NCBI GenBank assembly: GCA_043827405.1
Contig: JBDRPD010000054.1
Coordinates: 1 to 64,000 of the forward strand
Length of the DNA: 64,000 nt
DNA from: Elusimicrobiota bacterium
Lineage (GTDB): Bacteria; Elusimicrobiota; Elusimicrobia; UBA1565
Direction: 5' to 3'
The translations under genes and the position numbers were made by a program. The notes under the pieces were generated by a model that ran no database searches, had not been told where the DNA came from, and saw only the letters and a program-made list of their open reading frames with translations. Below are positions 1 through 64,000 of this stretch, one piece after another; the first letter of the stretch is position 1; the number at the start of each line of letters is the position of its first letter.

Positions 1-877
1 CGAGCAGGGCGGCGCCGATCACCCCGGCGGAATCGCCGAGCTTGTTGCGGACGATGGGAGTCTCCAGGCTGTCGGAAAAGACGCGCTGGCGCACTTCTTT
101 CACGCCTTCAGTGTAGAGCTCGTCGATGTTCGATAAGCCGCCGCCGAGGACCACGATGTCGGGATCGAGTACGGTGATGAGATTCGCCATCGCTTGGCCG
201 AAGCGCGCGAAGAACTCTTGCATAAACGGTACGGCCTTTCCGTCGCCGCCGCGGTAGGCGGAAAGTATCTGCGGCAGGGTCCTCGGCTCGCCGAACTCCG
301 CCGCGTAGCGGCGCTCCAGCCCGCCGCCGCTGATGAAGGTCTCGACGCAGCCGCGCGCGCCGCAGTAGCATTCGGGTCCGGCGGGGTCGATGACCATATG
401 CCCCCACTCGCCGGCGATCCTCTGGGGGCCGGTAAGGATCTTGCCTTCGACGGATATGCCGCCGCCGCAGCCCGTGCCCATGATAACGCCGAAGACTACC
501 CGCTTCCACTCGGCCGCGCCCATCCGCGCCTCCGCCAAGGTGAAGCAGTTCGCGTCGTTGCTCAGCTCGATGCGCTGCCCCAGCAGCCGCTCCAGGTCCT
601 TCTGCACCGGCTTGCCGTTCATGCACACCGTGTTGGAGTTCTTGAGCAGCCCGGTCTTGGGCGAAATAGCGCCCGGGGTGCCGATTCCCAGGGAATGCCT
701 TTCCGCGTGGATGCCGATAACGAGGTCGTCGTAGAGCTTTTGCACGGTCTTGAGGATGGCTTCGTAGCCTTCCTCGCGCCGGGTCGGGACGCGCTTGCGG
801 CAGACCTCCTCCATCGCCTCATCGAGCGCGATGCCTTCTATTTTGCTTCCGCCCAGATCTATGCCAATGCGATACAT
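1..877 (-). CDS. ROK family sugar kinase (fructokinase/Mak-like), 3' end truncated by the window edge
   Basis: Not in the ORF track because it runs off the edge. Manual translation from ATG 877 gives MYRIGIDLGGSKIEG, with NDANCF, GTGCGGG, GEWGH, CYCG..GCVE and LGDSAGVIGAALL, all ROK motifs. Confidence 0.9.
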   Translation of the reverse strand, partial: MYRIGIDLGGSKIEGIALDEAMEEVCRKRVPTRREEGYEAILKTVQKLYDDLVIGIHAERHSLGIGTPGAISPKTGLLKNSNTVCMNGKPVQKDLERLLGQRIELSNDANCFTLAEARMGAAEWKRVVFGVIMGTGCGGGISVEGKILTGPQRIAGEWGHMVIDPAGPECYCGARGCVETFISGGGLERRYAAEFGEPRTLPQILSAYRGGDGKAVPFMQEFFARFGQAMANLITVLDPDIVVLGGGLSNIDELYTEGVKEVRQRVFSDSLETPIVRNKLGDSAGVIGAALL

Positions 878-937
878 CAGTCCTGGAGCTCCGTCCGTTC
901 GATAGTATTGCGCCGCCGGTCGGGATTGTCCATGGTT

Positions 938-1972
938 TTATTCGGGGGCGACCTCATGCGACCAGCCGCGGTCGTCGGCGCCGGCGCCGGACTGAATGCC
1001 GCGCAGACGCGTTAGAATCCGCCGCCGAGCGGACTCATCGGGGAAGGCGGCGGCGCGCCGGCCGGTATCGATTTCGCCGACGCTGCGCACGGTCCAGGCG
1101 GTGCCGGTGCAGAAAACCTCGACGGCGTCGTCCATTACTTCATCGATCGCGAGGTCGCGCTCCTCGACCGGCCAGCCCAGCTCCGACCGTGCCAGCTCTA
1201 TTACCGAGGCGCGCGTGATCCCGGGCAGAATCTGATCGTCGAGCCGAGGCGTGACGAGGACGCCGCTGCGCAGGCGCGCGAAGACGTTGGAGCCGCTGGT
1301 TTCCGTCACGTAGCGCCGGTGGCGGGCATCGAGGTAGAGGACATCGTCGTAGCCTTCCCGCTGCCAGCGCGTGCGCGCCATGATGCCGCTGGGGTAGTTG
1401 CCCATCGCCTTGGCGGCGCCGGAGCCGCCCGGGGCTACGCGTCCGCATTCCAGGGCGCGGAGGCGGAGACCCTTGGCGTCGCTGCGGAAATACGCTCCGA
1501 CCGGGCTCGCATAGATGAGGAGCTCGAAACGCTTGGCGGGCCGCAGCCCCAGCATGGGTTCGGAAGCCAGTTCGATCGGACGGATGTACAAGGTGCCTTT
1601 GCCGGCGGGGGGGATGAAGCGTTCGTTGCGGCGTACGATGCCCGTCACGGCTCGCAGGAAGCGGTCCTCGGGAAAGGGCGGCATAGCGAATAGGGCGGCT
1701 GAGCGCTGCAGCCGGCGAGCGTTCTCCTCCGGGCGGAACAGCAGTATCCTTCCGTCGGCGGCGCGTTCGGCCTTCATCCCCTCGAAGACGCCGAGACCGT
1801 AGGAAAGGGCAGCCGCCGCGGGAGACAGCGCCACGCCGCCGAAAGGCAGGAATTCGTCCGCCCCCCATACCGGTTCCGCTTCCGCATCGCCGGCCGCGCG
1901 ATAAACGGCGTCGGTAGCGGTCAGATTGAAACCCAGCTGGTCCCAATCGGGGGCGGGCGGCTCGCCGCTCAT
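938..1972 (-). CDS. ilvE: Branched-chain amino acid aminotransferase (PLP fold IV)
   Basis: YGLGVFEGMKA, LYIRP, AKAMGNY (PLP Lys), ETSGSNVF, ILPGITR, FCTGTA. Confidence 0.92.
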   Translation of the reverse strand: MSGEPPAPDWDQLGFNLTATDAVYRAAGDAEAEPVWGADEFLPFGGVALSPAAAALSYGLGVFEGMKAERAADGRILLFRPEENARRLQRSAALFAMPPFPEDRFLRAVTGIVRRNERFIPPAGKGTLYIRPIELASEPMLGLRPAKRFELLIYASPVGAYFRSDAKGLRLRALECGRVAPGGSGAAKAMGNYPSGIMARTRWQREGYDDVLYLDARHRRYVTETSGSNVFARLRSGVLVTPRLDDQILPGITRASVIELARSELGWPVEERDLAIDEVMDDAVEVFCTGTAWTVRSVGEIDTGRRAAAFPDESARRRILTRLRGIQSGAGADDRGWSHEVAPE

Positions 1973-2364
1973 AGCGCTCCGAGTTCGGCCAATAGTTTAC
2001 CGACCCTGGTTTTGATCTCGTCGCGCACTTCGCGAAATTCTTCCAGCGGCATCGCTTTGGGGTCGGGCAGCGCCCAGTCTTCGCGCCGCTTCGCCGGCAG
2101 CTGGGGGCAGGCGTCGCCGCAGCCCATGGTGATGACGGCGTCCCACTCATTTGCGGGAAGGTCGTCGAGCCCTTTTGAGCGCTGAGCGGCGAGGTCGATG
2201 CCGACCTCCCGCATAACCTCAACGGCGGTCGCATTTACCCGGCCGGAAGGCCGGGAGCCGGCGCTGTGGGCGTCGATGCCCGCGCCCCCCAGGGCGCGCG
2301 CGTGGCCCTCGGCTATCTGGCTGCGGCAGGAGTTTTCGACGCAGACAAAAAGGATCCGCTTCAT
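1969..2364 (-). CDS. arsC: Arsenate reductase / low-molecular-weight PTPase family
   Basis: CVENSCRSQIAEG P-loop, SAGS, TMGCGDACP, DWALPDP. Confidence 0.88.
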   Translation of the reverse strand: MKRILFVCVENSCRSQIAEGHARALGGAGIDAHSAGSRPSGRVNATAVEVMREVGIDLAAQRSKGLDDLPANEWDAVITMGCGDACPQLPAKRREDWALPDPKAMPLEEFREVRDEIKTRVGKLLAELGAL

Positions 2365-2368
2365 GGCG

Positions 2369-3745
2369 TCAGGCGAACGTGTCTCCGGTCATCTCGACGA
2401 TCTTCGTCCACAGCGCTTCTTCATCGAGAGGCTTGGCTACACACGCGACGTAGGGGTCGTCCTTGGGCAGCTTGTCTTGGGCCTTGTCGGGAGGCAGGGA
2501 GCTCATAAAGATGATAGGCATCTCTTTGTCCAGGAAGGGGCTGTTGCGCAGTCTTTTGAAGACACCCATGCCGAGCTCAAGATCGATGATTAATATCTCG
2601 ACGCTCAAAGCCTGGGATTGGATGAGGGCTTCCTGTGCATTGGCGCAATCCGCGACCCATTCCACGCCCTTGGCTTCGATAAAAGCCAGCAGCTTGTCGC
2701 GCATGGTGTAGTCGCTGTCGACGAGCAGCACGAAGGGCCGGGTCTTGCGGGGCTTGCTCGGCCGGGGAGGTTGAGCGTCTTCCTTTTCCGCGGGGGCCGT
2801 CGAGGGAGCGGGTTTGGGTTCCGGCTTCGGCTCCGGCGCGGGTTCTGGTTCCGGCTCCGGTGCCGGTTCCAATTTCATCTCGGGTTCCGGCTCGGCGGGC
2901 TGGTCTTTCTCCTCCGGTGCCGGCTGCAGCACCAATTTGATCTCCGGTTCTGGTTCCGGCGCCGGCTTCGGCTTGGGCTTTGGCGGCGGAGTTTGCTCGC
3001 GCGGCCTTTCCGGCGGCGTCTCTATCTTCTGCTTCTCCACCGGCGCTATTTTGGGCTCGGCGCTGACCTTAGGCCGTTCGGCTACGGGAGCGAGGACATA
3101 GCTGCACATGGTGCAGAACGGCACATCGGGAGTATTCTGGGCGTAGCAGTTGGGGCATTCGATTGTTTTGGGCTTGGTGGAGACGTCGATGGGGATCTTC
3201 TGCGGGAAGCGTCCCAGCGGGATGCGTTCGGCCGCAGGGCGCTCACGCCGTATTTTGGGCTGCTTCGGTTCCGGCGGCGGTTTGGGCTTGGGCGGCGGCT
3301 CTTTCTTCGGCGCCGCTTCATCAAGAATCTGCATTTCGTCGATGATCGCGCTGCCTTTTTCCGGCTTCTTGGGAATGGGCGCTTTCTCTTCGGCCGGGGC
3401 CGGGGCTGCCGCCGTTTTCGACAGGACGAAGTAGCACATCTCGCAGGTCGTCGCTCCCGGACGGTTCATGGTGCCGCAGCTCTGGCATTCGATCGGGTCG
3501 GTCGACGGCGGCTCCGCTTTTTCCGGCGCTTTTTCCGCCGCCGGCTTATTTTCCTTTTGCGGGCTTTCCGGCGGCGGCTTCGTCTCCTCTTTCGGAGCTT
3601 CGGGTTCGGGTTTATCCTCCGGCTCCGGAGGGGGAGGCTCCTTCACCTGTACGAACATGAAGTTGCACATAGAACAGGCTTCGGCGCCGGGCAGATTGAC
3701 GGTGCCGCAGCTCGTACACTCGATGGGCTCGCTGGAAGCGCTCAT
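2369..3745 (-). CDS. Protein with three RanBP2-like zinc ribbons, Pro/Glu/Lys-rich linkers and a C-terminal response-regulator receiver domain
   Basis: Three CxxC-x3-N-x6-CxxC motifs (CTSC..CSMC, CQSC..CEMC, CPNC..CTMC). C-terminal LLVDSD...IIDLEL...IFMSS...AKP receiver pattern. Start placed at MSASSEP. Confidence 0.8.
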   Translation of the reverse strand: MSASSEPIECTSCGTVNLPGAEACSMCNFMFVQVKEPPPPEPEDKPEPEAPKEETKPPPESPQKENKPAAEKAPEKAEPPSTDPIECQSCGTMNRPGATTCEMCYFVLSKTAAAPAPAEEKAPIPKKPEKGSAIIDEMQILDEAAPKKEPPPKPKPPPEPKQPKIRRERPAAERIPLGRFPQKIPIDVSTKPKTIECPNCYAQNTPDVPFCTMCSYVLAPVAERPKVSAEPKIAPVEKQKIETPPERPREQTPPPKPKPKPAPEPEPEIKLVLQPAPEEKDQPAEPEPEMKLEPAPEPEPEPAPEPKPEPKPAPSTAPAEKEDAQPPRPSKPRKTRPFVLLVDSDYTMRDKLLAFIEAKGVEWVADCANAQEALIQSQALSVEILIIDLELGMGVFKRLRNSPFLDKEMPIIFMSSLPPDKAQDKLPKDDPYVACVAKPLDEEALWTKIVEMTGDTFA

Positions 3746-3855
3746 TGTGAAGTCTATCCGCAGACGCAAGTCTAGTAATTGTGAGCCTAAGAAAACAAAA
3801 ATACAACCCCATTGCAAGACTGCAGAAACAGAGTTACGCTATGCAGCGGAGCGCT

Positions 3856-4905
3856 ATGGATTATATTATCGCAGACTTGGAAGCTACCTGCTGGGAAGAA
3901 GGCCAGGAGCTCGAGCGGATGGAGATCATCGAGATCGGAGCCGTCAAGCTGGACGGCGAGACCTATCAGCCATGCGGCGAGTATGCGAGCTTTGTCCGCC
4001 CGGTGGCTGAGCCGGTGCTTAGCGAGTTCTGCCGCCGGCTGACCTCGATTCGCCAGCAGGACGTGGATTCCGCCGCCGGCTTCAAAGAGGTGCTCCCCGC
4101 GTTTATGAAATGGGTCGGCGAAGATCCCATCAGGTTTTGCACCTGGAGCACCTACGATCTAAAGCAGCTTAAGGTGGACTGCGCGCGGCACGGGCTGGAG
4201 CTTCCCCGCGCGCTCAGCAGCCATATCGATCTGCGCCAGCTGTTCGCGGCGAAGCAGGGCGGAGCGCCTCGTCCAATGGAACAGGCGCTCATCGATCTGG
4301 GGCTGCCCCTGGACGGCGTCCACCACCGGGCGCTCGATGACAGCAGGAATATCGCGAAGATCGCCGTTGATATCTTTACCAACAAGAAAGGCGGTCATGT
4401 CGAGATTGTGGAGTACGATCCTGCTTGGCCCGGGCAGTTCGCGGCCGAACAGGACGCCATCCTCGCCGTTTTGGGCGACATGATCAGTGCCGTGGAGCAT
4501 GTCGGCAGCACCGCTTTGCCGGGCGTCGCGGCGAAGCCGACGATCGACCTTATGGTGGGAGTCGACAGGCTGGATGTCGGTAAGAAGGTGGTCGCGGCGC
4601 TTGCAGATTTGGGCTACAGCTACTTCGGCGAATTCAGCATCCCGGGACGGCACTTCTTCCGCAAGGGTACGCCGCCTACGCACCATGTCCATTGGGTCGA
4701 AATTACGAGCGATTTCTGGGACAAGCAGCTGCTGTTTCGGGATTATATGCGCGCTCATCCGGCGGACGGCCGGGCATACGAGGAACATAAGAAGAAGCTG
4801 GCGGCGAAGTTCCGCGACGACCGGGACAAGTATACTCTCGCCAAGACCGAATTTATCGAAGAGATTAACCGCCGGGCGCTGGCTTGGAGGGCCGAGCGTT
4901 CCTAG
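3856..4905 (+). CDS. Fusion of a DEDDh 3'-5' exonuclease (ERI-1/KapD-like) and a GrpB/UPF0157 nucleotidyltransferase-like domain
   Basis: N-half has DLEATC, IIEIGAV and HHRALDD. C-half has EHVGSTALPGVAAKPTIDLMVG, FRDYMR and YTLAKTEFI. Confidence 0.85.
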   Translation: MDYIIADLEATCWEEGQELERMEIIEIGAVKLDGETYQPCGEYASFVRPVAEPVLSEFCRRLTSIRQQDVDSAAGFKEVLPAFMKWVGEDPIRFCTWSTYDLKQLKVDCARHGLELPRALSSHIDLRQLFAAKQGGAPRPMEQALIDLGLPLDGVHHRALDDSRNIAKIAVDIFTNKKGGHVEIVEYDPAWPGQFAAEQDAILAVLGDMISAVEHVGSTALPGVAAKPTIDLMVGVDRLDVGKKVVAALADLGYSYFGEFSIPGRHFFRKGTPPTHHVHWVEITSDFWDKQLLFRDYMRAHPADGRAYEEHKKKLAAKFRDDRDKYTLAKTEFIEEINRRALAWRAERS

Positions 4906-4909
4906 CGGT

Positions 4910-6052
4910 ATGAGGCGGCTGCTCTTCGTGTCGCTGGCGGCGGTTTGGCTGTATCCCGCCGCGCAAGTGCGGGCCGCTGAGAGCCTGCGCCTGCGCGTAG
5001 TGAGCCTGAACGTTCGCGCCTTCCCGGGCGCCCTGCCTCGGCGGTCGGAGCGGCTGGCCGCGCTCGCTCCCGCCTTGACGGCGCTGGCTCCCGATGTCGT
5101 CGTTCTCCAGGGGGCCTGGCCTTCCTCCGGCCGCGAGCGGATCGCCGCCGCGCTGAAAGACGCGGGGCTGAAGCACCATCGGTATTTCCGCTCCCGCATA
5201 TTCGGCAGCGGCTTGTTCGTCGCTGCGCGCTATCCGATCGAGCAGGCCGCCTTCGAAGCCTTCGACGTTTCCGGGGGGCCGCATAAGCCGCGGGAGCTCG
5301 ACTGGTACGGCGGCAAGGGCTTCGCGTCGTGTCTCCTGCAAACTCCCGTCGGCCCGCTGCGCATTGTCAATGCGCACCTGCAGGCGGCCTATCCGGCGGA
5401 TAGCTACGAGCGGGTCCGCTATGCTCAGCTCGTGCAGCTGGTCGGCGGGCTGGCCGACGCCTCGGCGCCGTTGGTTGTCGCCGGCGATCTGAGCCACCGC
5501 TTGGACGATCAGGGGATGCGCAGCTTGACCGGGCGCGCCGGGCTGCGATTCGCCGGAGCGGTCGGGAGCTCGCGCGTTGACCATGTATTGGCGCGCGACG
5601 GCGGTGGACTGCGCGCCGATATCGCGGCCTTTCATCTGGCGTTGGATGAGCCGGTGGACCTCGGCGGCGGTCAGGGGCGGCTGTCGGACCGCCCCGCTTT
5701 GGTCGCCGAGGTCGTGCTCTCCTCCGGCGCCGCCCGGCCGCCGGCGCGCGGCGCGCCCGCCCCGGCCGTCACCGCGGACGACCTGCATGCGACGGCCCAG
5801 GCGCTGCGCGGTGAGCTCAAACGCTGTCTCGCTCTGGGTGTCCTTCTGCTCTTTGGCGGCGTCTTCCTCGAAGCGGCGGCCAAGCGAACCGCGGCGCGCG
5901 CCTGCGTTCTGCTGCTGCTGGGCGCCGCGCTGGTGCTGTTTGCCTTCGCAACCCAGTACCTCGGTCCGCAGGCTGAAGGCTGCGACCGCGCCGCGGTCGA
6001 GCTGCTGCGGGCGCAGCTGCCTCTTGGCCTAGCCGACGTGCAGGAGCGCTAG
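4910..6052 (+). CDS. Endonuclease/exonuclease/phosphatase (neutral sphingomyelinase-like) protein with signal peptide and two C-terminal TM helices
   Basis: SLNV, DVVVLQ, GSGLFV, GKG, NAHL, AGDL, RVDH and SDR motifs. Hydrophobic C-terminus. Start at ATG 4910 just after the upstream stop. Confidence 0.78.
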   Translation: MRRLLFVSLAAVWLYPAAQVRAAESLRLRVVSLNVRAFPGALPRRSERLAALAPALTALAPDVVVLQGAWPSSGRERIAAALKDAGLKHHRYFRSRIFGSGLFVAARYPIEQAAFEAFDVSGGPHKPRELDWYGGKGFASCLLQTPVGPLRIVNAHLQAAYPADSYERVRYAQLVQLVGGLADASAPLVVAGDLSHRLDDQGMRSLTGRAGLRFAGAVGSSRVDHVLARDGGGLRADIAAFHLALDEPVDLGGGQGRLSDRPALVAEVVLSSGAARPPARGAPAPAVTADDLHATAQALRGELKRCLALGVLLLFGGVFLEAAAKRTAARACVLLLLGAALVLFAFATQYLGPQAEGCDRAAVELLRAQLPLGLADVQER

Positions 6053-6520
6053 GTTTAGGGCGCCGTCCGCGGCGTCCTCCACGCGGGCCAGAACTCGGTG
6101 GCCGGCATCCTGTGCGGCGCGGAGTTCGTCGGCCGGCGTATTCGTCCAGCGTATTTTCTGCGCCGGGGCTCCGGCGATGTGACAGGCGCCGTCTTCCGTG
6201 CAGGAGATATCCCACAGGACGGGTTTGCCGCAGTAGGCGGAGGGGCTGATCGCGATATCATCGTAGCTCAGCGGATGGTGTTTGGCCCACTTATAAAACG
6301 GCTTCAGCGCCGCCCGCTGCTGTTTGGACCACAGCGCCTTTTCCGCGGCGCGCAGCCAGCCGCCCGAATCGATGTAGTAGGTCAAGAGAGCCAGCAGGAG
6401 AGAAAAGCCGAGCAGCGGGCGGCCGAGGAGGCGTTTTGGAGGCGCCGCCGCCGGGGCGGATTCGTCTCTCTCGTGGAGCCCCTTGCCGTCGAGGATGTAA
6501 ACGGGTTTGTCGCTGGTCAT
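6029..6520 (-). CDS. Hypothetical single-TM membrane protein
   Basis: 163-aa ORF with one hydrophobic segment and typical codon usage. Confidence 0.6.
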   Translation of the reverse strand: MTSDKPVYILDGKGLHERDESAPAAAPPKRLLGRPLLGFSLLLALLTYYIDSGGWLRAAEKALWSKQQRAALKPFYKWAKHHPLSYDDIAISPSAYCGKPVLWDISCTEDGACHIAGAPAQKIRWTNTPADELRAAQDAGHRVLARVEDAADGALNLALLHVG

Positions 6521-6605
6521 GGCCGCTCAACCCGGTCGAGGAAGGCCGAGGTAAGGAGATTCTATGAATTTACTATTCGTATGCTAAAGTGTCTTCATAC
6601 CCAAG

Positions 6606-7964
6606 ATGTCCGGTCTGAGTATTTCATGGTGGCGGCTGATTTTCCCCGCGCTGGCGCTGGCGGGGGGGATTTATATTATTCGCCGCATCGTTCTTGTCGG
6701 CGCTTCCTACAAGGCGAAAATCTTGTGTTCAGCGCTCTATGTCAGCGGCCGCCGGCTCGCTTCCGTTCTGATCGAGGACGTCTCGGCCGACAGCTACCGC
6801 ATTATGCGGCTGTTCGGCGCGCGCGTGGATGAGGAACGGAAGACGGTAACGGTGTCTCTGCTCGGCCTGGGGGCGCGGACGGCCGCCTATCGTCCGGGCC
6901 TCGGCGCGACCTTGACCGTCGGCGTCAAGGCGGAGGAGCTGACGCCGCGCCGCATCCCGGAGAGCGATGTCCGGCGCTATCCCAGAATGCTTGAGGAGGA
7001 CGGAAGGCTCGCCGGCCTCGTTAGTGAGGCCTTTACTGAACCCCATCCCGGCAGGCTCCGGCGCACGCGCGCGGTTGTCGTGGTCCGCGACGGCCGCATC
7101 ATCGCCGAACGCTACGCTCCGGGCTTCGACCAGTTCAGCCGCGTTTGCGGCTGGTCGATGACCAAGAGCGTTCTCGGCGCGCTTATCGGTATTCTTGTCG
7201 GCGAAGGGCGGCTTGCGCTGGAGCAGCGAAAGCTCGCTCCCGAATGGAGCGCGCCGGGAGATCCGCGCGGCGAGATTACTCTCGACGACATGCTGCGTAT
7301 GCGCAGCGGCTTGGAGTTCGCCGAGATATACACCAATCCGCTCAAGGACGTAACCCAGATGCTCTTCGCCCAGGGCGATGCCGCCGCCTTCGCCGCCGCC
7401 AAGCCGCTCACGGCGCCGCCCCGGACGCTTTGGCACTATTCGAGCGGAACGACGAACATCCTGTCCCGGCTTATTCGCCGGACGCTCGGGGGGAGCCACG
7501 AAGACTACCTCACCTTTCCGCGCCGGGCTTTGTTCGATCCCGCCGGCATGACGCGGGCCCTGCTGGAGCCCGATGCGGCCGGCAACTTTGTTTTTTCATC
7601 ATTTATGTACGCCAGCGCGCGCGACTGGGCCCGCTTCGGCCAGCTGTGCCTGCAGGACGGCGCCTGGGAAGGCCGGCGTATCCTGCCCGCGGGCTGGATG
7701 GGCTACTGCGTTACGCCCACGCCGCAGTCGCCGGGCGGCCAGTACGGCGCGCACTGGTGGCTTAAGCTGCACGAAGTGATGGGCGGCGGGAGCGAGGCCG
7801 CCCGGCGCATCCCAGGGGACGCCTACTTCGCCATCGGTCATGAGGGGCAAGTCCTAACGATCATCCCTTCGCTGAACCTCGTGGTCGTGCGCCTCGGCAT
7901 GTCGATCCATGTCGACGCATGGAATCACGCGGAATTCATGGCGCGCCTGCTCGCGGCGTTGTAG
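6606..7964 (+). CDS. Serine hydrolase, beta-lactamase class C/AmpC-like family
   Basis: WSMTKS (SxxK), LRMRSGL, WHYSSG, ARFGQL, GHEGQ. N-terminal TM anchor. Confidence 0.88.
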   Translation: MSGLSISWWRLIFPALALAGGIYIIRRIVLVGASYKAKILCSALYVSGRRLASVLIEDVSADSYRIMRLFGARVDEERKTVTVSLLGLGARTAAYRPGLGATLTVGVKAEELTPRRIPESDVRRYPRMLEEDGRLAGLVSEAFTEPHPGRLRRTRAVVVVRDGRIIAERYAPGFDQFSRVCGWSMTKSVLGALIGILVGEGRLALEQRKLAPEWSAPGDPRGEITLDDMLRMRSGLEFAEIYTNPLKDVTQMLFAQGDAAAFAAAKPLTAPPRTLWHYSSGTTNILSRLIRRTLGGSHEDYLTFPRRALFDPAGMTRALLEPDAAGNFVFSSFMYASARDWARFGQLCLQDGAWEGRRILPAGWMGYCVTPTPQSPGGQYGAHWWLKLHEVMGGGSEAARRIPGDAYFAIGHEGQVLTIIPSLNLVVVRLGMSIHVDAWNHAEFMARLLAAL

Positions 7965-7977
7965 GGCTCCGGGCGGC

Positions 7978-9243
7978 TTATTTGCCGCGTGTAAGATCCG
8001 GGCGTTCCCGCCAGCCCGATGGCGGCGGCGGCCTGCGCCGGCGGATGCCGCGGTGCCCGGAGGATGCGTCCCGTCCGCGCTCTGCGCGGCGCCGTAGAAT
8101 GCCCGTGCCGATGATGAGCGCCAGCAGCAGGACGCCGCCGGCGGCGGTCAAGCGGAAAATAGCGGATCCCTCTTCGTCGTGGAATTGGGGCTGGGGTGCC
8201 GCCGCGGGAGCATCGGGATCGGCGCCGGTTTCCCCCGCCATGAGCATGGGGGTCGTCGCGGGGAGCGTCAATCCGGCGTCCTCGAGCGGATCGAATTCTT
8301 CGACCGCGCCGGCCGTGCTGGAGGCGACGGTCGGGGGCGTTTCCGCCTCCTGCTCGGGAGATTCGTCCGCCGCCGGCAGATCCGCCGGCTCCGCTTCCGG
8401 CGCCGCGGTCGCCGTCATCGCGGCGGGGGTCAGCAGGGCGCGTGCGGACGGTTTGGGCGCTGCCGGATCGGGTTTCTCGACGCGCATTTTGATGGCGGCG
8501 GCAAGGCTGTTTCCGGGGTCCAGTAGCAGAGCCTTCTTGGCGTCGACCAGCGCTCGTTGGTCCTCGCCGAGGCGGATGAGAGCCGCGGCCCGCAGCACCA
8601 AAGGGTAGGGGGCCTCCGGCGCTTCTTCGTTGGCGCGGGTTGCGAACTCCGTCGCCCCTTTGTTATCGCCCGTCAGCAAGCAGAACTCCGCGGCGATTTC
8701 CGCCGCCTGGATCGGGGGATGCGGCACGCTGAGATGCGCCCGGCTCCGCCGGATGAGTTCGTTGCGGACCGCGGTGCTTGGTTTGGGAGTCTGCGCCTTG
8801 CGCAGTTCCGCGATCAGACGCTCCTGGATTTTGCAGAAGATGGCGGCCCGGAGATCCTGCAGTTCAGGGGAGATCCTGTCGAGCACATCGGGCAGCAGGT
8901 CCGACTCCCCCATCTGGCTCATATCGAAGGCGTAGCGCCCCACCACCATGGGATCGATAAGCCAGCCTTTCTTGGACGGATCAGGGTGCGGCATCCAGGC
9001 GGTCTCACCCATGATGCCGCCGGTGGATAATTCTATTTTGGCGTCCACCATGGCTTTCTCGTTGGCGGTGTCGCATTTGGCGACGTCCGCGAAGTTCGCG
9101 GCATCCTCGCAGCTCTGCAGCGGCCCGATCACCAGCATTTCAGCCGGGGGTTTATTCAGTTCCTGCGCGGACGCATCCTGCGCCGAGAGCCGGTGCGGGG
9201 AAAGGATCGTTAGTGCAAGAAAAAACAGGCAAAAACCACGCAT
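7978..9243 (-). CDS. Exported TPR-containing protein with acidic linker and C-terminal membrane anchor
   Basis: Signal peptide, TPR-like RAAALIRLGEDQRALVDAKKALLLDPGN, C-terminal TM followed by RRR. Divergent from the adhesin-motor operon. Confidence 0.7.
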   Translation of the reverse strand: MRGFCLFFLALTILSPHRLSAQDASAQELNKPPAEMLVIGPLQSCEDAANFADVAKCDTANEKAMVDAKIELSTGGIMGETAWMPHPDPSKKGWLIDPMVVGRYAFDMSQMGESDLLPDVLDRISPELQDLRAAIFCKIQERLIAELRKAQTPKPSTAVRNELIRRSRAHLSVPHPPIQAAEIAAEFCLLTGDNKGATEFATRANEEAPEAPYPLVLRAAALIRLGEDQRALVDAKKALLLDPGNSLAAAIKMRVEKPDPAAPKPSARALLTPAAMTATAAPEAEPADLPAADESPEQEAETPPTVASSTAGAVEEFDPLEDAGLTLPATTPMLMAGETGADPDAPAAAPQPQFHDEEGSAIFRLTAAGGVLLLALIIGTGILRRRAERGRDASSGHRGIRRRRPPPPSGWRERPDLTRGK

Positions 9244-9302
9244 GTCATGATTATATGCCAGGTACCGGGGACTGTCAATCTTACCCGTCAGGGCACGGCA
9301 AA

Positions 9303-9332
9303 TCTTTACACACTCTTTACACTGGAATTTAC
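9303..9332 (+). promoter_or_regulatory. Tandem TCTTTACAC direct repeats (11-bp period), candidate OmpR/PhoB-type binding site
   Basis: TCTTTACAC at 9303-9311 and 9314-9322, plus TTTAC at 9328, upstream of the 9392-26784 operon. Confidence 0.5.
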
Positions 9333-9391
9333 CTTCGCCGACTACACTTTCCCTATAGATAGATTCCGCGGTGAATGTTAGGGAGGAGACG

Positions 9392-9799
9392 ATGACGAGC
9401 CGGATTCTGGTAGTTGACGATGACGAAAGGCAGCTGCGCAGTTTCTCGCGGACGCTTTCGCTTCAGGAGGGCTGGGAGGTGTTTACCACCTCTACCGCCG
9501 ACAGCGCGCTCACCAAGACGGAAGAGCTGCGCCCTGACCTGGTTATTTTGGACTGCGATCTCGGGGGAGAGCGGCCGGAAAAAGATGGTTTCTGGGTGCT
9601 GCGTCAGCTGCGCAAGAACGCGCTTTTCAAGCGCTTGCCGGTGATCTTTCTAACCGGCGCCCGGGTGAGCGTCGAAGATCGGGTTGCCGGCCTGGACCTG
9701 ACGGCCGACGACTATATCTTGAAGTCAGCGGATCCCGAAGTGATCCAGATTCGCGTCCAGGCCGCCCTGGACAAGGATAGGGAGCAGTATCGCGCATGA
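9392..9799 (+). CDS. Single-domain response regulator (receiver only)
   Basis: ILVVDDD, PDLVILD (phospho-Asp), VIFLTG, DDYILK. RBS GGAGGAG before ATG 9392. Confidence 0.9.
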   Translation: MTSRILVVDDDERQLRSFSRTLSLQEGWEVFTTSTADSALTKTEELRPDLVILDCDLGGERPEKDGFWVLRQLRKNALFKRLPVIFLTGARVSVEDRVAGLDLTADDYILKSADPEVIQIRVQAALDKDREQYRA

Positions 9800-12700
9800 G
9801 CCGACGCTCCGGCCGGCGGGAAGCGGGAAGGAAGAGCGCTGCGGGTATCGCGGCGCTTTTCCTGATTCTCGCTTTCGGCGGCCGGAGCGGACATGCCCAG
9901 CAGGCAACGCAGACCAACGCACCCAGTCACTCCGAGTTCGCGCTCAACGAGGTGGAACTGGCGGCGCAGGTAATCCGTACCGACAATCTCAGCGGCGTGC
10001 CGGGCCTCACGGTGACCTTTTTCTTCAACGGGTCATCGCAGACGGCGGTCACCGACGCCAACGGCGACGCCACCACGACCTATGCCATGATCTCGGCCTC
10101 CGGCTCCTACGTCTACGGCGCCGCCTGGCTCGGTGACGGCAGCTTCGCGGCCAGCTATTCCACGCGGCCGGTCACCATCAACAAGCGCCCGACCAATATG
10201 GTGCCGTTCGGCTCGGCGGGCTTCGCGCTGGAAAACGTGGAGCCGACCGCCCGTCTGATCGACGGCCTGACCGGCCTCGGCGTGCAGGGGAAGTCGGTGG
10301 ACCTCTGGTTCAACGGCTCGACCCAGACGGCGACCACCGACAGCCAGGGCGACGCGACCAAAAGCTTCTCGGCGCCGGCGACCGCCAGCACCATGCCCTT
10401 TACCGCCACCTTCATCGCGGACGCAATCTATGCCGGCAACAATACGGCCGGGACCGTGACGGTTCAGCGGCGTCCGACGACGCTGTTTCCCGACAACGTC
10501 GACGTCTCCATCAACGCGGACTTCGAGGTGCAGGCGCGGCTCAAGGATACGCGTTCGGGCGGCAACCTCGAGGGCAAGACCATCGATTTCGAGTTCGCAG
10601 GGACGGAGAAGTCGGCGCTGACCAACTCCGTAGGCATCGCCACCGTCACCTATACCGCGCCGGCGGCCACGGGAACCTACACCTATACGGTCGACTTCAG
10701 CAGCGACGCGACCTATGAGGCCTTCTCCGAGACGGGGACGGTGATCGTAGATCTGATAAATACTCTGGTCGTGCCGGTGGACGTGGCGGTGATCTCATCG
10801 GCCAACTTCCTGGCCCGGGCGCAGCTGATCAATACCGACAGCTCGCTCGGCATTCAGGGCAAGACCCTGAAGTTCACCTTCAACGGCTCGACGCTGACCA
10901 ACGTCACCGACTCCTTCGGTATCGCCGGGGTGACCTTCAAGGCCGATATTCTGCCCAGCACCGCGCCTTTTGTGGCGGCCTTCACCGGCGATACGGAGTT
11001 CAAGGCCGGGACCGGGACCGGTACGGTCACCATCAATCAACGGCCGGTGGACGTAACGGCGATCGACGCGAGCGGAATAACCCCCTCTACTTTGTTTATC
11101 GCCTCGGCCACTTTGGCCGATCAGACGACGGGCGGTCCGATCTCGAGCCATACCCTGTCGTTTCTGTTTCAGGGCACCACCGTTTACGGTACTACCAATG
11201 ACGTCGGCCTGGCGACCGCCGCTTTCACCGCGCCCGCCGAGATCGGTCTGTTTAATTTCTACGTGCGCTTTTCCTCGACCATCCTCTACTCGCAGGACAA
11301 CGATACCGGGACGGCCAATGTCCAGAAGATCAATACTCTGCTCTCGGCCGACGACGTCGTGGTTCCGGCCGACACGCTGTTCACCGCCACCGCGACTTTG
11401 ACCGAGGCGGGCAGCGGCGACCCGATCGCCGGCAAGACCGTGACCTTCACCTTCCAGGGACATGTTCAGACCGGGGTTACCGATGCGTTCGGCCAAGCCA
11501 CGACGACCTATATCGCGCCGTCGATCCTGCAGACCTATCCGCTGTCGGTTTCCTTTGCCGGGGACATCACCTACTTCAGCGACAATGACGCGGCCATCGT
11601 TAATGTAATCAAGCGGGAGGTCATGCTGACGCCGGATGAGGTGACGGTGCGCATCGATGAGACGTTTATCGCCACCGCCACCCTCGTCGACGGCTTCGAC
11701 GGCAGCCCGGTGGACGGCGAAAGCATCGAATTCGTCTACGCAGGGAGCACTTTGACCGCGGTCACCGGCGAGTTCGGCGTGCCGGGCGTGGCCACCGTGA
11801 CTTTCTCGGCCCCTTCATCCTCGGCCACTTTGGAGTACACCGTCGAGTTCTTCGTCAACGGCCTATATGAAGGCAAGAAAGAGACCGGCACGGTCAACGT
11901 CATCCTGCCGCCGACCGAGCTGGCGGTCGACGAGGTCAACGTCTTCGCGCTCGGCGTCATCTATGCGACGGCGACCTTGACCGTGGTGGATACGGGCGCT
12001 CCGCTGTCGGGCCGTACGGTGCGGCTTATTTTCGCGGGCTCCACCGTCACCCGCACATCCAACGGCTCGGGCGTGTCGTCGACTACCTTCGCCGCGCCTA
12101 CCACCACCGGAACCTATACGCTGTGGGCGGAGTGGGACGGCGAGACCGACGTCTACGGCGCGACGATCGGTTCAGCCGCGGTGAACGTCCTGGAGCGGCC
12201 GGCGGTCCTTGGGGTTTCCAGCGAAACGGTCACCGTCTCCGCGCTGTTTACGGCTTCGGCGACCTTCACCGACGATCAGAGCAACCCCGTCCTGGGCGCC
12301 ACGGTCTACTTCCTGCTTGACGGCTCGACGCAGACGGCGCTGACCGACGCCCTGGGTTTGGCAGCCACGGACTTCTACGCGCCGGCGTCATCCGGCACCT
12401 ACGAACTGCAGGGTACCTTCGAGTCCAGCGGGACCTATGCGGGCCGGGTATCGTCCGCCGCGCTGACGGTGCTGCCGCGCGCCATGACGCTCTCCGCCGA
12501 TGCGGCCGCGGCCGTCGTCAACGAGGTATTTACCGCCAGCGCTACCCTCACCGTCGGCGGCTCGCCGCTGGAGGGGGTAACGATTCGCTTCGTCTTCAAC
12601 GGCGCCAGTCATACCGCGGTCACCGACGCTCTGGGCGAGGCCACGACCGATTATGCCAGCCCGGCATCGTCGGGCACTTTCGTTCTCGAAACATTCTTTG

Positions 12701-15700
12701 ACGAGACCCCGGTCTACGGCTTCGCGCAGGACACCGCGGATATTACCGTGGCGCCGCGCGCCACCGCGCTCGACGCCGAACCCGGCGCGGTGGTGATCAA
12801 TGAGTTGTTCACCGCTACGGCGACCTTGACCGATTTCGCGGGCCCCGTGGCAGGCCTGACCGTGCGCTTCGTCTTCGCCGGCGCGACCCAGACGGCGGTT
12901 ACCGATGCCCTGGGCGTGGCGACGACGGACTACGCCACGCCGGCGTCCACCGGCACCTTCAATCTGGAGGCCTACTTCGACGCCGATGCCGTCTATGCCG
13001 GCGCCGGCGAGGTGGAGGCGGTTTCGGTGCTGCAGCGGCCGACCGATCTGGCGCTCGATACCGTGACCGTGCGCATCAACCAGGTCTTTATTGCCACCGC
13101 GACCTTGACCGACTTGTACGCCGAGGACGCCGGGATCGCCGACAAGACGATCGATTTCCTGTTCGCGGGTACGCCGAAGTCGGCGCTGACCAGCGGCGTC
13201 GGTCTGGCTTCGGTGACCTATACCGCGCCGGCCTCCTCCGGCCCGTTTTCGCTGCAGGCAACCTACGACGAGGAGGTGATTTACGCGGCCTCTTCGAGCG
13301 TCATCTTGGTGCAGGTGCTCGGCGATGCCGCCGAGCTCTCCGCTCCGGCCGAGAGCCGCGAGATCAACAAGGTGTTCACCGCTTCCGCGACTTTGACCAG
13401 CGGCGGCTCGCCCGTCGATGCTCATACCCTGCGTTTCGTCTTTAACGGCGCGACCCATACGGCGACGACCGACGCTCTCGGCCTGGCTACCTCCGACTAC
13501 GCCATGCCGGCCGCTTCGGGGACCTATATCCTGGAGATCTACTTCGACGGCACGCCGGTTCTCGACGTCTCCTACTCGACCGCGGAGATCGCCGCCCAGC
13601 CGATTCCGGCCGTGCTCTCCGGCGAGAGCGATACCGTCAACGCGCTGGAGGACTTCAAGGCCACCGCGACGCTGACCGGCACCTACGGCCTGGTGCAAGG
13701 CGAGACGGTGCGCTTCGTGCTCAACGGCGCCACCCAGTACGCCGAGACCAACAGCGCCGGCGCAGCCACCGCGACCTACAAGGCGCCCGCCGCCTCGGGG
13801 ACGCATATGCTGGAGTTCTACTACGACGGCAGCCCGGAGTACGACGTCTACGTCACCACCGAGGAGCTGACCGTTCTGCAGCAGGCGACGACTTTGGACG
13901 TCAAAGCCGATACGGTCGCCGTCAATACGCTGCTGATCGCCACCGCGACCTTGAGCCATTCGACCGGGGTGCTGGCCGGCATGCCGATCGAGATAACTTT
14001 CGAGGGCGAGACGCATACCGTCTACACCAACGCTCTCGGCGAGGCCACCACGGGCTTTACCGCTCCGCTCACCTCGGGTACCTATAATATCAGCGCGCAG
14101 TACAACGAGACCGCGACCTACGTGGCCTCCAGTTCCGATACGGACGTCGACATCATGCAGCGCGTGCCGTATCTCGCGATCACCCCGGCGACGGCCATGG
14201 TCGACGGGGTGTTTACGGCCAGCGCCACGCTTACCGACTTCGCGGGCGGGGTGGCCGGCAAGACTATACGCTTCGTCTTCAACGGCGCCAGCCATACCGC
14301 GGTCACCGACGGGCTGGGCCTGGCCACCACCGACTACGCCGTGCCCGAGACCTCGGGGACCTACCGCATCGAGGCCTACTTCGACGAGGACGCCGGCTAC
14401 GAGTTCGCCGGCACGACCGACGCGCTGACGGCGCTGCCGATCCCGGCCGTGCTCTCGGGCCCGAGCATCTCGATCGGCCTCAGCGAAATCTTTACCGCCA
14501 CCGCGACGCTGACGTCGAGCACCGGGCCGCTCACCGGACACGCCATCCGCTTCCTCTTTGCGGTCGCGATCCAGACCGACACCACCGACGGGCTCGGCGA
14601 GGCGACGACCACCTTCTTCTCGCCGTCGTCCTCCGGCACCTATCAAGTGAATTTCGAGTATGACGGGACGCCGCGTTTCGCCGCCATCACCTCCACCGCC
14701 GAGGTCATCGTCCTGCCCGACGCGACGTCTCTGACCGCGCCGGCCACGGCGGCTCTGGCCCTGGAGTCCTTCATCGCCAGCGCGACTTTGACCAGCGGCG
14801 CGAACCCGCTGGCCGGCGAGACCCTGCGCTTCTCGATGGAGGGGACCACGCTGACGGCGGTGGCGGTAACCGACGCGGTCGGCGTAGGCGCGACGATCTT
14901 CCCCGCGCCGGCGTCTTCCGGCACCTATAAGCTGGTGATCGAATACGACGGCAGCGGCATCTACGGCGTGGCCGCCAGCACCGCGGAAGTGGTGATCTCA
15001 TCGCGCATCACCTCCGTCTTCACCTCCTCCGATACGACGCTGACCCTGGACATCTTCACCGCCGCCGCTGCCTTGAGCGACAAGGCCGGCGCGGTCGCAG
15101 GCCAGACCATCCGCTTCGTCTTCGCCGGCGCCACCCAGACGGCGGTCACCGACGCGCTCGGCGTCGCGACGACCGACTATGCCGCGCCGGCGGCCTCGGG
15201 TACCTACCAGCTCGACGTCTTCATGGACGCCACGTCGACCTATGACCTGTCCTACGCCTCCGAGACCATTAAGGTCGACGGGCGCTTTACGGATGTCGTG
15301 CCCAGCAGCGCGGCGACCTTGGTCAGCGCTGTGTTCACCGCCAGCGCTACGCTGACCGATCCGCTGGGCGCGGTCGTCGGCAAGACCGTCTCCTTCCACT
15401 TCAACGGCAGCACGCAGACGGGCATTACCGATGCCCTCGGCCTGGCCACCACCGATTTCGCCTCGCCCGTATCTTCCGGCACCTATCTATTGGAGGTCAC
15501 CTTCAGCACCAGCCCGACCTATATCGGCGCCTCGTCCTGGACCTACGTGGACGCCGCGCCGCGGCCGACGGGGCTGGCGGCGGAGGCCGTACTGATCAAT
15601 ATCAACGAGGTCTATACGGCGACGGCGACGCTGACCCATTCGACCGGCACGCTGGCGGGGCATACGGTGCGCTTCGTGGTCGACGGCACGAGCCAGACGG

Positions 15701-18700
15701 CGGTGACCGACGCTTTGGGCGTCGCCGCCACGGACTACACGGCGCCGGACTCCACGGGCACGCTGGTCCTGGAGATCTACTTCGACGAAACGCCGCACTA
15801 CGGCTTCTCGCAGGCGACCGAGACCATCGTCGTCGTCGGGCGTCCGACCGAGGTTTCCGGGCCGGCGGCCGCCGTCGAGGTGGGCCGGATCTTCACCGCT
15901 TCGGCGACGCTAGTCGACGTCAGTACCGGGCCGCTGGAGGGGCATACGGTGCGCTTCGTCTTCAACGGCGCCACGCATACCGCGGTCACCGACGTTCTCG
16001 GCGAGGCCACCACGGACTATGCCTCGCCGGCGTCTTCCGGCACGTATACGCTGGACATCTACTTCGACGGCACCCAGTACCATGCCCCGAGCGTCTCCAC
16101 CGCCGAGGTGACGGTCACCCCGATCCCGACCAGCCTGGCCTTCGAAGTCCCGGTCGCCTCCGCGGCGGCGGTGTTTACGGCTTCCTCGACCTTGTCGCAG
16201 TACGGCACCCCGATCGCCGGCGAGACCGTTCGCTTCGTCCTCGTCAGCACCACGCATACCGATACCACCGACGGGCTGGGCCGCGCCACCACGGACTATA
16301 CGGCGCCGGCGGCTTCGGGGACCTATCCCATCGGCGCCTACTTCGACGGCACCAGCGCGCTCGCCGAGTCGAGCGCCACCTTGACGCTGACGGTCCTGCA
16401 GCGCGAGTCGTATATCGCGGTTGAAGCGGTCGCCGCGACCGCCAGCGTGGTATTTAAGGCCACCGCGACCTTGAGCGATATGGACGGCCCGGTCGCCGGG
16501 AAGACCCTCTCCTTCTTCCACCGGGGCAGCACCGAGACGGCGGTCACCGACATCCTGGGCGTGGCAACGGTCTCGTTCACCGCTTCCGCCTCCTCGGGGA
16601 CTTTTCCGCTAAGCCTGACTTTGGACGAGGATGCGGCCTATGTATTGACTACCGCATCGGCCGCGGTGACCGTCGCGCCCCGCCCGACCTCGATCGCTGT
16701 GGACTCGGCGACGGTCGCCGCGCTTGATCTTTTCATCGCGACCGCGACCTTGACCGATATCGACGGCGCGGTCGCCGGCGAGACCATGCAATTTGTTCTC
16801 AACGGCATCACGCAGACGGGCGTCACCGACGCCCTGGGCGTCGCGACCACCGGCTTCTACGCTCCGGTTTCGTCCGGTACCTATGCCATCGACGTCACGA
16901 TCGCCGAGACTCCGGCTTATGCGGCGGCTGCCGCCTCGGCCGCTGCCGTCGTAGTGCAGCGCGCCATCCAGATTCGCGGCACCAATATCACGGTGGAGGA
17001 GCTGACGCCCTTTATCGCGGTAGGCAACCTGTTCGACAAGGCTACCGGAGCGCCGCTCGTGAACAAGGATATCGAGTTCTTCTTTGAGCCGGCCGGTTCC
17101 TCGACCGATACTCAGCCGACCAACTCCCTGGGCCGGGCCACCGCGACCTACAGCTCACCTGGCACCGTGGGCAGTTACTTCTACAATGTAACCTTCCTCG
17201 GCGACGCCACCTACGAGACCGGAAACTCTACCGCCATCGTCTTCGTCGGCGAGGCCACCAACCTGCTGGCGCAGGATGTGGACGCGGTGGTTAACAGCAG
17301 CGTTACCGTGATGGCGACTCTGCGTGACGGCTTCGCACAAGCGGTTGTCGGAGAGCAGATTACTTTTACTTTTCAGGGCTCATCGATCACCTCGGTAACC
17401 GACGCCGAGGGTATCGCGCGCGCCACCTTCACCACGCCCGGGACAGGGGGAGACTTTGCCTACCTGGCGGAGTTCGCCGGCAACGGGACCCTCTCGCCGG
17501 CGTCCGACGAGGCCACGGTTCATGTCTCACTGAATATTAGCCTGCTGGCGGCGTTCGACGCTACGGCCATCCAAAACCGGGCATTCCAAGCCAAGGCCAA
17601 GCTGATCGACGTCAGCGACGGCGACGGCATCGCCGGCAAGTCCATAGACTTCCTATTTGGAGGAACGCCCTTGTCCGGTGTTACGGGAAGCGACGGCGTC
17701 GCCGCCGTAACCTTCTCCGCTCCCAACAGCACGGGGACTTATACCTTTACCGCCGACTTCGCGGGCGACGCGACCTACTCCGGCAGCGATTCGACCGGCA
17801 CCATCACCGTGCTCGAGGCCAGCGGCGAAGCCGGCGCCAATCCCACCAAGATTAATGCGCTGAAGATCACGGCGCGAGCGGAAACCGTGTTCGCCGCGCG
17901 GGCGACCTTGATCGACCTAAATGTAAATGCCGGACTTTCCGGCAAGCCGCTGTTGTTTATCTTCGGCTCATCCAGTACGCTGACGACGACGAATTCGGCC
18001 GGAGTCGCCCAGGCGACTTTTACCGCGCCGTCATCCTCGGGCGCCTTGGTCTATACCGTTCAGTTCGCCGGCGACGGTCAGTTCTCCTCAAGCCAGGCCA
18101 CCCAGACCGTGGCGGTCGGCCTGCTCGCCCCCCGCGATCCCGCCGGTCTGCAGGCCGCGGTTCTCTCGGCGACGCAGATGCGGCTGACCTGGCAGCCTGT
18201 GACCGCGGCGGAAAGCGGCGAAGACATGACGGCGCTGGTCGCCGAATACTGGGTAGAAAAGGCCGTGGATCCGGCCGGCAGCTGGACCTCGACGGCGGTG
18301 GTCTCGACCACTTCGGCGCTGGCCTTCACCGCCGACATCGAGGCCGCCGCGGTCTATTATCGGGTGCGGACTCTTAGCACGCAGGGAGAGTCCAGCCGAG
18401 GCCTGGCCATAGCCGAGGTGTCGGCCGCGCCGCAGGCCGTCTTTATGGCGCCGGATAATGAAGCCTGGGTCGCGCTTCCCGAAGGCGCGCGCGCCTTGAT
18501 CGCGAGCAAGTACGGCGCGGGAGCCGGTGTCCAGGTGAGCTCGGAAGCGCCGGGCGGCTTCCTCAGCATCTACAACTATCAGCTGGTGCGCGACGGTGAG
18601 ACGCTGATCGACGCGGCCGCCGGCGAGGGCCGTTACGGCGCGCAGATCGTGCTCTCCTATGCCGGCCTCGGCAGCGGCGCCGCAATGCAGGCGGACCAGC

Positions 18701-19125
18701 GGCAGGTCGTCTACTGGCACAACGGGGTGGAGTGGGTCAAGCTGGGCGGCCAGAACGACGCCCTGCGCAGCCGCATCTCGGTGCGCTCCAACCGCCTGGG
18801 CCGCTTCGCTCTGGGCTACGGGACGCTGGCCTCCGACTTCTCGCTGACCAAGGTGGCGCCCCGCATCTTCACGCCGGGCGCCGCGGACATAACGATCAAC
18901 CGCGCGGTTTTCTATTTCGAAAACCCGGCGGACAACGATGTCACGATCCGCATATTCGATATCACCGGCGCCGTCGTCCGGAGGAACCTCCTGCGCGACG
19001 GCAGCAACATGATTTATTGGGACGGCAAGGACTCCGGCGGGACGGAAGTCAAGGGCGGGGTGTACATCTACCAGATCGAGGGAGATGACGAGGTGCATAC
19101 GGGCACCGTCGTCGTGGCGAAATGA
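9796..19125 (+). CDS. Giant surface protein/adhesin: about 29 Big_1-like Ig repeats, an FN3-like domain and a C-terminal FlgD-Ig/T9SS-type sorting domain
   Basis: Signal peptide. Repeats of about 97 aa with consensus FTASATLT..AG.TVRFVFNG.T.TAVTDALG.ATTDY.AP..SGTY. MRLTWQPV...YYRVRT is FN3-like. C-terminus PRIFTPG...IRIFDITG...WDGKDSGG..VKGGVYIYQI...GTVVVAK. Confidence 0.9.
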   Translation: MSRRSGRREAGRKSAAGIAALFLILAFGGRSGHAQQATQTNAPSHSEFALNEVELAAQVIRTDNLSGVPGLTVTFFFNGSSQTAVTDANGDATTTYAMISASGSYVYGAAWLGDGSFAASYSTRPVTINKRPTNMVPFGSAGFALENVEPTARLIDGLTGLGVQGKSVDLWFNGSTQTATTDSQGDATKSFSAPATASTMPFTATFIADAIYAGNNTAGTVTVQRRPTTLFPDNVDVSINADFEVQARLKDTRSGGNLEGKTIDFEFAGTEKSALTNSVGIATVTYTAPAATGTYTYTVDFSSDATYEAFSETGTVIVDLINTLVVPVDVAVISSANFLARAQLINTDSSLGIQGKTLKFTFNGSTLTNVTDSFGIAGVTFKADILPSTAPFVAAFTGDTEFKAGTGTGTVTINQRPVDVTAIDASGITPSTLFIASATLADQTTGGPISSHTLSFLFQGTTVYGTTNDVGLATAAFTAPAEIGLFNFYVRFSSTILYSQDNDTGTANVQKINTLLSADDVVVPADTLFTATATLTEAGSGDPIAGKTVTFTFQGHVQTGVTDAFGQATTTYIAPSILQTYPLSVSFAGDITYFSDNDAAIVNVIKREVMLTPDEVTVRIDETFIATATLVDGFDGSPVDGESIEFVYAGSTLTAVTGEFGVPGVATVTFSAPSSSATLEYTVEFFVNGLYEGKKETGTVNVILPPTELAVDEVNVFALGVIYATATLTVVDTGAPLSGRTVRLIFAGSTVTRTSNGSGVSSTTFAAPTTTGTYTLWAEWDGETDVYGATIGSAAVNVLERPAVLGVSSETVTVSALFTASATFTDDQSNPVLGATVYFLLDGSTQTALTDALGLAATDFYAPASSGTYELQGTFESSGTYAGRVSSAALTVLPRAMTLSADAAAAVVNEVFTASATLTVGGSPLEGVTIRFVFNGASHTAVTDALGEATTDYASPASSGTFVLETFFDETPVYGFAQDTADITVAPRATALDAEPGAVVINELFTATATLTDFAGPVAGLTVRFVFAGATQTAVTDALGVATTDYATPASTGTFNLEAYFDADAVYAGAGEVEAVSVLQRPTDLALDTVTVRINQVFIATATLTDLYAEDAGIADKTIDFLFAGTPKSALTSGVGLASVTYTAPASSGPFSLQATYDEEVIYAASSSVILVQVLGDAAELSAPAESREINKVFTASATLTSGGSPVDAHTLRFVFNGATHTATTDALGLATSDYAMPAASGTYILEIYFDGTPVLDVSYSTAEIAAQPIPAVLSGESDTVNALEDFKATATLTGTYGLVQGETVRFVLNGATQYAETNSAGAATATYKAPAASGTHMLEFYYDGSPEYDVYVTTEELTVLQQATTLDVKADTVAVNTLLIATATLSHSTGVLAGMPIEITFEGETHTVYTNALGEATTGFTAPLTSGTYNISAQYNETATYVASSSDTDVDIMQRVPYLAITPATAMVDGVFTASATLTDFAGGVAGKTIRFVFNGASHTAVTDGLGLATTDYAVPETSGTYRIEAYFDEDAGYEFAGTTDALTALPIPAVLSGPSISIGLSEIFTATATLTSSTGPLTGHAIRFLFAVAIQTDTTDGLGEATTTFFSPSSSGTYQVNFEYDGTPRFAAITSTAEVIVLPDATSLTAPATAALALESFIASATLTSGANPLAGETLRFSMEGTTLTAVAVTDAVGVGATIFPAPASSGTYKLVIEYDGSGIYGVAASTAEVVISSRITSVFTSSDTTLTLDIFTAAAALSDKAGAVAGQTIRFVFAGATQTAVTDALGVATTDYAAPAASGTYQLDVFMDATSTYDLSYASETIKVDGRFTDVVPSSAATLVSAVFTASATLTDPLGAVVGKTVSFHFNGSTQTGITDALGLATTDFASPVSSGTYLLEVTFSTSPTYIGASSWTYVDAAPRPTGLAAEAVLININEVYTATATLTHSTGTLAGHTVRFVVDGTSQTAVTDALGVAATDYTAPDSTGTLVLEIYFDETPHYGFSQATETIVVVGRPTEVSGPAAAVEVGRIFTASATLVDVSTGPLEGHTVRFVFNGATHTAVTDVLGEATTDYASPASSGTYTLDIYFDGTQYHAPSVSTAEVTVTPIPTSLAFEVPVASAAAVFTASSTLSQYGTPIAGETVRFVLVSTTHTDTTDGLGRATTDYTAPAASGTYPIGAYFDGTSALAESSATLTLTVLQRESYIAVEAVAATASVVFKATATLSDMDGPVAGKTLSFFHRGSTETAVTDILGVATVSFTASASSGTFPLSLTLDEDAAYVLTTASAAVTVAPRPTSIAVDSATVAALDLFIATATLTDIDGAVAGETMQFVLNGITQTGVTDALGVATTGFYAPVSSGTYAIDVTIAETPAYAAAAASAAAVVVQRAIQIRGTNITVEELTPFIAVGNLFDKATGAPLVNKDIEFFFEPAGSSTDTQPTNSLGRATATYSSPGTVGSYFYNVTFLGDATYETGNSTAIVFVGEATNLLAQDVDAVVNSSVTVMATLRDGFAQAVVGEQITFTFQGSSITSVTDAEGIARATFTTPGTGGDFAYLAEFAGNGTLSPASDEATVHVSLNISLLAAFDATAIQNRAFQAKAKLIDVSDGDGIAGKSIDFLFGGTPLSGVTGSDGVAAVTFSAPNSTGTYTFTADFAGDATYSGSDSTGTITVLEASGEAGANPTKINALKITARAETVFAARATLIDLNVNAGLSGKPLLFIFGSSSTLTTTNSAGVAQATFTAPSSSGALVYTVQFAGDGQFSSSQATQTVAVGLLAPRDPAGLQAAVLSATQMRLTWQPVTAAESGEDMTALVAEYWVEKAVDPAGSWTSTAVVSTTSALAFTADIEAAAVYYRVRTLSTQGESSRGLAIAEVSAAPQAVFMAPDNEAWVALPEGARALIASKYGAGAGVQVSSEAPGGFLSIYNYQLVRDGETLIDAAAGEGRYGAQIVLSYAGLGSGAAMQADQRQVVYWHNGVEWVKLGGQNDALRSRISVRSNRLGRFALGYGTLASDFSLTKVAPRIFTPGAADITINRAVFYFENPADNDVTIRIFDITGAVVRRNLLRDGSNMIYWDGKDSGGTEVKGGVYIYQIEGDDEVHTGTVVVAK

Positions 19126-21032
19126 GGACGCGGAAACTCGGCTCAGCCGTTCTGCTCGCGGGAGCGCTGCTCGCCGCGCTCCCCGGCCGTGCCCGCGCGT
19201 CCTTTGAGGATACGGAATTCGGACCGCGGGGGACGGCCATGGCGGGCGCGGTGGCTTCCAATATGCCCCATGCCACCGCCATGTTCTACAACCCCGCGCT
19301 TATGACGGGAGTTCAGACCCCCGAGTTCTTTACCTCCTACGAGAATATGTATATGGGCCTTACCGACGGCAGCAAGCTGACGCGGCAGCTGCTCGCCCTG
19401 GCTTATCCGCTCAATCGCGGTCGCCGGGGGTATTTGGGATTGGGCGTCAATATGTTCGCGCTGGATGCGCTCTATAAAGAGCAGGCGATCATGCTGAACT
19501 ACGGCCGCGCGGTCGGCAAGAAGCTCAGCTGGGGCCTGGGAATCCGTCAGCTCTCAGTGACTTACGGCTCCGATGAATACACGACCGGCAAGGCGGAGTC
19601 CGCGGCCGGCGGCAGCGCGTCGGCCATGGGGCTGGACCTGGGAATTCAGTACCGGAGCAAGGGGCGCCGCATCGGCTTCGCGATTCTCAACGCCAATGAG
19701 CCGGACCTCGGCATCGTGTCGGCCAATAAAGTGGACCGCACGATAAATATCGGTATCGCGAAGATGCAGCCGACCTGGGAATGGCAGAACCAATTAACCC
19801 GCACCGGCGCCGACATCCGCCTCAAGTCGGGCCTGGAGCACCGGGGCGCCTTCAAGAGCGTCGCGCTCCGCGTCGGCTTCAGCATCGGCTCGCGCCAGTA
19901 CCGCAATATCGCCATGGGCTTCGGATATATCCGGGAGAAGTTCCAGATCGACTACGCCATGCTGATGCCGGTGAGCGGAGTTTCCTCCGGCATGGGTAAT
20001 CATCAGGTGGGTCTGACCTGGAGGTTCGGCCGGGGCAAGCGGCGCAAGGAGAAGGAGCCCAAGCGGGATGACGATGACGAGGAGCGGATCATCGTCGCTC
20101 CGGCGACGACCACGGTGCAAATTTCACGGCCGGCCATCGTTATGGAAATGGCCCGCAAGCAGGCCGATTCCCTGGTCTCGGACGCTATGGGCATGCTCGA
20201 TGTCGCGGACTATGACGGAGCGCTCAAGAAGCTGCGCAAGGCGAACGACCTGCCGGTGGAGGATCCGCAGTACAAGATGCTCGAGGTTCGAGTAGCGGCC
20301 GTGGCGCGGCTCGACCCCAGCATCAAGGGCGGCTACACCAAGAACCGGCTGGTCCGGCGCGGGCTCAGCGCCTTCGCTCTCGGCGACGGAAAGACGACTC
20401 TCGAATCGCTGCTCTACGCCAAGCAGAAATGGCCCAGCGACAAGGAGATCGAAAGGCTTTACGAGCTGGCCGCGCGCCAGTATCCGGACATCGGCGCGCG
20501 CATGAAGCCCATCCAGGGGCTCAACGTGGCGGATCAGAAGCTCGAAGAGGCGCTGTCGCTGATCTACGACGGACAGTATACGGCCGCGGTGACCCTGTGC
20601 CAAGAGGTCCTGGAGCTTGAGCCCAACAGCGTGCTGGCGCTGGTGCGGCAGGGATCGGCGTATTGGGCGCTGGGACGGCGCCAGACCGCGCGGGCGGTAT
20701 GGAAGCGCGCATTGGAGCTGGACCCGGGGAACAAGGACGTGCTTGAGTTCCTTAACCGCAAGGAGCCCGCGCCCGCGACGCCGTCGCCTGGCGCGCAGCC
20801 TTCGGTGAAGCCTGTCGCCGAGCCTGCCGCCCAGCCGGCCGTACAGCCGGCGGGCAAGCCGTCCGCGGAGATTGAGAAGCAGTACAAAGAGCAGGTGGAA
20901 TACTACAAGCGCATGCAGCGCATGGGGGTCAATAAGCACATGCTGGAGCTGATCCTCAAGCAAATGGTTCGGCGCTTTGAAGGGACCGGCATCGACATGA
21001 AATACCTCAAGGAGGAAGCCAAGAAATACTGA
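19122..21032 (+). CDS. PorV/PorP(FadL)-like outer-membrane beta-barrel fused to C-terminal TPR repeats
   Basis: Signal peptide, GPRGTAMAGA...MFYNPAL N-terminal hatch motif, alternating beta-strands ending NHQVGLTWRFG, then TPRs (VLELEPNSVLALVRQGSAYWALG, WKRALELDPGN). Confidence 0.8.
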   Translation: MRTRKLGSAVLLAGALLAALPGRARASFEDTEFGPRGTAMAGAVASNMPHATAMFYNPALMTGVQTPEFFTSYENMYMGLTDGSKLTRQLLALAYPLNRGRRGYLGLGVNMFALDALYKEQAIMLNYGRAVGKKLSWGLGIRQLSVTYGSDEYTTGKAESAAGGSASAMGLDLGIQYRSKGRRIGFAILNANEPDLGIVSANKVDRTINIGIAKMQPTWEWQNQLTRTGADIRLKSGLEHRGAFKSVALRVGFSIGSRQYRNIAMGFGYIREKFQIDYAMLMPVSGVSSGMGNHQVGLTWRFGRGKRRKEKEPKRDDDDEERIIVAPATTTVQISRPAIVMEMARKQADSLVSDAMGMLDVADYDGALKKLRKANDLPVEDPQYKMLEVRVAAVARLDPSIKGGYTKNRLVRRGLSAFALGDGKTTLESLLYAKQKWPSDKEIERLYELAARQYPDIGARMKPIQGLNVADQKLEEALSLIYDGQYTAAVTLCQEVLELEPNSVLALVRQGSAYWALGRRQTARAVWKRALELDPGNKDVLEFLNRKEPAPATPSPGAQPSVKPVAEPAAQPAVQPAGKPSAEIEKQYKEQVEYYKRMQRMGVNKHMLELILKQMVRRFEGTGIDMKYLKEEAKKY

Positions 21033-21046
21033 ACAAGACGGGACGG

Positions 21047-22585
21047 ATGCGGCCAATGAAGACAACTTTGCTCTGCTTAATTTTATTGATGCTCGGCGTG
21101 CCCGTCCTGGGCGCCCAGCCTCCTGTTCAGCCGCCGACCAGCGGGCGGATGCTGCAGGAGATCCACGCTTTGATGCTCGAGCAGCAGATGGAGGATCGTC
21201 TGGCCGGCAGTTTGCGCTTTGAGCTCGGGACGCAGAACGTGATGGTGCTGGCGCGTATCCGGCTGATGGAGAAGCCCGCCGCCGGGCCCGGACCGGGGAG
21301 CGCGCAGTCTCTCGCCCCCAGCCTTACCGGGAACCTGCTGCCGGGCGTCCCCGCCGACCGGGGATTGCCTAATGTCATCAACGAAAAGAAGCCGGTGCCG
21401 ACGACGGAGGTCCTGCAGCTGGTCAAGCATGTCACCGTGATACTGGGCAAAGATATTCCCCGGGACCGGTCCCAGCGGATCAAGCAGCGCACCACGGAGC
21501 TGCTCGGGTTGGACCTGGAACGCGGGGACACCGTTTCGGTCGAGTTTCAGGCGCCCGCGCAACCCCCCGCGCCGGGTGACGGCAAAAGCAAGACGTCGGG
21601 AGACGTCGCCGCATGGCAGCTCGACGCATTGGTCCTGCTGCTGCTGCTCTTTCTGGGATTTTCGATACTCTTTATGCGGCTGCTCCGGGTTTCGTTCGGC
21701 GACATATCGGCCGGCCTGGCGGCGATCCCGAAGGCGGTATCCGGCGGCGGTGGCGGAGGAGGGGGTGGAGGAGGCGGCCGTGTGGAGTTGACGGGCGCCG
21801 AGATGGCGGCCGCGGCGCAGGATGCCGGACCCGCACGCTTCGGCTTCGTCAACCGCGCCAATCTGGAGCGCTTTCTCGAAATTCTCGCGAAATCGAGCGC
21901 GAGCGACCTTTCGGTGGTGCTGGAATGCCTGCCCGATCGCATGGCCGCGGCCGTATTCAACCGGCTGCCGACCGAGCTTCAGGGGGAACTGCTCGTGTAC
22001 GGCCGGGAGGCTCGTCACTCGGACCCCAAGGAGGTCGAGCGGATCGAAGAGCGGCTGCGCCAGGAGATGGGCTTCGGGCACGGCGGCCTGGACAAGATGA
22101 GCATGCTCCTCCAGCGCGCGGACGACGAGGCGCAGACGGAAATCATGAAGGTCCTCGAAGAGAAGGAGCCCGAGCTGGCGAAGAAGCTATCCGATAATCT
22201 CTTCGATTTCAAGGAGGTGCTCTACTACGACCAGAAGAGCATCCAGCGCATATTCCGCGAGATCGGCATCGAGAGCTTCGTGCGCCTCCTGGAGCCGTTC
22301 GATGAGAGTCTGCGCGAGGAGTTTTACGAGAAGCTGAGCCCCGATGTGGTGACCATGCTCAAAGAGCGGCTGCAGGTGATACCGCAGGTGTCTTCCGAGG
22401 AGTGGAAGGAAGACAGCCTCGGGGCGTTCGAGAAGATCAAGCGGCTGGGGACGCAGAATATCATTCCGCCGTTCGGCAAGATCAGCCGCAAGCGCAACCC
22501 GGCGCTGCAGGATGAGGCCGCGCTGCGGGATGCGGCGGACATGGACGAAAATCCTGAGACGGGTGAAGATCCGGATATGGAGTAA
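21047..22585 (+). CDS. FliF ring-building domain / TM / FliG middle and C-terminal domain fusion protein
   Basis: Periplasmic part MEDRLAGSLRFELGTQNVMV and IKQRTTELLGLDLERGDTVSVE resembles FliF RBM3. One TM and a poly-Gly linker follow. GGLDKMSMLLQRAD...EKEPELAKKLSDNLFDF...DQKSIQRIFRE resembles FliG. Confidence 0.78.
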   Translation: MRPMKTTLLCLILLMLGVPVLGAQPPVQPPTSGRMLQEIHALMLEQQMEDRLAGSLRFELGTQNVMVLARIRLMEKPAAGPGPGSAQSLAPSLTGNLLPGVPADRGLPNVINEKKPVPTTEVLQLVKHVTVILGKDIPRDRSQRIKQRTTELLGLDLERGDTVSVEFQAPAQPPAPGDGKSKTSGDVAAWQLDALVLLLLLFLGFSILFMRLLRVSFGDISAGLAAIPKAVSGGGGGGGGGGGGRVELTGAEMAAAAQDAGPARFGFVNRANLERFLEILAKSSASDLSVVLECLPDRMAAAVFNRLPTELQGELLVYGREARHSDPKEVERIEERLRQEMGFGHGGLDKMSMLLQRADDEAQTEIMKVLEEKEPELAKKLSDNLFDFKEVLYYDQKSIQRIFREIGIESFVRLLEPFDESLREEFYEKLSPDVVTMLKERLQVIPQVSSEEWKEDSLGAFEKIKRLGTQNIIPPFGKISRKRNPALQDEAALRDAADMDENPETGEDPDME

Positions 22586-22597
22586 GCGGGAGGGGAC

Positions 22598-23356
22598 ATG
22601 GCTTTGCTGTCATTACTCGGACTATTGCTGGGCCTGAGCACGGTGGCTTACGTGCTGTGGGACGGCGGCATCATCGCCGTTTTCGTCAACGTCAACGCCA
22701 TTATTCTGGTTTTCGGCGGCACTATCGGCGCCACCATGATCACCTACCCCTGGAAGATCGTGAAGCAGCTGCCGCGCGCCTGGTGGATTGTGTTCTTTCC
22801 CCGGAAAAGCCGCGATCCGCAGGAGCTTATCGATCAGCTGATGGATATCCAGCAAGTCGTTTATACCGGCGGGATCGACGACGTAGACATCAATACCATC
22901 GGCGACGGCTTCCTGCGCTCCGGTCTGCGCATGATCCTCGAGGAGCAGTCCGAGCAGGACCTGCGCGATGAGCTGGAGACGGAGGTGTTCTACGAGCGTC
23001 AGCGCAAGCAGCGCGTTATCGATGTGTTTCGCGCCATGGGGGACTTCGCCCCCATCTTCGGTCTCCTCGGGACGCTCATCGGCATCGTCCAGGTGCTGAA
23101 ATTTCTCGGCAGCCCCGAGCAGATGGGCAACTATATGGCGCTGGCCATCACCACCACGTTCTACGGCATCTTCGGCTGCAACTTCATCTTTTTGCCCACC
23201 GCGGGCAAGCTCGAAGGGTATTCCGAGGATGGTTTGCTGCTTATGGACCTCATTATCGTGGGGGTCCTCAGCATCCGGCGCCGCGAGCGTCCCACCGTGA
23301 TGCGCCGCCGGCTGGAGCGCTTTCTGACGCAGCGGCGCAAGGCGGCGGTGAAATAA
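22598..23356 (+). CDS. motA: MotA/PomA-type stator subunit
   Basis: IILVFGGTIGA, DGFLRSGL, APIFGLLGTLIGIVQVL, MALAITTTFYG, FLPTAGKL. Confidence 0.88.
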   Translation: MALLSLLGLLLGLSTVAYVLWDGGIIAVFVNVNAIILVFGGTIGATMITYPWKIVKQLPRAWWIVFFPRKSRDPQELIDQLMDIQQVVYTGGIDDVDINTIGDGFLRSGLRMILEEQSEQDLRDELETEVFYERQRKQRVIDVFRAMGDFAPIFGLLGTLIGIVQVLKFLGSPEQMGNYMALAITTTFYGIFGCNFIFLPTAGKLEGYSEDGLLLMDLIIVGVLSIRRRERPTVMRRRLERFLTQRRKAAVK

Positions 23357-24024
23357 TGCGCGGCAAGCGTACCGTCAAGGCCCGGCCGAAATCGCAGGTA
23401 TGGCTGACGGTATACAGCGACATCGTCACCAACCTGATGATGTTTTTTCTCGTGCTCTACGCCAGCACCCGGTTCTCGGCGGACGTGCAGCAGAAGGTGA
23501 CCGCGAACGTCATGCAGACCTTCGAATCGGCCGAGAAGCGGCAGGAGCAGGCGCAGGTTCAGGAATCCGCGCTCGCGAGCCTGCAGGCGCTGCAGGAGCT
23601 CGGCGCGGAGCTGCGGGTCGCCGGCATCAGCATGAAGAAGGAGCATGACGGCGTAACGCTGCAGCTGCCCGAGGCCGACTCCTTCGACTTCGGCCGCGCC
23701 GAGCTCAAGCCGGAGATGCGGAAGATTCTCGACGTCATCGGCCCGCCGCTGCGCAAGTACCCGCATGTCATCATCCTGGAGGGCCACACGGACGACCGGC
23801 CGATGCATGCGAAGTCGCCGTACCGGACCAACTGGGAGCTCTCTTTCGCCCGGGTGCAGAGCGTGCTGGGCTACCTGGTGACCGAGAAGCACCTGCCGCC
23901 GGAGCGGCTGGTGGCGATCGGCCGGGGCGAGCATCGTCCGGTAGTGCCCAACGATACGCCGGAAAATCGCGCGCGCAACCGGCGCACGGAGATCAAGCTG
24001 CGTGCCGCGGAGATCGATCCGTGA
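23356..24024 (+). CDS. motB: MotB-type stator subunit with OmpA-like peptidoglycan-binding domain; conserved Asp present
   Basis: WLTVYSDIVTNLMMFFLVL, EGHTDD, NWELSFAR, NRRTEI. Confidence 0.88.
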   Translation: MRGKRTVKARPKSQVWLTVYSDIVTNLMMFFLVLYASTRFSADVQQKVTANVMQTFESAEKRQEQAQVQESALASLQALQELGAELRVAGISMKKEHDGVTLQLPEADSFDFGRAELKPEMRKILDVIGPPLRKYPHVIILEGHTDDRPMHAKSPYRTNWELSFARVQSVLGYLVTEKHLPPERLVAIGRGEHRPVVPNDTPENRARNRRTEIKLRAAEIDP

Positions 24025-24695
24025 GCAAGTCCATCCGCGAGGCGATCGCCGTCCGGAAGAGAATGGACTGGCAGATCATTTATGTCAACCTGATGACTTT
24101 GCTGATGATCTTCTTCATGGTGATATACTCCATGGAGTCCGTGGGCCAGGCCACGGGCCGGGAGACCGACTACGAACGCGTGATCGGCGTGATTCAGGGA
24201 ATGTTCGGCGGCGAATCCAATGTGCTCCGCGTCAGCCGCGCCGAGCGCCGCGATAAAGAAAAGCGCCTGGTCGAAGACCTCAAGTCCCTGGACTCCGCGG
24301 CGGCCGAAGTGGAGGTTACGCGGGAAAAGATCAAGGTGACCATGCCGAGTCCCGTTCTGTTCGACTCCGGTTCGGCCGATCTGCGGCCGGAATCGGTTAA
24401 AGTTCTCGGCGGCCTCGCTTCGCGGCTGCGCAGCCTGGAAGGCAACCGCATCGTGATCGAGGGGCATACCGACGATAAGCCGCTGCTGCCGGGCTCGGCG
24501 TTCAAGGACAACTTCGAGCTGTCGGCGCGCCGCGCGCTGGGAATCCTGTATTTTCTGACGGAGCAAGGCGGTATGCCCCCCGCCTCGCTTACGCCGGTAG
24601 GCTATGGTGAGTTCCGTCCGGCGGCTCCCAACACCTCAGCGGCGAACCGCGCCAAGAACCGTCGTATCGAAATTCATATAATTCGGGAAAAATGA
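24021..24695 (+). CDS. Second MotB paralog with the TM Asp replaced by Asn
   Basis: [46 protein letters not shown]. Confidence 0.85.
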
Positions 24696-26104
24696 GATTG
24701 AAGTGGCGCATCATGATGTTGAGCGCCCTGCTGGTGACCGGCCTGGTCTCGGTCACTATGGGCCTCCTGTACCGGGCGCAGAAGCGGCAGCTTTTGCAGC
24801 GCCTGGAAAGCGAGCGGCATCAGGCGCTCACGCGTATGGCGCGCGTCTGCCGCGAGACCCTGGAGGCGGAGTCGGAGATTATCCTGCTCAACGACATGAA
24901 GCTTTCGCTCGAGGCCTACCCGATACTGAAGATCGGACTGTGGGATACGCGGGGGCGGCTGCAGATCCATTCGGACTTCGTCGAAGGGCGCTACGACGGA
25001 GTGGGCAAGCACGCGCAGGATCCCTTTGTCGCGCGGGCCAATAAAGCCGACGGCGTGATCTCCGAGCGGGCGGGCCGCGTCCTTAAGCTGGCCAGTCCCG
25101 TGCACATGAAAGGCAAGCGCTTCGGCTCGGTGGTGGCGCATTACGATCTGGACCGGATTGAAGGGAGCGTGAGCGCGGTGCTGCGCGGGCAGCTGCGCAT
25201 GCTGGCGCTGGCCGGGGCCGGAGCGCTGGTCGTCGGGCTTTTGGGCTCGCTGCTCCTGGCGTCGGCGGTTTCCGAACCGGTACGCCGCCTGAGCGAGGCG
25301 GCGCGGCGCTTCGGCAGCGGCGACTTCGACAGCTTCTCGGGGATTCATCGCAAAGATGAGCTCGGCGCGCTGTCGCGGGACCTCGATGCCATGGCCGCGC
25401 GGCTCAAGGAGCTGGATCAGATGAAGGATCGCTTCATGCAGAGCATGTCGCATGATATGCGCTCGCCGCTGGCGGTGATGCAAAGCTCGCTGCACCATGC
25501 CAAGAAGACGCTGGACAAGGGCGCAGTAGACATAAAGGAAGACCTCGAGGATATGGAGCAGGCGGTTCAGGACCTGCTCAAGTTCGTCAATAATATTCTC
25601 GATTTGGCCAAGCTCCAGGCCGACCGGGTGGAGTTCAGCATCGTGCCGGTCAAGGTTACCACGATGCTGGACCGGACGCGCCTGTCCTTCCGTCGGCTGG
25701 CCGAACAGCGCAAGATTTCGCTCAAAGTGGAAACCGCGGAGAAACTGCCCAAGGTGCGGGCCGATCATGAGTATATTCACCATGTGGTATCGAACTTGGT
25801 GATGAACGCGATCAAGTTCACTCCCGAAGGCGGGTCCATTCGAGTATCCGCCAGCGATGAGGGCGGCATGGCGCGGATTACGGTGCGCGATACCGGCCAT
25901 GGGATTCCCCAGGATCGGCTCGACAGCGTGTTCGGCCGCTTCGAGCAGGTGAGCGAGGCGCGCAAGAAGAGCTCCGGCGGGCCGGGAACCGGGCTCGGGT
26001 TGTCCATCGCCAAGGAAATCGTCGAGCGGCATGGCGGGCGAATCGGCGTCGAATCCGAACTCAACAAGGGATCGGCGTTCTTTTTTACGCTGCCGTACGC
26101 CTAG
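24692..26104 (+). CDS. HAMP-containing sensor histidine kinase
   Basis: Two TMs, HAMP ([13 protein letters not shown]), H-box SHDMRSPL, N-box [21 protein letters not shown]. Confidence 0.93.
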
Positions 26105-26106
26105 CC

Positions 26107-26784
26107 ATGAAGCCGAAGATCCTCATCGTCGATGAAGAGCGGGCGGGCGGCGAAGCGGCCGCGGCGCTGGAGGCGGCCGGCTGCCGCGCCCAGACGGTCG
26201 CGACGGGTGAAAAAGCCGTCGGTCTGCTGGCTTCTTTCAAACCCGACGTGCTGATTACTGAGATCGAGCTGCCCGGCATTTCGGGCTTTGCCCTGCTCGA
26301 TGTCGTGGGGGGCGAGAAGGCGGCGGAGGGCACGCGGACGATGGTGGTCACCTCTGATCCCGGCCGCGATATCGTGGCCCGCGCCTTCGAGAAGGGCGCC
26401 GAGGATTTTTTGGTCAAGCCCTTCGACATCCGCGAGCTGGTAGCGCGAGTCGAGGTTCTGCTGCGCCGAATGCGCCGGGAGCCCGTAAGCGAGCACATCC
26501 GCTGGGGGACGCTGTCGTTGGATGCGAACTCACGGCGCGCCTTCGTGGGCAAGCAGGCGGTGCGCCTGACCAAAGTGGAGTTCGGGGTGCTGCTGCTGCT
26601 GGTGCAGAAGGCGGGCCGCATCCTGCCCCGCGACTATCTGCTGCGGTACCTGTGGGGAGGCGCCGCTCAGGGGCGGACGCGCACGGTGGATATGCATGTC
26701 GCCAATATCCGGCGCAAGCTCGGCAAGCTGGGCCGGTCGATCGAGACGATCAAGGGCGTCGGCTACCTGCTGCCCCGCGCTTAA
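26107..26784 (+). CDS. OmpR/PhoB-family response regulator with atypical receiver (phospho-Asp replaced by Glu)
   Basis: ILIVDEE, PDVLITEIELPG, DFLVKPF, winged helix RTVDMHVANIRRKL...GVGY. Confidence 0.9.
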   Translation: MKPKILIVDEERAGGEAAAALEAAGCRAQTVATGEKAVGLLASFKPDVLITEIELPGISGFALLDVVGGEKAAEGTRTMVVTSDPGRDIVARAFEKGAEDFLVKPFDIRELVARVEVLLRRMRREPVSEHIRWGTLSLDANSRRAFVGKQAVRLTKVEFGVLLLLVQKAGRILPRDYLLRYLWGGAAQGRTRTVDMHVANIRRKLGKLGRSIETIKGVGYLLPRA

Positions 26785-28082
26785 GCGGCTCCGAAGTCCC
26801 CGGACTGCGCTTTGGCGCCCGCTACCAGCGCGCTGAGAAAAGCCGACTTTAGGGGCGCGACGGCCAGCGCCGCCTTGAAGACGGGCGTTTTTTCCAGCAC
26901 CCCGACGACGCGGCCGAGCATGCGGTGGGTCAGCTTGTCGGGGTCGGAAAACAACAGGTCGGCGAGCTTGCCGCGCTCGATCGACATCGCCACCACTTTA
27001 TCGAAGACGGTCTCCGGCGTGTAAACCCGCCGCGGCCGCGGCCGCATGACGGCGCCGCCGTACTTGCAGCTCGTAGGGCATACCCCGCAGCCCAGGCAGA
27101 GGCCGCCGTCGACCACGGCCCAGCGCCGGCGCTTCCTTCCTTCGCGTTTCTCGTCGAGCCGAATGGCGCCTACGGGGCAGGCGGCGACGCATTTTCCGCA
27201 GCCATGACACTTGGCGAGGTCGACCTCCATGATCCAGTTGGAGGTGACGACGGCGTTGCGGATGTCGAAGGTCTTGATCGCCTCGATCATTCCGCAGCAG
27301 CAGCCGCAGCAGTTGCAGATATAGGTCATGCGGCGCTGGACGTTGTCGCCGATCTGCATCATGCCGGCGCCTTTGGCGTCTTCGACGATCTTGAGCGCGG
27401 CGGACTGGGTGATCTCTCTCGCCATGCCGTTGCGGATCAAGGAGTCGGCGGCGTAGTTGAGCGACAAGCAGGTCTCCTGCGGCCGCGCGCAGGCCTTGCC
27501 CAGGTGGCTCGCCTTGTGCCGGCAGGAGCAGAGAGATACGGCGACCCTGGACGCCGACTCGACGATGCGTGAGGTGCGCTCCCAGTCGAGAATCTCCGCG
27601 TGGTCGCCATCGGGCAGGGTCTCCTCGCGCACCAGGGTCCGCCCCACCTGGGTCGGACCCTGAAAGACGGCGCGCGCGAAGCGGTCGTCCTGGCGCATGT
27701 ACTCGTCGAAGAGCTTGGCCAGCTCCCGCTGCGGGATGTCGGGACGGGCGCGCATGAAGGTGAATTCGAAAAAGCCGATCACCACGGGCGGGAGCATGAA
27801 ATAGCGCGTCCCGCCATGCTCCATATCCAGAACCAGGCCGCGGCGCGCCATGTCGGTGAGGCGGGCGTCGAGCTCCGGCGGCGGGACTTTAAGCTTGCGC
27901 GCCAGAACCTCGAGCGTGGTCGGGCTGCCCGGAATGCGCCAGGCGAACTTGGCGTCATCGGGAGAGAACAGGAGGCGCAGGATCTTGAGGAGCGCCGGAT
28001 GGTCGGGGGCTCCCGTCGGCATGCGGTCAAGCCGCTCGCGCAGCAGGCGGTAATCGCGGTCGGAGGTCAGGTGGTGGCCCAT
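26781..28082 (-). CDS. 4Fe-4S dicluster binding protein
   Basis: CSCRH, ICNCCGCCC, CHGCGKCVAACP, CLGCGVCPTSC. Confidence 0.85.
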   Translation of the reverse strand: MGHHLTSDRDYRLLRERLDRMPTGAPDHPALLKILRLLFSPDDAKFAWRIPGSPTTLEVLARKLKVPPPELDARLTDMARRGLVLDMEHGGTRYFMLPPVVIGFFEFTFMRARPDIPQRELAKLFDEYMRQDDRFARAVFQGPTQVGRTLVREETLPDGDHAEILDWERTSRIVESASRVAVSLCSCRHKASHLGKACARPQETCLSLNYAADSLIRNGMAREITQSAALKIVEDAKGAGMMQIGDNVQRRMTYICNCCGCCCGMIEAIKTFDIRNAVVTSNWIMEVDLAKCHGCGKCVAACPVGAIRLDEKREGRKRRRWAVVDGGLCLGCGVCPTSCKYGGAVMRPRPRRVYTPETVFDKVVAMSIERGKLADLLFSDPDKLTHRMLGRVVGVLEKTPVFKAALAVAPLKSAFLSALVAGAKAQSGDFGAA

Positions 28083-28407
28083 GTCATTTGCTCTGCGGTC
28101 TTGCGGCGGCTCATCTGATGCTTGTCGGTCGGGAAAGTGGTTTTTTCATGTGCGGCGAGATGGATGATTTTAGCATGTCTCGATCGAGCGCTGGATTTTC
28201 GCCGCGATTCGCCGGTGCGGATGACCATGGCGCGTCTTGAGCTTGTAATACAGCGCTGAGACCGCGCCGGTTCGCCGACTTGGCCCGGGCCCAGTTGATT
28301 TTGCTGGAATTATCAGCTCAATTTTTATGATTTTTGCAGCAGCTCGGCGGCGGAACAAGCCGGCTGTTAGTGCCGACCTGCGCCGTCCGAAAAGCTAGAA
28401 TGTCGGC

Positions 28408-29148
28408 ATGGGCGCTATATTGGTCCTCGCATCGTTGCTCTGTGCCGTTTCCGTTTCAGCGGCGGACAAGCCGCTCGACGCCAAGGCGCTCATTAAGGAT
28501 ATCGAGACCGCGGCGCGCGGCAAGACCTCGCATGCGGTCGCGGCGATGCGCATCAAGACCGAGTACTGGGAGCGTGAGCTCAAGATGGAGATGTGGGGCG
28601 AGGGGCGCGAAAAGTTTCTCGCCGTGATCCGGGAACCGAAGAAGGAGCGCGGTACCGCGACCTTGAAGCGCGACGATGAGGTGTGGAACTTCCTGCCCAA
28701 AATCGACCGGCTGATCAAGGTCCCGTCTTCGCTCATGGGCGACAGCTGGATGGGCTCGCATATCACCAACGATGACCTGGTCAAGGAGGACAAGATCGAG
28801 GAGCTCTTCGACTTGGAGATCGTGTCGCATGAGGGTTCGATCGTTGTGATCGGGGCGACTCCCAAGCCGGACGCGGCCGTCGTCTGGGGGCGGATCGTCT
28901 ATCGCGCGGACCTCGAGCGCCGCGTCGCGCTGAGCGTCGACTACTTCGACGAGGACGGCGCGAAGATCCGGACCATGGTTTTCGATAAGGTGGAGAAGAT
29001 CGCGGGCCGCTTCGTGCCGCTGCGCATGCGCATTCAGCCGGTCGAGGACGAAGGGGAGTTTACGGAGATCGTCTATGATACGCTGCAGCTCGATGTGCCC
29101 CTTAAGGCGGGGCTGTTTTCCGTCCGCTCGCTGAGGAAAAAGCATTGA
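28408..29148 (+). CDS. Outer-membrane lipoprotein-sorting (LolA-like) protein
   Basis: Signal peptide, SWMGSHITNDDL, heads a LolCDE-like ABC operon. Confidence 0.82.
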   Translation: MGAILVLASLLCAVSVSAADKPLDAKALIKDIETAARGKTSHAVAAMRIKTEYWERELKMEMWGEGREKFLAVIREPKKERGTATLKRDDEVWNFLPKIDRLIKVPSSLMGDSWMGSHITNDDLVKEDKIEELFDLEIVSHEGSIVVIGATPKPDAAVVWGRIVYRADLERRVALSVDYFDEDGAKIRTMVFDKVEKIAGRFVPLRMRIQPVEDEGEFTEIVYDTLQLDVPLKAGLFSVRSLRKKH

Positions 29149-30374
29149 GGCTCTTCGCGCTGCTTGCCTTCCGCAACTTGTGGCGCCAGCCCTCGCGTAC
29201 CGGATTGACCATCGCCGCCATGGCTTGCGGCACGGGGCTGCTCATCGTCTCGCTCGGCCTCATGTACGGCATGCTTTGGGACATGGTGGCGGGTGCGACG
29301 GAGAACTATCACGGCCATGCCGTGATCACCGCCGACCGCTATCTCGAACGGCGCCGAATTCAGCTGACGCTGCCGGAAGACCGGCCGCCGCAGCGCGTGC
29401 TGTCCGCTCCCGAAGTTCTCGCCCATAGCGCGCGGGTGCACGGCTTCGCCCTGCTCAGCGCGGGCGACGGCAAGACTTCGCGCACCCAGCCGGCGGAGCT
29501 CCTCGGTATCGACCCGGCGGGCGAACGCGGCGTCAGCCGTCTGCCCAAGCGCGTGGCCGAGGGACGCTTTTTGCTGGGGCTTTCGGGCAAGGAGATGGTC
29601 TTGGGCAAGGGGCTCACGCAGCGTATCGGCGCGGAGATCGGGTCGAAGATCGCGGTCATGGGGCAGGCCGCCGACGGCTCGATCGCTGCCGAGCTCTTTA
29701 CCATGGTCGGCATCCTGGATTCGGGAGATCAAATCCGCGACGCGTCATTGGCGCTGGTGGGGCGACGGGATCTGCAGGAGCTGCTGGTGCTCGAAGGGCG
29801 GGTGCATGAATGGGTGCTGGCGCTAAATGCGCCGCTGGCCGCGAATTCGTGGGCCGCGGGGAAGCATATCGCGGGTGCGGAAGTGTCCTCCTGGCATCGG
29901 TTTTTGCCGCAGATGGCCGAGATGCTGGAGCTGATCGGCGTCTACCGGGCGATCTACGCTTTTGTTTTCTACTTCGCGGTGCTCCTGGTCACGATGAATA
30001 CCATGTATATGGCGCTGCTTGAGCGCGAGCGCGAGTTCGCTGTTATGGGTGCCGCCGGCCTGCAGCCGGTCCGGCTGGCGAGTCTGCTGATGCTGGAGGC
30101 GCTGATGCTGAGCATCGTCGCCGCCGGGCTGGGAGGGGCGCTGGGCGCCGCGGGGAGCTTCTACCTGGAGGCGCATCCGCTTGATTTTCGCGGGAGCTTC
30201 TCTACTCTGTCCTGGGTGGGCGCTTCGATAGAACCGGTATTCCGCGCCTCGCCGACCTGGGACGGCATCTTCTGGCCGATGGGCATGACCGTGCTGCTGG
30301 GATTTTTCGTCGCCCTGCTCCCGGCGTGGAAGCTGTATCGGATGCGTCCCGTCGATATTCTGCGGGAGGTGTGA
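29145..30374 (+). CDS. ABC transporter permease (FtsX/LolC-E/MacB-like)
   Basis: AFRNLWRQPSRT, NTMYMALLEREREFAVM, 4-TM type VII topology. TTG start overlaps the previous stop. Confidence 0.88.
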   Translation: MRLFALLAFRNLWRQPSRTGLTIAAMACGTGLLIVSLGLMYGMLWDMVAGATENYHGHAVITADRYLERRRIQLTLPEDRPPQRVLSAPEVLAHSARVHGFALLSAGDGKTSRTQPAELLGIDPAGERGVSRLPKRVAEGRFLLGLSGKEMVLGKGLTQRIGAEIGSKIAVMGQAADGSIAAELFTMVGILDSGDQIRDASLALVGRRDLQELLVLEGRVHEWVLALNAPLAANSWAAGKHIAGAEVSSWHRFLPQMAEMLELIGVYRAIYAFVFYFAVLLVTMNTMYMALLEREREFAVMGAAGLQPVRLASLLMLEALMLSIVAAGLGGALGAAGSFYLEAHPLDFRGSFSTLSWVGASIEPVFRASPTWDGIFWPMGMTVLLGFFVALLPAWKLYRMRPVDILREV

Positions 30375-31615
30375 TGCTCTGGCTCAAGTTCGGCTGGCGC
30401 AACCTTTGGCGGTCGCCGCGGCGCACCGTCATCGAAATCACCTCGATCTCCGGAGCGGTGTTTCTCTGCATGTGGACGGTCAGCATGCAGTCCGGGATGT
30501 ACCCGAAGATGATCGAAGAGGGCACGCGCATGGGCTCGGGCCATATCGGCTTCTACCAGAAGGACTACCTCGAGCTGCGGCGGGCGGCGCTGACCTTCCC
30601 GATTGCCGAGCTTATGGAAAAGCTCGCGGCTGAAGAAGGTGTTAAAGGGGTTTTTGCCCGTGTTCACCTGCCGGGGCTGGCGCGTTCGAGCCGCGACAGC
30701 CGCGGCGCCGCTATGCTGGGCCTGGATCTGGAGCGCGAGAAAGGTACGAATCCGCTGCTTAAGGACAAGCACCTGGCGGCGGGACGCTGGCCCAAGAATA
30801 ACAGCTTCAAAGAGGCGGTGATGGGCGCGGGGCTCGCCAACGAGCTGGGACTCAAGCTGAATCGCAAGTTCGTCTGGATGACTCAGGACAAGAACGGCGA
30901 GATGGTCAGCCGGCTTTTCCGTGTATGCGGCTTCATCAAGACCGGCATCCCCGATATCGACAAAGGGTTGGTTTTGGTCGCGCGACCCGCGGCGGCCGGT
31001 ATTCTCGGCGCGCCCGGGCACGCCCATGAGGTCGCGGTGCTGCTCGCCGACTACCGGCAAGTGAAGTCCTTTCTGCCGCGTGCGGAGCTGCTGGCCAGCA
31101 GCATGCCGCACGTCGACGCGGTCACGTGGCAGGCGGCCATGCCGCAAATTGCCGACGCCATCCGCCTGGACCGCGCGAGCGGCTATATCTTTCTTTCGCT
31201 GCTGATGCTCATCGTCGGTATCGGCACGGCCAATACTATGCTTATGAGCATCCTCGAGCGGGTGCGCGAGTTCGGCGTGGTGCGCAGCCTGGGGCTCGAC
31301 AGGAAAAGCGTCGTGCGTATGATTCTGGCCGAGGGCTTCGTGCTGGGGCTGACGGGTTCGGCGTTCGGCATCGCCGCGGGCTCGCTGCTGATTCTTTACC
31401 AGTCCCGCTACGGCTTCGACCTGACCGGTCTCATGGGGGAGAAGGGGCAGGAGTTCGCCGGCGTGCTCATTGAACCGATCCTTTATCCGGCCTGGGACTG
31501 GCCGCGCGTGGCCGCGATCGCGGCGATCATGTGCTTGATCGCGCTGACGGCTTCGATTTACCCGACGTTGCGCGCCCTCGGCGTTCGTCCGGCCGAGGCG
31601 ATGAGGAGATACTGA
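30374..31615 (+). CDS. ABC transporter permease (FtsX/LolC-E/MacB-like)
   Basis: GWRNLWRSPRRT, NTMLMSILERVREFGV. Start at ATG 30374 after GGAGG. Confidence 0.88.
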   Translation: MLWLKFGWRNLWRSPRRTVIEITSISGAVFLCMWTVSMQSGMYPKMIEEGTRMGSGHIGFYQKDYLELRRAALTFPIAELMEKLAAEEGVKGVFARVHLPGLARSSRDSRGAAMLGLDLEREKGTNPLLKDKHLAAGRWPKNNSFKEAVMGAGLANELGLKLNRKFVWMTQDKNGEMVSRLFRVCGFIKTGIPDIDKGLVLVARPAAAGILGAPGHAHEVAVLLADYRQVKSFLPRAELLASSMPHVDAVTWQAAMPQIADAIRLDRASGYIFLSLLMLIVGIGTANTMLMSILERVREFGVVRSLGLDRKSVVRMILAEGFVLGLTGSAFGIAAGSLLILYQSRYGFDLTGLMGEKGQEFAGVLIEPILYPAWDWPRVAAIAAIMCLIALTASIYPTLRALGVRPAEAMRRY

Positions 31616-32313
31616 TGGCAGCGGAAAAAGAAGAGGTCATCCGCGTTGCAGGCGCGGCCAAGCACTTCCAAAGCGGCGATCACGTCGTGCGCGCCGTGGA
31701 CGGGGTGGATCTGACGCTCAAGCGCGGGGAATTCGCGGCCTTGGCTGGCCCGTCGGGAAGCGGCAAAACCACCTTGCTTAATCTTATTGGAGGACTCGAC
31801 CGGCCCGATCAAGGAGAGATCGTGATCGATGGTCGGGAGACCTCGAAACTGTCCGATAATGAGCTGACGCGGCTGCGGCTGCACCGCATCGGCTTTGTCT
31901 TTCAGGCCTATAATCTCATCCCGGTGCTTTCAGCTTACGAGAACGTGCAGTTCATCCTGCAGATTCAGGGCGCTCCCGAGGCGGAGCATGCGGGGCGCAT
32001 CGCGCCGATCTTCAAAGAGCTGGGGATCGATGAGCTGCAGGGACGGCGGCCGACCCAGCTCTCGGGCGGTCAGCAGCAGCGGGTGGCGGTGGCGCGTGCG
32101 GTGGTGGGGACGCCGGCGATCGTGCTGGCCGACGAGCCGACCGCGAACCTTGATTCCGCGACCGCCCGCGGGCTGATGGACCTCATGAAGCGTCTCAACC
32201 AGGAGCAGCGAGTGACTTTCCTGTTCAGCTCCCACGATCCCATGGTCCTCGGACGGGCGCGACGCGTGATCCGGATGCGGGACGGAAAGATCGTCGATGA
32301 AGAGAGGCACTAG
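31615..32313 (+). CDS. ABC transporter ATP-binding protein (LolD-like)
   Basis: GPSGSGKT, LSGGQQQRVA, LADEPT, SHD. Confidence 0.93.
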   Translation: MAAEKEEVIRVAGAAKHFQSGDHVVRAVDGVDLTLKRGEFAALAGPSGSGKTTLLNLIGGLDRPDQGEIVIDGRETSKLSDNELTRLRLHRIGFVFQAYNLIPVLSAYENVQFILQIQGAPEAEHAGRIAPIFKELGIDELQGRRPTQLSGGQQQRVAVARAVVGTPAIVLADEPTANLDSATARGLMDLMKRLNQEQRVTFLFSSHDPMVLGRARRVIRMRDGKIVDEERH

Positions 32314-33478
32314 TCTTCTTGTCCTGCTGCTGTCCGCCGCCTCGGCGCGGGCGGAAATCGTTCCCGGCATCGCCTTCCGGGAGAATTTGCTTTATTTGGC
32401 CGCTCCGCGGCTGACGGCTCCGGGTCTCCCGAACAAAGCCTATTGGCTGTCGGCGACTTTCGTGCGGCCGACCCTCGAGGCGACCTATGCGGAGTGGAAT
32501 GTCGACGCGGCGCTTGAGCTCGCGACGCTGGCCAACTCGGCGGGCGTGCGGGATATCGGACGGGCTCAGGCGGGCGGCAGCGCCTTCGCCCGGGGCGATA
32601 TCCTGGAATGGTGGGAGCTGACCGCGGAGCCGGTCCGCGAGCCGGACAAGAATGTGCGCCTGCGGGCGGAGCGCTTGAAGGTCTCGCGCAGCTTCGGCGC
32701 TTTCGACGTGGACCTCGGGCGCCAGCCGGTCTCGCTCGGCACATCGCATTTCGTCGGCGTGCTGGACGTGCTGGCGCCGTTTCCTCCCGGCGACTTGGAT
32801 GCCACGTATAAGCCCGGAATCGACGCCGCCCGTATTCGCACCTCCATCGGCGAGGAAGGGGAGATCGAGGGTATCGGTGCGGGCGCCTATCGCGCGCGCG
32901 ATGCGGCGGGCATCCTGCGTCTGCGCCATCCGGTGCGCAGCGTGGATGTCGAGCTCGTCGGCGGGCGCTTTCGCGGCCATCACTTCGGCGGCGCCGGCTG
33001 GGAGGGGGACATCGAGCCCTTCGCCGTGTGGGGCGAGGCGGCGCTTTTCGATCATCCCGGCAGCCCGAAGTTCTCGGGTGTCGGCGGTGCGGACTATAAG
33101 CTGGCCGAGAATACCACGCTCGGCCTCGGCTACCTATACCAGGCTTTCGGCGCGCGTCGGGCATCCGAGCTGGCCGCTGTCGCGCTGGACGCGCCCTACC
33201 GCGAGGGCTGGGCATTCCTGGGCGGGCGTCAATACGCGGTGCTGGCGGCGCATGCTGAGCCGCATCCTCTGATTCATATCAACCTGTCGGGAATAGTCAG
33301 CCTGACCGATGGCTCTACCTTGTGGCAGCCGCGCCTGACTTGGAATGCCGCCGACGAGGCGGACGTCAGTTTCTACGGCTGGATCGCGACCGGGCGGGCG
33401 CCGGAGGGACTGATCCTGCGCTCCGAGTTCGGCTCCATGGCCGACGGCGCCGGTATGTACTGCCGGGTGTTTTTCTAG
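32297..33478 (+). CDS. Putative outer-membrane beta-barrel protein associated with the ABC system
   Basis: Signal peptide, LGRQPVSLG, amphipathic strands, terminal Phe (YCRVFF). Confidence 0.7.
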   Translation: MKRGTSLLVLLLSAASARAEIVPGIAFRENLLYLAAPRLTAPGLPNKAYWLSATFVRPTLEATYAEWNVDAALELATLANSAGVRDIGRAQAGGSAFARGDILEWWELTAEPVREPDKNVRLRAERLKVSRSFGAFDVDLGRQPVSLGTSHFVGVLDVLAPFPPGDLDATYKPGIDAARIRTSIGEEGEIEGIGAGAYRARDAAGILRLRHPVRSVDVELVGGRFRGHHFGGAGWEGDIEPFAVWGEAALFDHPGSPKFSGVGGADYKLAENTTLGLGYLYQAFGARRASELAAVALDAPYREGWAFLGGRQYAVLAAHAEPHPLIHINLSGIVSLTDGSTLWQPRLTWNAADEADVSFYGWIATGRAPEGLILRSEFGSMADGAGMYCRVFF

Positions 33479-33484
33479 GCCGAC

Positions 33485-33520
33485 AAAAAGCCGCCCGTTC
33501 CGGGAACGGGCGGCTTATTG
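33485..33520. terminator. Bidirectional intrinsic terminator
   Basis: AAGCCGCCCGTTC-CGG-GAACGGGCGGCTT hairpin between convergent genes, flanked by A/T. Confidence 0.8.
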
Positions 33521-33540
33521 ATATCGTCTAAGGCGAATGC

Positions 33541-34539
33541 TTACTCGACGCTGGCGGTCAGCAGGGCCTTGATCTCCGCTCCTTCGTATGTGACCTTCTC
33601 CGTTTCGCGGTAGTCCTGCCACTTGTCGTTGGAGATTTGCCCCACCCGCTTGAAGCGCCACTTGACGTAGTACTCCTTGCCGGGCTTGAGGTCGCCGCTC
33701 AGTTCCTGCGCGTAATCCGCGAAGTTGACGCGGTGGACTTCGGCCGCCGGGATCGTGATCTCCGTTTTCAGCGCCGTCGAGTCGAACCAGTTCTTGTAGT
33801 AGCGTACGAGCCGGACCTCAACGGTCACTTTCTCGCCCTCATAGAACTCGATCCAGCGGTCTTTCAGCTGCAGCGAGAAGCTCCCGGTTTCCTGGTCGAA
33901 GCCGAAGGCGGCCTGAATCCCGTTCGGATCGGGGTTGGCGCGGTTCTTGCTGAGCGCGCGCGCGAGCACTGTGTCGCCGTTCCAGCCGGGAACGTCGAGC
34001 GAGTACTTGTGCGAGGCGTCGACCACGTGGGCGCTGAGCCATTGGCCCTGGAGACAGACCTGGAATATGTCGCGCTCCCAGGGGAGCATCTCGCCGCGTC
34101 CCGATACCTCGATGCGGGCCTGGCGGCGCTCGGTGCTGACCCAGCGCTCATGGCACTCGCGGCTCTTCGCGTTATAGCTGTGGTTCGGGCGGCGGTCGCC
34201 TATGCGGTCGCCTTTGCGCGGGTGCGGGCGGGGGTGCCGGGGTGCGTCCGGGATGTTGTAGCAGATCTCCTCGTAGATGCGGCTTTCCAGGCTGATGCGC
34301 TCCGAGGTCATCGGATCGCCCGGGCGGAAGGAGACGGTGGCGCAGTCACGCTCTTCGCGGCGGAAAAGCGGCCGTGCCTCGAACTTGCTATTGACGCCGG
34401 CGGCCTTAACTTCCTTCTTCGCTTCTTTGACTAGCCCCGAAACGTCGACCCCTTGGTCGAAATTGAGGTTATGCTCCAGCGCATCGGCGGCCGGCGCGCC
34501 GAGCATCGCTGCGGCGAGTATCATGCCTATTAGTTTCAT
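33541..34539 (-). CDS. Secreted hypothetical protein (paralog of 39637-40587)
   Basis: Signal peptide. FDQGVD, MLPWERDIFQVCL, LKDRW and YYVKW are shared with 39637-40587. Confidence 0.8.
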   Translation of the reverse strand: MKLIGMILAAAMLGAPAADALEHNLNFDQGVDVSGLVKEAKKEVKAAGVNSKFEARPLFRREERDCATVSFRPGDPMTSERISLESRIYEEICYNIPDAPRHPRPHPRKGDRIGDRRPNHSYNAKSRECHERWVSTERRQARIEVSGRGEMLPWERDIFQVCLQGQWLSAHVVDASHKYSLDVPGWNGDTVLARALSKNRANPDPNGIQAAFGFDQETGSFSLQLKDRWIEFYEGEKVTVEVRLVRYYKNWFDSTALKTEITIPAAEVHRVNFADYAQELSGDLKPGKEYYVKWRFKRVGQISNDKWQDYRETEKVTYEGAEIKALLTASVE

Positions 34540-34749
34540 GTCTGCTATCCCCCTGGGTTTTCCGCAGCGGACTAAAGGTCCTAGTTGCGGCTGGGTCCTG
34601 CGGCCCTATTGTAACGGCACTCATGGGGCAAGACATAGAAGCGATAGGCCCACCCCGATATGGGATAAAGGACCCATAATCCTGCCTCTCGCTTTCGGCG
34701 GGACAATGAATCTGTAACACGGCTGCCCCATAATAATCGTGAGGACACC

Positions 34750-34926
34750 ATGAATGCGATGCTAGCTGGATTTGTAACCTACGGAGCGTCCGAACCCTTG
34801 GGGCTGCCGGATGAGTATGGTCTCTGCTGCGTTATCGCGGGGACCATCATCATTACCATCGCGGCCCGCCTGCTGCCGAAAACGGCAAGGGTAGAGGATG
34901 TCGCCCGGGTCGCGGCGCAGAAATAG
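34750..34926 (+). CDS. Small (58 aa) putative membrane protein
   Basis: Below the ORF-track cutoff. GAGGA RBS, then MNAMLAGFVTYGASEPLGLPDEYGLCCVIAGTIIITIAARLLPKTARVEDVARVAAQK with one hydrophobic stretch. Confidence 0.5.
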   Translation: MNAMLAGFVTYGASEPLGLPDEYGLCCVIAGTIIITIAARLLPKTARVEDVARVAAQK

Positions 34927-34940
34927 CCGACAGCCCCGTC

Positions 34941-35663
34941 CTAACAGAACTCCTTAAGGAATTCCTTAAGGAGGTTAACTGGCGGGTCGAGGTCGAGGAA
35001 GCGCGCCGCCGTCGATTCGTAGCCTAATTTCCCTCCGCTTTTTTCGTGCATCCCCACGTAAAAGTCGTAGCGCTCCTTGTTGGTCCGGCTGTCGAGTTCG
35101 GGGTGGAACTGGGTGCAGTAGGCCGGACCGCCGCCGATGCGGAAAGCCTGGTGCTCTACGAGCTCGCTCTCCGCCAGGCGGACGGCGTTCCCCGGCGCGC
35201 GCGCGACGCGGTCGACGTGGCCGAGATGGGCATGGAAGGAGGGGGGCAGTTTGCCGAACAGCGGGTCCTGTGCCCCCTCCGGCGTCAGGCGAATCTCGAA
35301 TGTGCCGACCTCGCGGCAGGCCCGATCCTCGACCACTTCGCCGCCAAGTGCGGCGGCTACGATATGAAAGCCCATGCAGGAGCCGAAAAAAGGCACCTGC
35401 CGGTTGAGGACCTCCAGTACAAAATCCTGTGTTTTCCGGTGGTGGGCAAAGGGCTTGGTCGCCATGGAATAGTCCCCGGCTCCTCCGACCATGACGGCGT
35501 CAAAGTCCCGCCAGGCGCCTGGCGCGGGTGCGGCGAGAACCGCATTATGGGCGATGATCCGCTCCGGGGCAACACCGCACATCTTGGCGAAGCAGTCGTG
35601 CTCATGGCCGGCCATCGGGTCATCGGCATTGCGGATTTGCAGGAGAAGAATATGGGGAGCCAT
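34941..35663 (-). CDS. Class I glutamine amidotransferase
   Basis: GSCMGFH nucleophile elbow, TQFHPE triad. Confidence 0.88.
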   Translation of the reverse strand: MAPHILLLQIRNADDPMAGHEHDCFAKMCGVAPERIIAHNAVLAAPAPGAWRDFDAVMVGGAGDYSMATKPFAHHRKTQDFVLEVLNRQVPFFGSCMGFHIVAAALGGEVVEDRACREVGTFEIRLTPEGAQDPLFGKLPPSFHAHLGHVDRVARAPGNAVRLAESELVEHQAFRIGGGPAYCTQFHPELDSRTNKERYDFYVGMHEKSGGKLGYESTAARFLDLDPPVNLLKEFLKEFC

Positions 35664-35955
35664 GGCCGATGTATACTTCTATTTCCGCTGCCGGGGCAAT
35701 AGAGGGCATTCATCTTCCTGGGCCCTCCGGGCATGTATTTAACATCGCGCGCGCGGCGCGTCCTTGGGTGCCGAATCGCGCGGAAAAAATATCGGCCCAG
35801 CAGGCCTATGGGCGATAGATGTTTTCTCGTCGAGGCGGTGGCTGCGCGCGCGGGCCCTAGTCGCGCCATGTGGGCCCAAGGGCCCAGGTAGTATACTGGG
35901 CCCAAGGGCCCAGCGGGCTGGGCCCTACGCTTCTTGTGGGTTTTCTGGAGCGGAG

Positions 35956-36076
35956 TATAATCATAGCGTACCCTGTAATCCTTAAAATTGGTTAAGGAGT
36001 ATCCACCCCCGGCCGGAACCGGGGTGACCAGGGGAAACAGATGAGTCGTTTCACTGTTTCCCCTGGTCATTTTTTT
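35956..36076 (+). promoter_or_regulatory. TATAAT promoter followed by a structured leader ending in a strong intrinsic terminator upstream of the subtilase gene
   Basis: TATAAT at 35956. TCCTTAA/TTAAGGA hairpin. 16-bp stem TGACCAGGGGAAACAG/CTGTTTCCCCTGGTCA (36025-36069) followed by T7. Confidence 0.6.
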
Positions 36077-36102
36077 AGGGACGAGACGGAGGACGAACGA
36101 GA

Positions 36103-38460
36103 ATGCGGAAAAACAAGCTCAAGCAGCCCCGCTGGACTCTCAAATTTCTCATCAAGCGCTACGGCATGCTGATCGCTCCGCTATGCATCTGGGCATATGT
36201 GATGCTGGCGATCCTAATGTCCGCGCCGACCATTAATGCCGCGGAACCCCCCGTCACCGGCACCTTTATCGAGCAGTACGGGCGCGCCTACGGGCTGTCG
36301 ACCGACGGCCGCGGCGGCATCTTCTATAAGAAAGAGGGAGTTCGCGAGGCTTTGGCTTTTCAGCCTAAGATGCTCAACGGCGCGGTTCTCGACCGGCTGC
36401 ACCTGCTCACGGCGAAGATCGCGGAGCAGAATCCGGACGAGGCTCTGGTCCCGGTGCTGCAGACCTTGCTGCGGCCGACCTTGGGTGAAGTGAACCGCCT
36501 TAACGGCAAGCTCCTTTATGTGAAGAAGGACGGCGTCCTCCAGCTGACGCAGTTCGGCCGCAATATGCTGATGGACCTGCTGACCGCGCAGGATGGGGTC
36601 AACTTTCAAGGGCCGGTGCCGGCGTCGCAGGATGGACTGCCCAAGGTCCGCCGGGAGTCGGTGCTGGAGCGCCTTAAGAAGGAAGGCCAGCTGCTGCATC
36701 TGGCCGAGCAGGCGCGGAGCGCCGGCGGCGAGGTGTTTGATGCGGGAAATGCCGCACCGCAGCAGCTTGTCTATCCTATGGAAGCCTACGGTAAGTGGCG
36801 TAAGCTCGAGAAGGGCAAGGCGGGCGACGTCTACATCGATCCCGAGACCGGAAATATGCGGCTTATCGTTTCCGCGAAGAATGCGGTAGTCTCTGATCGC
36901 TTCAAAGTGCTCGACGGCGAGGAGAACGGCATCTACGAAGAGACCGGTTTGGACGAGAAGCTGATCGCCGCGCATGGCGGGAAAATCGTTCGCGCCATCG
37001 ACAACCTCGTTGAGGTGGATATCTCGAAGGAGCAGGCGGCCGAGCTCGGCCGGGCTCTCGAGGAGCGCGGCGTCCACAGCCAGCCCAATCTGGCCGTGGC
37101 CATGGCGAATGCCGGCCGCGAGATCGCCAAGCAGCGCTTTCCGTTCGCCGGCCTCCTGCCTTTCGGCAAAAACCTGCTCAAGCGTCTGACGGGCGGCGAG
37201 TACAGGATCCAGTCGGACGTCGCCAAGAACCTGCTGCAGGTCGACAAGATGTGGGAAAAGGGCATGGAGGGCGAAGGGACCGTGGTCGGCATCATCGACA
37301 CCGGTCTCGATACCAAGCACCCCGACTTCAAGGACCGGGTGCTGACCTATGTCGACCTGGTCCAGGGCGGCGTCGATGCCGTGGGCCATGGGACGCACTG
37401 CGCCGGCGCGGTCGGCGGCGACGGCAAAGCCTCCGGCGGCAAGTACAAGGGCATGGCGCCGAAAACCAAGTTCGTGATCATCCAGGTGTTCAATTCCTGG
37501 GGCATGGGAGCCTCGGAGATGTCGCTCCTGGCGGCGATGAAGATCGCCAGTTCCCTGCCCAAGAACATCCGGCCCGACGTCCTCAGCATGAGCCTCGGCA
37601 TCGCCGGCCCGGGCGGCCATAACCTGCATTCCACCAGCCTGCTGTCGAACTACATGATGCTGCGCAATAAAGTGTTCCTCTCCATCGCGGCGGGCAACAG
37701 CGGCCCGGAGAAGTATACGGTCGGCGCGCCGGGCAACGCCAAGCATGCCTTGACCGTGACCGGTACGGACAAGCACAAGGAGATTCCCTTCTTCCCGTCG
37801 CGCGGCCCGATTACCAACTGGCCGTTCAAGGAGTACAACAAGCCCGACCTCGCCACCATCGCCGGCGGCGTTACGCGCGGCAATAAGTGCCCCTACGCCC
37901 CGGAAGGCTTGATCGCGGCCAAAAGCGGCGACGAGAAATTCCCGCAGTCAGGCGGGGATGCCTGCGACGCGCCGGGCAATCCCTACTACCGTTACATGTC
38001 CGGCACCTCGATGGCGACTCCTCTCGCCTCGGGGATCGCCGCCGACGTGATCGGCTACCTAAAAGCCAACGGTATCCCCTACACCGCGTCGGAGGTCAAA
38101 GCGCTCCTCATGGAGACCGCCGACGATCTCGGGCGTCCAGCCTATGAGCAGGGGGCCGGCTTCGTCAACGGCGAGCGGCTGGCCAAGGCTCTGGAAGAGC
38201 GGGTCAAGGCCGGTGCCGTCGCCGGCAACGTCGCGCTGATGGTAGCGCGCGACCTGACCGGGTTCCAGAAGTGGTACCTGGAAAAGCATAAAAGCATCGT
38301 AATGACCCAGGCGGGTCTGCTGGACACCAGAACCAACCACCTGGTCCATAACGACGCGGAAGTCGACGCGCTGCGTCAAACGGTAAAGGACGAGTACGCG
38401 AGCAAGCCGCTCCTGGAGCGCATCAAGATCAGGCTGGCGTTCGCGCGGAGGAGCAAGTAA
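36103..38460 (+). CDS. S8 (subtilisin-like) serine peptidase with long N-terminal region
   Basis: GIIDTG (Asp), GHGTHCAG (His), AAGNSG, SGTSMATP (Ser). Confidence 0.92.
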   Translation: MRKNKLKQPRWTLKFLIKRYGMLIAPLCIWAYVMLAILMSAPTINAAEPPVTGTFIEQYGRAYGLSTDGRGGIFYKKEGVREALAFQPKMLNGAVLDRLHLLTAKIAEQNPDEALVPVLQTLLRPTLGEVNRLNGKLLYVKKDGVLQLTQFGRNMLMDLLTAQDGVNFQGPVPASQDGLPKVRRESVLERLKKEGQLLHLAEQARSAGGEVFDAGNAAPQQLVYPMEAYGKWRKLEKGKAGDVYIDPETGNMRLIVSAKNAVVSDRFKVLDGEENGIYEETGLDEKLIAAHGGKIVRAIDNLVEVDISKEQAAELGRALEERGVHSQPNLAVAMANAGREIAKQRFPFAGLLPFGKNLLKRLTGGEYRIQSDVAKNLLQVDKMWEKGMEGEGTVVGIIDTGLDTKHPDFKDRVLTYVDLVQGGVDAVGHGTHCAGAVGGDGKASGGKYKGMAPKTKFVIIQVFNSWGMGASEMSLLAAMKIASSLPKNIRPDVLSMSLGIAGPGGHNLHSTSLLSNYMMLRNKVFLSIAAGNSGPEKYTVGAPGNAKHALTVTGTDKHKEIPFFPSRGPITNWPFKEYNKPDLATIAGGVTRGNKCPYAPEGLIAAKSGDEKFPQSGGDACDAPGNPYYRYMSGTSMATPLASGIAADVIGYLKANGIPYTASEVKALLMETADDLGRPAYEQGAGFVNGERLAKALEERVKAGAVAGNVALMVARDLTGFQKWYLEKHKSIVMTQAGLLDTRTNHLVHNDAEVDALRQTVKDEYASKPLLERIKIRLAFARRSK

Positions 38461-38489
38461 TGCAAGTCAAAACGTGCGGAGAAAAGTAC

Positions 38490-39095
38490 ATGAGAGATGC
38501 CATGAAGCGGGCGGCGCTGCCGTTCTGTCTCGCCGTAATTATGCCGCATGGCGCATCCGCCGCAGCGATGCAGGCGATGCGCGGCAACGCCCATGAGGCG
38601 ATTGCCGCCTTGCAGGTTGGGCTTAAGGACGGCGCATCGCTTGAAGACTCCTCCGGTGCCGGATTCAAGGCGCAGCAGGCGCTTTTGGGCCGCGGTTCGG
38701 GCGGCGTTTCCGTATGCGGCGCGGCCTGCGTCGCGGCGGCGGAGAAGGCATCCGCCGAGAACGTCCCGGCGCTGACGGCCGAAGAGTATGCTCCGGAGCA
38801 CCTGCGGCCGGCGACGGCTGTTCCGCCGCCGGCGGTCCAGCCTGAGAAGCCCTCGGGCGCCGTGACGACGCTCTTGCGCAAGGCCGCCGGCTTTGCCGGC
38901 AAGACCGTGGACCGGATCTCCAAGATGAACAAGGCGGGGAAGGTCGCTTTGCTTGTCGGCTTGCTGGTGGTGGAGGCGGCGGTTATTATCTGGCCGACCC
39001 CGGCCATCACCGTCGCGGTGACCGGGCTGGGCGTGCTCGGGCTCTTCGGCACCGTCCGCGAACTTATCGGCATGTTTCGCCGGGGGCGCCTGTGA
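38490..39095 (+). CDS. Exported hypothetical protein with C-terminal TM hairpin
   Basis: Signal-like N-terminus, GFKAQQ motif, two C-terminal hydrophobic helices. Confidence 0.65.
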   Translation: MRDAMKRAALPFCLAVIMPHGASAAAMQAMRGNAHEAIAALQVGLKDGASLEDSSGAGFKAQQALLGRGSGGVSVCGAACVAAAEKASAENVPALTAEEYAPEHLRPATAVPPPAVQPEKPSGAVTTLLRKAAGFAGKTVDRISKMNKAGKVALLVGLLVVEAAVIIWPTPAITVAVTGLGVLGLFGTVRELIGMFRRGRL

Positions 39096-39631
39096 GCCTG
39101 AAAACGGTTCTATTTTTTCTGTTCGCGGTCCGCTTCGGCTTGAGCAGCGCCGCGCAGGCCGCGGTGCCGAACTCGCTGCACCACGGGCTCGCGGCCAAGG
39201 AAGTCCTGAGCATCGAGGCGCTCGCTCCGGCCGGCACGGCCGAGGGGATGTACCATTCGGGCTTTAAGGCGCAGCAGATCATGCAGGGCCTGCAGACCGG
39301 CGACCGGCCGGCGGTCCGTGCCGAGAGGGCGGCTGAGAGCGAGCAGGGCGTCCCTCCGGCGGAGATCGCCCAGAAGGTCAAGGGTTTGAAAACCGGCGAC
39401 GTCCCGCTGCCGGGGCGGGCCGACGGCAAGCCGCCGGCGGAGAAGGGCAAGCTGGACAAGGTCCTCAAGTTCGTGCAGAAGTGGCTGCCCATCGCCATGC
39501 TGGTCTACGGCTCGGTCAATATGATCATCAATCCGATCGGTGCCGCCTCCGGCGCGCTGCGGATGGCGGCGGTGATCGCCGCCGTCGGCACCGCCATGCT
39601 GCTCTATAAAACGATAAAGAAGAAGGGGTAG
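39092..39631 (+). CDS. Exported hypothetical protein with C-terminal TM hairpin (related to the upstream gene)
   Basis: Signal peptide, GFKAQQ motif, two C-terminal hydrophobic helices. Confidence 0.65.
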   Translation: MSLKTVLFFLFAVRFGLSSAAQAAVPNSLHHGLAAKEVLSIEALAPAGTAEGMYHSGFKAQQIMQGLQTGDRPAVRAERAAESEQGVPPAEIAQKVKGLKTGDVPLPGRADGKPPAEKGKLDKVLKFVQKWLPIAMLVYGSVNMIINPIGAASGALRMAAVIAAVGTAMLLYKTIKKKG

Positions 39632-39636
39632 TCGGG

Positions 39637-40587
39637 ATGGGAAATCGCGATCTGCATGTACATCTGGCGATCTGGGCCGTCGCGCTGGCGTTCTTGACGC
39701 GGCTGGCCGCCGCCGAGACGCCGAGCTTCGACCAGGGCGTGGACGCCGCCGCCGTTATTGAACAAGCGAAGCTCGAGGTCCGGTCGGGACACCGCCGCGG
39801 CGCTCCGGGGCTGGGCTACGGGCGCCCGGTCAGCACCGGCTGGGAGACCGACTGCCGCGTCATTTCCTTCCGTCCTCAGGACGCGCTGGTCGTGGATAAT
39901 ATCCTGCTCGAAAGCGTTCGTTATGAGGAAGTCTGCCGCCGCGGTCCTGACGGCCGTCGGCGTTGCCGCCGGGAGCGGACCGGCAGCGAGCGCCGCCGGG
40001 TGCGCTTTGAGATCAGCGGCCGCGGCGCGATGCTGCCGTGGGAGAAGGATATCTTCCGCGTCTGCCTCGACGGCTACCACTTATGGGCGCGGACGATCGA
40101 GGCCTCTTACGCCTACGAGATGCGGGCCGGCTGGGAGAATAAGGTCGTCGCGGTGGCGGGCGGCAAAGTTCCCACTGAGCCGGATCCCGACGGGCTCTAT
40201 CCGGGCGGCTTCCAGCTTGATCTGGAGAAGGAGAATTTCGAACTCTTCCTCAAAGATCGCTGGGCCCAGCACTATACCGGCGACGAGGTCGTGCTGCGGC
40301 TGGAGCTCAAGGAGCATGTCCCGCTGTGGATTGATCAGACCGTCATTAAGAAGAGTATCGCGCTGCCCGCAGCCGATATGTACACGATCCGCTTCGCGGA
40401 TTTCGCGGCCGAATTCGCGCGCGAGCTCCAACCGGGCAGGCAGTATTACGTGAAATGGGGCTTCCAGCGCATGGGCCACGTATCCCGGCCGACCTGGCAG
40501 GGGGACTGGAAGACGGCGAGGGTCAAGCATGCGCGCAAGCCCGCGCAGGAATCGGGGGCGCTTAGCTCCGGCTTCTTTCGCCGCTAG
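39637..40587 (+). CDS. Secreted hypothetical protein (paralog of 33541-34539)
   Basis: Signal peptide, FDQGVD, MLPWEKDIFRVCL, LKDRW, YYVKW. Confidence 0.8.
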   Translation: MGNRDLHVHLAIWAVALAFLTRLAAAETPSFDQGVDAAAVIEQAKLEVRSGHRRGAPGLGYGRPVSTGWETDCRVISFRPQDALVVDNILLESVRYEEVCRRGPDGRRRCRRERTGSERRRVRFEISGRGAMLPWEKDIFRVCLDGYHLWARTIEASYAYEMRAGWENKVVAVAGGKVPTEPDPDGLYPGGFQLDLEKENFELFLKDRWAQHYTGDEVVLRLELKEHVPLWIDQTVIKKSIALPAADMYTIRFADFAAEFARELQPGRQYYVKWGFQRMGHVSRPTWQGDWKTARVKHARKPAQESGALSSGFFRR

Positions 40588-40612
40588 ATTTACCCAACCA
40601 CCACCACCTAAC

Positions 40613-40646
40613 AAGCGCACCCCTTTATGGGGTGCGCTTTGTTTTT
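40613..40646 (+). terminator. Intrinsic terminator
   Basis: AAGCGCACCCC-TTTAT-GGGGTGCGCTT followed by TGTTTTT. Confidence 0.8.
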
Positions 40647-40748
40647 AACGACCCGGTCTTTGGTCCTATAAATGAACGGGCCATATTTTTCCGTTTAGCG
40701 TGCTTTTTGGCCCAACCGCTTCCGCGGTATTCCGGCTAAGCTGAAGGT

Positions 40749-42803
40749 ATGAGACGCCTAATAGCTTCCACGCTCGCCGCCGCCGTAATTCTCGCCGCCC
40801 CGGGGCCGGCCGCCCATGCGGTCGTCGCCAAGGCCGTTGTTTCGGCTAACGCCGTATCCGGGGTGGGACAGGTCGGAGCCGGGGGTGCGGCGGTTGGGCT
40901 TAATGGCAAGGCCGGTCTTGATCTGACGCAAATCGGGACGTCATTTTCCTTAAAGAGTACCTTGCCCACCGCCTCGTTCAAGGGGCTGAACGTTCTAAAG
41001 ACCGCTGAGGGGGGGATTTCGGCCGTCAAGTCCGTCGGCATCGTGGCGCATGATTCTGTAGAGACTTCGGTTTCCCCCAGCGCTTCCGTATCCGTTGTCG
41101 CTCCCAAGCAGGATGCTGCCAAGAAGACCGCCATGGGCCGCCTTTCGGCCGCCGTCTCCGGCATACCGCACCTCCTGGGGCTCAAGGGTTCTTCACTCAA
41201 GGCCGCGTCCGGACAAACTTTCGATAATGCCGGCCGGCATTCCGGGACGGCCGTCGCCGCGTCCGCCGACAGTATCGGGCATGCCCGCTCGGGGCTTAAA
41301 GCCGCCGGCAAGTCTAATGTCGCCGCGGATGTTCCCGGCGTGGAAGATGTCGCCGGACGGGCGGAGACGCCCGCCCCGAAGCAGAAGGTTTGGCGCGCCA
41401 TCCGCATCGGGGCGCTGACGGCCATTATTATGCTCGCTGCGGACACCATTATCATGGGGGTCGCCACGCATTTCGGCTACGTCTTCCATCCGAGCTACGA
41501 GATGCCGGCGCTGACCGATCCCGCGGCCTTCGCTGCCCTGGGAGATACGGCGGCGATGATTCTGTCCAAGGTGCAGGAAGTTTTCATGGGGGCGTTCGTC
41601 GCACCGTTTAACGAAGAGGTATATTTCCGCGCCGGCGTCATGGGGCTGGCCGCCCTCGGCGCCACGAGGACGCTCAACGGAGCCGTCAAACTGCTGACCA
41701 AGATCAAACCGAGCCTCGCCAAGCTCCGGGCGTGGATCACTCCGGCGGCGTTCGGCATCGCCGCTACCGAAGCGGCGCTGTTTTTCGCCTTCCTGCATGA
41801 GATGTCGGATCCGATCCTTATCACCATTCGCATTATCCAGGCACTGCTGATGTCTTATCTGTACGTGCGCGAGGGTTTGGTCTCAGGCATGGTGCACCAC
41901 GGGGTGTTCAACGGCCTGGCGATCCTGACGCTGCCCTTTATCTACGCCACAGTCGGCGGGACGACGACGATCTTGACCGGCCCGGCGCTGCTGATCGGAG
42001 CGCTGCTGGCCGCCGCCGCCTATTTGATCTGGAAGTTCACGCGCAAGACGGCGCGCGCGGAAGCGCGCGAGCTGCGCGCCGGGACCCTCGCTCCTTACCG
42101 TCTGAGCGCGCGCAGCAGCACCTGGCTCGGCCGCGTCGGCTGGGGAGCGGTCGCGCTTCTTGCCGGGCTGGCGATGATCCAGCCGGCCGCCGCGGGCATG
42201 GTGATGCTGGGCTCGATGGCGGCGCAGATGGCGCCGGCGGCGCTGGCGCTCACCGCTTACGGCTTCCTGATGAAGAATCTGGAGCGGCGTCAAGGCGCCG
42301 CGGCGGTCGACGCAATCCGCAACCCGCAGGCCTGGTTCCCCATGGGCAACCGCGTTGGCGCCTGGGTCGGCGGAGCCTTCGGTGCGATATATCTCGGCGT
42401 CATCGCCGCATCGTTCCTGCTGCAGGGTGTGATGGCGGCTCTCGCCGGCGCCTCGCTGACGACGATCACCGTCGTCGCCGCCGCGATTCCGGGGGCGATC
42501 TTGGCGGGGATCCTCGCCTACCGCTGGTTCGCCCGCAAGCGCGGGATCTCTCCCTGGGTCTATCTTGCCCAGTACTTCTTTGCGACCATGGCGGCGATGA
42601 TGGCCGCCATGCCCTGGCTGGCCCCGATGCTGATGAAGGTGCAGGAAACGATCGCCGCTTCCGGCATCAACGGGACCATGATCATGCCCGCCGTCGCCTC
42701 GCTCGCCTGGATGATGCCGCTGTTCGTCATTCTCGCCGCCGGGATGACCTGGATCGCGCGCCGCATCATGCGCAGCGGCGTCCCGTCGAAGCCGGCTGAG
42801 TAG
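40749..42803 (+). CDS. CPBP/Abi (CAAX) intramembrane glutamic metalloprotease with long N-terminal leader
   Basis: APFNEEVYFR (EExxxR), FAFLH (FxxxH), HHGVFN (HxxxN), many TM helices. Confidence 0.82.
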   Translation: MRRLIASTLAAAVILAAPGPAAHAVVAKAVVSANAVSGVGQVGAGGAAVGLNGKAGLDLTQIGTSFSLKSTLPTASFKGLNVLKTAEGGISAVKSVGIVAHDSVETSVSPSASVSVVAPKQDAAKKTAMGRLSAAVSGIPHLLGLKGSSLKAASGQTFDNAGRHSGTAVAASADSIGHARSGLKAAGKSNVAADVPGVEDVAGRAETPAPKQKVWRAIRIGALTAIIMLAADTIIMGVATHFGYVFHPSYEMPALTDPAAFAALGDTAAMILSKVQEVFMGAFVAPFNEEVYFRAGVMGLAALGATRTLNGAVKLLTKIKPSLAKLRAWITPAAFGIAATEAALFFAFLHEMSDPILITIRIIQALLMSYLYVREGLVSGMVHHGVFNGLAILTLPFIYATVGGTTTILTGPALLIGALLAAAAYLIWKFTRKTARAEARELRAGTLAPYRLSARSSTWLGRVGWGAVALLAGLAMIQPAAAGMVMLGSMAAQMAPAALALTAYGFLMKNLERRQGAAAVDAIRNPQAWFPMGNRVGAWVGGAFGAIYLGVIAASFLLQGVMAALAGASLTTITVVAAAIPGAILAGILAYRWFARKRGISPWVYLAQYFFATMAAMMAAMPWLAPMLMKVQETIAASGINGTMIMPAVASLAWMMPLFVILAAGMTWIARRIMRSGVPSKPAE

Positions 42804-42884
42804 GCCGCTGCGTTCTGGACGTCCTGTTGAGCCGGAACGATGAGGGAAGCGGCTAGCGGAATTCCAAGAAAGGGAGAGGCGCGG

Positions 42885-43868
42885 CTACTTATGCCAAAAC
42901 CAAGTCTCGTAGACGAAGGCGCCTTCCGCCTGCAGCTTCTTCTTCACCTCGACGACATCGGTCTTCGCCGGCGGCTTGATCTTCCGGCTGTCCAGTTTCT
43001 TGCGCACTCCGGCCACGCCCATCTTCTTGAAGCCGATGGCGGAGTCGAGATCCTTGCGCGCCAGGCTGACCGCGCGCTCGCCCTCGAACTCCGCGATCTT
43101 ATTGGGCGCGGCTAGGATATAGAAGTATTCCTTGCCGGTGGTGTCGTCGAGAAACAGGACCTCCTCGTTGCTGGGGACCCATAGCGCGGTCCCCGCCGCC
43201 ACGGGGTTGGCGGCGGTGTTGAAATCCGCGTTGGGAAAGAGCCGGTAGGACTTATTGAGCGCATCCACCTGATAGATGTAAATGAAGCTGGTATCGCTGG
43301 GCTTTAAATAGACGGCGTAACCGTCGCCGGACTTTAGGACGCTGCCGTCGCTCAGCGCCTGCATCTTCTTGTCGGCGTCCTCATAGTAGAAGCCGATATC
43401 CACGGACAGTTTAATGTTCTTCTCGGCGGATATCCTTTCGTATTCCTCCTTGGGAATCTTCAGCAGCACCGACGCCTGGTAGCGGTTCTTTTTCCGCCGC
43501 ACGTACCAATTTTCTGCGATGGCGCCTTTTACGACGGCTTTGATCCGTATCTGGCTGCTGCTCTCGATATCGGTCTTCTCGCTGACCTTGCCCTCGGCAC
43601 TGGAGTAAGCCTCGTAGATTCTGTTGAGCGAATCGATGTCCGTTTTGCAGTAACGGACGAATTCCCGCGTCGCCTCGGCCATCGCCTCATCGCGGGCTGC
43701 CCGCTCGTCCTGTTGCGGGCGGGAATGACCCACGGAATAGATATGCTCCTTGTCCGGGATGATCGTCTTTTCGAGCCAGTCCGGTTCCGCCGCCTGCGCC
43801 GGCGACCACGCCGCAAGCATGGCGGGCAGGAGAAGGATCGATACGCAGCGTAAAATTTTAGAACCCAT
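42885..43868 (-). CDS. Exported protein with LPP20-like N-terminal and DUF4384-like C-terminal domains
   Basis: Signal peptide, PDWL...YSVGHS...ARDEAM, LKSGDGY...YIYQVDA...RLFPN...LDDTTGKEYFYILA. Confidence 0.7.
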   Translation of the reverse strand: MGSKILRCVSILLLPAMLAAWSPAQAAEPDWLEKTIIPDKEHIYSVGHSRPQQDERAARDEAMAEATREFVRYCKTDIDSLNRIYEAYSSAEGKVSEKTDIESSSQIRIKAVVKGAIAENWYVRRKKNRYQASVLLKIPKEEYERISAEKNIKLSVDIGFYYEDADKKMQALSDGSVLKSGDGYAVYLKPSDTSFIYIYQVDALNKSYRLFPNADFNTAANPVAAGTALWVPSNEEVLFLDDTTGKEYFYILAAPNKIAEFEGERAVSLARKDLDSAIGFKKMGVAGVRKKLDSRKIKPPAKTDVVEVKKKLQAEGAFVYETWFWHK

Positions 43869-43893
43869 TTCAGCCTTCCTCAATACGCGAGAT

Positions 43894-46800
43894 TCAGCGC
43901 CCCATTAACACGAATGCCGACCAATAAAACGGATGCTCGTAGCCGTCGCGCCGGATGGCGCTGCGCGCCAGGCGCAGCGCCTCGGCAGGCTCCTTGCCGT
44001 CCTTCAGCCGTGCGAAAAACTCCCCGGCCAAGGCCACTGTCGCGTCCTCCGACACCGACCATAGGCTGATGAGGACATTGGCGGCCCCGGCGTACTGGAA
44101 CGCCCGCCCCATTCCCATCACCCCTTCGCCCGACACGTTCTTTCCCATTCCGGTATCGCATGCCGTCAGCGCGGTCAGTTCCGCGCGCATCTTGAGCCCC
44201 ATCACCGAGCCCATGGTGAGGAAGCCGTCGACTCCTTCGGCGTTGCCCACTTGATTGAGAACCAGCGCCGGCTGGCGCACATACGGCACGGCCCCGTCCA
44301 ATATGCCGTGGGTACCGAAGACAATGTAACGGTAGCTCTCCAGCGGCATCTTAAGCACGGCGTCTTCCCGTGCCTCCTCGCCCGCGATCACGGCGGCCTC
44401 GTCTCCGAACAGCTCCTTGAGTCGACGCCCGATCTCGGCGGTCTTTTCCAGTCGAGGGAACATCGCGTCGACGGCGTCGCCAGGCGCCGCGGCGCGCTGT
44501 GCGCCCCGGCGCCGAGTCCCGCCGACGCCCATCTTCTTCCACTGCGCGATCGCGTTCAGCTGTTGTTTCGCGACGGCGCTCGGCGTGCGCTGCGCGAGAG
44601 CCGCGGCACGGCTATCGGCGGGAGAGAAAACCGGATCAACTACCGCGAGCGCGGCATGGGACTGCGCCCAGCCCTTATTGAGCGTGCGCAGCAGGCTCAG
44701 CGAGGTGGCAGACTGAGCGTAGCTCACGGCAAAACGGTCGCCGAGATACTTCACCCCGATGGGGAAGGGGCCGTGCTTCCCTTCGCCGATCTTTTCGACT
44801 TTGGGAAGCGAGATCGGCAGCGACTCGAAAGGAAGGACGCTAAGCGCCTCATCCGGCACGATGATCAGCCGCGCTCCGGCGGGCAGCTTTTGCAGCTCGT
44901 CCGCAAACAGCAGATCGTGAAGTTTTTTGCCGGCCGCGGCGTCGTATTTCGCCAGATCCATTGCCGAACCCGCTTCCACGAAGGCTTGGCGATATTGGTC
45001 GACCGCCTGCGCTAGCTGCCGGCGCGAAACCTTAATCCGGCGCACCTGCAAAGACTTGTCCTTGCCGCTGAGGATGAAAAGCAGCGTTTCAGTCTCCGTC
45101 ACCTCGAACTCCGCCAGCGTCTCGTCGGCCGCCAGCGCGACATCCGCTATCGCGACGGGTTCTGGATATTTGACGGCAGCGTATTCCGGATGATCGGCGC
45201 GCAGCTGCTCGATGAGTTTGGCGCGCGACCGCATCAAGCCCTGCAGCTCTCGCTCAAGCTCCTGGTATCGGTCGGTTTCCTTCTTCTCATATGCCGCGTC
45301 CATTTGCGTGTAGACGAACGCGAGCTTGTTCTCCAATTCCACCTCCCGCTTGCCGACGGCGGGCGGGATGCTGGGCGCAGCCTCGCCGTGCCGGCTGGAG
45401 ATCGACTCCGCCAGCAGCCGCCCGCGGGTGAACTCGGCGTAGTAGAATGCGCCCCTGTTCTCTGCCGATGTGCGCGGTGCCGTGCGGACCAGTCCTTCAT
45501 AGGCTTCCAGGCGGCGGAAACCCAGATCGCTGGCGCCGAAAAAACCCGCGCGCTGCGGCCCGGTCAGCGTCGAGCGCATTCGCTCGATCAGCTCGCTCGC
45601 CTTAAGAAAATATTTGAATGCTGAGGCTCGATCATCGAGCCCTTCAAAGGCCAGCCCTAAACCCGTATAGTTGGCGAACAGCTCGACGCTTCTCCGGCGG
45701 GTTTCGGTAGTGGCAAGCGTCTCCATGAAGCTCTTTTTCGCCTGGGCAAAATCCTCCTTCGCTAGGTAGTAGCGCCCCAAACGCAGCGGCGACTGCGCGC
45801 GGGAGTAGATCGCGAAGGCTTCCTCCAGCTCTCCGCGCGCGAAATGTACGTCGCCGACCATTAGCTCCGCGTGCCAGGTGGGCGCGTCGCTCTCTTTCTG
45901 CAGCGCTATCATTTTATTGTAGTGCTCCAAAGCCTGCGCGTATTCGCCCGTATCCAAGAGGATGTTCCCAAGATTGCCAAGCGCCATGGCCTGACTGTCC
46001 TTATCGCCTATTTCCCGTGCGATTTGCAGCGCCTGCCGTTGCTGCTTTAAGGCCGCGGGATAGTCGCCGATTTTGTGATAGACGTTTCCCATGTTGATAT
46101 GGACGGCTGCGACGCTGCGTTTATCACCCCGGTCGCTGTGGATCTCGAGCGCCTGCCGGAGATGCTGCAACGCCTTGGGAACGTTGCCGATGCTGACATA
46201 GGTGGTTCCGATATTGCTGAGGACCGCCCCTTTACCTTTTTTGTCGTTCATTTCGTTGTGAATGGCCAGTGCCTTCTGATACTGCTCCAGCGCAAAAGGA
46301 TACTCGCCCATCGCCGATAGAACGTTCCCCATATTCATAAGCGCTATGCCCTGGCCGTGCTTATCGCCAAGGTCGCGCGCGATCCACATTGCCCGCATAT
46401 GGTGGTCGAAGGCCTTCCGATATTGACCTAGTTGACGATAAACGAGTCCAAGGTTGTCTAGAGAAACTCCTTCAGCCTCCTTATCCTTCGTCTTCTGCGC
46501 GATCTCCAGCGCTTGCTTGCCGTTCTCCAGCGCCTGCTGATTGTCTCCCATGCGCTGCCGGACAAGCCCGATATTGTTGAGCGCGACGCCCTCGCCTTCC
46601 TTATCGCCCAGGGCGCGATGGCTTTCCAGCGCCTGGCGGTGATATTTGAGCGCTTGATCGAACTCGCTGCGGTCATTATGGACATTCCCTAAGTCGGTGA
46701 GAGCGGCTGCCTCCCCCTTTTTGTCGCCCTGGCCGCGGTGAATCTCCAGCGCTTGCCGGTAGAGTCCCAGTGCCGCGGGATAATCGCCGAGACGCTTTTG

Positions 46801-47265
46801 TGCGTAGCCGGCGGCACGAAGGCTATTCGCTTCTTTTTTCTTCTTACCGAGCTCGTGGTAAATTTGTGCCGCCTGTTTGCGGGACTCAAGCATCTTGGGG
46901 AAATCGGATTGACGCTTATAGATGGCCGCGCAGTTTTCGAGAGCGACCGCTTCGGTGCCCTTGTCGCCGCGGTCGCGCGCATTTTCCAGCGCCTGATAGT
47001 GGCTTTTCAGCGCTCGGGGATAGTCGCCCATGTCCTGATAGGCGACGCCGATGGCGCCGAGAAAAAAGCCCATGGCCTGGAGGTCCTGTTTGTCTTTGGC
47101 TTTCTGCAGGCCGGTCTCCCAGAGCTCAAGGGCGCCCTTGACGTCAGAAGCTTTGTGTCTCGCCTGACCCCGCAGATAAAGAGCCCTTAGGTCTTGACCA
47201 TACGCGGATACGGAAAGACCGACCGCGACAAGCAATAGCGCCGTCATGCGAAGTGATTTTATCAT
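43894..47265 (-). CDS. TPR-CHAT (caspase HetF-associated) protease with signal peptide
   Basis: About 11 GPSM/LGN-type TPRs, IVPDEALSVLPFE, FGTHG (His), LTACDTG (Cys), HPFYWSAF. Confidence 0.92.
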   Translation of the reverse strand: MIKSLRMTALLLVAVGLSVSAYGQDLRALYLRGQARHKASDVKGALELWETGLQKAKDKQDLQAMGFFLGAIGVAYQDMGDYPRALKSHYQALENARDRGDKGTEAVALENCAAIYKRQSDFPKMLESRKQAAQIYHELGKKKKEANSLRAAGYAQKRLGDYPAALGLYRQALEIHRGQGDKKGEAAALTDLGNVHNDRSEFDQALKYHRQALESHRALGDKEGEGVALNNIGLVRQRMGDNQQALENGKQALEIAQKTKDKEAEGVSLDNLGLVYRQLGQYRKAFDHHMRAMWIARDLGDKHGQGIALMNMGNVLSAMGEYPFALEQYQKALAIHNEMNDKKGKGAVLSNIGTTYVSIGNVPKALQHLRQALEIHSDRGDKRSVAAVHINMGNVYHKIGDYPAALKQQRQALQIAREIGDKDSQAMALGNLGNILLDTGEYAQALEHYNKMIALQKESDAPTWHAELMVGDVHFARGELEEAFAIYSRAQSPLRLGRYYLAKEDFAQAKKSFMETLATTETRRRSVELFANYTGLGLAFEGLDDRASAFKYFLKASELIERMRSTLTGPQRAGFFGASDLGFRRLEAYEGLVRTAPRTSAENRGAFYYAEFTRGRLLAESISSRHGEAAPSIPPAVGKREVELENKLAFVYTQMDAAYEKKETDRYQELERELQGLMRSRAKLIEQLRADHPEYAAVKYPEPVAIADVALAADETLAEFEVTETETLLFILSGKDKSLQVRRIKVSRRQLAQAVDQYRQAFVEAGSAMDLAKYDAAAGKKLHDLLFADELQKLPAGARLIIVPDEALSVLPFESLPISLPKVEKIGEGKHGPFPIGVKYLGDRFAVSYAQSATSLSLLRTLNKGWAQSHAALAVVDPVFSPADSRAAALAQRTPSAVAKQQLNAIAQWKKMGVGGTRRRGAQRAAAPGDAVDAMFPRLEKTAEIGRRLKELFGDEAAVIAGEEAREDAVLKMPLESYRYIVFGTHGILDGAVPYVRQPALVLNQVGNAEGVDGFLTMGSVMGLKMRAELTALTACDTGMGKNVSGEGVMGMGRAFQYAGAANVLISLWSVSEDATVALAGEFFARLKDGKEPAEALRLARSAIRRDGYEHPFYWSAFVLMGR

Positions 47266-47561
47266 AGGGTTCTTCCGCCCTCGGGGGCAACTCCAAATAC
47301 CAACCATATTGTACTGTACGCGATGTTATCTTAGAGCGCAATGACCTTCGGGTCCAACGGTCCGTCTGGGCAGGGGTCAAATGCGGAGCGCGTTATAGAC
47401 CGTCGCACCAGAACGAATAGCGCGGCCTGCGAAGTACAATTCTGCAACCGGCTGCGAGCCGGCCCGTAAGGGCGTCTATTACCGCCTTTGGAGCGCCGCC
47501 GCCAAGCAGCAATAGCGCGCCGCTGTTCGCCATTCGCCGGCAGGAATGGTAGGATAGTGTT

Positions 47562-48257
47562 ATGCCACTCATGCTCCCCGCTATCAAGGTCTACGATCTC
47601 ATCAAGAACGAAGCCAACGGCGCGATCTACGCCGTCAAAGAGATTAGATCCGACGGCTTGTTTCTCGTTAACGAGGTGGGCGCCGATGTGAAGTTCCGCT
47701 TCATCGGACAATTTGTCGCCTGCACCGAGGAGGAAGCCCGGAAGTCCGCCTATTTGGTCGACATTGCCCGCTCGCGGCTGATGCCGAAGAATACCGGCGC
47801 TAGGAAGCTCACCGGCAGGAAGGTCGGCATCGACGAGAGCAAGATTCGCGCGCAGTTCGAGCAGTACGAAGAGGGTCTCAAGCAGCAGAACACCTCCGAC
47901 CATGAGAACTTCATGGAGTTCTGGGCGAAGCTTATCAAGTTGGTCGGCGATTTCCCCGGGCGGTCATGGGGGATGCGCACTTCGGCCAAGTTCGGCCTCA
48001 ACCCTTGTCTTTACACCGCTAATGAGACCGGTAAGCGCACGGTATTGGCGCATCTGTGGGGAAGCGGTTCGATGGAGGAGGGGCTTCACATCCTTATGGT
48101 CGGCAAGTACATGAAAAGCGAGTTCAAGCCCTTGTTCCCCAAGTCGACGTTCTTCTACGGCAAGGGCCCGTCTGTGGACGTTCCGTATCCGGCCTTGAAG
48201 GAAGGCCAAGGCGAGGAATACCTGAACTGCTTCAAAGGGCTCTTGGGCTTGAGCTAA
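47562..48257 (+). CDS. Hypothetical protein
   Basis: 231-aa ORF with typical codon usage and no recognised motif. Confidence 0.7.
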
Positions 48258-50065
48258 GCTCGGCTCTGCAGCTCCTCCCAGCGCGCCATCAGACGATCCA
48301 CCTCGGCCTGCGCCGCCTCAGCAGCGCGATGGCGTTTCTGCAGCTCGGCCACATCCGTCGCCACCTTAGGGTCCATCAGCGCATTTCGGGCCGCGGCGAG
48401 GAGGGCTTCTGCCTTTTCAATTCGCCCCTCCATTTTATTGAGCTCTTTGCGCTCGGCATGGGTTAGCGTTGAGGCCGGCTTCTTTGACTCCGCGGAGTCA
48501 TTTCCCGCTCTTTGCCGGGCGCGCTGCGCAGCGGCGCGTTCGGCTGTTTGGAGTTCCCATTGGTATAAATCGGCATAATAGCTGTAGCCGCCTGCGCCGT
48601 CTAGGGCTAGGATTCGATTCGATACTCGGTCCAGCAGGAACCGGTCATGCGTCACCAATATTAAGGCGCCCGGGAAATCCAAGAGCGAAGCCTCCAGAAC
48701 CTCCAGCGAAGGGATATCGAGATCATTGGTCGGTTCGTCGAGCAGCAGGATGTCCGCCGGGCGCAGCATCAGGCGGGCGATAAGCACACGCGACTGCTCG
48801 CCGCCGGATAAGCGCTTGAGGGGAAAATTCAGCTTCGACTTGTCGAACAAGAAGCGCGACGCCCAGCCGGCGACGTGGATTTTGCTGTCGCGGTAATAAA
48901 CATGCTCTCCGTTTTCGCACAAGGCCTTGCGCAGCGGCAGTTCCAGATCCAGCTGCTCCCGATGCTGGTCGAATGTCTGCAGCCTGAGTTGGTCGGCATG
49001 CTTTACCGTGCCGGAATCGGGTTCGAGCTTTCCGGACAGGACCTTGAGGAGGGTGCTTTTGCCGCTGCCGTTGGCGCCCAGCAAGCCGAGCTTGTCGCCC
49101 GGCCCGAGCTCCAGGTCGAGCCCGGTGAATAGCGGTCGTCCCCCGAGGCTCTTGCTGACGCTTTTGAACTGCGCGAAGCGCTTGGTCTTTCGCTCGGAGC
49201 CCGAGAAATCGATGGTCGTGCGCCGATCCTGATCATTACGGTACTTGAGTTCACCGAGTTCGTTTATCATTTCGCCGGCGCGCTGGATGCGCGCTTGCTG
49301 TTTGGTGCTCCGGGCCTTGGCCCCGCGCTTAAGCCATTCAATCTCACGCCGCACCAGGTTGCGCATTGAGGCTTCCTTGGCGGATTGATGCGACAGGTGC
49401 TGCGCGCGCTTTTGCAAAAAGGTGCTGTAGTTTCCGTCAATGCTGAAGTGTCCTTCTTTGTAGCGCGGACTCAGCTCGATGATGCGGTTGCTTACGAGCT
49501 CAAGGAAGCGGCGGTCATGCGTGACGACCAGAAAGGAGAAGCTTAGGCCGCGCAGCAGCGTTTCGAGCCAGAGAACGCCTTCGAGATCGAGGTGGTTCGT
49601 CGGTTCGTCCAGCAGCAGCAGCTCGGGCTGTTTGACGATCTGGGCCAGGATGGCGAGTCGTTTGCGCCAGCCGCCCGACAGCTTTGAGACGAGCTGGTCG
49701 GGCTGGGTGAAGCCGGCGTCGGCGAGACCGGCGTCGGCCCGGGTTTCCCGTTCATAGCCGGCGAGGTCTTCGTTCTTCAGGGAGTGCAGGAGCTCTTCTC
49801 TCACCGTCCGGTCGTTGTGCGCGTCCTCGGTTCGGTCCTGCTGGGCCAGGTAGGCGACTTTAAGCCCTCGGCGGCGGACGATTTCGCCTTCGTCGGGCTG
49901 CTCGGACTGCGCGAGGATGCGCAGGAGGGTGGACTTGCCGGTGCCGTTGGGGCCGATGAGTCCGGTCCTCTCGCCTGCGAATAAGCCGAAAGAGAGGTCC
50001 TGGAAAAGGGGCCGCATCGAGAGGGACTTCGCGATGCCTTGAATCGAGATGAGGATGTTGGCCAT
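48254..50065 (-). CDS. uup: ABC-F family ATPase (Uup-like)
   Basis: Two ABC domains ([20 protein letters not shown] and [21 protein letters not shown]), C-terminal coiled coil ending RWEEL. Confidence 0.85.
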
Positions 50066-50147
50066 GGCGCTGTTGGGTTTAAAGTTATACAAGTTCGCCG
50101 GCCATTGTGATACGCTTTTCCTACCGGGAGAAGCAGGGGGGTAGCTG

Positions 50148-51716
50148 ATGACGCCGACCGCCGAGAAGCCAAAAGAAATCATCTCCATCAATCCCGCGAC
50201 CGGCGAGGAGGTCGGCCGCATCCAGGGTCTTGGCGCCGATGAGGTCCGCGCCCGCGTCGCTTCCGCCCGCCAGGCCTTCGTTCTTTGGTCGCGAACCTCC
50301 TTCGCCGAGCGCGCCGAGATGGTCCTTAAGATGCGCCGCTACCTGCTCGATCATATCGATGAGATCGCGGAGATTATCTCCAAGGACAACGGCAAGCCGC
50401 GCCTCGAGGCCTTGAGCTCCGAGATCTATCCGATCTGCGACCTCATGAGCTGGTTCGCCGATAACACCGCGCGGCTGCTTAAGCCGAAGCCCGTCGGCAT
50501 CGGGGTGTGGAACCTTTTCCTGCGGCGCTCGGTGATCCATTATGATCCGATGGGCGTCGTCGGCGTGATCTCGCCATGGAACTACCCGTTCTCGATTCCG
50601 CTGGGCGAGATCGTGATGGCGCTCATGGCCGGCAACTGCGTCGTGCACAAGGCCTCGTCGTCTACCCCGTTTGTCGGGAAGGCGATCGCCGACGTCGTTA
50701 ACGCGGGGGGGCTGCCCGACGGGGTCTTTCATGACCTGCCGGGATCGTCGGCGGTCGGTACGGCGATGATCGACGCCAAGGTCGATAAGATCCTCTTTAC
50801 CGGCTCGGTGGGCGTCGGCAGGAAGATCATGGAGATGGCGGCCAAGCATCTTACCCCGGTCTCGCTCGAGCTCGGCGGCAAGGATCCGATGATCGTTTTG
50901 GCCGACGCCGACCTCGACGTCGCCTCGAGCGGCGCGGTGTGGGGCGCTTTCTGCAACTCCGGCCAGACCTGCGCCTCGGTCGAGCGCGTCTACGTGCAAG
51001 AGCCGATCGCCGAGGAGTTCATCCGCCTCGTGGTTGAGAAAACAAAGGCCTTGCGCCAGGGATGCGGGCCGGGCGACGACTGCGACGTCGGCTCGATGAC
51101 GACCGAGGGCCAGCTCAAGGAGGTCGAGGAGCAGATGGAAGACGCCAGGAAGCGCGGCGCCAAGATCCTGACCGGCGGCGAGCGCGACGGGTCCCGTCCC
51201 GGCTGGTTTTACAAGCCGACGGTGCTGACCCATGTCGATCATGGTTTCCGCTGCGTCATGGAGGAGACCTTCGGCCCGACCATGCCGATCATGACCTTTA
51301 AGGACGAAGATGAAGCGGTGCGCCTGGCCAATGATTCGCCTTTCGGGTTGACGGCGAGCGTATGGACGCGCATGACCTCGCGCGGCTTCGCTTTGGCGCG
51401 CCGCATCCGCGCCGGCACGGTGACCATAAACGACTGCGTGTTCACGCATGGGGTGTGTCAGACTCCTTGGGGCGGACCGGGCGACAGCGGCATCGGGCGC
51501 ACGCATTCCTATATGGGGCTCATGGAGGTCGTCGAGCCGCACCATATTCACGTAAACCCGCTCACCTTCCAGAAGAATTTCTGGTGGTATCCCTATGGCG
51601 GTGAGCTCTACGGGCTTCTGAAAAGCCTGACGCGGACGCTGACCAAGGGCGGCTGGTGGGGAATTTTACAGTCGGTGCCGAACCTGATACGCATCGCGTT
51701 GATCAAGAAGCGCTGA
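50148..51716 (+). CDS. Aldehyde dehydrogenase family protein
   Basis: [31 protein letters not shown]. Confidence 0.93.
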
Positions 51717-51775
51717 AGCGGAAATAAGTCAATAAGTATAATAAGTTGAAGGCCGGTACCAAGAGGGGGAGAGCA

Positions 51776-52408
51776 ATGGCGAAGAATATGGTTTTTTTGG
51801 GACCGCAAGGATCGGGCAAGGGCACGGTGATTGCGAAGATTAAGGACAGCCTCGGCGTCCCGCATATTTCGACCGGCGATATGTTTCGCGCCGCCCTTAA
51901 AGAGGGGACGGAGTTCGGCAACAAGGCCAAGGAGTACATGAACAAGGGAGAGCTCGTTCCGGACGAGGTAACCTGCGGCATGGTCAAGGAGCGGATCGCC
52001 AAGCCCGACTGCGGTGAAGGTTTCGTCCTCGACGGCTTCCCGCGCAACCTGTCCCAGGCCGAGGCGCTTTCCAGGATTACCAGCATCGACAAGGCCGTTC
52101 TCCTGGATGTGCCGGAGGAAGTTTCCCTGAAGCGGCTGACCGGCCGCCGGCAATGCCGCGAGTGCGGAACGATCTTCAACCTCGAGTTTGTCCCGCCCAA
52201 AACCGAGGGCGTTTGCGACAAGTGCCGGGGCGAGCTCTACCAGCGCGACGACGACAAGCCGGAGGCCATCAAGGAGCGGCTGGCCATTTACCAGCGCGAG
52301 ACTTCTCCGATCGTCGACTACTACAAGAACGACGGCGTGCTCGCTTCGGTCGACGGCACGGCCGCCATCAGCGACGTGGTCAAGCAGGTGCTGGCCAAGA
52401 TCGGCTGA
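51776..52408 (+). CDS. adk: Adenylate kinase (zinc-lid type)
   Basis: GPQGSGKGT, STGDMFR, LDGFPR, CRECG...CDKC lid, QRDDD. Confidence 0.95.
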   Translation: MAKNMVFLGPQGSGKGTVIAKIKDSLGVPHISTGDMFRAALKEGTEFGNKAKEYMNKGELVPDEVTCGMVKERIAKPDCGEGFVLDGFPRNLSQAEALSRITSIDKAVLLDVPEEVSLKRLTGRRQCRECGTIFNLEFVPPKTEGVCDKCRGELYQRDDDKPEAIKERLAIYQRETSPIVDYYKNDGVLASVDGTAAISDVVKQVLAKIG

Positions 52409-52410
52409 GC

Positions 52411-53064
52411 GTGACGACGTCCACGCAGGACGCTCTCGAATACTTCGCGGGGCTGCTGCAAAAAAACGAGGCGCACGCGCGCGAACACGGCCACCTCTAC
52501 GCCGTGATGAAGGACGGTCAGCGCCCCAAGATCGTCATCGCGCTGTGCGCCGACTCGCGGATTCAGACCTGCATCTTCGGCAGCGGCCTCGAACTCATCA
52601 ACAACATCTTCGTCGGACGCGACATCGGCAACTGCTACACCGACAGCGAGGGCGCGGTCGATTACGCGGTGCGCAGCCTGGGGGTCCCGGTTCTGTTTAT
52701 TATGGGGCATACCGGGTGCGGCGCGGCGGCGGCGGCCCGCAGCGATTATTCCGCCGCGACTGCGGCCGTGAAGTCGCGTCTTGATAACTTCAAGACCTGC
52801 GGCGATGCCGCCCGCGATCCGCAGGCGAACGTGGACGCCCAGGTGGCGCTGGCGCTCAAGAGGTATGCGCCAGAGGTGGCGGCGGGTGAACTGACCGTTA
52901 TCGGCGGAGTATTCGACCTGCTGGGCCAATACGATGCCCTTCCCGGCAAGGTCTATCTGACCAACTTCAACGGCAGCGCCGATCCCGCCGAAATCCTGCG
53001 CGGGCTGGGCAGGTCCGGCGCCTTCCGGGAGGAACTCCTGGAAGGCTGCGTCAAGCGGCTCTAA
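52411..53064 (+). CDS. Beta-class carbonic anhydrase
   Basis: CADSR and GHTGCG zinc ligands. GTG start after the adk stop. Confidence 0.88.
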   Translation: MTTSTQDALEYFAGLLQKNEAHAREHGHLYAVMKDGQRPKIVIALCADSRIQTCIFGSGLELINNIFVGRDIGNCYTDSEGAVDYAVRSLGVPVLFIMGHTGCGAAAAARSDYSAATAAVKSRLDNFKTCGDAARDPQANVDAQVALALKRYAPEVAAGELTVIGGVFDLLGQYDALPGKVYLTNFNGSADPAEILRGLGRSGAFREELLEGCVKRL

Positions 53065-53945
53065 ATACTGCGCGGCAGCAGCTTTTGCAGCTCGTCGCAG
53101 AGGCTGTCGAGCAGCTTCTTGCGGATGCTCGACTTGCGCCAGTACAGGGCGATTCGGCGTGCCGGTTTGGGCTTGGAGAACGGCGTATAGGTGATCCCGT
53201 CGTTTTTGCGCATGGCCAGCTTGGGGATCAGAGTCATCCCCACGTTCGCCGCCACCATCTGGCGCAAAGTCTCCATGCTGCTGGCGCGGAAATCGGGGAA
53301 CTCGCTGACGTTGACATGCGAGCAGAACTCCAGCGCCTGGTCGCGCAGGCAGTGGCCTTCCTCGAGCAGCAGCAGCTGCTTGCCCTTGATGTCGGAGCGC
53401 TTAAGCGTCTTCTTGTCCGGCCAGCGGTTCGACTTCGCGGTGGCGAGAAAGAACTCCTCCTCAAACAGCAGGCGGTGCTCCAGGAAATCCTCTTTGACCG
53501 GGAGGGCGAGAAATGCCGCGTCGATCTCGCCGTCTTCAAGCCGGCGGATCAGGATGTCGGTCTTCTCTTCCCGGAGGATGAGCTTCAGGGACGGATATTT
53601 TTTCATCAGGCCGGGGACGATGTGAGGAAGGAGGTAGGGGGCCAGGGTCGGGAACAGCCCCAACTTAAGCTTGCCCGAATAGGGGTCCTTGGCGTCGCGC
53701 GTCATGGTTCTTATTTCGTTAGCGCCGCGTAGAACCACCTGCGCGTGGGCGGCGACTTTCTGGCCCAGCTCCGTGATCAGCACGCGCCGGTTGGTGCGCT
53801 CCAGAAGCTTGACGCCTAATTCTTGTTCCAATTTCTTGATCTGCATGCTTAGGGTGGGCTGGGTGGCGAACACCGCCTGCGCGGCCTTGCCGAAATGTTT
53901 ATGCTCGGCTACGGCGACCAGATATTCAAGATCCCTGAGATTCAT
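53061..53945 (-). CDS. oxyR: Hydrogen-peroxide-sensing LysR regulator OxyR
   Basis: MNLRDLEYLVA HTH and GHCLRDQALEFC with both redox cysteines. Confidence 0.92.
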   Translation of the reverse strand: MNLRDLEYLVAVAEHKHFGKAAQAVFATQPTLSMQIKKLEQELGVKLLERTNRRVLITELGQKVAAHAQVVLRGANEIRTMTRDAKDPYSGKLKLGLFPTLAPYLLPHIVPGLMKKYPSLKLILREEKTDILIRRLEDGEIDAAFLALPVKEDFLEHRLLFEEEFFLATAKSNRWPDKKTLKRSDIKGKQLLLLEEGHCLRDQALEFCSHVNVSEFPDFRASSMETLRQMVAANVGMTLIPKLAMRKNDGITYTPFSKPKPARRIALYWRKSSIRKKLLDSLCDELQKLLPRSI

Positions 53946-53957
53946 GCCCCGTCTCCT

Positions 53958-53994
53958 ATAGACTAAATGTATTAATTAAATAGTATCAATTGAT
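53958..53994. promoter_or_regulatory. OxyR binding site
   Basis: ATAG-N7-GTAT-N7-ATAG-N7-TGAT, matching the ATAG-N7-CTAT-N7-ATAG-N7-CTAT consensus, in the divergent intergenic region. Confidence 0.75.
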
Positions 53995-54073
53995 TGGACG
54001 AATAATCAAACTCCGGGTATCATAAAGATGCGGGCGCAGCGAGCGCCGCGACGGATAATCTACGGAGGAACGA

Positions 54074-54514
54074 ATGACCAAAACCAAGGAGCTTCAGGAA
54101 GAGATCGTCGAGAATATGCGGCATTGGCAGAAGATCGAGAGTGGCTCGGTCGCCATGACGGGCACCATTATGAGCAAGACCGATAGTCCGGTTATTAAGC
54201 TGATCATGGAGATCATCCAGCACGACTCGAAGATGCATCACCGCATCCAGCAGCTGATTATCGACAGCCTGCAGAAGGAATCCATTTCCCTGACTCCGGA
54301 AGAGTTGGGCAAGGTTTGGGACTTGATTGAGCAGCATATTAAGATGGAAGAAGAGACTGTCCGGCTTGCTAAAGAGAGCAAGGATGCGCTCAAGGGCCGC
54401 AAAATGATGGTGCAGGAATATCTGCTGGACTACCTGATCATGGACGAAGAGAAGCACGACAAAACGCTGGAGACCCTGGCCACCATCAAGAAGGGGATGT
54501 ATCCCTACGGTTGA
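54074..54514 (+). CDS. Ferritin-like four-helix protein
   Basis: Internal repeat with di-metal-type motifs (KIES...DSKMH and KMEE...DEEKH). RBS GGAGG. Confidence 0.65.
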   Translation: MTKTKELQEEIVENMRHWQKIESGSVAMTGTIMSKTDSPVIKLIMEIIQHDSKMHHRIQQLIIDSLQKESISLTPEELGKVWDLIEQHIKMEEETVRLAKESKDALKGRKMMVQEYLLDYLIMDEEKHDKTLETLATIKKGMYPYG

Positions 54515-54531
54515 TATTGTAGTCTTCTAAG

Positions 54532-55197
54532 ATGACGGCTTCGTTGGGACGCAAGGACTTAGACGATCTTATTATGCAGGGCACCGCGGAAGAGCTCCGT
54601 GGTGCCCTGCTTGATTCCAAGATGCGGGGGAAGCTGCGCCGGCGCATCGTCTCGCTGCTCAACTCCCCCGATCCGGATACCAAGTGGCGGGCCGCTTTGG
54701 CGATGGGCATAGCCGCCGCCGAGGGGGTTCTGCCGGCGGCGAAGGTGGAGCAGCATGTACAGCGCTTCCTGTGGGCGATGAACGATGAGTCGGGCGCCGT
54801 TCCTTTCGGCGTTCCCGAAGCCTTGGGCGAGCTCTTGGCGGCGCGGCCGGAGTTCCAGCGGCGGATTTTGCCGATTCTCGTCTCCTATCTGGTTTCCGAA
54901 GAGATATACCAAACCGGATCGATTCTGGCGGGCGCGATTTGGGCTCTGGGGCGAGTGGGGCTCGAGAGCGAAGACGGCCGCAAGCGGGCGCTTCCCGGGC
55001 TGCGAGCGGCGCTGGGCAGTGCTGCGCCGGAAGTCCGCGGGGCGGCATTATGGACGCTGAAGCGTCTCGGTCTGGGCGCCGAAGTCGGCCCCGAGATTCT
55101 GCCGCTGCGCGAAGACAAGGCGGTGATCCGCCTGCTTGTCGACGGCGAGATTATGAGCTGCGAACTCGGACAGCTTGCGCGCGAGGCGGTTGGATGA
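54532..55197 (+). CDS. HEAT-repeat protein (DVU0298-like)
   Basis: KWRAALAMG, RFLWAMNDESG...GVPEALGE, GAIWALGR. Confidence 0.72.
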   Translation: MTASLGRKDLDDLIMQGTAEELRGALLDSKMRGKLRRRIVSLLNSPDPDTKWRAALAMGIAAAEGVLPAAKVEQHVQRFLWAMNDESGAVPFGVPEALGELLAARPEFQRRILPILVSYLVSEEIYQTGSILAGAIWALGRVGLESEDGRKRALPGLRAALGSAAPEVRGAALWTLKRLGLGAEVGPEILPLREDKAVIRLLVDGEIMSCELGQLAREAVG

Positions 55198-55880
55198 CGC
55201 GCGCGCAAAGCGAGGCGATGCGGCGGGCGATGAAGGCGACGCCGATGTTTTCGGCGCTGGATAATAAATCCCTGGACCGCTTCATTAAGCGGAGCATGTC
55301 CCATTGTTTCCCCGCGGGCGAGGTTATCGTTGAGCCGGGCGAGCGCGCCGACCGTTTTTTTGTCGTCCTCTCCGGGAGCGTCAAGGTCTATAAGATTTCA
55401 CCGCGCGGAGACGAGCAGGTCCTGCATGTCTTCGGCGCCGGAAATACGTTCGGCGAGGCGGCGATGTGGATGGGGGGGAAGTTCCCGGCTTTTGCCGAAG
55501 CCGTGGAAGAAAGCCTGCTGCTGACCGTTCCTCAGACCGTGCTGCGCCAAGCAGTGGCCGATGATCCTGATCTAGCGCTTGGTATTATGGCGGGGCTGTC
55601 GTCCAAGCTGCGGGAGTTTGTACGGCTTATTGAAGACCTTTCACTCAAGGAGGTCCCCGCCCGCCTGGCCGGCGTACTGCTGCAGGAAGCGGAGTCCGCC
55701 GGCGCGAAGAAATTTAGGATGCGTCAGACCAAGCGGCAGCTTGCCGCCCGCATCGGCACCATCGCCGAGACCCTGAGCCGCGCGCTCAAGAAGCTTAAGG
55801 CCGCCGGCCTCATCGATGTGCAGGGGGCCGAGTTTACGATTCGCGACGCCGCGGCGCTCAAGAAGCTCTCCGAGTCCTAG
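55194..55880 (+). CDS. Crp/Fnr family transcriptional regulator (Dnr/HcpR-like, no N-terminal Cys cluster)
   Basis: VLSGSVKVYK, FGEAA, HTH LAARIGTIAETLSRAL. Confidence 0.9.
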   Translation: MTRAQSEAMRRAMKATPMFSALDNKSLDRFIKRSMSHCFPAGEVIVEPGERADRFFVVLSGSVKVYKISPRGDEQVLHVFGAGNTFGEAAMWMGGKFPAFAEAVEESLLLTVPQTVLRQAVADDPDLALGIMAGLSSKLREFVRLIEDLSLKEVPARLAGVLLQEAESAGAKKFRMRQTKRQLAARIGTIAETLSRALKKLKAAGLIDVQGAEFTIRDAAALKKLSES

Positions 55881-57184
55881 CGGCCGCGGAGCACGACGTC
55901 CGATGCACTGTGGTAGGTCGGGGTCTGCTCGCGGTTCTGCAGACGGGCCTCGTCCTGGACCTTGGGCTTGAGATAGTCGTAGAGGCTCTTGGTCGTCACG
56001 CTTCCCCTGCTGTCTTTGGCCTCGCCGTTAAGTCCCTTGAGGAGGAAATAGGTGAAGATGCCGTGGCCTTCTTCCTTGAGCGTGGTCGTGATCTCATTGC
56101 CGGAAGCCGCCGTCAGCAATGTAAGCTTGCCGCTTGGAGCCTGCCCCATATCGATCTGCGTTACCAATGGACGCGCTCCTGCGGCGAGGACCGAACGGCC
56201 TCCGGCGCCGGAAAAACAGGCGTCGAGGGCGACGACGATTTGCTTGGCTTTGAGCCCGTTTAAAGAGGCATAGAGATGTTCTACGGAATAGGCGGTCGTC
56301 TTGAGAAATTGAGCGTCCCCGTCCCATGGGACGAGGTAGGCTTTCCCCGTGGCGGGATCGGGCGCGCCGTGCCCCGAAAAATAGAAGAACACGTTTGAGT
56401 TCGGCTTGACGTTGAGCGGCAGCCACTCTTCCAGATACTTCCGAAGCCCCGTGCGGGTCGCGTTCTCGCCCGTCAGCAGCACCACGTGACGCTGGGGATA
56501 GCCCATCGCGGACAAGTGTCTCGCCATGGCCGCGGCGTCGCGTTCGGCGAACTGCGCAGCGGGAAGGTCTTTGTAGTCGTCGATGCCCACGACAAGAGCG
56601 AAGTCATCCGGACGCTCCGCCAGCTTGAATTTGGGATGGTCCATGTCGGACGTGAATTGCTTCGGGGGCGCGGGATCGGCAGCGACGGGCGCGGGCGTCT
56701 TTCGGGCCAGCCGGGCGGATCTTTTTGCCGCGAGTTCCGAGTAGGCCGGTGTCCCCGGTCCCAGGGCCCGCGCCAGGTCGGCCGCGATGAAGTCTCCGTT
56801 AACGCAGTATTTGTCGAATCCCTTACAGCGCGACTTGCCCGAATAAAGCCTTTTTCTGGTGTAGGCCGAGGTCGCCGTCACGTCCGGAAACATCGCGCTG
56901 GGGCTGAGGGTGAACTTGCCCATATTGTTTGTGATGGAAACGAAGACGTCGACGTCTTGCGCCTGGAAAGATCGGACGGCTTCCACGGAAGCGAAGATGT
57001 TGGCCATCCGCATCTTCTCCGCGGCTTCCTCGTTGAACCCTTCCTCCGGGCGGATGGGAAGAATACCCAGGGATAGATCCACCGGCTCGGGCGGCGGTAA
57101 GCCCGGCTGATGCGGTCCTCCCCCGGCGGCGCAGCCGCATAGGGCCGCGGCAAGCAATACTAGGAAAAACGGGGGGATGTTCAT
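55877..57184 (-). CDS. Caspase-like (peptidase C14) lipoprotein
   Basis: Lipobox-like ALCGC, ALVVGIDDY, FSGHG (His), LDACFSG (Cys), HGIFTYFLLKGL. Confidence 0.88.
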   Translation of the reverse strand: MNIPPFFLVLLAAALCGCAAGGGPHQPGLPPPEPVDLSLGILPIRPEEGFNEEAAEKMRMANIFASVEAVRSFQAQDVDVFVSITNNMGKFTLSPSAMFPDVTATSAYTRKRLYSGKSRCKGFDKYCVNGDFIAADLARALGPGTPAYSELAAKRSARLARKTPAPVAADPAPPKQFTSDMDHPKFKLAERPDDFALVVGIDDYKDLPAAQFAERDAAAMARHLSAMGYPQRHVVLLTGENATRTGLRKYLEEWLPLNVKPNSNVFFYFSGHGAPDPATGKAYLVPWDGDAQFLKTTAYSVEHLYASLNGLKAKQIVVALDACFSGAGGRSVLAAGARPLVTQIDMGQAPSGKLTLLTAASGNEITTTLKEEGHGIFTYFLLKGLNGEAKDSRGSVTTKSLYDYLKPKVQDEARLQNREQTPTYHSASDVVLRGR

Positions 57185-57250
57185 CGCTCCTTGCGCAAAG
57201 ACCACGAACGGATTCGTGACTAGCTTATCAAATGAGATGCCCGTCAGGGC

Positions 57251-59230
57251 TCAACGCCCCGCTTCAGCTTCAGCGCGCTTGCGGCGGAGCTCCCGGATGC
57301 GCTTCACGCGGACATAACGCAGGCGCTTGCGGTCCTGTTCCACGGCGGGCAGCATGTCGCCCAGGACGTTGAGGGCCGTCTGCGCCATGTCCAGGATGCG
57401 GTCGCCGGGGAGGATCATGGTGTAGACCTTGGTGATCTGGCCGGACTCAAGGCCCGTCTGGCGCAGGACCGGTTCGAGCAAGGTGATGTTGGAGGCGGGG
57501 ATGCCGGGCGCGCCCATGGCGATGACGAGGACCGCGAGGGCGGTGTTGAAATACTGCAGCAAGGTCGGCGCCGCGCCGAACATCGATAGGGCGTAAAACG
57601 CCGTCAGGCCCATGTAGAGCGCGGTGCCGTACATATTGAACACCCCGCCCAGCGGCACCACGGTGTTGCGGGTCTTCTTCGAGACGCCCATGGCCTTGAG
57701 GGCTTCCTTCTCGGTCGGCATCGTCGCGCTGCTCGAGGAGAGGCTGAAGCCGACGAGCGCGGCCTTGAGAATCTCCTTGAAGTCCTTGGCGCGCGCGCCG
57801 AAGCCGAAATAGGCGGCCAACAGCACGAGCATGCCGACGGCCATGCCGACGAAGGCGGTGATGTAGTAGCCGCCGAAAGAGCTCAACAGGCCCAGCCCGC
57901 CCGTGGCCATGGACATCGAGAGCAAGGTCGCGATGGCCGGCATGCCCACGATGTCGATGAATCGCGGGAAGACCTTATTGATGAGGTCGGTCGCCTTCTC
58001 TCCCAGCTTGCCGGCTTTCTCGATGAAGGGCGCGGTATGGCTGTTGATCGCAAGCCCGACTGCCCGGTCATAGATGCGGCGCAGCGCTCCCTTCCAGCCG
58101 GGCTTGTATTCGCGATTTACCGAGCCGTCGTTGACGCCGCGCGCGCGCTTGTAGATGAGCGCGGCGGCGGTGAACAGGCCGATGATCGGCAGCATGAACT
58201 GCATGGGGCTAAAGCCCCCGTCCGCCAGGCCGGGGATGGCCGCGGCCGCGAAGCTGGCCGGGTCGACGACCGGCAGCAAGGCCGTCATCGCCATGGTGAC
58301 GCCCGCCGAGATCGCCAGGCCCGCGGCGGTGATAACGAGAAAGCCCAGCAAGGTGCGCGATTCCTTGATGACGCTGTAATGCGCGAAGGACCGGTACACA
58401 TTGAGTCCGATGAAGGGCGCGGCCAGCCAGGGTAAAACGCCGAAAAACAGCCCGGGCATGAAGCTGAGGACCGGAAGCGTGCCGAGGTTGATGCCCGCCA
58501 AGCCCAGGGCGGCGCCTCCGGCGGCCGCGATCAGGAAGCGGTTCTCCTTGAGCATGCGCCAGCGCGAGGAGGGCGTCTTCCCCGGAGCCGGCGTCTTGAG
58601 TTCCGGCGCACTCCCCTTCTTGGCCGGGCCGCGCAGGCGCGAGAGACGGCTCGGCCGTTTATTTCCCGAATCAGCCGGCACCGGAGCGGCAGCGAAGCGC
58701 CGGCCGCTCTTCTCTGTGCCGCCGTCGAACATCGCGGCGAAGCGCTCGGTCTCTTCCCCGCTCACGGAGTCCGCCGCGGCGAGGGCCGATCGCGCCGGGA
58801 CGGCGAGAGCCTTAAGAACCGCGAGCGAAGTGCGCGGCCTTTCACGCGCGGCTTGCTTCCCCGGCGCCGGAATAATCGTTTTCGCTGCGGCACGCGGCAC
58901 GGCAATGCCGGTCCGGAGCGCCGGGGATACGGGAAGGCCCACCCCGATGACGGCCGCGCGCAGCGAAGAAGCCGGTGCGTTGGTCTTCAACTCCAGCGGG
59001 ATGTCAACGGTAGGAAGAACGCTCTTGAGGGACGGGGAGAGGCTCAGCGAAGAGCCGGGAGTCCCGACGAAACTGAGTCCGGCGACACCGCCCACCGCGG
59101 CCGCCGAAACCGCCGCTCCACCCGTCTTGACTGGAACAGTCGCGCGAATCGCCGCGAAGGCTTCCTGACCCTGCGCCAGGATGAGGGAAAAGGAAAGAGA
59201 AGCGGCGAGCAGCCGGCGAAGAATGGGCAT
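57251..59230 (-). CDS. Dicarboxylate/amino acid:cation symporter (DAACS/GltP family) with long N-terminal leader
   Basis: SSSSATMP, PLGGVFNMYGTA, GAPGIP, DRILDMAQTALNVLGD. Confidence 0.88.
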   Translation of the reverse strand: MPILRRLLAASLSFSLILAQGQEAFAAIRATVPVKTGGAAVSAAAVGGVAGLSFVGTPGSSLSLSPSLKSVLPTVDIPLELKTNAPASSLRAAVIGVGLPVSPALRTGIAVPRAAAKTIIPAPGKQAARERPRTSLAVLKALAVPARSALAAADSVSGEETERFAAMFDGGTEKSGRRFAAAPVPADSGNKRPSRLSRLRGPAKKGSAPELKTPAPGKTPSSRWRMLKENRFLIAAAGGAALGLAGINLGTLPVLSFMPGLFFGVLPWLAAPFIGLNVYRSFAHYSVIKESRTLLGFLVITAAGLAISAGVTMAMTALLPVVDPASFAAAAIPGLADGGFSPMQFMLPIIGLFTAAALIYKRARGVNDGSVNREYKPGWKGALRRIYDRAVGLAINSHTAPFIEKAGKLGEKATDLINKVFPRFIDIVGMPAIATLLSMSMATGGLGLLSSFGGYYITAFVGMAVGMLVLLAAYFGFGARAKDFKEILKAALVGFSLSSSSATMPTEKEALKAMGVSKKTRNTVVPLGGVFNMYGTALYMGLTAFYALSMFGAAPTLLQYFNTALAVLVIAMGAPGIPASNITLLEPVLRQTGLESGQITKVYTMILPGDRILDMAQTALNVLGDMLPAVEQDRKRLRYVRVKRIRELRRKRAEAEAGR

Positions 59231-59435
59231 CACGGCATTATAGTCCGATGCCCCGCCTACCATTACCGGCCGAAATGCCGTATCGTTCGCCGCTATCGGG
59301 CCTAGGCCGGATTGGGCCGGTGTGCCTATGACGCTGACCTCGAAAGGGTTCGGTAGGGGCCGATTAAAGATGTTGCTCGTCGTTGATGATTATCGAACTC
59401 CGTGGCTTTGAGTACTCGGCGACAGGCGGTAGATA

Positions 59436-59909
59436 TCAGTGCATAATTGGCTTTGACATCAGCGTGACTTCATTGCCTACGAGCGGACCATGAGCGCAAC
59501 GCTTTCGATTGACCACTTCCATGCCCAGGGACCTGTAGAAGGGAACACCATGACCGGTAGTCCCCAGGGTCACCTCTTGATGGCCCGAAGCTGAGATTAT
59601 TCGCTCCGCCTCGTAAAATAGAAGTTTGCCAATCCCTTGGCGATGGGTGGTCGGGTCAACATAGAGCTTGGTAATCTCGTTCTCTTTTACCGCCACTGCA
59701 CCAGCAACTTGGTCATCACATGCTACAAGCCATCGGTATTCCTTAAACTGGTGCCGAACGGCTTCTACCGAGCCCCGTTCTTTTAAGATTGCCGCAAGCT
59801 GTTCTGGGGAAAACCCATCTGGACCGGCAATAAAGCGATAGCAGGCGCATAGGATTTCGCTCACGCGAGGAATATCATTTTCCTGCATTGGGCGCACCGT
59901 GTAGCGCAT
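59436..59909 (-). CDS. GNAT family N-acetyltransferase (cassette cargo)
   Basis: LYVDPTTHRQGIGKLL acetyl-CoA motif, FYRSLG. Lower GC than the flanks. Confidence 0.85.
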   Translation of the reverse strand: MRYTVRPMQENDIPRVSEILCACYRFIAGPDGFSPEQLAAILKERGSVEAVRHQFKEYRWLVACDDQVAGAVAVKENEITKLYVDPTTHRQGIGKLLFYEAERIISASGHQEVTLGTTGHGVPFYRSLGMEVVNRKRCAHGPLVGNEVTLMSKPIMH

Positions 59910-59977
59910 AAGATAATGGTAGCAAAGTGAAAATCCTCCAGAGGGGGGGCTCTGTTCGGTTATAACCTGTTATAACT

Positions 59978-60093
59978 GCTGCCTGTCGTTGGCAGTATTA
60001 GAACTTGGGTCGAGGCCCAAAATAGCCTAGAAGTGCAGAATGTCGCGGTTTCGGCCGGTTATCCACAACCCGAATAGGACGTAATCAGAACCG
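59978..60093 (+). repeat. Direct repeat copy A (116 bp), att-like junction with recombinase C-terminal-like remnant
   Basis: Near-identical to 60899-61014. Reads LPVVGSIRTWVEAQNSLEVQNVAVSAGYPQPE* on the + strand. Confidence 0.85.
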
Positions 60094-60146
60094 GCCGAGG
60101 ACCGAAGCCCGCAAAGAGAGATGCCGCGATCAACCCTTGAACGAAA

Positions 60147-60175
60147 GGCCAGGCTCGGGAATCCCGAGCCTGGCC
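60147..60175. terminator. Strong hairpin, probable terminator of the ORF6N gene
   Basis: GGCCAGGCTCGGG-AAT-CCCGAGCCTGGCC. Confidence 0.55.
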
Positions 60176-60252
60176 CTCGTCGCAGCGCAGAAAATCCCTG
60201 AGCTTTTCATGGGTTCCGCAGGATCCGAATAGGACGGTGCTCGAACCGGGGA

Positions 60253-60771
60253 TTAGCCGGGCTTAAACCCGATCCTGCGCGGCGGCTCATCACCGGGTTC
60301 CATCAGGTCTCTGATTGCGTTGAAAAGAAGTCCGATTTTCTCATCGTGGTTTCCGACCCGCTTTTCCAGGTCCTTCAGTTTCCGCGCAAGTTCCTTGTGG
60401 GCGCCGATCAGTCGCCTGAGCCGGACGAAGGCTCGGGCTATCTGGACACTTGCCCGGACGGCCATGGGAGTATTCAGCACGCTTGCGAGCATCACGGCGC
60501 CGTGCTCAGTGAAGGCGTAGGGACGGTAGCGGCGTCCGCCTCGTCCTGTTTTTGAGGTCACAGATTGTGACCTCAAAGATTGGGTTTCCTTTTCGTTTAG
60601 CTGGAACATGAAATCCAGCGGGAAACGTCCTTCGTTTCTACGAACAGCTTGGTTTAGATGCCGCGTCAGAACGCCGTAGATTTGAGCGAGGTCCGCGTCC
60701 AGCATGACGCGATGGCCCCGGATCAGCAGGATACGCGGAGCAATCGTCTCCGGCCCGACGGGCAGTCCCAT
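60253..60771 (-). CDS. ORF6N domain DNA-binding protein
   Basis: IRGHRVMLDADLAQIYGV, RNEGRFPLDFMFQL, PYAFTEHGAVMLASVL, RRIGF. Confidence 0.9.
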   Translation of the reverse strand: MGLPVGPETIAPRILLIRGHRVMLDADLAQIYGVLTRHLNQAVRRNEGRFPLDFMFQLNEKETQSLRSQSVTSKTGRGGRRYRPYAFTEHGAVMLASVLNTPMAVRASVQIARAFVRLRRLIGAHKELARKLKDLEKRVGNHDEKIGLLFNAIRDLMEPGDEPPRRIGFKPG

Positions 60772-60898
60772 ACTACTTATACGAATGAGACTAGAAAATC
60801 GTTCCCGAAAATTTCGTAACGGACGAATAAGGCCCCCCACAGGGAGGGCCTTCGTGCTGTTCCCGTTTTCTAAGTGTTATTAGAACTTCTGAAAGATG

Positions 60899-61014
60899 GC
60901 TGCCCGTCGTTGGCGGTATTAGAACTTGGGCGGGGGCCGAAAATGGCCTGGAAGTGCAAAATATCGCAGTTTTAGCCGGTTATCCACAACCCGAATAGGA
61001 CAGTAATAGAACCG
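60899..61014 (+). repeat. Direct repeat copy B (116 bp), att-like junction with recombinase C-terminal-like remnant
   Basis: Near-identical to 59978-60093. Reads WLPVVGGIRTWAGAENGLEVQNIAVLAGYPQPE*. Confidence 0.85.
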
Positions 61015-61015
61015 A

Positions 61016-61573
61016 TCAGGTTCGATCCGGTTCATGCCGTGGCTGGAATCCGATTCGTTTCCGGGGCTTCTCGGGTATAGACATGAGTTGGCGTATCGAT
61101 TCGAATACAGCTCTGATCTCTTTCGCAATCTCCCCCAATTTGACGTCATGTCCGCCCAAACGGTGTTCGATTTTTGCCAGCCGTCTGGCAAGGTGTTTGT
61201 TTGCGGTCAGAACCTCCCTCAGCTCTACGAATACACGGATGATCGTGATGTTTACCTGGATAGCTTGAGGGCTGTTGAGGACGCTTGATAGCATGGCGAC
61301 CCCTTGCTCCGTGAATACAAAGGGCGGGTATTTCGCGTGAGCGCCGCGGCTCTTTAAGGTGCCAATCTGGCACCATAAAGCATCGGACTCCGTCTTGGTT
61401 AACTCGAACATGAAGTCGGGCGGAAACCGGGTGATGTTTCTTCGGACTTGCCGTTTGAGTTGCCTTACCTCGACTCCATAAAGTCGGGCAAGGTCGCTAT
61501 CCAACATGACTTTTCTCCCACGGATGAAATAGATCAACTCGGCGATCTGGGCAGCGGAGATGATAAGTGTCAT
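61016..61573 (-). CDS. ORF6N domain DNA-binding protein
   Basis: IRGRKVMLDSDLARLYGV, RNITRFPPDFMFEL, FTEQGVAMLSSVL, KRIGF. Confidence 0.9.
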   Translation of the reverse strand: MTLIISAAQIAELIYFIRGRKVMLDSDLARLYGVEVRQLKRQVRRNITRFPPDFMFELTKTESDALWCQIGTLKSRGAHAKYPPFVFTEQGVAMLSSVLNSPQAIQVNITIIRVFVELREVLTANKHLARRLAKIEHRLGGHDVKLGEIAKEIRAVFESIRQLMSIPEKPRKRIGFQPRHEPDRT

Positions 61574-61740
61574 GTGTTGCCCGGTGTCTGTGTAGCGCCT
61601 CGGTCCGACGCGGACGGTGCAGGTTTTGGATGGCAGCGCCCCATACCCATATATACGAATGAGAGAGCGGTTTGGTTCCCAAGAAAGAGAAGCCCTCCAG
61701 TAGGAGGGCTGGACCAATAAGCTCCGGTTCGTTTGGGAAG

Positions 61741-61764
61741 TGGCTGGCCGACTGGGATTCGAAC
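61741..61764 (-). other. tRNA 3'-end fragment (tRNA-Gln-like), probable att site
   Basis: Minus strand GTTCGAAT-CCCAG-TCGGCCA-G-CCA is a T-loop, 3' T-stem, acceptor strand, discriminator G and CCA. No matching 5' half upstream. Followed on the minus strand by the terminator AGCCCTCC/GGAGGGCT plus a T-rich tail. Confidence 0.7.
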
Positions 61765-61802
61765 TCGTTACCCGGCGTCCGCCTCGCCCATGGTCCCCGC
61801 CT

Positions 61803-61818
61803 CTTGACTTGAGTCAAG
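61803..61818 (+). promoter_or_regulatory. Fnr/Dnr/HcpR-type palindromic binding site
   Basis: CTTGACT-TG-AGTCAAG about 30 bp upstream of a GATAAT -10 element (class II position), ahead of an Fe-S gene. Confidence 0.7.
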
Positions 61819-61875
61819 GCGAATCTCCCGTCCACAAGTGATAATAATGGTAGAACCGATTTACCGGAGGGCGTC

Positions 61876-62622
61876 ATGGCGAAACTAGCGAGCAGAAAGA
61901 TCGTCCATATCGATGCGGAGAAGTGCGACGGCTGCGGCGCCTGCATTCCCAACTGCGCCGAGGGCGCAATCGAGATCATCAACGGTAAAGCGAAGCTGCT
62001 GGCTGAGAATTTGTGCGACGGCCTCGGCGCCTGCCTCGGTACCTGCCCGCAGGATGCGATCAGGGTCGAAGAGCGTCCGGCCGAGGACTTCAACGAAGAA
62101 GCGGTTGAGAAGCGGCTTAAGGAGATCGAGCGGAAGAAAGTTGCCAAGAAGAAGCCCGCCGCGTCGCCCTGCGGCTGTCCCGGCTCGGCGATGAAGATGT
62201 TCAACAAGGGACCAAACCCCTTCGCATCTTCCGCCAAGCCCGCGTCCGGCGGCCAGTCGCAGCTGCGGCATTGGCCGGTCCAGCTCATGCTGCTGCCCGA
62301 GGGCGGCCCGATCTGGGACGGCGCCGACGTTCTGCTCGCCGCCGACTGCGTGCCGTTCGCCCTGCCGGACTTCCAGAGCCGCCTGTTGGCCGGGAAATCC
62401 TTGGCCGTGGCCTGCCCCAAGCTCGACAATACGGAGTTCTACGTGGAGAAGCTGGCCCGCATCTTCGAGGCCAACGACATAAAGTCTTGGACCATTGCCC
62501 GCATGATGGTGCCCTGCTGCGGCGGCCTCGAGCAGATCACCCAGCTGGCTATGGAAAAGGCGGGCAAGGAGATACCCGTTAAGGTCGTGGTCGTCAGCCC
62601 GGACGGGCAGATACTGCAGTAG
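61876..62622 (+). CDS. 4Fe-4S binding (ferredoxin-like) protein
   Basis: CDGCGACIPNCAEG, CDGLGACLGTCP, CGCPG, WPVQL, AADC, CPKLD, VPCC. Confidence 0.88.
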   Translation: MAKLASRKIVHIDAEKCDGCGACIPNCAEGAIEIINGKAKLLAENLCDGLGACLGTCPQDAIRVEERPAEDFNEEAVEKRLKEIERKKVAKKKPAASPCGCPGSAMKMFNKGPNPFASSAKPASGGQSQLRHWPVQLMLLPEGGPIWDGADVLLAADCVPFALPDFQSRLLAGKSLAVACPKLDNTEFYVEKLARIFEANDIKSWTIARMMVPCCGGLEQITQLAMEKAGKEIPVKVVVVSPDGQILQ

Positions 62623-62666
62623 ATGTCGTTGACAGCCTAGGCGCAGTGCGCTTTAATCTTATACAG

Positions 62667-62927
62667 ATGAAGCGTATCCTTTCCGCGCTGCTTTGCGTAC
62701 TGTTTCTCTCCACGCTGGCAACCCATGCTTGGGCGCACTCCAGTGACGAAGCCCCGGCGTGCAGGGTCTGCCACGTTCTCGACTCCGCTCAGCTCAACGG
62801 CGACGGCAATGTTGATCTCCTGCAGCAGGTCGTAGAGCCTGCTTTATTTCAGGTTACCGACGCGGCGGAGACGGACGCCGCCGGCCGGCGCCGCTCCATT
62901 CGCGCCCCTCCTTCCCCGCAGTCCTAG
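62667..62927 (+). CDS. DUF2946-like exported leader peptide with HxH/CxxCH and C-terminal RAPP
   Basis: Signal/TM, HAWAH...CRVCH, ends IRAPPSPQS. Directly upstream of an outer-membrane barrel gene. Confidence 0.72.
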   Translation: MKRILSALLCVLFLSTLATHAWAHSSDEAPACRVCHVLDSAQLNGDGNVDLLQQVVEPALFQVTDAAETDAAGRRRSIRAPPSPQS

Positions 62928-63004
62928 TCCTTCGCGCCCACCGAGTTATTTGCCGCCGAGCTTGCGGCGGCCGGCAGTTCGATAGAGACCTTTAGGGTAT
63001 TGAT

Positions 63005-64000
63005 ATGAGAACAATACGACCATTTGTGATATGCGCGCTGTTGTCGGCGGCATATACTTTCGCGCAAGCGCAGACGGAATTAAGCGTTCCGGGAGCGCTG
63101 CAAGCGTCCAACCGCATGAACCCTAATGTCAGCGTCATCGGCTGGCTGCAAGGGGAGACCGGCCGCCGCGCCCCAAATTTCGCCGGCGCGGATACGGCCG
63201 CTTTCCAGTTCAAGGAAGCGGAGCTGACTTTTCAGTCCGTCGTCGATCCCTACGGCAAGGCGGACATATTCATCGGCCTTCACGGAGAGGGGGGGATCGA
63301 GCTCGAAGAGGGCGTGCTCGAATGGTTCCGCATGCCCTTCGACCTGGCGTTGAAGGCGGGAAAGTTCCGGCCCGATATCGGACGGTTCAACCGCATTCAT
63401 CCCCCCGAGACCGCGTTCGCGGACCGGCCGCTGGTGCATGAGCAGTTTTTCGGAGAGGAGGGGCTTTCCAGCCCGGGCGCCGGTCTGTCTTGGCAAATCC
63501 CCAATCCCTGGCTGTTTCTGGACCTCAGCGCCCAGGCCGTCAATATCCCGGAGGCGGCGGAGGTCCCGGCGTTCGATAAGGCGCGCAAAGGCGACATCCT
63601 TTATGTCTCCCGGCTGAGCGGCTACTACGACCTGACGGACGCCGCCAACGTCGCTTTGGGCGGCAGTTTCGCGCATGGCGCGGCGGGGCAGGAGTTCATG
63701 GCCGTGACGAACTCCAGCCGGACGCTGCGCAGCGATATGGGCGGTCTCGACCTCCTCCTGCGTTGGAAGAACCCGCGGCGGGCGGTCTACCGTTCCGCTT
63801 TGTGGCAGACGGAAGTCTTCTGGTCCAAGCGCGACGCGGTAAGCGACAGTTCGCTGGGGAGCTGGGGGATGTTCACCCACCTGGAATATCAGTTCGCACG
63901 CCGCTGGCGGGCCGGGGCGCGCTACGACTATGCTCAGGTGCCGACCGACGGCTCACTGCATGAGGCGGGCGGGCTGGCTTACCTCACCTTCACCCCGAGC
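63005..64000 (+). CDS. Outer-membrane beta-barrel of the zinc/metal-regulated receptor type, truncated by the window edge
   Basis: Not in the ORF track. Manual translation MRTIRPFVICALL...MNPNVSVIG...KEAELTFQSVVDPY...LEEG...KAGKF...GRFNRIH. Confidence 0.72.
   Translation, partial: MRTIRPFVICALLSAAYTFAQAQTELSVPGALQASNRMNPNVSVIGWLQGETGRRAPNFAGADTAAFQFKEAELTFQSVVDPYGKADIFIGLHGEGGIELEEGVLEWFRMPFDLALKAGKFRPDIGRFNRIHPPETAFADRPLVHEQFFGEEGLSSPGAGLSWQIPNPWLFLDLSAQAVNIPEAAEVPAFDKARKGDILYVSRLSGYYDLTDAANVALGGSFAHGAAGQEFMAVTNSSRTLRSDMGGLDLLLRWKNPRRAVYRSALWQTEVFWSKRDAVSDSSLGSWGMFTHLEYQFARRWRAGARYDYAQVPTDGSLHEAGGLAYLTFTPS

Follow-up and report, generated by a model that had tools for sequence, protein, structure and literature searches.

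What does a flagellar motor drive in a bacterium that encodes no flagellum? The question is raised by an operon at positions 9392..26784 of a 64,000-nt stretch of DNA (the window) from contig JBDRPD010000054.1 of an Elusimicrobiota bacterium (GCA_043827405.1), in which rotor and stator genes stand beside those of a giant exported protein and an outer-membrane barrel. The finding that a stripped-down flagellar motor shares an operon with a surface protein and its anchor, and that this arrangement recurs phylum-wide, points to a so far undescribed machine by which surface proteins are turned or moved.

The preliminary description of this locus had listed nine co-oriented genes. All nine open reading frames were found at that place on the + strand, with overlapping or near-adjacent stop and start codons, and domain, profile and structure comparisons agreed with the domain identities predicted for their products (Table 1). 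The RBS-like sequence AGGGAGG lies ahead of the ATG at 9392, and the reading frames of the motor genes are intact. No c-di-GMP riboswitch was found within the window or at the related loci L058, L066 and L072. A paralogous motor subtype is marked by a c-di-GMP-I riboswitch together with FlbD, encoded next to motA.

Table 1. Features of the operon, in window coordinates
Feature	Position	Strand	Basis
Stand-alone receiver-domain protein, 135 aa	9392..9799	+	Response_reg E 7e-21; RBS-like sequence upstream
Giant exported protein, 3,109 aa	9796..19125	+	Big_3_5 E 3e-85, Invasin_D3; repeat count
C-terminal sorting domain (CTD) of giant protein	18853..19122	+	Family profile; TIGR04183
PorV-fold outer-membrane barrel, 636 aa, with a TPR tail at its C terminus (dedicated carrier)	19122..21032	+	Profile, model, Foldseek
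TPR tail of barrel, presumed periplasmic	20124..20765	+	Tail profile; weak predicted RBM3 contact
One-chain rotor, FliF-RBM3/FliG fusion, 512 aa	21047..22585	+	Profile and structure matches
FliF RBM3 (S-ring) domain, residues 31-171	21137..21559	+	Structure match to FliF
LPGVP loop in fusion RBM3	21338..21352	+	Family conservation
FliG middle and C-terminal domains, without FliG_N	21836..22486	+	TIGR00207; structure match
MotA, flagellar type	22598..23356	+	Profile match to MotA/PomA structures
MotB with plug and OmpA-like peptidoglycan-binding domain, Asp22 intact	23356..24024	+	MotB_plug+OmpA
Second MotB, Asn23 replaces Asp	24021..24695	+	MotB_plug+OmpA
Membrane sensor histidine kinase: two TM helices, HAMP, HisKA, HATPase	24692..26104	+	HAMP-HisKA-HATPase
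OmpR/PhoB-type response regulator	26107..26784	+	Domain match

The putative rotor had been described as a FliF-FliG fusion. This identity stood, with the refinement that RBM3 alone is retained from FliF. Pfam matched FliG_M and FliG_C and left the N-terminal domain open, while a profile comparison assigned that domain to FliF RBM3 (E 2e-11 to Salmonella FliF 231-508), and the model of residues 31-171 matched FliF structures 6scn/8z5v (Z 12.1-12.6, rmsd 2.3-2.4 over 97-101 residues). The torque domain of FliG is present by profile and by structure, residues 264-455 aligning to positions 111-308 of TIGR00207 and the FliG part matching 1lkv with Z 13.8. The chain consists of a signal peptide, RBM3, one TM helix, a Gly-rich linker and the FliG middle and C domains; a full FliF (TM1, RBM1-3, TM2, FliF-C) and a separate FliG-N are not present. 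Hydrophobic stretches flank RBM3, one before and one after, in 77/84 fusions. The most conserved motif of the family is the LPGVP loop (P99 in 79/79, G100 in 78/79), which aligns, in a gappy region, to PGGVPG in the RBM3 insertion of Salmonella FliF. Searching for homologues with the source fusion as a single protein returned no matches, and its relatives were detected with profiles; in a quick tree, which served only for viewing subtypes, the source copy sits on a long branch. A laboratory deletion fusion that lacks FliF-C and FliG-N still rotates, as the available text of that report describes (PMC6445934). Both proteins join a membrane ring directly to the FliG middle and C domains, but the mutant keeps RBM1/2, FliM/N and a whole flagellum, whereas the Elusimicrobiota fusion is natural, phylum-wide and flagellum-free.

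The stator is of the flagellar type and has the ion-binding MotB Asp. The MotA profile matched flagellar MotA/PomA structures with E 1e-79 to 1e-69, compared to only 0.005 for TolQ, and MotB_plug and OmpA domains were detected in both MotBs, confirming the two copies described earlier and adding that the second bears Asn at the ion-binding site. The Asp is kept by 27/27 single MotBs, and none of 31 tandem pairs lacks it in both copies; judged by these sequences, the ion path is under selection. With the canonical charges numbered as MotA R90/E98 and FliG R281/D288/D289 (PMC12505986), the source MotA lacks the rotor-facing basic pair, which is kept by 47/59 and 45/59 family members, and the canonical electrostatic gear is therefore altered. 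The source fusion has Asp, Glu and Arg at the positions aligned to R281/D288/D289, and the equivalent of Arg281, mapped by profile alignment, is Gly in 54/79 fusions. The canonical charge pairs are thus not kept in the source copy, and the fusion/MotA family retains part of the set. Since the unusual MotA surface is common to 14/15 aligned closest relatives and the channel residues are invariant, it is a subfamily trait and not decay. Together with the Asp that is always kept once, this led us to reject a decayed stator. No MotA more than 41% identical to that of the source was found in 100 other genomes of the same order.

The absence of further flagellar genes, first noted for the window, extends to the whole genome: searches for flagellin, FlhA, rod and FliM/N gave 0 matches in this 97.97%-complete assembly, while controls matched in 4/14 genomes, and no export gate, rod, filament or FliM/N was found genome-wide with controls working. 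There is no complete flagellar set elsewhere, and 51 of the 53 fusion-bearing genomes lack flagellin, ruling out the remnant of a fragmented flagellar locus. The source genome instead encodes five FliF-RBM3/FliG fusions. It also holds nine PilT-family genes above cut-off, and surface motility could thus come from pili, a point against a motor-driven movement. Compared to the flagellar motor core (FliF MS-ring, FliG, MotA5B2/PomAB, FlbD/SwrD), the present motors share the RBM3 fold, the FliG middle and C domains, a flagellar-type MotA, MotB with plug and OmpA-like domain and, in the paralogous subtype, FlbD. They differ in a one-chain rotor with a signal-like N-terminus and without TM1/RBM1/RBM2, FliF-C and FliG-N, in a genome devoid of FliM/N, export gate, rod and filament, and in their several paralogous motors, paired MotBs and altered torque charges.

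Behind a signal-like N-terminus, the giant protein carries 29 Ig-like repeats in tandem (~97 aa each, residues 37-2780), then an FN3-like region and a CTD of the type IX secretion (T9SS) type; from the 29 domains we estimate a filament of roughly 100 nm. Its repeat is shared with just one other locus among those searched (L058). The C-terminal end gave weak FlgD_ig/CHU_C/Por_Secre_tail matches and E 1e-4 with TIGR04183 (22 bits; cut-off 23), and the CTD family profile A5 had the PorU CTD as top PDB match (E 1e-8), followed by FlgD Ig domains (1e-7). The earlier term adhesin refers to a giant Ig-repeat CTD protein whose adhesive nature is suggested by the repeat architecture. The barrel matched PorV_fam with E 6e-13, below the family cut-off, and TPR; a profile comparison gave PorV at E 4e-27, and Foldseek placed PorV 6h3i_F first, with FadL-family barrels close behind. 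Its model (pLDDT 84) shows barrel strands followed by helical repeats. Both the PorV-fold carrier and the CTD cargo of type IX secretion are therefore present, and in the source genome 24/27 CTD proteins have their own barrel gene after them. A SprA-like homologue of 1,909 aa was detected with TIGR04189, which it matched collinearly in three places (best E 8e-20) but below the family cut-off, unlike Bacteroidota SprA; Pfam SprA_N missed it.

The candidate SprA-like translocon, PorV-fold carriers and CTD cargos with one carrier per cargo recall the T9SS of Bacteroidota, with its Type B cargos and dedicated carriers, and Flavobacterium gliding, with its SprB-SprF-GldK track and GldLM motor. The carriers here are PorV-like, unlike SprF, which is PorP-type. 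No GldM or GldN was found in the source genome, and GldM was found in 0/151 genomes, in searches without a positive-control genome; the motor here is MotAB with a putative FliF/FliG ring, compared to GldLM in gliding. As far as the available text describes, the periplasmic C-tail of the carrier SprF couples the adhesin to a motor-driven track, a role separable from export (PMC12635249), and this is a precedent for a TPR-tailed carrier that links a surface protein to a motor. As with SprB-SprF, a very long surface protein is served by a carrier with a C-tail, here presumed to be periplasmic; this tail is an array of ~210 aa of TPRs and not the Cys-x-Cys motif of the Bacteroidota tail.

The TPR tail tracks the rotor. 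In the source genome, only 5/28 barrels match TPR, three of these five directly 5' of a fusion, and the other 23 lack the tail. The TPR-tail profile A8 matched in 52/53 fusion-bearing genomes versus 0/98 others, a pattern that reflects few loss events because related genomes are not independent. The tail is specific to motor-bearing genomes and follows rotors, not barrels. The proposed multimer modelling of TPR and RBM predicted a contact between tail and rotor, rated weak (0.45 versus 0.02 for the best control), with runs sharing at least 28% of contacts and partner pLDDT of at least 61. In calibration, the mark was reached by 116/157 solved and 2/215 mismatched pairs, with 18/157 solved pairs and both mismatches at 0.60 or under.

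The linkage described for the single operon, of mot/fliG genes with CTD cargo and PorV-like TPR barrels, was found to hold across the phylum. Neither of the two outcomes named beforehand as refuting, a flagellar gene set elsewhere or a linkage that is not conserved, was observed. The fusion occurs in 53/151 genomes. Among the 84 fusions examined, a barrel-TPR gene lies within 3.5 kb upstream of 57 and within 300 bp of 45, and 78 have a TPR partner, fused or stand-alone; twelve of the 27 without an upstream barrel-TPR adjoin a different, unassigned protein. Gene order is retained across classes despite ~20% identity. Relatives of the cassette belong to the Elusimicrobiota; a narrow subtype alignment scan returned 12 loci, 11 of them labelled as Elusimicrobiota, and is uninformative on the range beyond the phylum. 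For partners encoded in other subtypes, namely coiled-coil, lipoprotein and 640-aa families, Pfam and NCBIfam gave no informative match.

We give about an even chance to the reading that a rodless, ion-driven rotor grips the TPR tail of the carrier barrel and so turns or moves the giant protein once this has been exported and displayed. The giant protein would be exported by its CTD via the SprA-like translocon and stay on its own PorV-like barrel, as the folds and the one-cargo-one-barrel gene pairing suggest. By analogy with the flagellar motor, the fusion would form a membrane ring turned by peptidoglycan-anchored MotA5B2 stators, in line with the folds and conserved channel residues. The tail may reach into the periplasm and bind RBM3, probably at the LPGVP loop, in place of a rod, as the weak complex model suggests. 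Torque would then spin or drag the barrel and Ig-repeat filament for surface movement, attachment or reeling-in. The receiver, kinase and OmpR genes on either side may regulate or report on the machine. Ring assembly, rotation and cell movement by such a machine are predicted from sequence, models and analogy. Several points stand against this explanation. FliM and FliN are missing, and with them the usual means of stabilising and switching a FliG ring; the stator-rotor charges are altered, and no chemoreceptors were found in the genome. A thin Ig chain would be a poor propeller, the TPR tail must cross the peptidoglycan, and 6/84 fusions have no nearby TPR partner and 27/84 no upstream barrel-TPR. 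A bolder version, which we consider rather doubtful, is that a flagellum-like organelle has been rebuilt from two unrelated systems: MotAB would turn the one-protein FliF/FliG ring, the TPR tail would be a drive shaft held by the loop that grips the rod in true flagella, and the part made to spin would be one Ig-repeat filament, exported by T9SS and up to 19,000 residues long, with several motors per cell, each with matched filament and stator.

It had also been suggested that the co-opted motor energises secretion or surface movement. Co-option is borne out by the flagellum-free, phylum-wide link to CTD cargos and TPR barrels, and of the two suggested roles, moving the displayed protein would be the better supported; a general secretion engine was rejected, since genomes without fusion, MotA and TPR tail retain their SprA-like, PorV-like and CTD genes and 23/28 barrels of the source genome have no TPR tail. 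SprA-like genes occur in 141/151 genomes, including 45/46 and 35/44 of two families without a MotA_N match or fusion, and motor-less genomes encode numerous CTD proteins (G100, 25; G054, 23; G060, 22; G108, 17; G120, 11), with a frame of 4,018 aa in one case. The same counts weigh against a dedicated export energiser, which would pull a particular barrel-cargo from the SprA-like translocon or wind very long cargo, replacing GldLM/GldKN there only. This is unlikely: plain, TPR-less barrels serve cargos of 5,597 and 3,589 aa in the source genome, and CTD-only proteins of just 120-160 aa precede some TPR barrels, even though GldM was not found, carrier-cargo ejection is an energy-requiring T9SS step in the available text of PMC12635249, and open frames of 10,000-19,000 aa adjoin one motor subtype.

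Quite unlikely as the main role, but able to coexist with the turning or moving of displayed protein, is a sensor in which a surface-bound adhesin loads the rotor, stator activity shifts and the kinases and receivers encoded alongside register the change, any net movement being incidental. Kinase or receiver genes flank the source operon and many related cassettes, one subtype has a histidine kinase fused to the rotor (G000:C42, 827 aa; L009), and the altered torque interface and missing chemoreceptors would fit. However, the cassette of the best-conserved subtype mostly lacks a kinase gene, and sensing would not obviously call for as many as five paralogous motors with separate cargos. Very improbable are two unrelated modules co-regulated without contact (a cargo-barrel pair, and an orphan rotor-stator serving something else such as type IV pili, envelope remodelling or ion transport) or decaying relic genes, which the long branch, the isolated MotA and a proposed twitching or gliding role of orphan motAB/fliG (bioRxiv 2022.07.08.499144, available text) would fit, but not the rotor-bound TPR tail, the conserved gene order, the intact frames, the retained Asp or the shared MotA surface.

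Other repurposed 5:2 motors (ExbBD-TonB, TolQRA, ZorAB and Myxococcus Agl-Glt) likewise are ion-driven and act from the inner membrane on outer-membrane or surface partners; they have no FliF/FliG ring, whereas the present MotA matches flagellar stators. According to the available text of a preprint, free-living Elusimicrobiota carry numerous motAB, flbD and fliG homologues without structural flagellar genes, with a role called unclear or enigmatic (bioRxiv 10.1101/2022.07.08.499144). These are almost certainly the same genes as the present motors; that text suggests a Gld or twitching link and does not mention the FliF fusion, barrel-TPR, CTD cargos, SprA or operon. In the article texts covered by our literature search, no description of the fusion, barrel link or cassette was found; the motility-gene supplement of the 2022 preprint may bear on this.

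Should the proposed coupling exist, rotor and stator of the flagellum would be in natural, phylum-wide use without the flagellum itself, and proton-motive force would have a new route to the cell surface. The minimal rotor, one chain with MotAB, offers a means of probing torque requirements without FliM/N or export gate and bears on the origin or reuse of the flagellar motor. T9SS-like export is extended to a phylum without detected GldM, which leads one to ask how SprA is powered in these bacteria. For free-living Elusimicrobiota, a candidate job would be gained both for their unexplained giant proteins and for their orphan mot genes.

All nine co-oriented open reading frames that the preliminary description had placed in one operon were found and are tightly coupled. 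The proposed FliF-RBM/FliG fusion (hereafter the rotor) was confirmed as one chain consisting of a signal-like N-terminus, FliF RBM3, one transmembrane helix, a Gly-rich linker and the FliG middle and C domains. Compared with flagellar FliF and FliG, it lacks the FliF parts that house the export gate as well as the FliF-C/FliG-N joint. Across 79 fusions, the Pro of an LPGVP loop is the sole invariant residue and aligns, in a gappy region, with the residues PGGVPG in the RBM3 insertion of FliF, a stretch that we take to be one of the rod-binding FliF loops. FliF loops projecting from the beta-collar are described as functioning in rod binding and torque transmission (bioRxiv 2025.12.04.692373), and a Salmonella mutant in which the joint was deleted and the proteins were fused is reported to retain rotation (PMC6445934).

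The source genome (4.33 Mb, 63% GC; the window is its contig C54), assigned to its phylum by the names of homologues (Elusimicrobiota, Elusimicrobia or Endomicrobia, with Omnitrophica as the single exception), encodes five fusions, four flagellar-type MotA proteins and nine PilT-family genes over the cut-off. The absence of flagellar structural genes first seen in the window extends to the whole genome: flagellin, FlhA, rod protein and FliM/N were not found in this 97.97% complete assembly, nor were chemoreceptors, while control searches gave matches. No complete flagellar gene set lies elsewhere in it, and the view of a flagellar-type motor without a flagellum was upheld.

The window MotA matches flagellar stators. 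Of the two window MotBs, the first retains the Asp, which is replaced by Asn in the second; Asp is kept in 27/27 single MotBs, and among 31 tandem pairs it occurs in both members (18) or in one (13), never in neither. Since every single copy and at least one member of every pair retains it, the sequences point to working ion channels, possibly heterodimeric for the tandem MotBs. Most of the family retains the MotA basic pair; it is missing from the window MotA and from 14 of the 15 closest relatives aligned with it, with Asp94 invariant. The FliG Arg281-equivalent is Gly in 54/79 fusions. Judged from these residues, the torque interface is non-canonical. Because the Asp289-equivalent is Arg in the FliG of the window and of L058, a charge swap between MotA and FliG is possible for these two sequences; L058 is the relative's locus with the fusion closest to the window's and the only other searched locus sharing the cargo repeat.

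Features of the window, of other source-genome contigs (C) and of loci (L) or genomes (G) from relatives
Feature	Location	Size	Remark
Nine-gene operon	window 9392..26784
Giant CTD protein (cargo)	window 9796..19125	3,109 aa
Barrel-TPR	window 19122..21032
Rotor	window 21047..22585 (+)	512 aa
Transporter operon	window 28408-32313		separate; LolA-like protein, two FtsX/MacB-type permeases, ABC ATPase-like ORF
2dG-II purine riboswitch	window 35968-36036		immediately 5' of subtilase; unusual pairing
Subtilase	window 36103-38460	785 aa
TPR-CHAT and DUF4384 proteins	window 42885-47307 (-)	1,137 aa	adjacent genes; size is that of TPR-CHAT
Caspase-domain protein	window 55877-57205 (-)		farther along from TPR-CHAT/DUF4384 pair
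SprA-like protein	C17:8074-13803 (-)	1,909 aa
Kinase-rotor fusion	C42:20691-23174	827 aa	histidine kinase in frame with rotor N-terminus; also in L009
c-di-GMP-I riboswitch	C49:7820-7896		between giant CTD and barrel-TPR genes, paralogous motor operon
Isolated FliG_C match	C99:20208-20459	87-92-aa frame	no stator nearby among ORFs listed
Probable coiled-coil proteins	L059:12889-17679, L038:12728-15997, L023:13047-15344	700-1,850 aa	between rotor and flbD-motA-motB, best-conserved subtype
640-aa partner family	L048:8734-10755; C68 about 26000-28100		often with FecR-domain and CARDB/carboxypeptidase-regulatory-domain proteins
CTD-ending open frames	G010:C1, G031:C2, G063:C6, G071:C1	17,000-19,400 aa

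The TPR-CHAT/DUF4384 and caspase-domain genes of the window are possibly proteolytic signalling or defence modules.

The cargo carries 29 repeats of ~97 aa, and the best family-profile match of its C-terminal domain is the PorU CTD, with FlgD Ig domains a close second. PorV ranked first in both profile and fold searches with the barrel, as had been proposed; its predicted structure runs from a beta-barrel through a disordered linker to helical repeats. CTD proteins of the source genome are followed by their own barrel in 24 of 27 cases, an arrangement like that of Type B T9SS substrates, each of which has a dedicated carrier (PMC12635249). A TPR match is present in only 5 of the 28 barrels, 3 of which immediately precede a fusion. 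GldM and GldN gave no match in this genome in searches run without a positive control; three ExbB/TolQ-length MotA-fold genes were seen.

For synteny, 80 stretches were hand-picked from FliG_C-positive genomes, spread across families and with long contigs preferred; three lacked the fusion (flagellar FliG in two cases, truncation in one) and two contained a pair of fusions, which with the five of the source genome gives 84. The linkage recurs: a barrel-TPR gene lies within 3.5 kb upstream in 57/84 (within 300 bp in 45); a distance of up to 8 kb separates the fusion from a CTD gene in 54 and from MotA in 57, the MotA figure being limited by stretch length. All three occur together at 26 fusions, and 78 have some TPR partner. 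The window gene order (receiver, cargo, barrel-TPR, fusion, MotA, two MotBs, regulator) is found again, for example in L066, L072 and L055. One subtype combines a rotor bearing a cytoplasmic TPR with long coiled-coil proteins, FlbD and cargos of 10,000-19,000 aa; a c-di-GMP-I riboswitch precedes its barrel gene in 4/4 loci tested (L013, L023, L035, L038) and in the C49 copy. A second is marked by a stand-alone TPR together with a different partner of 640 aa, possibly an outer-membrane protein, that matches no Pfam or NCBIfam family. In a third, a kinase is fused to the rotor or adjoins it, as a separate gene in L019, L021, L024 and L033.

Across 151 genomes, including the source genome, FliG_C occurs in 56, three with short FliG only, leaving 53 with the long frame (RBM3 fusion checked directly in 40, inferred from the length of the frame in the other 13). 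MotA_N matched in 47 genomes and flagellin over the cut-off in 4, two of them among the 53. CTDs (133), PorV-like barrels (148) and SprA-like proteins (141, every match under the cut-off) are widespread; GldM was found in none, in a search without positive control. The TPR-tail profile matched 52 genomes, all within the 53, and 0/98 of the others, with the best 20 candidates per genome scored. Two large families of small genomes (46 and 44), probably host-associated, are without the motor and mostly retain SprA, barrel and CTD. This distribution is a pattern rather than a statistic, since related genomes are not independent.

The predicted complex of TPR tail and RBM3 scored 0.45 against 0.02 for the best control (contact agreement at least 28%, partner pLDDT at least 61) and is rated weak, with no interface given: the mark was reached by 116/157 solved and 2/215 mismatched pairs, of which only 18 solved pairs (of the 157) and both mismatches reached it with a score of 0.60 or less. 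To our knowledge, there is no solved TPR-RBM3 complex. Export genes persist in the absence of the motor, while the distribution of the TPR tail follows it; most simply, therefore, tailed cargo-barrel pairs would be hooked to the rotor and the others static: ordinary pairs would be display units, and a subset of barrels would have acquired a tail hooking the pair onto the rotor. Such coupling would have a parallel in SprF: its periplasmic C-tail links SprB to a moving track, a role separable from export (PMC12635249).

The preliminary description had the motor energise secretion or surface movement. We prefer the second, giving about an even chance to a motor that would move the surface protein after export. 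Against this count that switch complex and chemoreceptors were not found in the source genome, that pili could provide motility instead, and that charges at the torque interface are altered. Secretion fared worse: a motor dedicated to the export of its own cargo is unlikely, as motor-less genomes keep the export genes. A role of the motor as load sensor appears slightly less likely, and a motor without any physical link to the cargo-barrel pair is improbable.

Non-flagellated Elusimicrobiota carry many homologues of motAB, flbD and fliG, as noted in a 2022 preprint that called their role unclear (bioRxiv 2022.07.08.499144). Very large proteins of the phylum are noted in bioRxiv 2023.11.21.568195 and PMC11573180, the accessible parts of which contain no T9SS or motor terms; likewise, the available portions of a MotAB phylogeny (PMC12505986) do not mention the phylum, and those of PMC12204202, PMC12057145 and PMC7031533 hold nothing on the cassette. 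No description of it was found in the main texts of openly accessible literature on the phylum with FliG/MotA, T9SS/type IX secretion or FliF/stator. The cassette is real, conserved and selected; it belongs neither to a flagellum nor to a canonical T9SS or gliding apparatus, and its workings are probably those of a flagellum/T9SS-gliding hybrid.

Follow-up and report, generated by a model that had tools for sequence, protein, structure and literature searches.

What does a fusion of FliF and FliG do outside a flagellum? To our knowledge, these two proteins are regarded as parts of the flagellum only. The question is raised by P0001, which is encoded in the window (the whole 64,000-nucleotide stretch of Elusimicrobiota DNA that we analysed) and belongs to a genome, G000, that is 98% complete; its host is a groundwater bacterium. 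An initial annotation had treated P0001 by itself, and had missed both its operon context and the loss of basic residues from its torque helix. We found that P0001 belongs to a conserved cassette and does not stand alone. It lies in a tightly packed operon in the order giant protein with a T9SS tail, PorV-like barrel with TPR, fusion, MotA, two MotB proteins and kinase, with the following features:

9371-9799, forward strand: single-domain response regulator (Response_reg, E 7.9e-21)
9796-19125, forward strand: giant surface protein of 3,109 aa, rich in Ala and Thr, with Ig-like repeats and a putative T9SS-type sorting domain at its C terminus (Pfam)
19122-21032, forward strand: PorV/PorQ-like outer-membrane beta-barrel (residues 25-304) with a TPR module (residues about 337-545) (profiles, model)
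21047-22585, forward strand: FliF(RBM3)-TM-FliG(M/C) fusion P0001, 512 aa, or 509 with a start at 21056
21056-21115, forward strand: N-terminal signal peptide or signal anchor of P0001, residues 4-23 (hydrophobicity; helix 4-22 in the model)
21137-21559, forward strand: single FliF RBM3-like ring-building motif, residues 31-171 (profile alignment, AlphaFold model, superposition)
21605-21685, forward strand: transmembrane helix, residues about 187-213 (model, hydrophobicity)
21743-21778, forward strand: 12-Gly run, residues 233-244, in a low-confidence cytoplasmic linker (sequence, model)
21833-22489, forward strand: FliG middle and C-terminal domains, residues 263-481 (1lkv match, profiles, fold matches)
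22598-23356, forward strand: MotA/PomA-type stator A subunit (NCBIfam matches, alignment)
23356-24024, forward strand: MotB-1, plug/TM and OmpA-like peptidoglycan-binding domain (MotB_plug E 1.5e-9, OmpA E 5e-17)
24021-24695, forward strand: MotB-2, plug/TM and OmpA-like domain, with the ion-binding Asp changed to Asn (Pfam, motif)
24692-26784, forward strand: histidine kinase with a HAMP domain (24692-26104), then an OmpR-type response regulator (26107-26784) (Pfam)

The stop codon of the upstream response regulator and the start codon of the giant gene share an ATGA junction, and the MotB-2 and kinase genes overlap in the same manner; Rfam gave no riboswitch at the fusion operon. Two metatranscriptomes from the same study gave no informative coverage. 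The giant protein matches Big_3_5 (E 2.9e-85, in 19 stretches) and Invasin_D3, with a repeat spacing of about 93-95 aa, and its residues 3041-3103 match FlgD_ig/CHU_C/Por_Secre_tail below the cut-off (TIGR04183, 22 bits against a cut-off of 23). It is likely to be an adhesin and the cargo of the cassette. The adjacent barrel matches NF033709 below the cut-off (E 5.7e-13), and its C49 paralogue lies above it. A PDB sequence search with the PorV-like protein gave no match; its model (pLDDT 83.3) is closest in fold to PorV (6h3i_F, Z 32.8, rmsd 2.8), followed by FadL-family proteins (Z 28-31). The TPR module of this gene is matched by the cassette TPR profile at E 2.6e-48 with its own row left out of the profile.

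The reading of P0001 as a FliF-FliG fusion, made from the sequence before any search, held throughout: the frame is open over 512 aa, its N-terminal half superposes on FliF and its C-terminal half matches FliG. Pfam gave no match for the N-terminal half of P0001 alone; YscJ_FliF_C was matched in 52 of the 97 aligned homologues, and YscJ_FliF (RBM1/2) was absent among the 25 of 34 Pfam families listed for homologues, which include all families with at least two members. In the AlphaFold model (pLDDT 80.6), residues 32-167 adopt an alpha-beta-beta-alpha-beta fold and superpose on FliF RBM3 (8z5v, Z 13.3, rmsd 2.0 over 100 aligned residues; 6scn, Z 12.9), with weaker matches to PrgK, EscJ and SpoIIIAG/AH (Z 8.3-9.5). 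The fusion family profile aligns solely to residues 234-385 of real FliF, that is, to RBM3 (hhalign probability 91.9, E 7e-7), and the model has no space for RBM1 or RBM2, which bears out the earlier count of one ring-building motif. In place of the beta-collar hairpin is a low-confidence insertion at about residues 76-122 with a conserved LPGVP, of which P99 and G100 are conserved in at least 90% of 97 aligned rows; LPG[VIL] is found in 47 of the 63 fusion family members. Hydrophobicity peaks at residue 6 (2.0) and residue 195 (2.7; Kyte-Doolittle, 19-residue window), the latter within the model helix that corresponds to the single transmembrane segment first proposed. The glycine linker proposed with it is also present, although it is 12 residues long and not 11; it is encoded by mixed codons and is therefore not a slippage artefact, runs of at least five glycines occur in just 8 of 63 family members, and the linker that holds it stands in place of FliF-C and FliG-N. 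Translation may instead begin at 21056 (Met4): a second strain lacks the first ATG of P0001 (one contig, depth 5.4) and the ESM Atlas record begins at residue 4. In two paralogues, G000:C42 and L013, a kinase is fused at the N terminus, and such proteins would need to retain the signal segment as an anchor.

The C-terminal half of P0001 is FliG and not MgtE. Pfam gave FliG_C above the cut-off (E 6.5e-15), with FliG_M (3e-4) and MgtE_N (9e-4) both below it; T. maritima FliG-MC (1lkv) matches residues 265-467 (E 2.6e-16), and the family profile matches flagellar FliG of the same phylum with a probability of 99.5. An MgtE N-terminal domain, the rival identity raised at the outset, is ruled out by the FliG_C score and by the fold matches, which are to FliG. 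Along the protein, residue 153 marks the RBM3-like segment, residue 282 KSSASD, residue 344 GHGG and residue 385 LFDF. Both predicted hinges are thus present, the GG hinge being near-invariant across the family and MFxF appearing as LFDF, and SSAS replaces the FliM-binding EHPQ, as the initial annotation had noticed. At the EHPQR-loop position, 63 aligned rows contain no His and four Gln, and two of six flagellar references also deviate.

The stator genes are of the flagellar type. The best NCBIfam matches of MotA were flagellar MotA, PomA and MotP (E 1e-41 to 3e-45, all under the cut-off), compared with E 0.005 only for TolQ, and the MotB proteins have the plug, the OmpA domain and, in MotB-1, the ion-binding Asp by motif alignment. 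Of 58 scored motifs, 52 retain this Asp, and so does the first MotB in each of the 18 tandem pairs scored. We did not find the canonical charged rotor-stator pairs in P0001 and MotA. The torque helix carries D433, E440 and R441; with positions R281, D289 and R297 and MotA R90 in E. coli numbering, the equivalent of R281 is D433 and that of D289 is R441. Across 63 fusions, the R281 equivalent is Gly in 37 and Arg in six, five of which belong to a second fusion class; the R297 equivalent is mostly Ser, Pro or Thr. The cassette MotA has Thr in place of R90, the basic residue that usually faces FliG.

G000 contains six FliG_C matches, five of them in long fusions. Profile searches of this genome gave no FliMN_C, FlhA, YscJ_FliF (RBM1/2), Flg_bbr_C (rod/hook) or CheW, all with positive control genomes (four for YscJ_FliF), in line with the earlier suggestion that a C-ring switch, an export gate and chemotactic control are missing. 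GldM, GldN and GldL had no match in G000 and none in the control genomes, and no candidate for a shaft or track across the periplasm (GldM, GldJ) was identified. A 1,909-aa SprA-like protein is encoded at G000:C17:8074-13803 (TIGR04189 E 1.6e-42, with 145 bits where the cut-off is 200); it matched no PDB sequence, nor Pfam SprA_N, for which no control was positive. A genome-seeded profile found 27 sorting-domain genes in G000, 24 of which have their own PorV-like gene downstream.

A word-index protein search with P0001 gave no match, a sensitivity artefact given that an exhaustive search returned 1,474 homologues at E <=0.001, many over the full length. Among 151 genomes of the phylum, FliG_C was found in 57, MotB_plug in 62 with the same pattern across families, and FliMN_C in four; SprA-like genes were found in 141 and PorV-like genes in 147. 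We then surveyed the neighbourhoods of 61 fusion genes at 60 loci in 20 chosen genomes. Of the fusion genes, 34 have a PorV-like gene in the same orientation less than 2 kb upstream, 31 have a sorting-domain gene less than 6 kb upstream and 40 have MotA nearby, with no MotA in the stretch read for the other 21; at least two MotB genes accompany 21, and four have none of PorV, sorting domain or MotA beside them. The cassette TPR module adjoins all five fusions in G000 and the fusions in 49 of 60 other loci. Its profile was built from 35 of these 49 positive loci, in which, as in three of the five G000 cassettes, the TPR and a PorV-like barrel form one covalent chain; the other 14 have no barrel, and their stand-alone TPR genes are independent of the profile, 11 of them having a hydrophobic stretch within the first 40 residues. 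G000 has six strong TPR matches (E 2e-31 or better; the next is 3e-7), five of them beside the five fusions and the sixth 470 bp off a contig end. Pairwise distances of the fusion co-vary with those of the TPR module (rho 0.72, n=53) and of MotA (rho 0.78, n=42), with 0 of 500 permutations as high, a correlation that we read as shared descent and not binding. The fusion, the TPR module and MotA are co-inherited, and the cassette is conserved phylum-wide.

P0001 itself lies on a long branch, with at most about 26% identity to other sampled cassette copies. Among named relatives, the two closest that we found encode MotA and MotB on the other strand and lack a barrel gene immediately upstream. 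In the tree, the nearest relative is L054, which adjoins the same gene layout as P0001. Genomes contain several ancient paralogous fusion lineages. Five loci (L040, L046, L059, L061 and L069) had been labelled as having no RBM, a label that we rejected when Pfam on two of them gave YscJ_FliF_C (E 1e-5 and 6e-4); they form the second fusion class. The fusion is rare in two small-genome families (0/45 and 1/44), which we take from their genome size to be symbionts. This scarcity fits the available text of bioRxiv 10.1101/2022.07.08.499144, which reports symbiotic Elusimicrobiota as non-motile and most free-living ones as having orphan motAB and fliG.

These data suggest that P0001 is a one-chain FliF(RBM3)-FliG, forming an unswitched ring motor that is driven by MotAB and coupled through the TPR module to a giant adhesin held by PorV, a reading to which we give a probability of about 45%. 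In such a motor, RBM3 would assemble into a ring outside the inner membrane, with FliG-M and FliG-C stacking inside. Ions would flow through MotA5B2, here probably containing a MotB1/MotB2 heterodimer with one Asp, and torque would act on FliG-C in one direction, unswitched, through a remodelled interface. The LPGVP-bearing insertion of the RBM may bind the periplasmic TPR module. The SprA-like translocon would export the cargo, which would remain on its own PorV barrel, and the motor would move, rotate or tension the giant protein, most plausibly in surface motility or the control of adhesion. According to the accessible part of PMC7355467, Salmonella stays motile with FliF-FliG fusions that lack most of FliG-N. 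The loss of the basic torque residues and of the MotA R90 equivalent counts against this reading, as do the long branch of P0001, the inconstant link to PorV or cargo, with no barrel at 14 loci and no MotA in the stretch read at 21 of 61 fusions, the different gene arrangement in the two closest named relatives, the failure to identify a shaft or track, and the absence of CheW. It is likely that the cassette is an undescribed ion-driven motor that acts on a giant surface protein instead of a flagellum. A bolder version, which we consider possible but doubtful, is that it constitutes a second kind of rotary appendage, in which MotAB (in some copies a heterodimeric stator with one ion-binding Asp) turns a one-protein rotor that spins or drags a type IX-exported Ig-repeat filament held by PorV-TPR. 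If so, the flagellar motor core would be at work without a type III export apparatus, free-living Elusimicrobiota and probably other phyla would have a previously unknown surface motility, and the cassette would serve as an extant model of a minimal rotor-stator stage in motor evolution.

A less probable alternative is that the ring and stator energise export in place of GldLM/GldKN, pulling very large sorting-domain cargo through the SprA-like translocon or off it, with no later movement. G000 has SprA-like, PorV-like and cargo genes together without a match to GldM, GldN or GldL (searches that had no positive control), and in the part of PMC11705866 available to us, Melioribacter and Ignavibacterium are reported to contain PorV, SprA and Plug but none of the other T9SS proteins. 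The cargos of cassettes rank among the largest (3,109, 6,155 and over 2,534 aa in G000), and open frames in relatives reach 5,411, 5,969 and 17,343 aa, compared with at most about 4,000 aa in fusion-free genomes among the matches listed. However, G000 also has giant cargos of 3,433, 3,589 and 5,597 aa with no adjoining fusion, and SprA-like and PorV-like genes far outnumber FliG_C across the phylum. Moreover, all 14 selected fusion-free genomes (family profile negative, both controls positive) have 1-29 sorting-domain matches. SprA, PorV and tail-bearing cargo thus persist in 14 of 14 genomes that lack the fusion, so that it is not an obligatory secretion motor, and we lowered the standing of an obligatory T9SS motor among the candidates.

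In an improbable reading, the complex is a low-torque or non-rotating mechanosensor, where load on the tethered surface protein alters stator engagement or ion flux and is read by the adjacent or fused histidine kinase. The kinase and regulator coupled translationally downstream, the regulator upstream, the two kinase-fused paralogues, the eroded torque charges and the Asn of MotB-2 would all suit such a sensor, but the C49 cassette has no kinase among the ORFs listed, and sensing is compatible with a motor and need not be its main job. Slightly more improbable still is a motor for another envelope process, such as type IV pilus twitching or outer-membrane remodelling, with the T9SS-like genes merely linked neighbours. 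Twitching was suggested in the portion of bioRxiv 10.1101/2022.07.08.499144 that we could consult, the 14 cassettes with stand-alone TPR have no fused barrel, and several cassettes contain large coiled-coil genes outside any known family. Against mere linkage, the TPR and the barrel are covalently joined at 35 loci and in three of the five G000 cassettes, and by our estimate the chance of barrel adjacency is roughly 1% (28 genes in 4.3 Mb). The long branch of P0001 and its lost charges might indicate that a former flagellum is decaying here or that this copy is non-functional, but intact and tightly coupled ORFs, the 1,474 homologues with many matched over the full length, the ancient paralogous lineages and the conserved layout at L054 largely refute this, the least probable of the alternatives. 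In addition to separate FliF and FliG, the flagellated relative G064 has two of these fusions.

The motor proposed here shares with the flagellar motor core the RBM3 fold, FliG-M/C with the GG and MFxF-like hinges, a flagellar-type MotA and a MotB with plug and OmpA domain. Unlike that motor, it has a natural single chain with one RBM, a short insertion for the beta-collar and one sure transmembrane helix; FliG-N, EHPQ, FliM/N, export gate, rod, hook, CheW and the basic torque residues are missing, there are often two MotB paralogues, one sometimes without Asp, and genomes contain several copies. In Salmonella and Vibrio, FliF-FliG fusions (PDB 8z4d/8z4g) are engineered, whereas P0001 is natural. 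Compared with the Bacteroidota T9SS/gliding system (SprA, PorV, CTD cargo, GldLM motor, GldKN ring and SprB adhesin), it has in common a putative SprA-like translocon, a PorV-fold barrel, putative sorting-domain cargo that includes giant repeat adhesins and a probable ion-driven rotary motor, but there is one barrel per cargo, fused to TPR, and the motor is flagellar (MotAB with FliF/FliG) instead of GldLM; the SprA-like score is under the family cut-off and GldL, GldM and GldN had no match in searches without a positive control. The Myxococcus AglRQS gliding motor has one A subunit gene and two B subunit genes, and the cassette likewise combines a stator A homologue with two different B subunits, without a flagellum. 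AglRS falls in an ExbBD/TolQR-like 'generic' clade without plug and linker and OmpA-like domain, as described in the accessible text of PMC12505986, whereas the cassette stator has these parts and a FliG rotor. Injectisome PrgK/EscJ and SpoIIIAG/AH share the RBM fold, but FliF RBM3 matches better, and both FliG and a stator are absent from these machines.

In the literature searched, mostly open papers without supplements, we found no description of the fusion cassette and no characterised system that uses FliF/FliG with MotAB outside the flagellum. Non-motile Chlorobium reportedly features in older reviews of flagellar diversity as having an orphan gene similar to FliF/FliG together with motAB. 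A natural one-chain rotor offers a test of the minimal motor, namely of a ring without an export gate, its symmetry and turning without FliM/N or canonical charges, and natural Asp/Asn MotB pairs offer a test of the need for two ion-binding sites in a 5:2 stator. The cassette also bears on the role of the orphan motAB and fliG of non-flagellated Elusimicrobiota, as far as bioRxiv 10.1101/2022.07.08.499144 could be consulted, and on how SprA/PorV systems of the kind described in the available part of PMC11705866 work without other T9SS proteins. ESM Atlas cluster labels for homologues, which are labels only, include Cloacimonadota, Bdellovibrionota, Balneolota, Bacteroidota and Myxococcota.

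The fusion gene of the window (encoding P0001) belongs to a run of overlapping or tightly spaced genes, in the order response regulator, a 3,109-residue protein with Ig repeats and a T9SS-type tail, a barrel with a TPR module, the fusion, MotA, two MotBs, kinase and regulator. MotA and MotB fall to the flagellar families rather than to TolQ/ExbB, and the barrel model best matched PorV (6h3i_F, Z 32.8), with FadL-family barrels a close second. The fusion gene and other features of the window are:

21047-22585 (+), FliF-FliG fusion P0001
35968-36036 (+), 2'-dG-II purine riboswitch (70.6 bits against a gathering score of 60)
36103-38460, gene for a 785-residue subtilase, immediately preceded by the riboswitch and an unexpected target for it
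43894-47307 (-), TPR-CHAT (caspase-like) protein of 1,137 residues, with a DUF4384 gene adjoining

The P0001 reading frame is uninterrupted over 512 residues, although translation may start at Met4. The protein has a hydrophobic N terminus, another hydrophobic helix around residue 195 and 12 consecutive glycines (residues 233-244, mixed codons), counted as 11 in the initial annotation. Its C-terminal half is FliG, as proposed there, and not MgtE, since FliG_C matched with an E value of 6.5e-15 against 9e-4 for MgtE_N; FliG_M scored 3e-4, and residues 265-467 matched T. maritima FliG-MC (E 2.6e-16). An AlphaFold model (mean pLDDT 80.6, pTM 0.50) has the RBM topology alpha-beta-beta-alpha-beta, with a low-confidence insertion at about residues 76-122. 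It superposed on FliF RBM3 (Z 13.3, rmsd 2.0, 100 residues), bearing out the RBM fold claimed for the N-terminal half, and on FliG-C (Z 12.3, rmsd 2.0), and Foldseek ranked FliG chains first, followed by FliF chains.

An exhaustive search found 1,474 relatives of P0001 at E 0.001 or better; from the 150 of them that were listed, 96 were picked by length and coverage for alignment with P0001. Pfam assigned FliG_C to all 97 rows, FliG_M to 87 and YscJ_FliF_C to 52; the last model by itself misses the fusions of the source genome, G000. Compared with proteins of a flagellated member of the phylum, the family profile covered FliG from residue 114 on (probability 99.5), skipping FliG-N, and only RBM3 of FliF (residues 234-385, probability 91.9), in keeping with the single ring-building motif first reported. 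An unrooted tree was built from the FliG regions of 69 rows, with a single partial FliG and all rows shorter than 150 residues left out. In it, a 100/98 branch set 58 fusions apart from six flagellar FliGs and a five-member second class of FliF_C-FliG fusions. This second class (L040, L046, L059, L061 and L069; 611-653 residues) clusters with flagellar FliG, keeps the equivalent of torque-helix residue R281 and has MotAB alongside, with no PorV-like gene. In two other cases, a histidine kinase is fused ahead of FliF-FliG (G000:C42:20691-23174 (+), 827 residues; L013:5911-8373 (-), 820 residues).

In the 63 fusions of more than 400 residues, the EHPQ positions keep Glu in 53 and Pro in 44, with Gln in 4 and His in none of the rows listed. 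PMC7355467 gives EHPQR as the FliM contact. The motif also deviates in two of six flagellar reference FliGs. The torque-helix positions equivalent to E. coli R281, D289 and R297 were mapped through the flagellar FliG of locus L074. Of the 63 fusions, 37 have Gly and 6 Arg at the first position and 30 have Glu at the second, and the third is mostly a small residue. The MotA R90 equivalent is basic (Arg or Lys) in 30 of 44. The window copy is altered beyond this family pattern: P0001 has D433 and R441, the usual charges reversed, and the R90 position of the window's MotA is Thr. Asp, Glu or Ala also occupies the R281 position in its closest homologues, which makes that change a subfamily trait. 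Of 71 MotB/OmpA matches, 52 have Asp, 6 have Asn and 13 gave no motif that could be scored. Tandem MotBs gave 18 scorable pairs; Asp is present in the first member of every pair, and Asn replaces it in the second member of five, including the window's pair.

G000 (4.33 Mb, 98% complete), assigned to Elusimicrobiota from its closest named relatives and the leading ESM Atlas clusters, has six FliG_C matches, namely five long fusions and an 87-residue fragment amid unrelated secreted-protein genes (G000:C99:20211-20474 (+)). The complete cargo-barrel-fusion-MotA-MotB order occurs on contigs C54, C49 and C42; the order on C68 is fusion-MotA-MotB-MotB-TPR and on C52 fusion-TPR. FliMN_C, FlhA, YscJ_FliF, Flg_bbr_C and CheW had no match in G000, with 4 to 8 of 14 control genomes positive, and these absences agree with the earlier proposal of a rotor with no switch, no chemotactic control and no RBM1/2 to house an export gate. 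Long cytoplasmic coiled-coil genes without a Pfam family lie between fusion and motA at G000:C49:11697-13895 and C42:23195-24364; their products are possible rotor scaffolds replacing FliM/N.

Across 151 genomes of the phylum, FliG_C was found in 57, MotB_plug in 62, FliMN_C in 4 and the PorV family in 147. Of the other 56 positive genomes, we chose 20 for family spread and fetched 60 loci around their FliG_C matches, with one flagellar FliG omitted. Each locus took in roughly 7 kb of upstream and 6 kb of downstream sequence, less in some where a contig ended. Of 61 fusion genes, 34 have a PorV-like gene less than 2 kb upstream and 31 have a gene for a sorting-domain protein less than 6 kb upstream. 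MotA is nearby in 40 and two or more MotBs in 21, and 4 have neither PorV, sorting domain nor MotA. A TPR-extension profile built without G000 rows matched six G000 genes: each of the five fusions has one next to it, and the sixth lies at a contig end. The profile was positive in 49 of the 60 loci, comprising 35 barrel-fused genes, which are profile-building rows, and 14 independent stand-alone genes, 11 of which open with a signal-like stretch. Distances co-vary between fusion and TPR (rho 0.72) and fusion and MotA (rho 0.78), so the cassette has been passed on as a single unit; the co-variation reflects shared descent and does not demonstrate binding.

Profiles seeded with G000's own cassettes (two iterations) found 27 sorting-domain and 28 PorV-like genes in G000, and a PorV-like gene follows within 500 bp in 24 of the 27; these cargo genes with their own barrels form a one-cargo-one-barrel system. 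A SprA-like gene of 1,909 residues (E 1.6e-42, under the cut-off) lies at G000:C17:8074-13803 (-), L071, with lptF/lptG-like genes adjoining. SprA-like genes occur in 141 of the 151 genomes, small-genome families that lack the motor among them. Many cassettes, the window's not among them, have just 5' of the PorV-TPR gene a protein of 121-158 residues, barely more than a sorting domain and possibly a plug or cap (G000:C42:18673-19080; L012, L021, L030, L037, L043, L045, L049, L051, L054, L060, L064 and L066). Two open reading frames for sorting-domain proteins have 17,343 residues (G065:C6, upstream of fusion cassette L051) and 14,374 residues (G090:C18).

The mechanism we propose starts from what was observed, namely which parts are present, how they are linked and which flagellar genes are missing. 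RBM3 contacts, together with stacking of FliG-M/C, would assemble the fusion into a ring, as happens with engineered deletion fusions (PMC7355467), and MotA5B2 would turn it without a switch. The TPR module may be bound by the RBM insertion, which bears an LPGVP motif in 47 of 63 fusions, and the giant protein would leave through the SprA-like pore and then be held by the barrel. That the fusion serves MotAB as a functional partner outside the flagellum is very probable. For its task, we favour moving or tensioning the adhesin (probability roughly 0.45). A dedicated export energiser is appreciably less likely, as export parts remain where the motor is missing: 14 of 14 selected FliG_C-free genomes were also negative for the family profile, yet each had 1-29 sorting-domain matches (two positive controls matched both profiles), so the fusion is not obligatory for secretion. 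Small-genome families, probably the non-motile symbionts, lack the motor, which also favours movement or tensioning. Weak points are that the torque charges are eroded, that 14 cassettes are barrel-free and that no shaft or track was identified. Mechanosensing is unlikely, some other envelope job slightly more so, and a relic very improbable.

The cassette would work like a flagellar rotor-stator core but falls outside the flagellar motor, having no RBM1/2, switch, export gate or rod. Its outer parts resemble T9SS gliding machinery, although searches of G000 for the Gld motor (GldL, GldM and GldN), run without a positive control, gave no match. In the parts available, PMC11705866 reports SprA, PorV and Plug in Melioribacter and Ignavibacterium, with other T9SS proteins missing; PMC12505986 divides stators into flagellar and generic and does not mention Elusimicrobia; and PMC7031533 and PMC1586193 hold nothing pertinent. 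Searches of openly accessible literature turned up no account of the fusion family or the cassette. The cassette is a real, conserved envelope machine made from the flagellar rotor-stator core, apparently undescribed so far, whose function we infer. Free-living Elusimicrobiota have orphan motAB and fliG of unclear role, according to bioRxiv 10.1101/2022.07.08.499144, and the DNA studied here is present in groundwater metagenomes.

Follow-up and report, generated by a model that had tools for sequence, protein, structure and literature searches.

Organization of the Array

The window, the whole 64-kb stretch of genome G000 that was analysed, carries three units arranged end to end, W1 to W3, which measure 606, 921 and 844 bp between four junctions termed J1 to J4. 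Each unit holds one gene on the minus strand, encoding a GNAT acetyltransferase (PF13673) in W1 and an ORF6N protein (PF10543) in both W2 and W3, and the units have a GC content of 0.51–0.56 versus 0.63–0.64 in the flanking genes. This bears out a preliminary description of the locus as three units of about 0.6–0.9 kb with a single minus-strand gene apiece; the junction peptides, too, lie where that description had placed them (59370, 60897 and 61741), with LLPVVGSIRT at 59976 rather than 59975. Contigs of one sequencing run, which may be the source of this DNA, span positions 58800–62400 in three overlapping pieces, with one letter different; runs X2, X3 and X6 contain only small shares and offer no evidence on habitat or strains.

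The outermost junction, J1 (59339..59401, plus strand), combines a left arm of about 30 nt with a P’-type arm that reads MLLVVDDYRT at 59370, the crossover presumably falling on the TG at 59374–59375. Homology of the neighboring SDF gene and its leader to relatives stops beside J1, at 59310–59326, and an arm at C54:140875 is near-identical to that of J1 (91% over 34 nt). The W1 cargo, the GNAT gene (59436..59909, minus strand; 157 aa, E 1.7e-15), is followed by a right end composed of a weak hairpin and a degenerate P arm (59930..59975, plus strand) that does not match the family hairpin pattern. Junction J2 (LLPVVGSIRT) and its 118-nt left-end module (59976..60095, plus strand) encode a 33-codon peptide resembling the tail of a large serine recombinase (LSR), and the module closes with a second att-arm copy with altered core (60063–60094). 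Within W2 there is a cryptic joint (60147..60249, plus strand) made up of a perfect 13-bp hairpin (60147–60175), a K2-type left-end tail beginning near 60187 and an att arm with altered core (60218–60249). The W2 cargo (60253..60771, minus strand) encodes an ORF6N protein of 172 aa, counted from the ATG at 60771, that falls into the PADLOC candidate family PDC-S05 and is 85% identical to the ORF6N of a second array at C54:141723-142241. An ORF6N leader motif, a hairpin (60829–60852) and a P arm constitute the W2 right end (60772..60896, plus strand), which shares 79% identity with that of unit K2.

Junction J3 with its left-end module (WLPVVGGIRTW...; 60897..61015, plus strand) includes, at 60984, the last of the three extra core-altered att-arm copies (60063, 60218, 60984), and its left end matches locus L265 of G003 at 88%. 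The W3 cargo (61016..61573, minus strand; 185 aa from the ATG at 61573) is again an ORF6N gene of PDC-S05, and the W3 right end (61620..61740, plus strand) likewise consists of the ORF6N leader motif, a hairpin (61691–61710) and a P arm; this hairpin is terminator-like, with a T-tail on the minus strand. Junction J4 (WLADWDSN; 61741..61764, minus strand) is a tRNA-Gln-like 3’ fragment of 24 nt with attB-type spacing. In the flank outside the array, a palindrome TTGAC-N4-GTCAA (61804..61817) precedes an Fe-S gene; in G006 this palindrome lies directly 3’ of a CRP/FNR-family gene, the counterpart of which ends here at 55880. We regard it as probable that W1–W3 represent a stack of recombinase-less cassettes joined by LSR attachment-site junctions.

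Attachment-Site Arms at the Junctions

When a weight matrix built from 30 junctions of other genomes only was run over the whole 4.3-Mb genome, J3, J2 and J1 all appeared among its top eight matches, J3 leading genome-wide with 38.4 bits and J1 scoring 17.0 bits; of the remaining five, four represent further junctions of this kind and one is C99:50008. J4 scored −3.9 and has tRNA-arm spacing, so that the four like junctions proposed initially are in fact three, J4 being a different joint. Of the features thought to be common to all four, a clear hairpin exists at J3 and J4 only, that of J2 being weak and that of J1 rudimentary, and GTTC is present but starts 22, 22, 38 and 14 nt before the motif and is thus not in register. 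The P arms of J1, J2 and K2 are weak (3.4–4.0 bits), a matrix confined to the P arm did not separate junctions from background, and a perfectly symmetric attP model failed to fit either J1 or J2.

The GAAC motif is found at offset 11 in 23 of the 30 junction (P’) arms compared with offset 6 in all 37 tRNA arms, i.e., 5 bp farther out. The zinc-domain motif of LSRs is described as sitting 5 bp farther from the center in attP than in attB arms (PMC3783163), and the GAAC shift corresponds to this attP/attB zinc-domain shift, with GAAC as the putative zinc-domain contact.

The left-end 29-mer of J2/J3 was found again at 16 sites, distributed over 13 of 100 other genomes from three families, with no control matches, and the same left end is joined to unrelated cargo in at least five units of other genomes. 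For the left-end tail, a pN/pS of 0.59 (codons 11–32; 10 of 18 sequences retained) is consistent with an origin from translated LSR tails, but is silent on trans-mobility. The ORF6N leader motif of W2 and W3 is common to relatives; no shared leader was found for the GNAT gene of W1, and a sigma-70 scan yielded no minus-strand site and two plus-strand matches (versus 1.3 ± 1.0 in shuffles), so that the idea of a promoter for each unit finds only partial support. The junction pattern had no match in viral contigs.

A Large Serine Recombinase Family at tRNA 3’ Ends

Searches of the whole genome for recombinases of the serine and tyrosine types found none in the window, as had been noted from its open reading frames. 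A recombinase carrying the junction ends, which had been postulated, does exist: the junctions match the tip of an LSR gene on their left side and the attP-form tail of the LSR on their right, each unit opening with the detached C-terminal codons of the recombinase. The family has one member in G000, a partial gene cut by the contig end, whose tip ...PFDLWAEGHRSARWLPD* overlaps the tRNA-Gln(CTG) on contig C32. LSR tips adjoin a tRNA in 10 of 14 loci at the order level and in 65 of 80 wider loci; the target is tRNA-Gln here and includes tRNAs for Asn, Arg, Pro and others in the family. Homologues carry the resolvase, recombinase and zinc-ribbon domains (PF00239, PF07508, PF13408) along with the catalytic serine, R16 and S18 being invariant, and full-length members end in junction-like tails (P0010, WLAVVADYRTW; P0016, WWPVCDAIRTW). 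Judged by sequence, the hairpin closing each unit looks to be derived from the LSR tip, and the family hairpin pattern is present in 6 of the 12 LSR tips listed.

The nearest family LSR lies on a contig different from that of the array, and no autonomous element adjoins the array in the window. Two other candidate mobilizers were rejected: the full LSRs on C84 and C59 are distant matches with ends devoid of a tRNA, and the XerD-like gene at C54:142520 is located inside a unit, with no tyrosine recombinase near 55 tRNA-Gln loci. A metagenome scan with the partial LSR returned one weak, unrelated locus.

An Orphan tRNA-Gln Fragment at J4

J4 is identical to the end of this genome’s tRNA-Gln(CTG) at 20 of 24 positions, with 4 of 24 differing, in agreement with the suggested derivation of the site from tRNA-Gln. 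The likeness ends right after the GAAC motif (z −0.4 beyond). The array is not located at a tRNA gene: tRNA calling found none in the window, Rfam gave no tRNA signal at J4, and by its sequence J4 is an orphan 24-base tRNA-Gln relic, with the array away from any tRNA gene. Nor did the expected intact tRNA ending in TCGGCCAGCCA turn up in G000 or, within two mismatches, in 350 other genomes of the phylum, in which the J4 24-mer had no match at this tolerance; the J4 end had no exact match in viral contigs.

Orphan relics of this type were also encountered elsewhere, at 18 sites distributed over 15 genomes. Features of the system (a recombinase, junction, hairpin or ORF6N) accompany 11 of these relics; the 7 of 18 lacking any such feature count against the mechanism favored below. 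All 20 orphan fragments inspected end 0–2 nt past GAAC. Near-complete LSR genes are found at two of the fragments (L284 and L293), and in G003 the same ORF6N unit as in the array also ends in an orphan fragment. Chance pseudo-attB sites are disfavored as a general origin of the fragments by a reversed control pattern that gave two matches in 101 genomes; for J4 alone, which is more degenerate than the other fragments, a chance origin is possible. J4 is predicted to act as an insertion target. Its 4 mismatches and the weak P arms of J1, J2 and K2 mean that the array may now be dead.

Related Units in Other Genomes

Twenty of 55 tRNA-Gln loci in relatives (4 of the 55 chosen via the LSR search) carry such units, 44 in total, with 30 of the 44 junctions belonging to the training set of the matrix. 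The units are oriented in one direction throughout, apart from one opposite-strand match, and mostly contain one to few genes (median about 1.5 kb). No LSR match was obtained for 42 of the 44, none of which retains a larger LSR remnant, and the two LSR-bearing ones measure 7.8 and 15.9 kb. Right-end stems of at least 7 bp were present in 32 of the 42 units versus 13 of 210 control windows, and the family hairpin pattern in 27 of 42 right ends versus 3 of 1101 controls.

Content varies between relatives and does not amount to simple tandem duplication, the refutation envisaged at the outset. W2 and K2 have cargo and right end in common but differ in their left ends. Between G046 and G057, homology breaks off precisely where a junction lies, and two units reappear at different places in the array; here, the common unit is tRNA-proximal and the differences are distal, the reverse of strict proximal accretion. 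A 717-bp unit aligns with a 9.2-kb element over the leftmost 638 bp of the latter (78%) and with the left end of an element that carries an LSR (88%). G077 and G008 again contain ORF6N units in tandem, and short LSR tips of 30–60 aa with the rest of the gene gone are seen at L266, L269, L281 and L292. At the sequence level, the comparison shows that identical ends bound different cargo across genomes and that the layout recurs at and away from tRNA. G000 is alone in its genus, leaving no congeneric genome for a gain/loss comparison, and in the contigs to which the search was confined no excision joint, circle or empty site was seen. ORF6N is not a cassette-specific gene, as only four of its nine copies in G000 reside in arrays, and 1 of 29 loci retrieved with the W2 DNA has a junction within 1.5 kb, that one having been found through the junction itself.

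Proposed Mechanism and Alternative Explanations

We favor, as rather likely, a scenario in which an LSR encoded outside the array acted in trans and inserted the cassettes one by one at an orphan 3’ fragment of tRNA-Gln. The attP of the circular form would lie within the last codons of the LSR gene, and crossover would probably take place at the invariant TG. After crossover, the gene tip would be situated beside the tRNA, its hairpin replacing the tRNA terminator, and the tail codons would end up at the far end. Internal deletion of LSR islands would then give rise to mini-elements consisting of the tail-coding P’ arm, cargo, and hairpin plus P arm, which may circularize and re-insert with the LSR acting in trans, the best candidate being the LSR at tRNA-Gln(CTG) on C32. 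The tRNA-side joint would remain a usable target, and units would therefore accrete in one orientation; if about 20 tRNA bases suffice, orphan fragments could give rise to arrays at a distance from the tRNA gene, as in the present case. Textbook serine integrases are described as not re-using attL without a directionality factor (PMC3783163), and re-use of the tRNA-side joint would thus call for relaxed directionality. Whether the process extends to integron-like capture by a tRNA-targeting LSR, with mini-cassettes made of LSR ends shuffled in trans and a 20–25-nt tRNA-Gln arm, copied to unrelated places in the chromosome, seeding arrays that are often loaded with ORF6N, is a tentative proposal that we hold to be possible rather than probable. 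With a similar degree of doubt, the mini-cassettes could, under this portable-target proposal, be MITE-like and the ORF6N genes candidate-defence genes.

Decay in place would account for the array by full LSR islands that lost their recombinase after insertion, any later moves being passive or made together with a neighboring island. Tandem CIMEs are described as arising by this route (PMC5704250), 15 Dehalococcoides ssrA islands lacking their module have been interpreted in the same way (PMC3146451), and putative intermediates are present in the form of the four short LSR tips, the 717-bp unit resembling the left end of the 9.2-kb element, and the core-altered att arms accumulating inside W2. 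However, the LSR-less units retain no larger remnant (0 of 42), their right ends have in common a family of short-loop hairpins that extends across genera, and homologous units recur from junction to junction at other positions, including the tandem ORF6N units of G077 and G008. As independent in-place deletions would not easily yield shared hairpins and recurring units, we consider decay in place unlikely, albeit the most serious competitor of separate insertion in trans.

Considerably less probable is accretion at a real tRNA-Gln with later displacement of the block by a T-loop-type tyrosine integrase or illegitimate transfer, which would make J4 a displaced fragment at which no insertion took place. 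The uniform end of the orphan fragments just past GAAC, which is also the T-loop, would be in line with this, since displaced tRNA fragments are described as a standard signature of tyrosine integrases (PMC4383910); further, the L240 fragment, 508 bp from a tRNA, is the left end of a DUF4160/DUF2442 unit, and all J and K junctions on C54 face a contig end that may join the tRNA contig. Yet tyrosine recombinases are absent within 2.5 kb of the 55 tRNA-Gln loci and from the 20 fragment loci, the right flank of the latter being covered for only about 1.5 kb. Moreover, the CRP gene to the left and the Fe-S gene to the right adjoin in G006 and are separated by 1.7 kb in G003, from which it follows that the right flank does not mark the end of an island.

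The attC sites of integrons are inverted RYYYAAC...GTTRRRY cores that fold into one long hairpin. An attC array devoid of its integrase (CALIN) or a local tandem duplication, in keeping with mostly co-oriented single-gene units of 0.6–0.9 kb and a 116-nt direct repeat at 84%, has a negligible probability in view of the missing core pair at all four junctions, the lack of any junction-spanning hairpin, the failure of any integron integrase in the genome to reach the cut-off, the mere 46% identity of the W2 and W3 ORF6N proteins and the unrelated GNAT.

Comparison with Known Systems

The array resembles integrons and CALINs in its row of single-gene cassettes and the local absence of an integrase, but it has neither attC cores and hairpin nor IntI, its joints being double-stranded serine-recombinase sites; the distinction from attC integrons drawn earlier is thus sustained. 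Fold z-scores of J1–J4 were −0.12, −2.55, −1.16 and −0.78, the J2 value stemming from short local stems. The best piece matching TIGR02249 (IntI) reached 77 bits versus a cut-off of 265, an absence that is not absolute as the genome is 98% complete; the tyrosine recombinase near the array is XerD-like.

The closest known systems, alongside CIME accretion, are the Dehalococcoides ssrA islands with their recombinase DsiB (McMurdie et al. 2011, PMC3146451), which likewise occupy the 3’ end of a structural RNA gene as tandem stacks. DsiB is described as a serine recombinase of about 500 aa whose gene overlaps attL with its 3’ end and receives its stop codon from the neighbor, traits in which the LSR family resembles it; it belongs to a six-gene integration module (DsiB, DsiA, RecF-like, ParBc, Mom-like and others) that 15 of the islands lack (PMC3146451). 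Whereas these islands are reported to target tmRNA (encoded on C83 in G000) with a 20-bp direct repeat, the target here is a tRNA-Gln 3’ end with asymmetric att arms, the units are small with standardized hairpin ends, and arrays also occur at orphan fragments off the RNA gene. CIMEs of the ICESt1 type share the loss of the integrase, the retention of both att sites and tandem accretion at a gene 3’ end, and are described as moving in cis with an adjacent ICE or IME (PMC5704250). W1–W3 correspondingly have att sites at both ends and no integration or transfer genes; the differences lie in the serine-type recombinase and in an attP inside its own gene. Ends common to several families and shuffled against cargo suggest mobility in trans, and not only in cis.

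Tycheposons of Prochlorococcus target tRNAs as well, with newcomers pushing older elements outward and partial tRNAs scattered (bioRxiv 10.1101/2020.12.28.424599). As described there, they encode an integrase, mostly of the tyrosine type with 27 of 937 using a large serine recombinase, and often replication genes, whereas the array units encode neither; packaging genes, too, count among the hallmarks of tycheposons, and W1–W3 hold only GNAT or ORF6N genes. With the LI/A118-type serine integrases (PMC3783163) the LSR family shares the resolvase, recombinase and zinc-ribbon domains and the 5-bp attP/attB shift; the repeated use of the tRNA-side joint here would imply weaker directionality than described for that type.

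If true, the proposed process would amount to an integron-like capture of single genes that is independent of attC and of a neighboring integrase, and such arrays would escape island finders that rely on tyrosine integrases and tRNA direct repeats. The loci examined document a broad LSR family with tRNA 3’ ends as its target (65 of 80 loci), whereas the Islander authors state that serine recombinases were not known to target tRNA genes (PMC4383910); the term ‘tRNA’ has 0 occurrences in the main text of an LSR survey (PMC10083194). The family provides attP/attB pairs, each about 50 bp long and open to direct testing, with a target that seems one-sided; they are of use for studies of LSR directionality and possibly as integration tools. 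The family would also account for a class of short spurious ORFs and of C-terminal tails (WLP..D.RT, WLP.DSN) in annotated metagenomes.

Genes Left of J1

The SDF and caspase genes left of J1 might be taken for further cassettes. The SDF gene has a patchy distribution, occurring in 7 of 101 genomes at 82–86% identity, but no junction was found at any of the six other SDF loci. The caspase gene is one of a family that is present in G000 in many copies.

Organization of the array and its junctions

In the window (C54:1-64000), four junctions, J1 (59370), J2 (59976), J3 (60897) and J4 (61741), delimit units of 606 (W1), 921 (W2) and 844 bp (W3), with a GC content of 0.51–0.56 versus 0.63–0.64 in the flanking genes. 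The sequence at J1–J4 encodes the peptides given in the preliminary description, and each unit indeed carries a single minus-strand gene (W1, GNAT; W2 and W3, ORF6N), both ORF6N proteins matching the PADLOC candidate family PDC-S05. GTTC, proposed as a common element, precedes the motif by 22, 22, 38 and 14 nt (J1–J4) and is thus out of register; the proposed GC hairpin is good at J3 and J4 but not at J1 and J2, and the promoter postulated for each unit is putative at best, although a leader motif is common to the ORF6N units and relatives.

With a weight matrix trained on 30 junctions, all from other genomes, the top eight sites of the genome were J3 (38.4 bits), K1, K2, J2, C15:23488, K3, C99:50008 and J1 (17.0 bits), followed by 13.9 bits at rank 9. 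K1–K3 delimit a second array (K1-ORF6N-K2-ORF6N-K3; C54:140875-143690, corresponding to L001:6876-9691), after which a XerD-like tyrosine recombinase and radC lie at the contig end. The lone family junction at C15:23488 (FLPRLDKLRTW) sits behind a low-GC AAA_14/DUF4143 gene, with no tRNA nearby, and the 17.6-bit match at C99:50008 lies outside the known arrays.

Unit K2 and W2 have similar cargo (85% amino-acid identity) and right ends (79%) but different left ends. W2 is a composite, running from the J2 left end through a 13-bp hairpin into the tail of a K2-type left end that has lost its core. Core-altered att-arm copies occur at 60063, 60218 and 60984 (13.9–17.8 bits; background 0.03 per kb), and a copy 87 nt past J2 and J3 recurs in 13 of 18 left ends of this type. 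In the P arm of J2, the palindrome GTTATAAC stands in tandem copy (59959–59977), a duplication that may have damaged this arm.

Left of the array lies a gene (57251–59326) for an SDF protein (sodium:dicarboxylate symporter) whose long N-terminus is of low complexity. Its distribution is patchy (7 of 101 genomes), yet copies from different families, set in unrelated contexts, are 82–86% identical, which points to a different route of transfer. A caspase-domain protein gene (55877–57205) overlaps the CRP/FNR stop; the protein has about 14 paralogues in this genome, and its homologues are frequent as cargo of tRNA-Gln units in relatives. The final bases of the CRP/FNR gene (55870–55880, CGAGTCCTAG) coincide with a 10-nt stretch of the tRNA-Gln(CTG) T-arm read in the sense direction; the match sits at the insert's left boundary by comparison with the relative G006 but has the wrong orientation for a direct repeat, and is probably due to chance.

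The cognate recombinase

A large serine recombinase (LSR) gene, partial because the contig end cuts it, overlaps with its 3' end the tRNA-Gln(CTG) gene (C32:52156-52229), which lies on the other strand; homologues of this enzyme are complete LSRs about 500 aa long. The K array may be the far end of this LSR island, a putative join. The tip reads ...KMPFDLWAEGHRSARWLPD*, its P-F...E-G codons forming a 10-bp hairpin. A tRNA lies at the LSR tip in 10 of 14 other loci at order level and in 65 of 80 loci of the genome collection (Arg 36, Pro 9, Asn 7, Gln 6, others 7); tRNA-Asn, a further target of this family, was not called by ARAGORN in the present assembly. Other family members have alternative C-terminal tails of the same peptide kind as J1–J3 (WLAVVADYRTW in P0010, WWPVCDAIRTW in P0016); the right half of J1–J3 is thus an LSR tail detached by integration and the left half the LSR gene tip. 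GAAC lies 5 bp farther out in junction arms (23/30) than in the tRNA arm (37/37, from 40 loci), an offset that would be the attP/attB zinc-domain shift described in PMC3783163; from conservation, strand exchange would occur at the invariant TG (positions 5–6).

A second LSR subfamily (tip MKLTLRPLPDLG...FDERLNWLRD) lies at the same tRNA-Gln site, at the tRNA-proximal ends of L199, L203, L217, L222 and L192-L194, and its tip is also joined to J2/J3-type left ends (L271, L272). The genome further encodes two related full-length LSRs of a different family (C84:35735-37378, C59:840-2546), with a small HTH/excisionase-like gene behind each.

Units at tRNA-Gln in relatives

Among 55 tRNA-Gln flanks of the same order (4 chosen via the LSR search; some short or Gln(TTG)), one or more internal junctions were present in 20, which yielded 44 units (372–15900 bp), a count that is partly circular because 30 of these junctions trained the matrix; there was one opposite-strand match. 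Only two units, of 7.8 and 15.9 kb, matched an LSR. Of the 42 LSR-less units, 32 carry a stem of at least 7 bp at the right end (controls 13/210) and 27 show a single hairpin pattern there (controls 3/1101); 6 of 12 LSR tips, a set that includes one stretch picked in error, fit this pattern as well. Five units of other genomes, with unrelated cargoes, also bear the J2/J3-type left end; the 29-mer of this end recurs at 16 sites, distributed over 13 of 100 other genomes from three families (controls 0). Between the relatives G046 and G057, 92.6% identity ends exactly at a junction, and two units reappear at other positions. Some LSR-less units (L186_1, L242_0, L266, L269) have tip codons as their sole LSR remnant. 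A 717-bp unit aligns with the left-hand 638 bp of an element of 9.2 kb and matches, at 88%, the left terminus of an element that carries an LSR. The cargo (76 proteins scanned) comprises caspase-domain proteins, heavy-metal ATPase, arsenic permeases, kinases, Fic, ORF6N and many unknowns, and is varied rather than mainly defensive. The junction family, its LSR and a modular mixing of ends and cargo are observed.

Orphan tRNA fragments and the origin of the array

J4, a 24-nt tRNA-Gln-like 3' fragment, was expected to have an intact counterpart; instead, it has no match at up to 2 mismatches in 350 other genomes, departs at four positions from the tRNA-Gln end of its own genome, and no tRNA was called at J4. 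The array resides in ordinary chromosome, as the CRP/FNR-family gene to its left and the Fe-S gene to its right adjoin in G006 and lie 1.7 kb apart in another relative, G003. At a different location, G003 shows matching anatomy (left end 88% identical to J3, ORF6N, hairpin, tRNA-Gln fragment), with no tRNA within 16 kb. When 101 genomes were searched with a pattern (control, 2 hits), about 30 matches did not look like evident tRNA genes; the 20 of them that were analyzed comprised 2 real tRNAs and 18 orphans from 15 genomes. To their left, 11 of the 18 have an LSR (2), LSR tip, further junctions, family hairpin or ORF6N, and seven, one at a contig end, have none of these. In all 20 orphans (the 18, G003 and J4), exact tRNA identity ends 0–2 nt past GAAC, the match up to GAAC being forced by the pattern; this boundary is where the predicted attB arm ends and also falls at the T-loop, and one orphan shows faint tRNA likeness beyond it (z 3.5). 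Right-flank homology among the 20 orphans is confined to two pairs. In L240, the fragment forms the left end of a unit of 0.5 kb that adjoins the tRNA.

On balance we favor, with some reserve, the sequence-based reading that deletion derivatives keeping both att arms would be circularized and inserted in trans, the tRNA-side joint or orphan fragment staying usable as a target. Against insertion in trans stand the partial LSR, the weak J1 and J2 arms, the lack of an excision joint in the contigs, one strain pair with the proximal, not the distal, unit in common, and comparisons of this genome drawn entirely from outside its genus. That the array is a portable-target gene-capture system is a tentative proposal, which we would sooner doubt than assert. 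Decay in place is unlikely, if still a serious competitor. That the block was built at a real tRNA and later displaced seems improbable. An integron or a duplication, with W2 and W3 ORF6N proteins 46% identical, hardly enters into consideration. No tyrosine recombinase was found near the 55 tRNA or 20 fragment loci, whose right flanks are short.

The nearest precedent for the array is the Dehalococcoides ssrA islands (PMC3146451), with CIME accretion (PMC5704250) as the general frame. Islander (PMC4383910) states that tRNA genes were not known as serine recombinase targets, and the tycheposon preprint (10.1101/2020.12.28.424599) lists 27 of 937 elements with an LSR; the comparison with published work also covered PMC12884075 and PMC10083194. 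The literature searched, itself partial in coverage, yielded no account of such mini-cassettes or orphan-fragment arrays in Elusimicrobiota. Orphan fragments may extend beyond this phylum, given Acidobacteriota LSR loci (L082, L084, L097, L113, L115, L118, L126) with a partial tRNA past the tip and no intact tRNA. Two neighboring tRNA relics, neither with a tRNA call, are present at L283 (G001:C50 near 80430-80490); one is Gln-like and the other, by eye, probably Asn-like.
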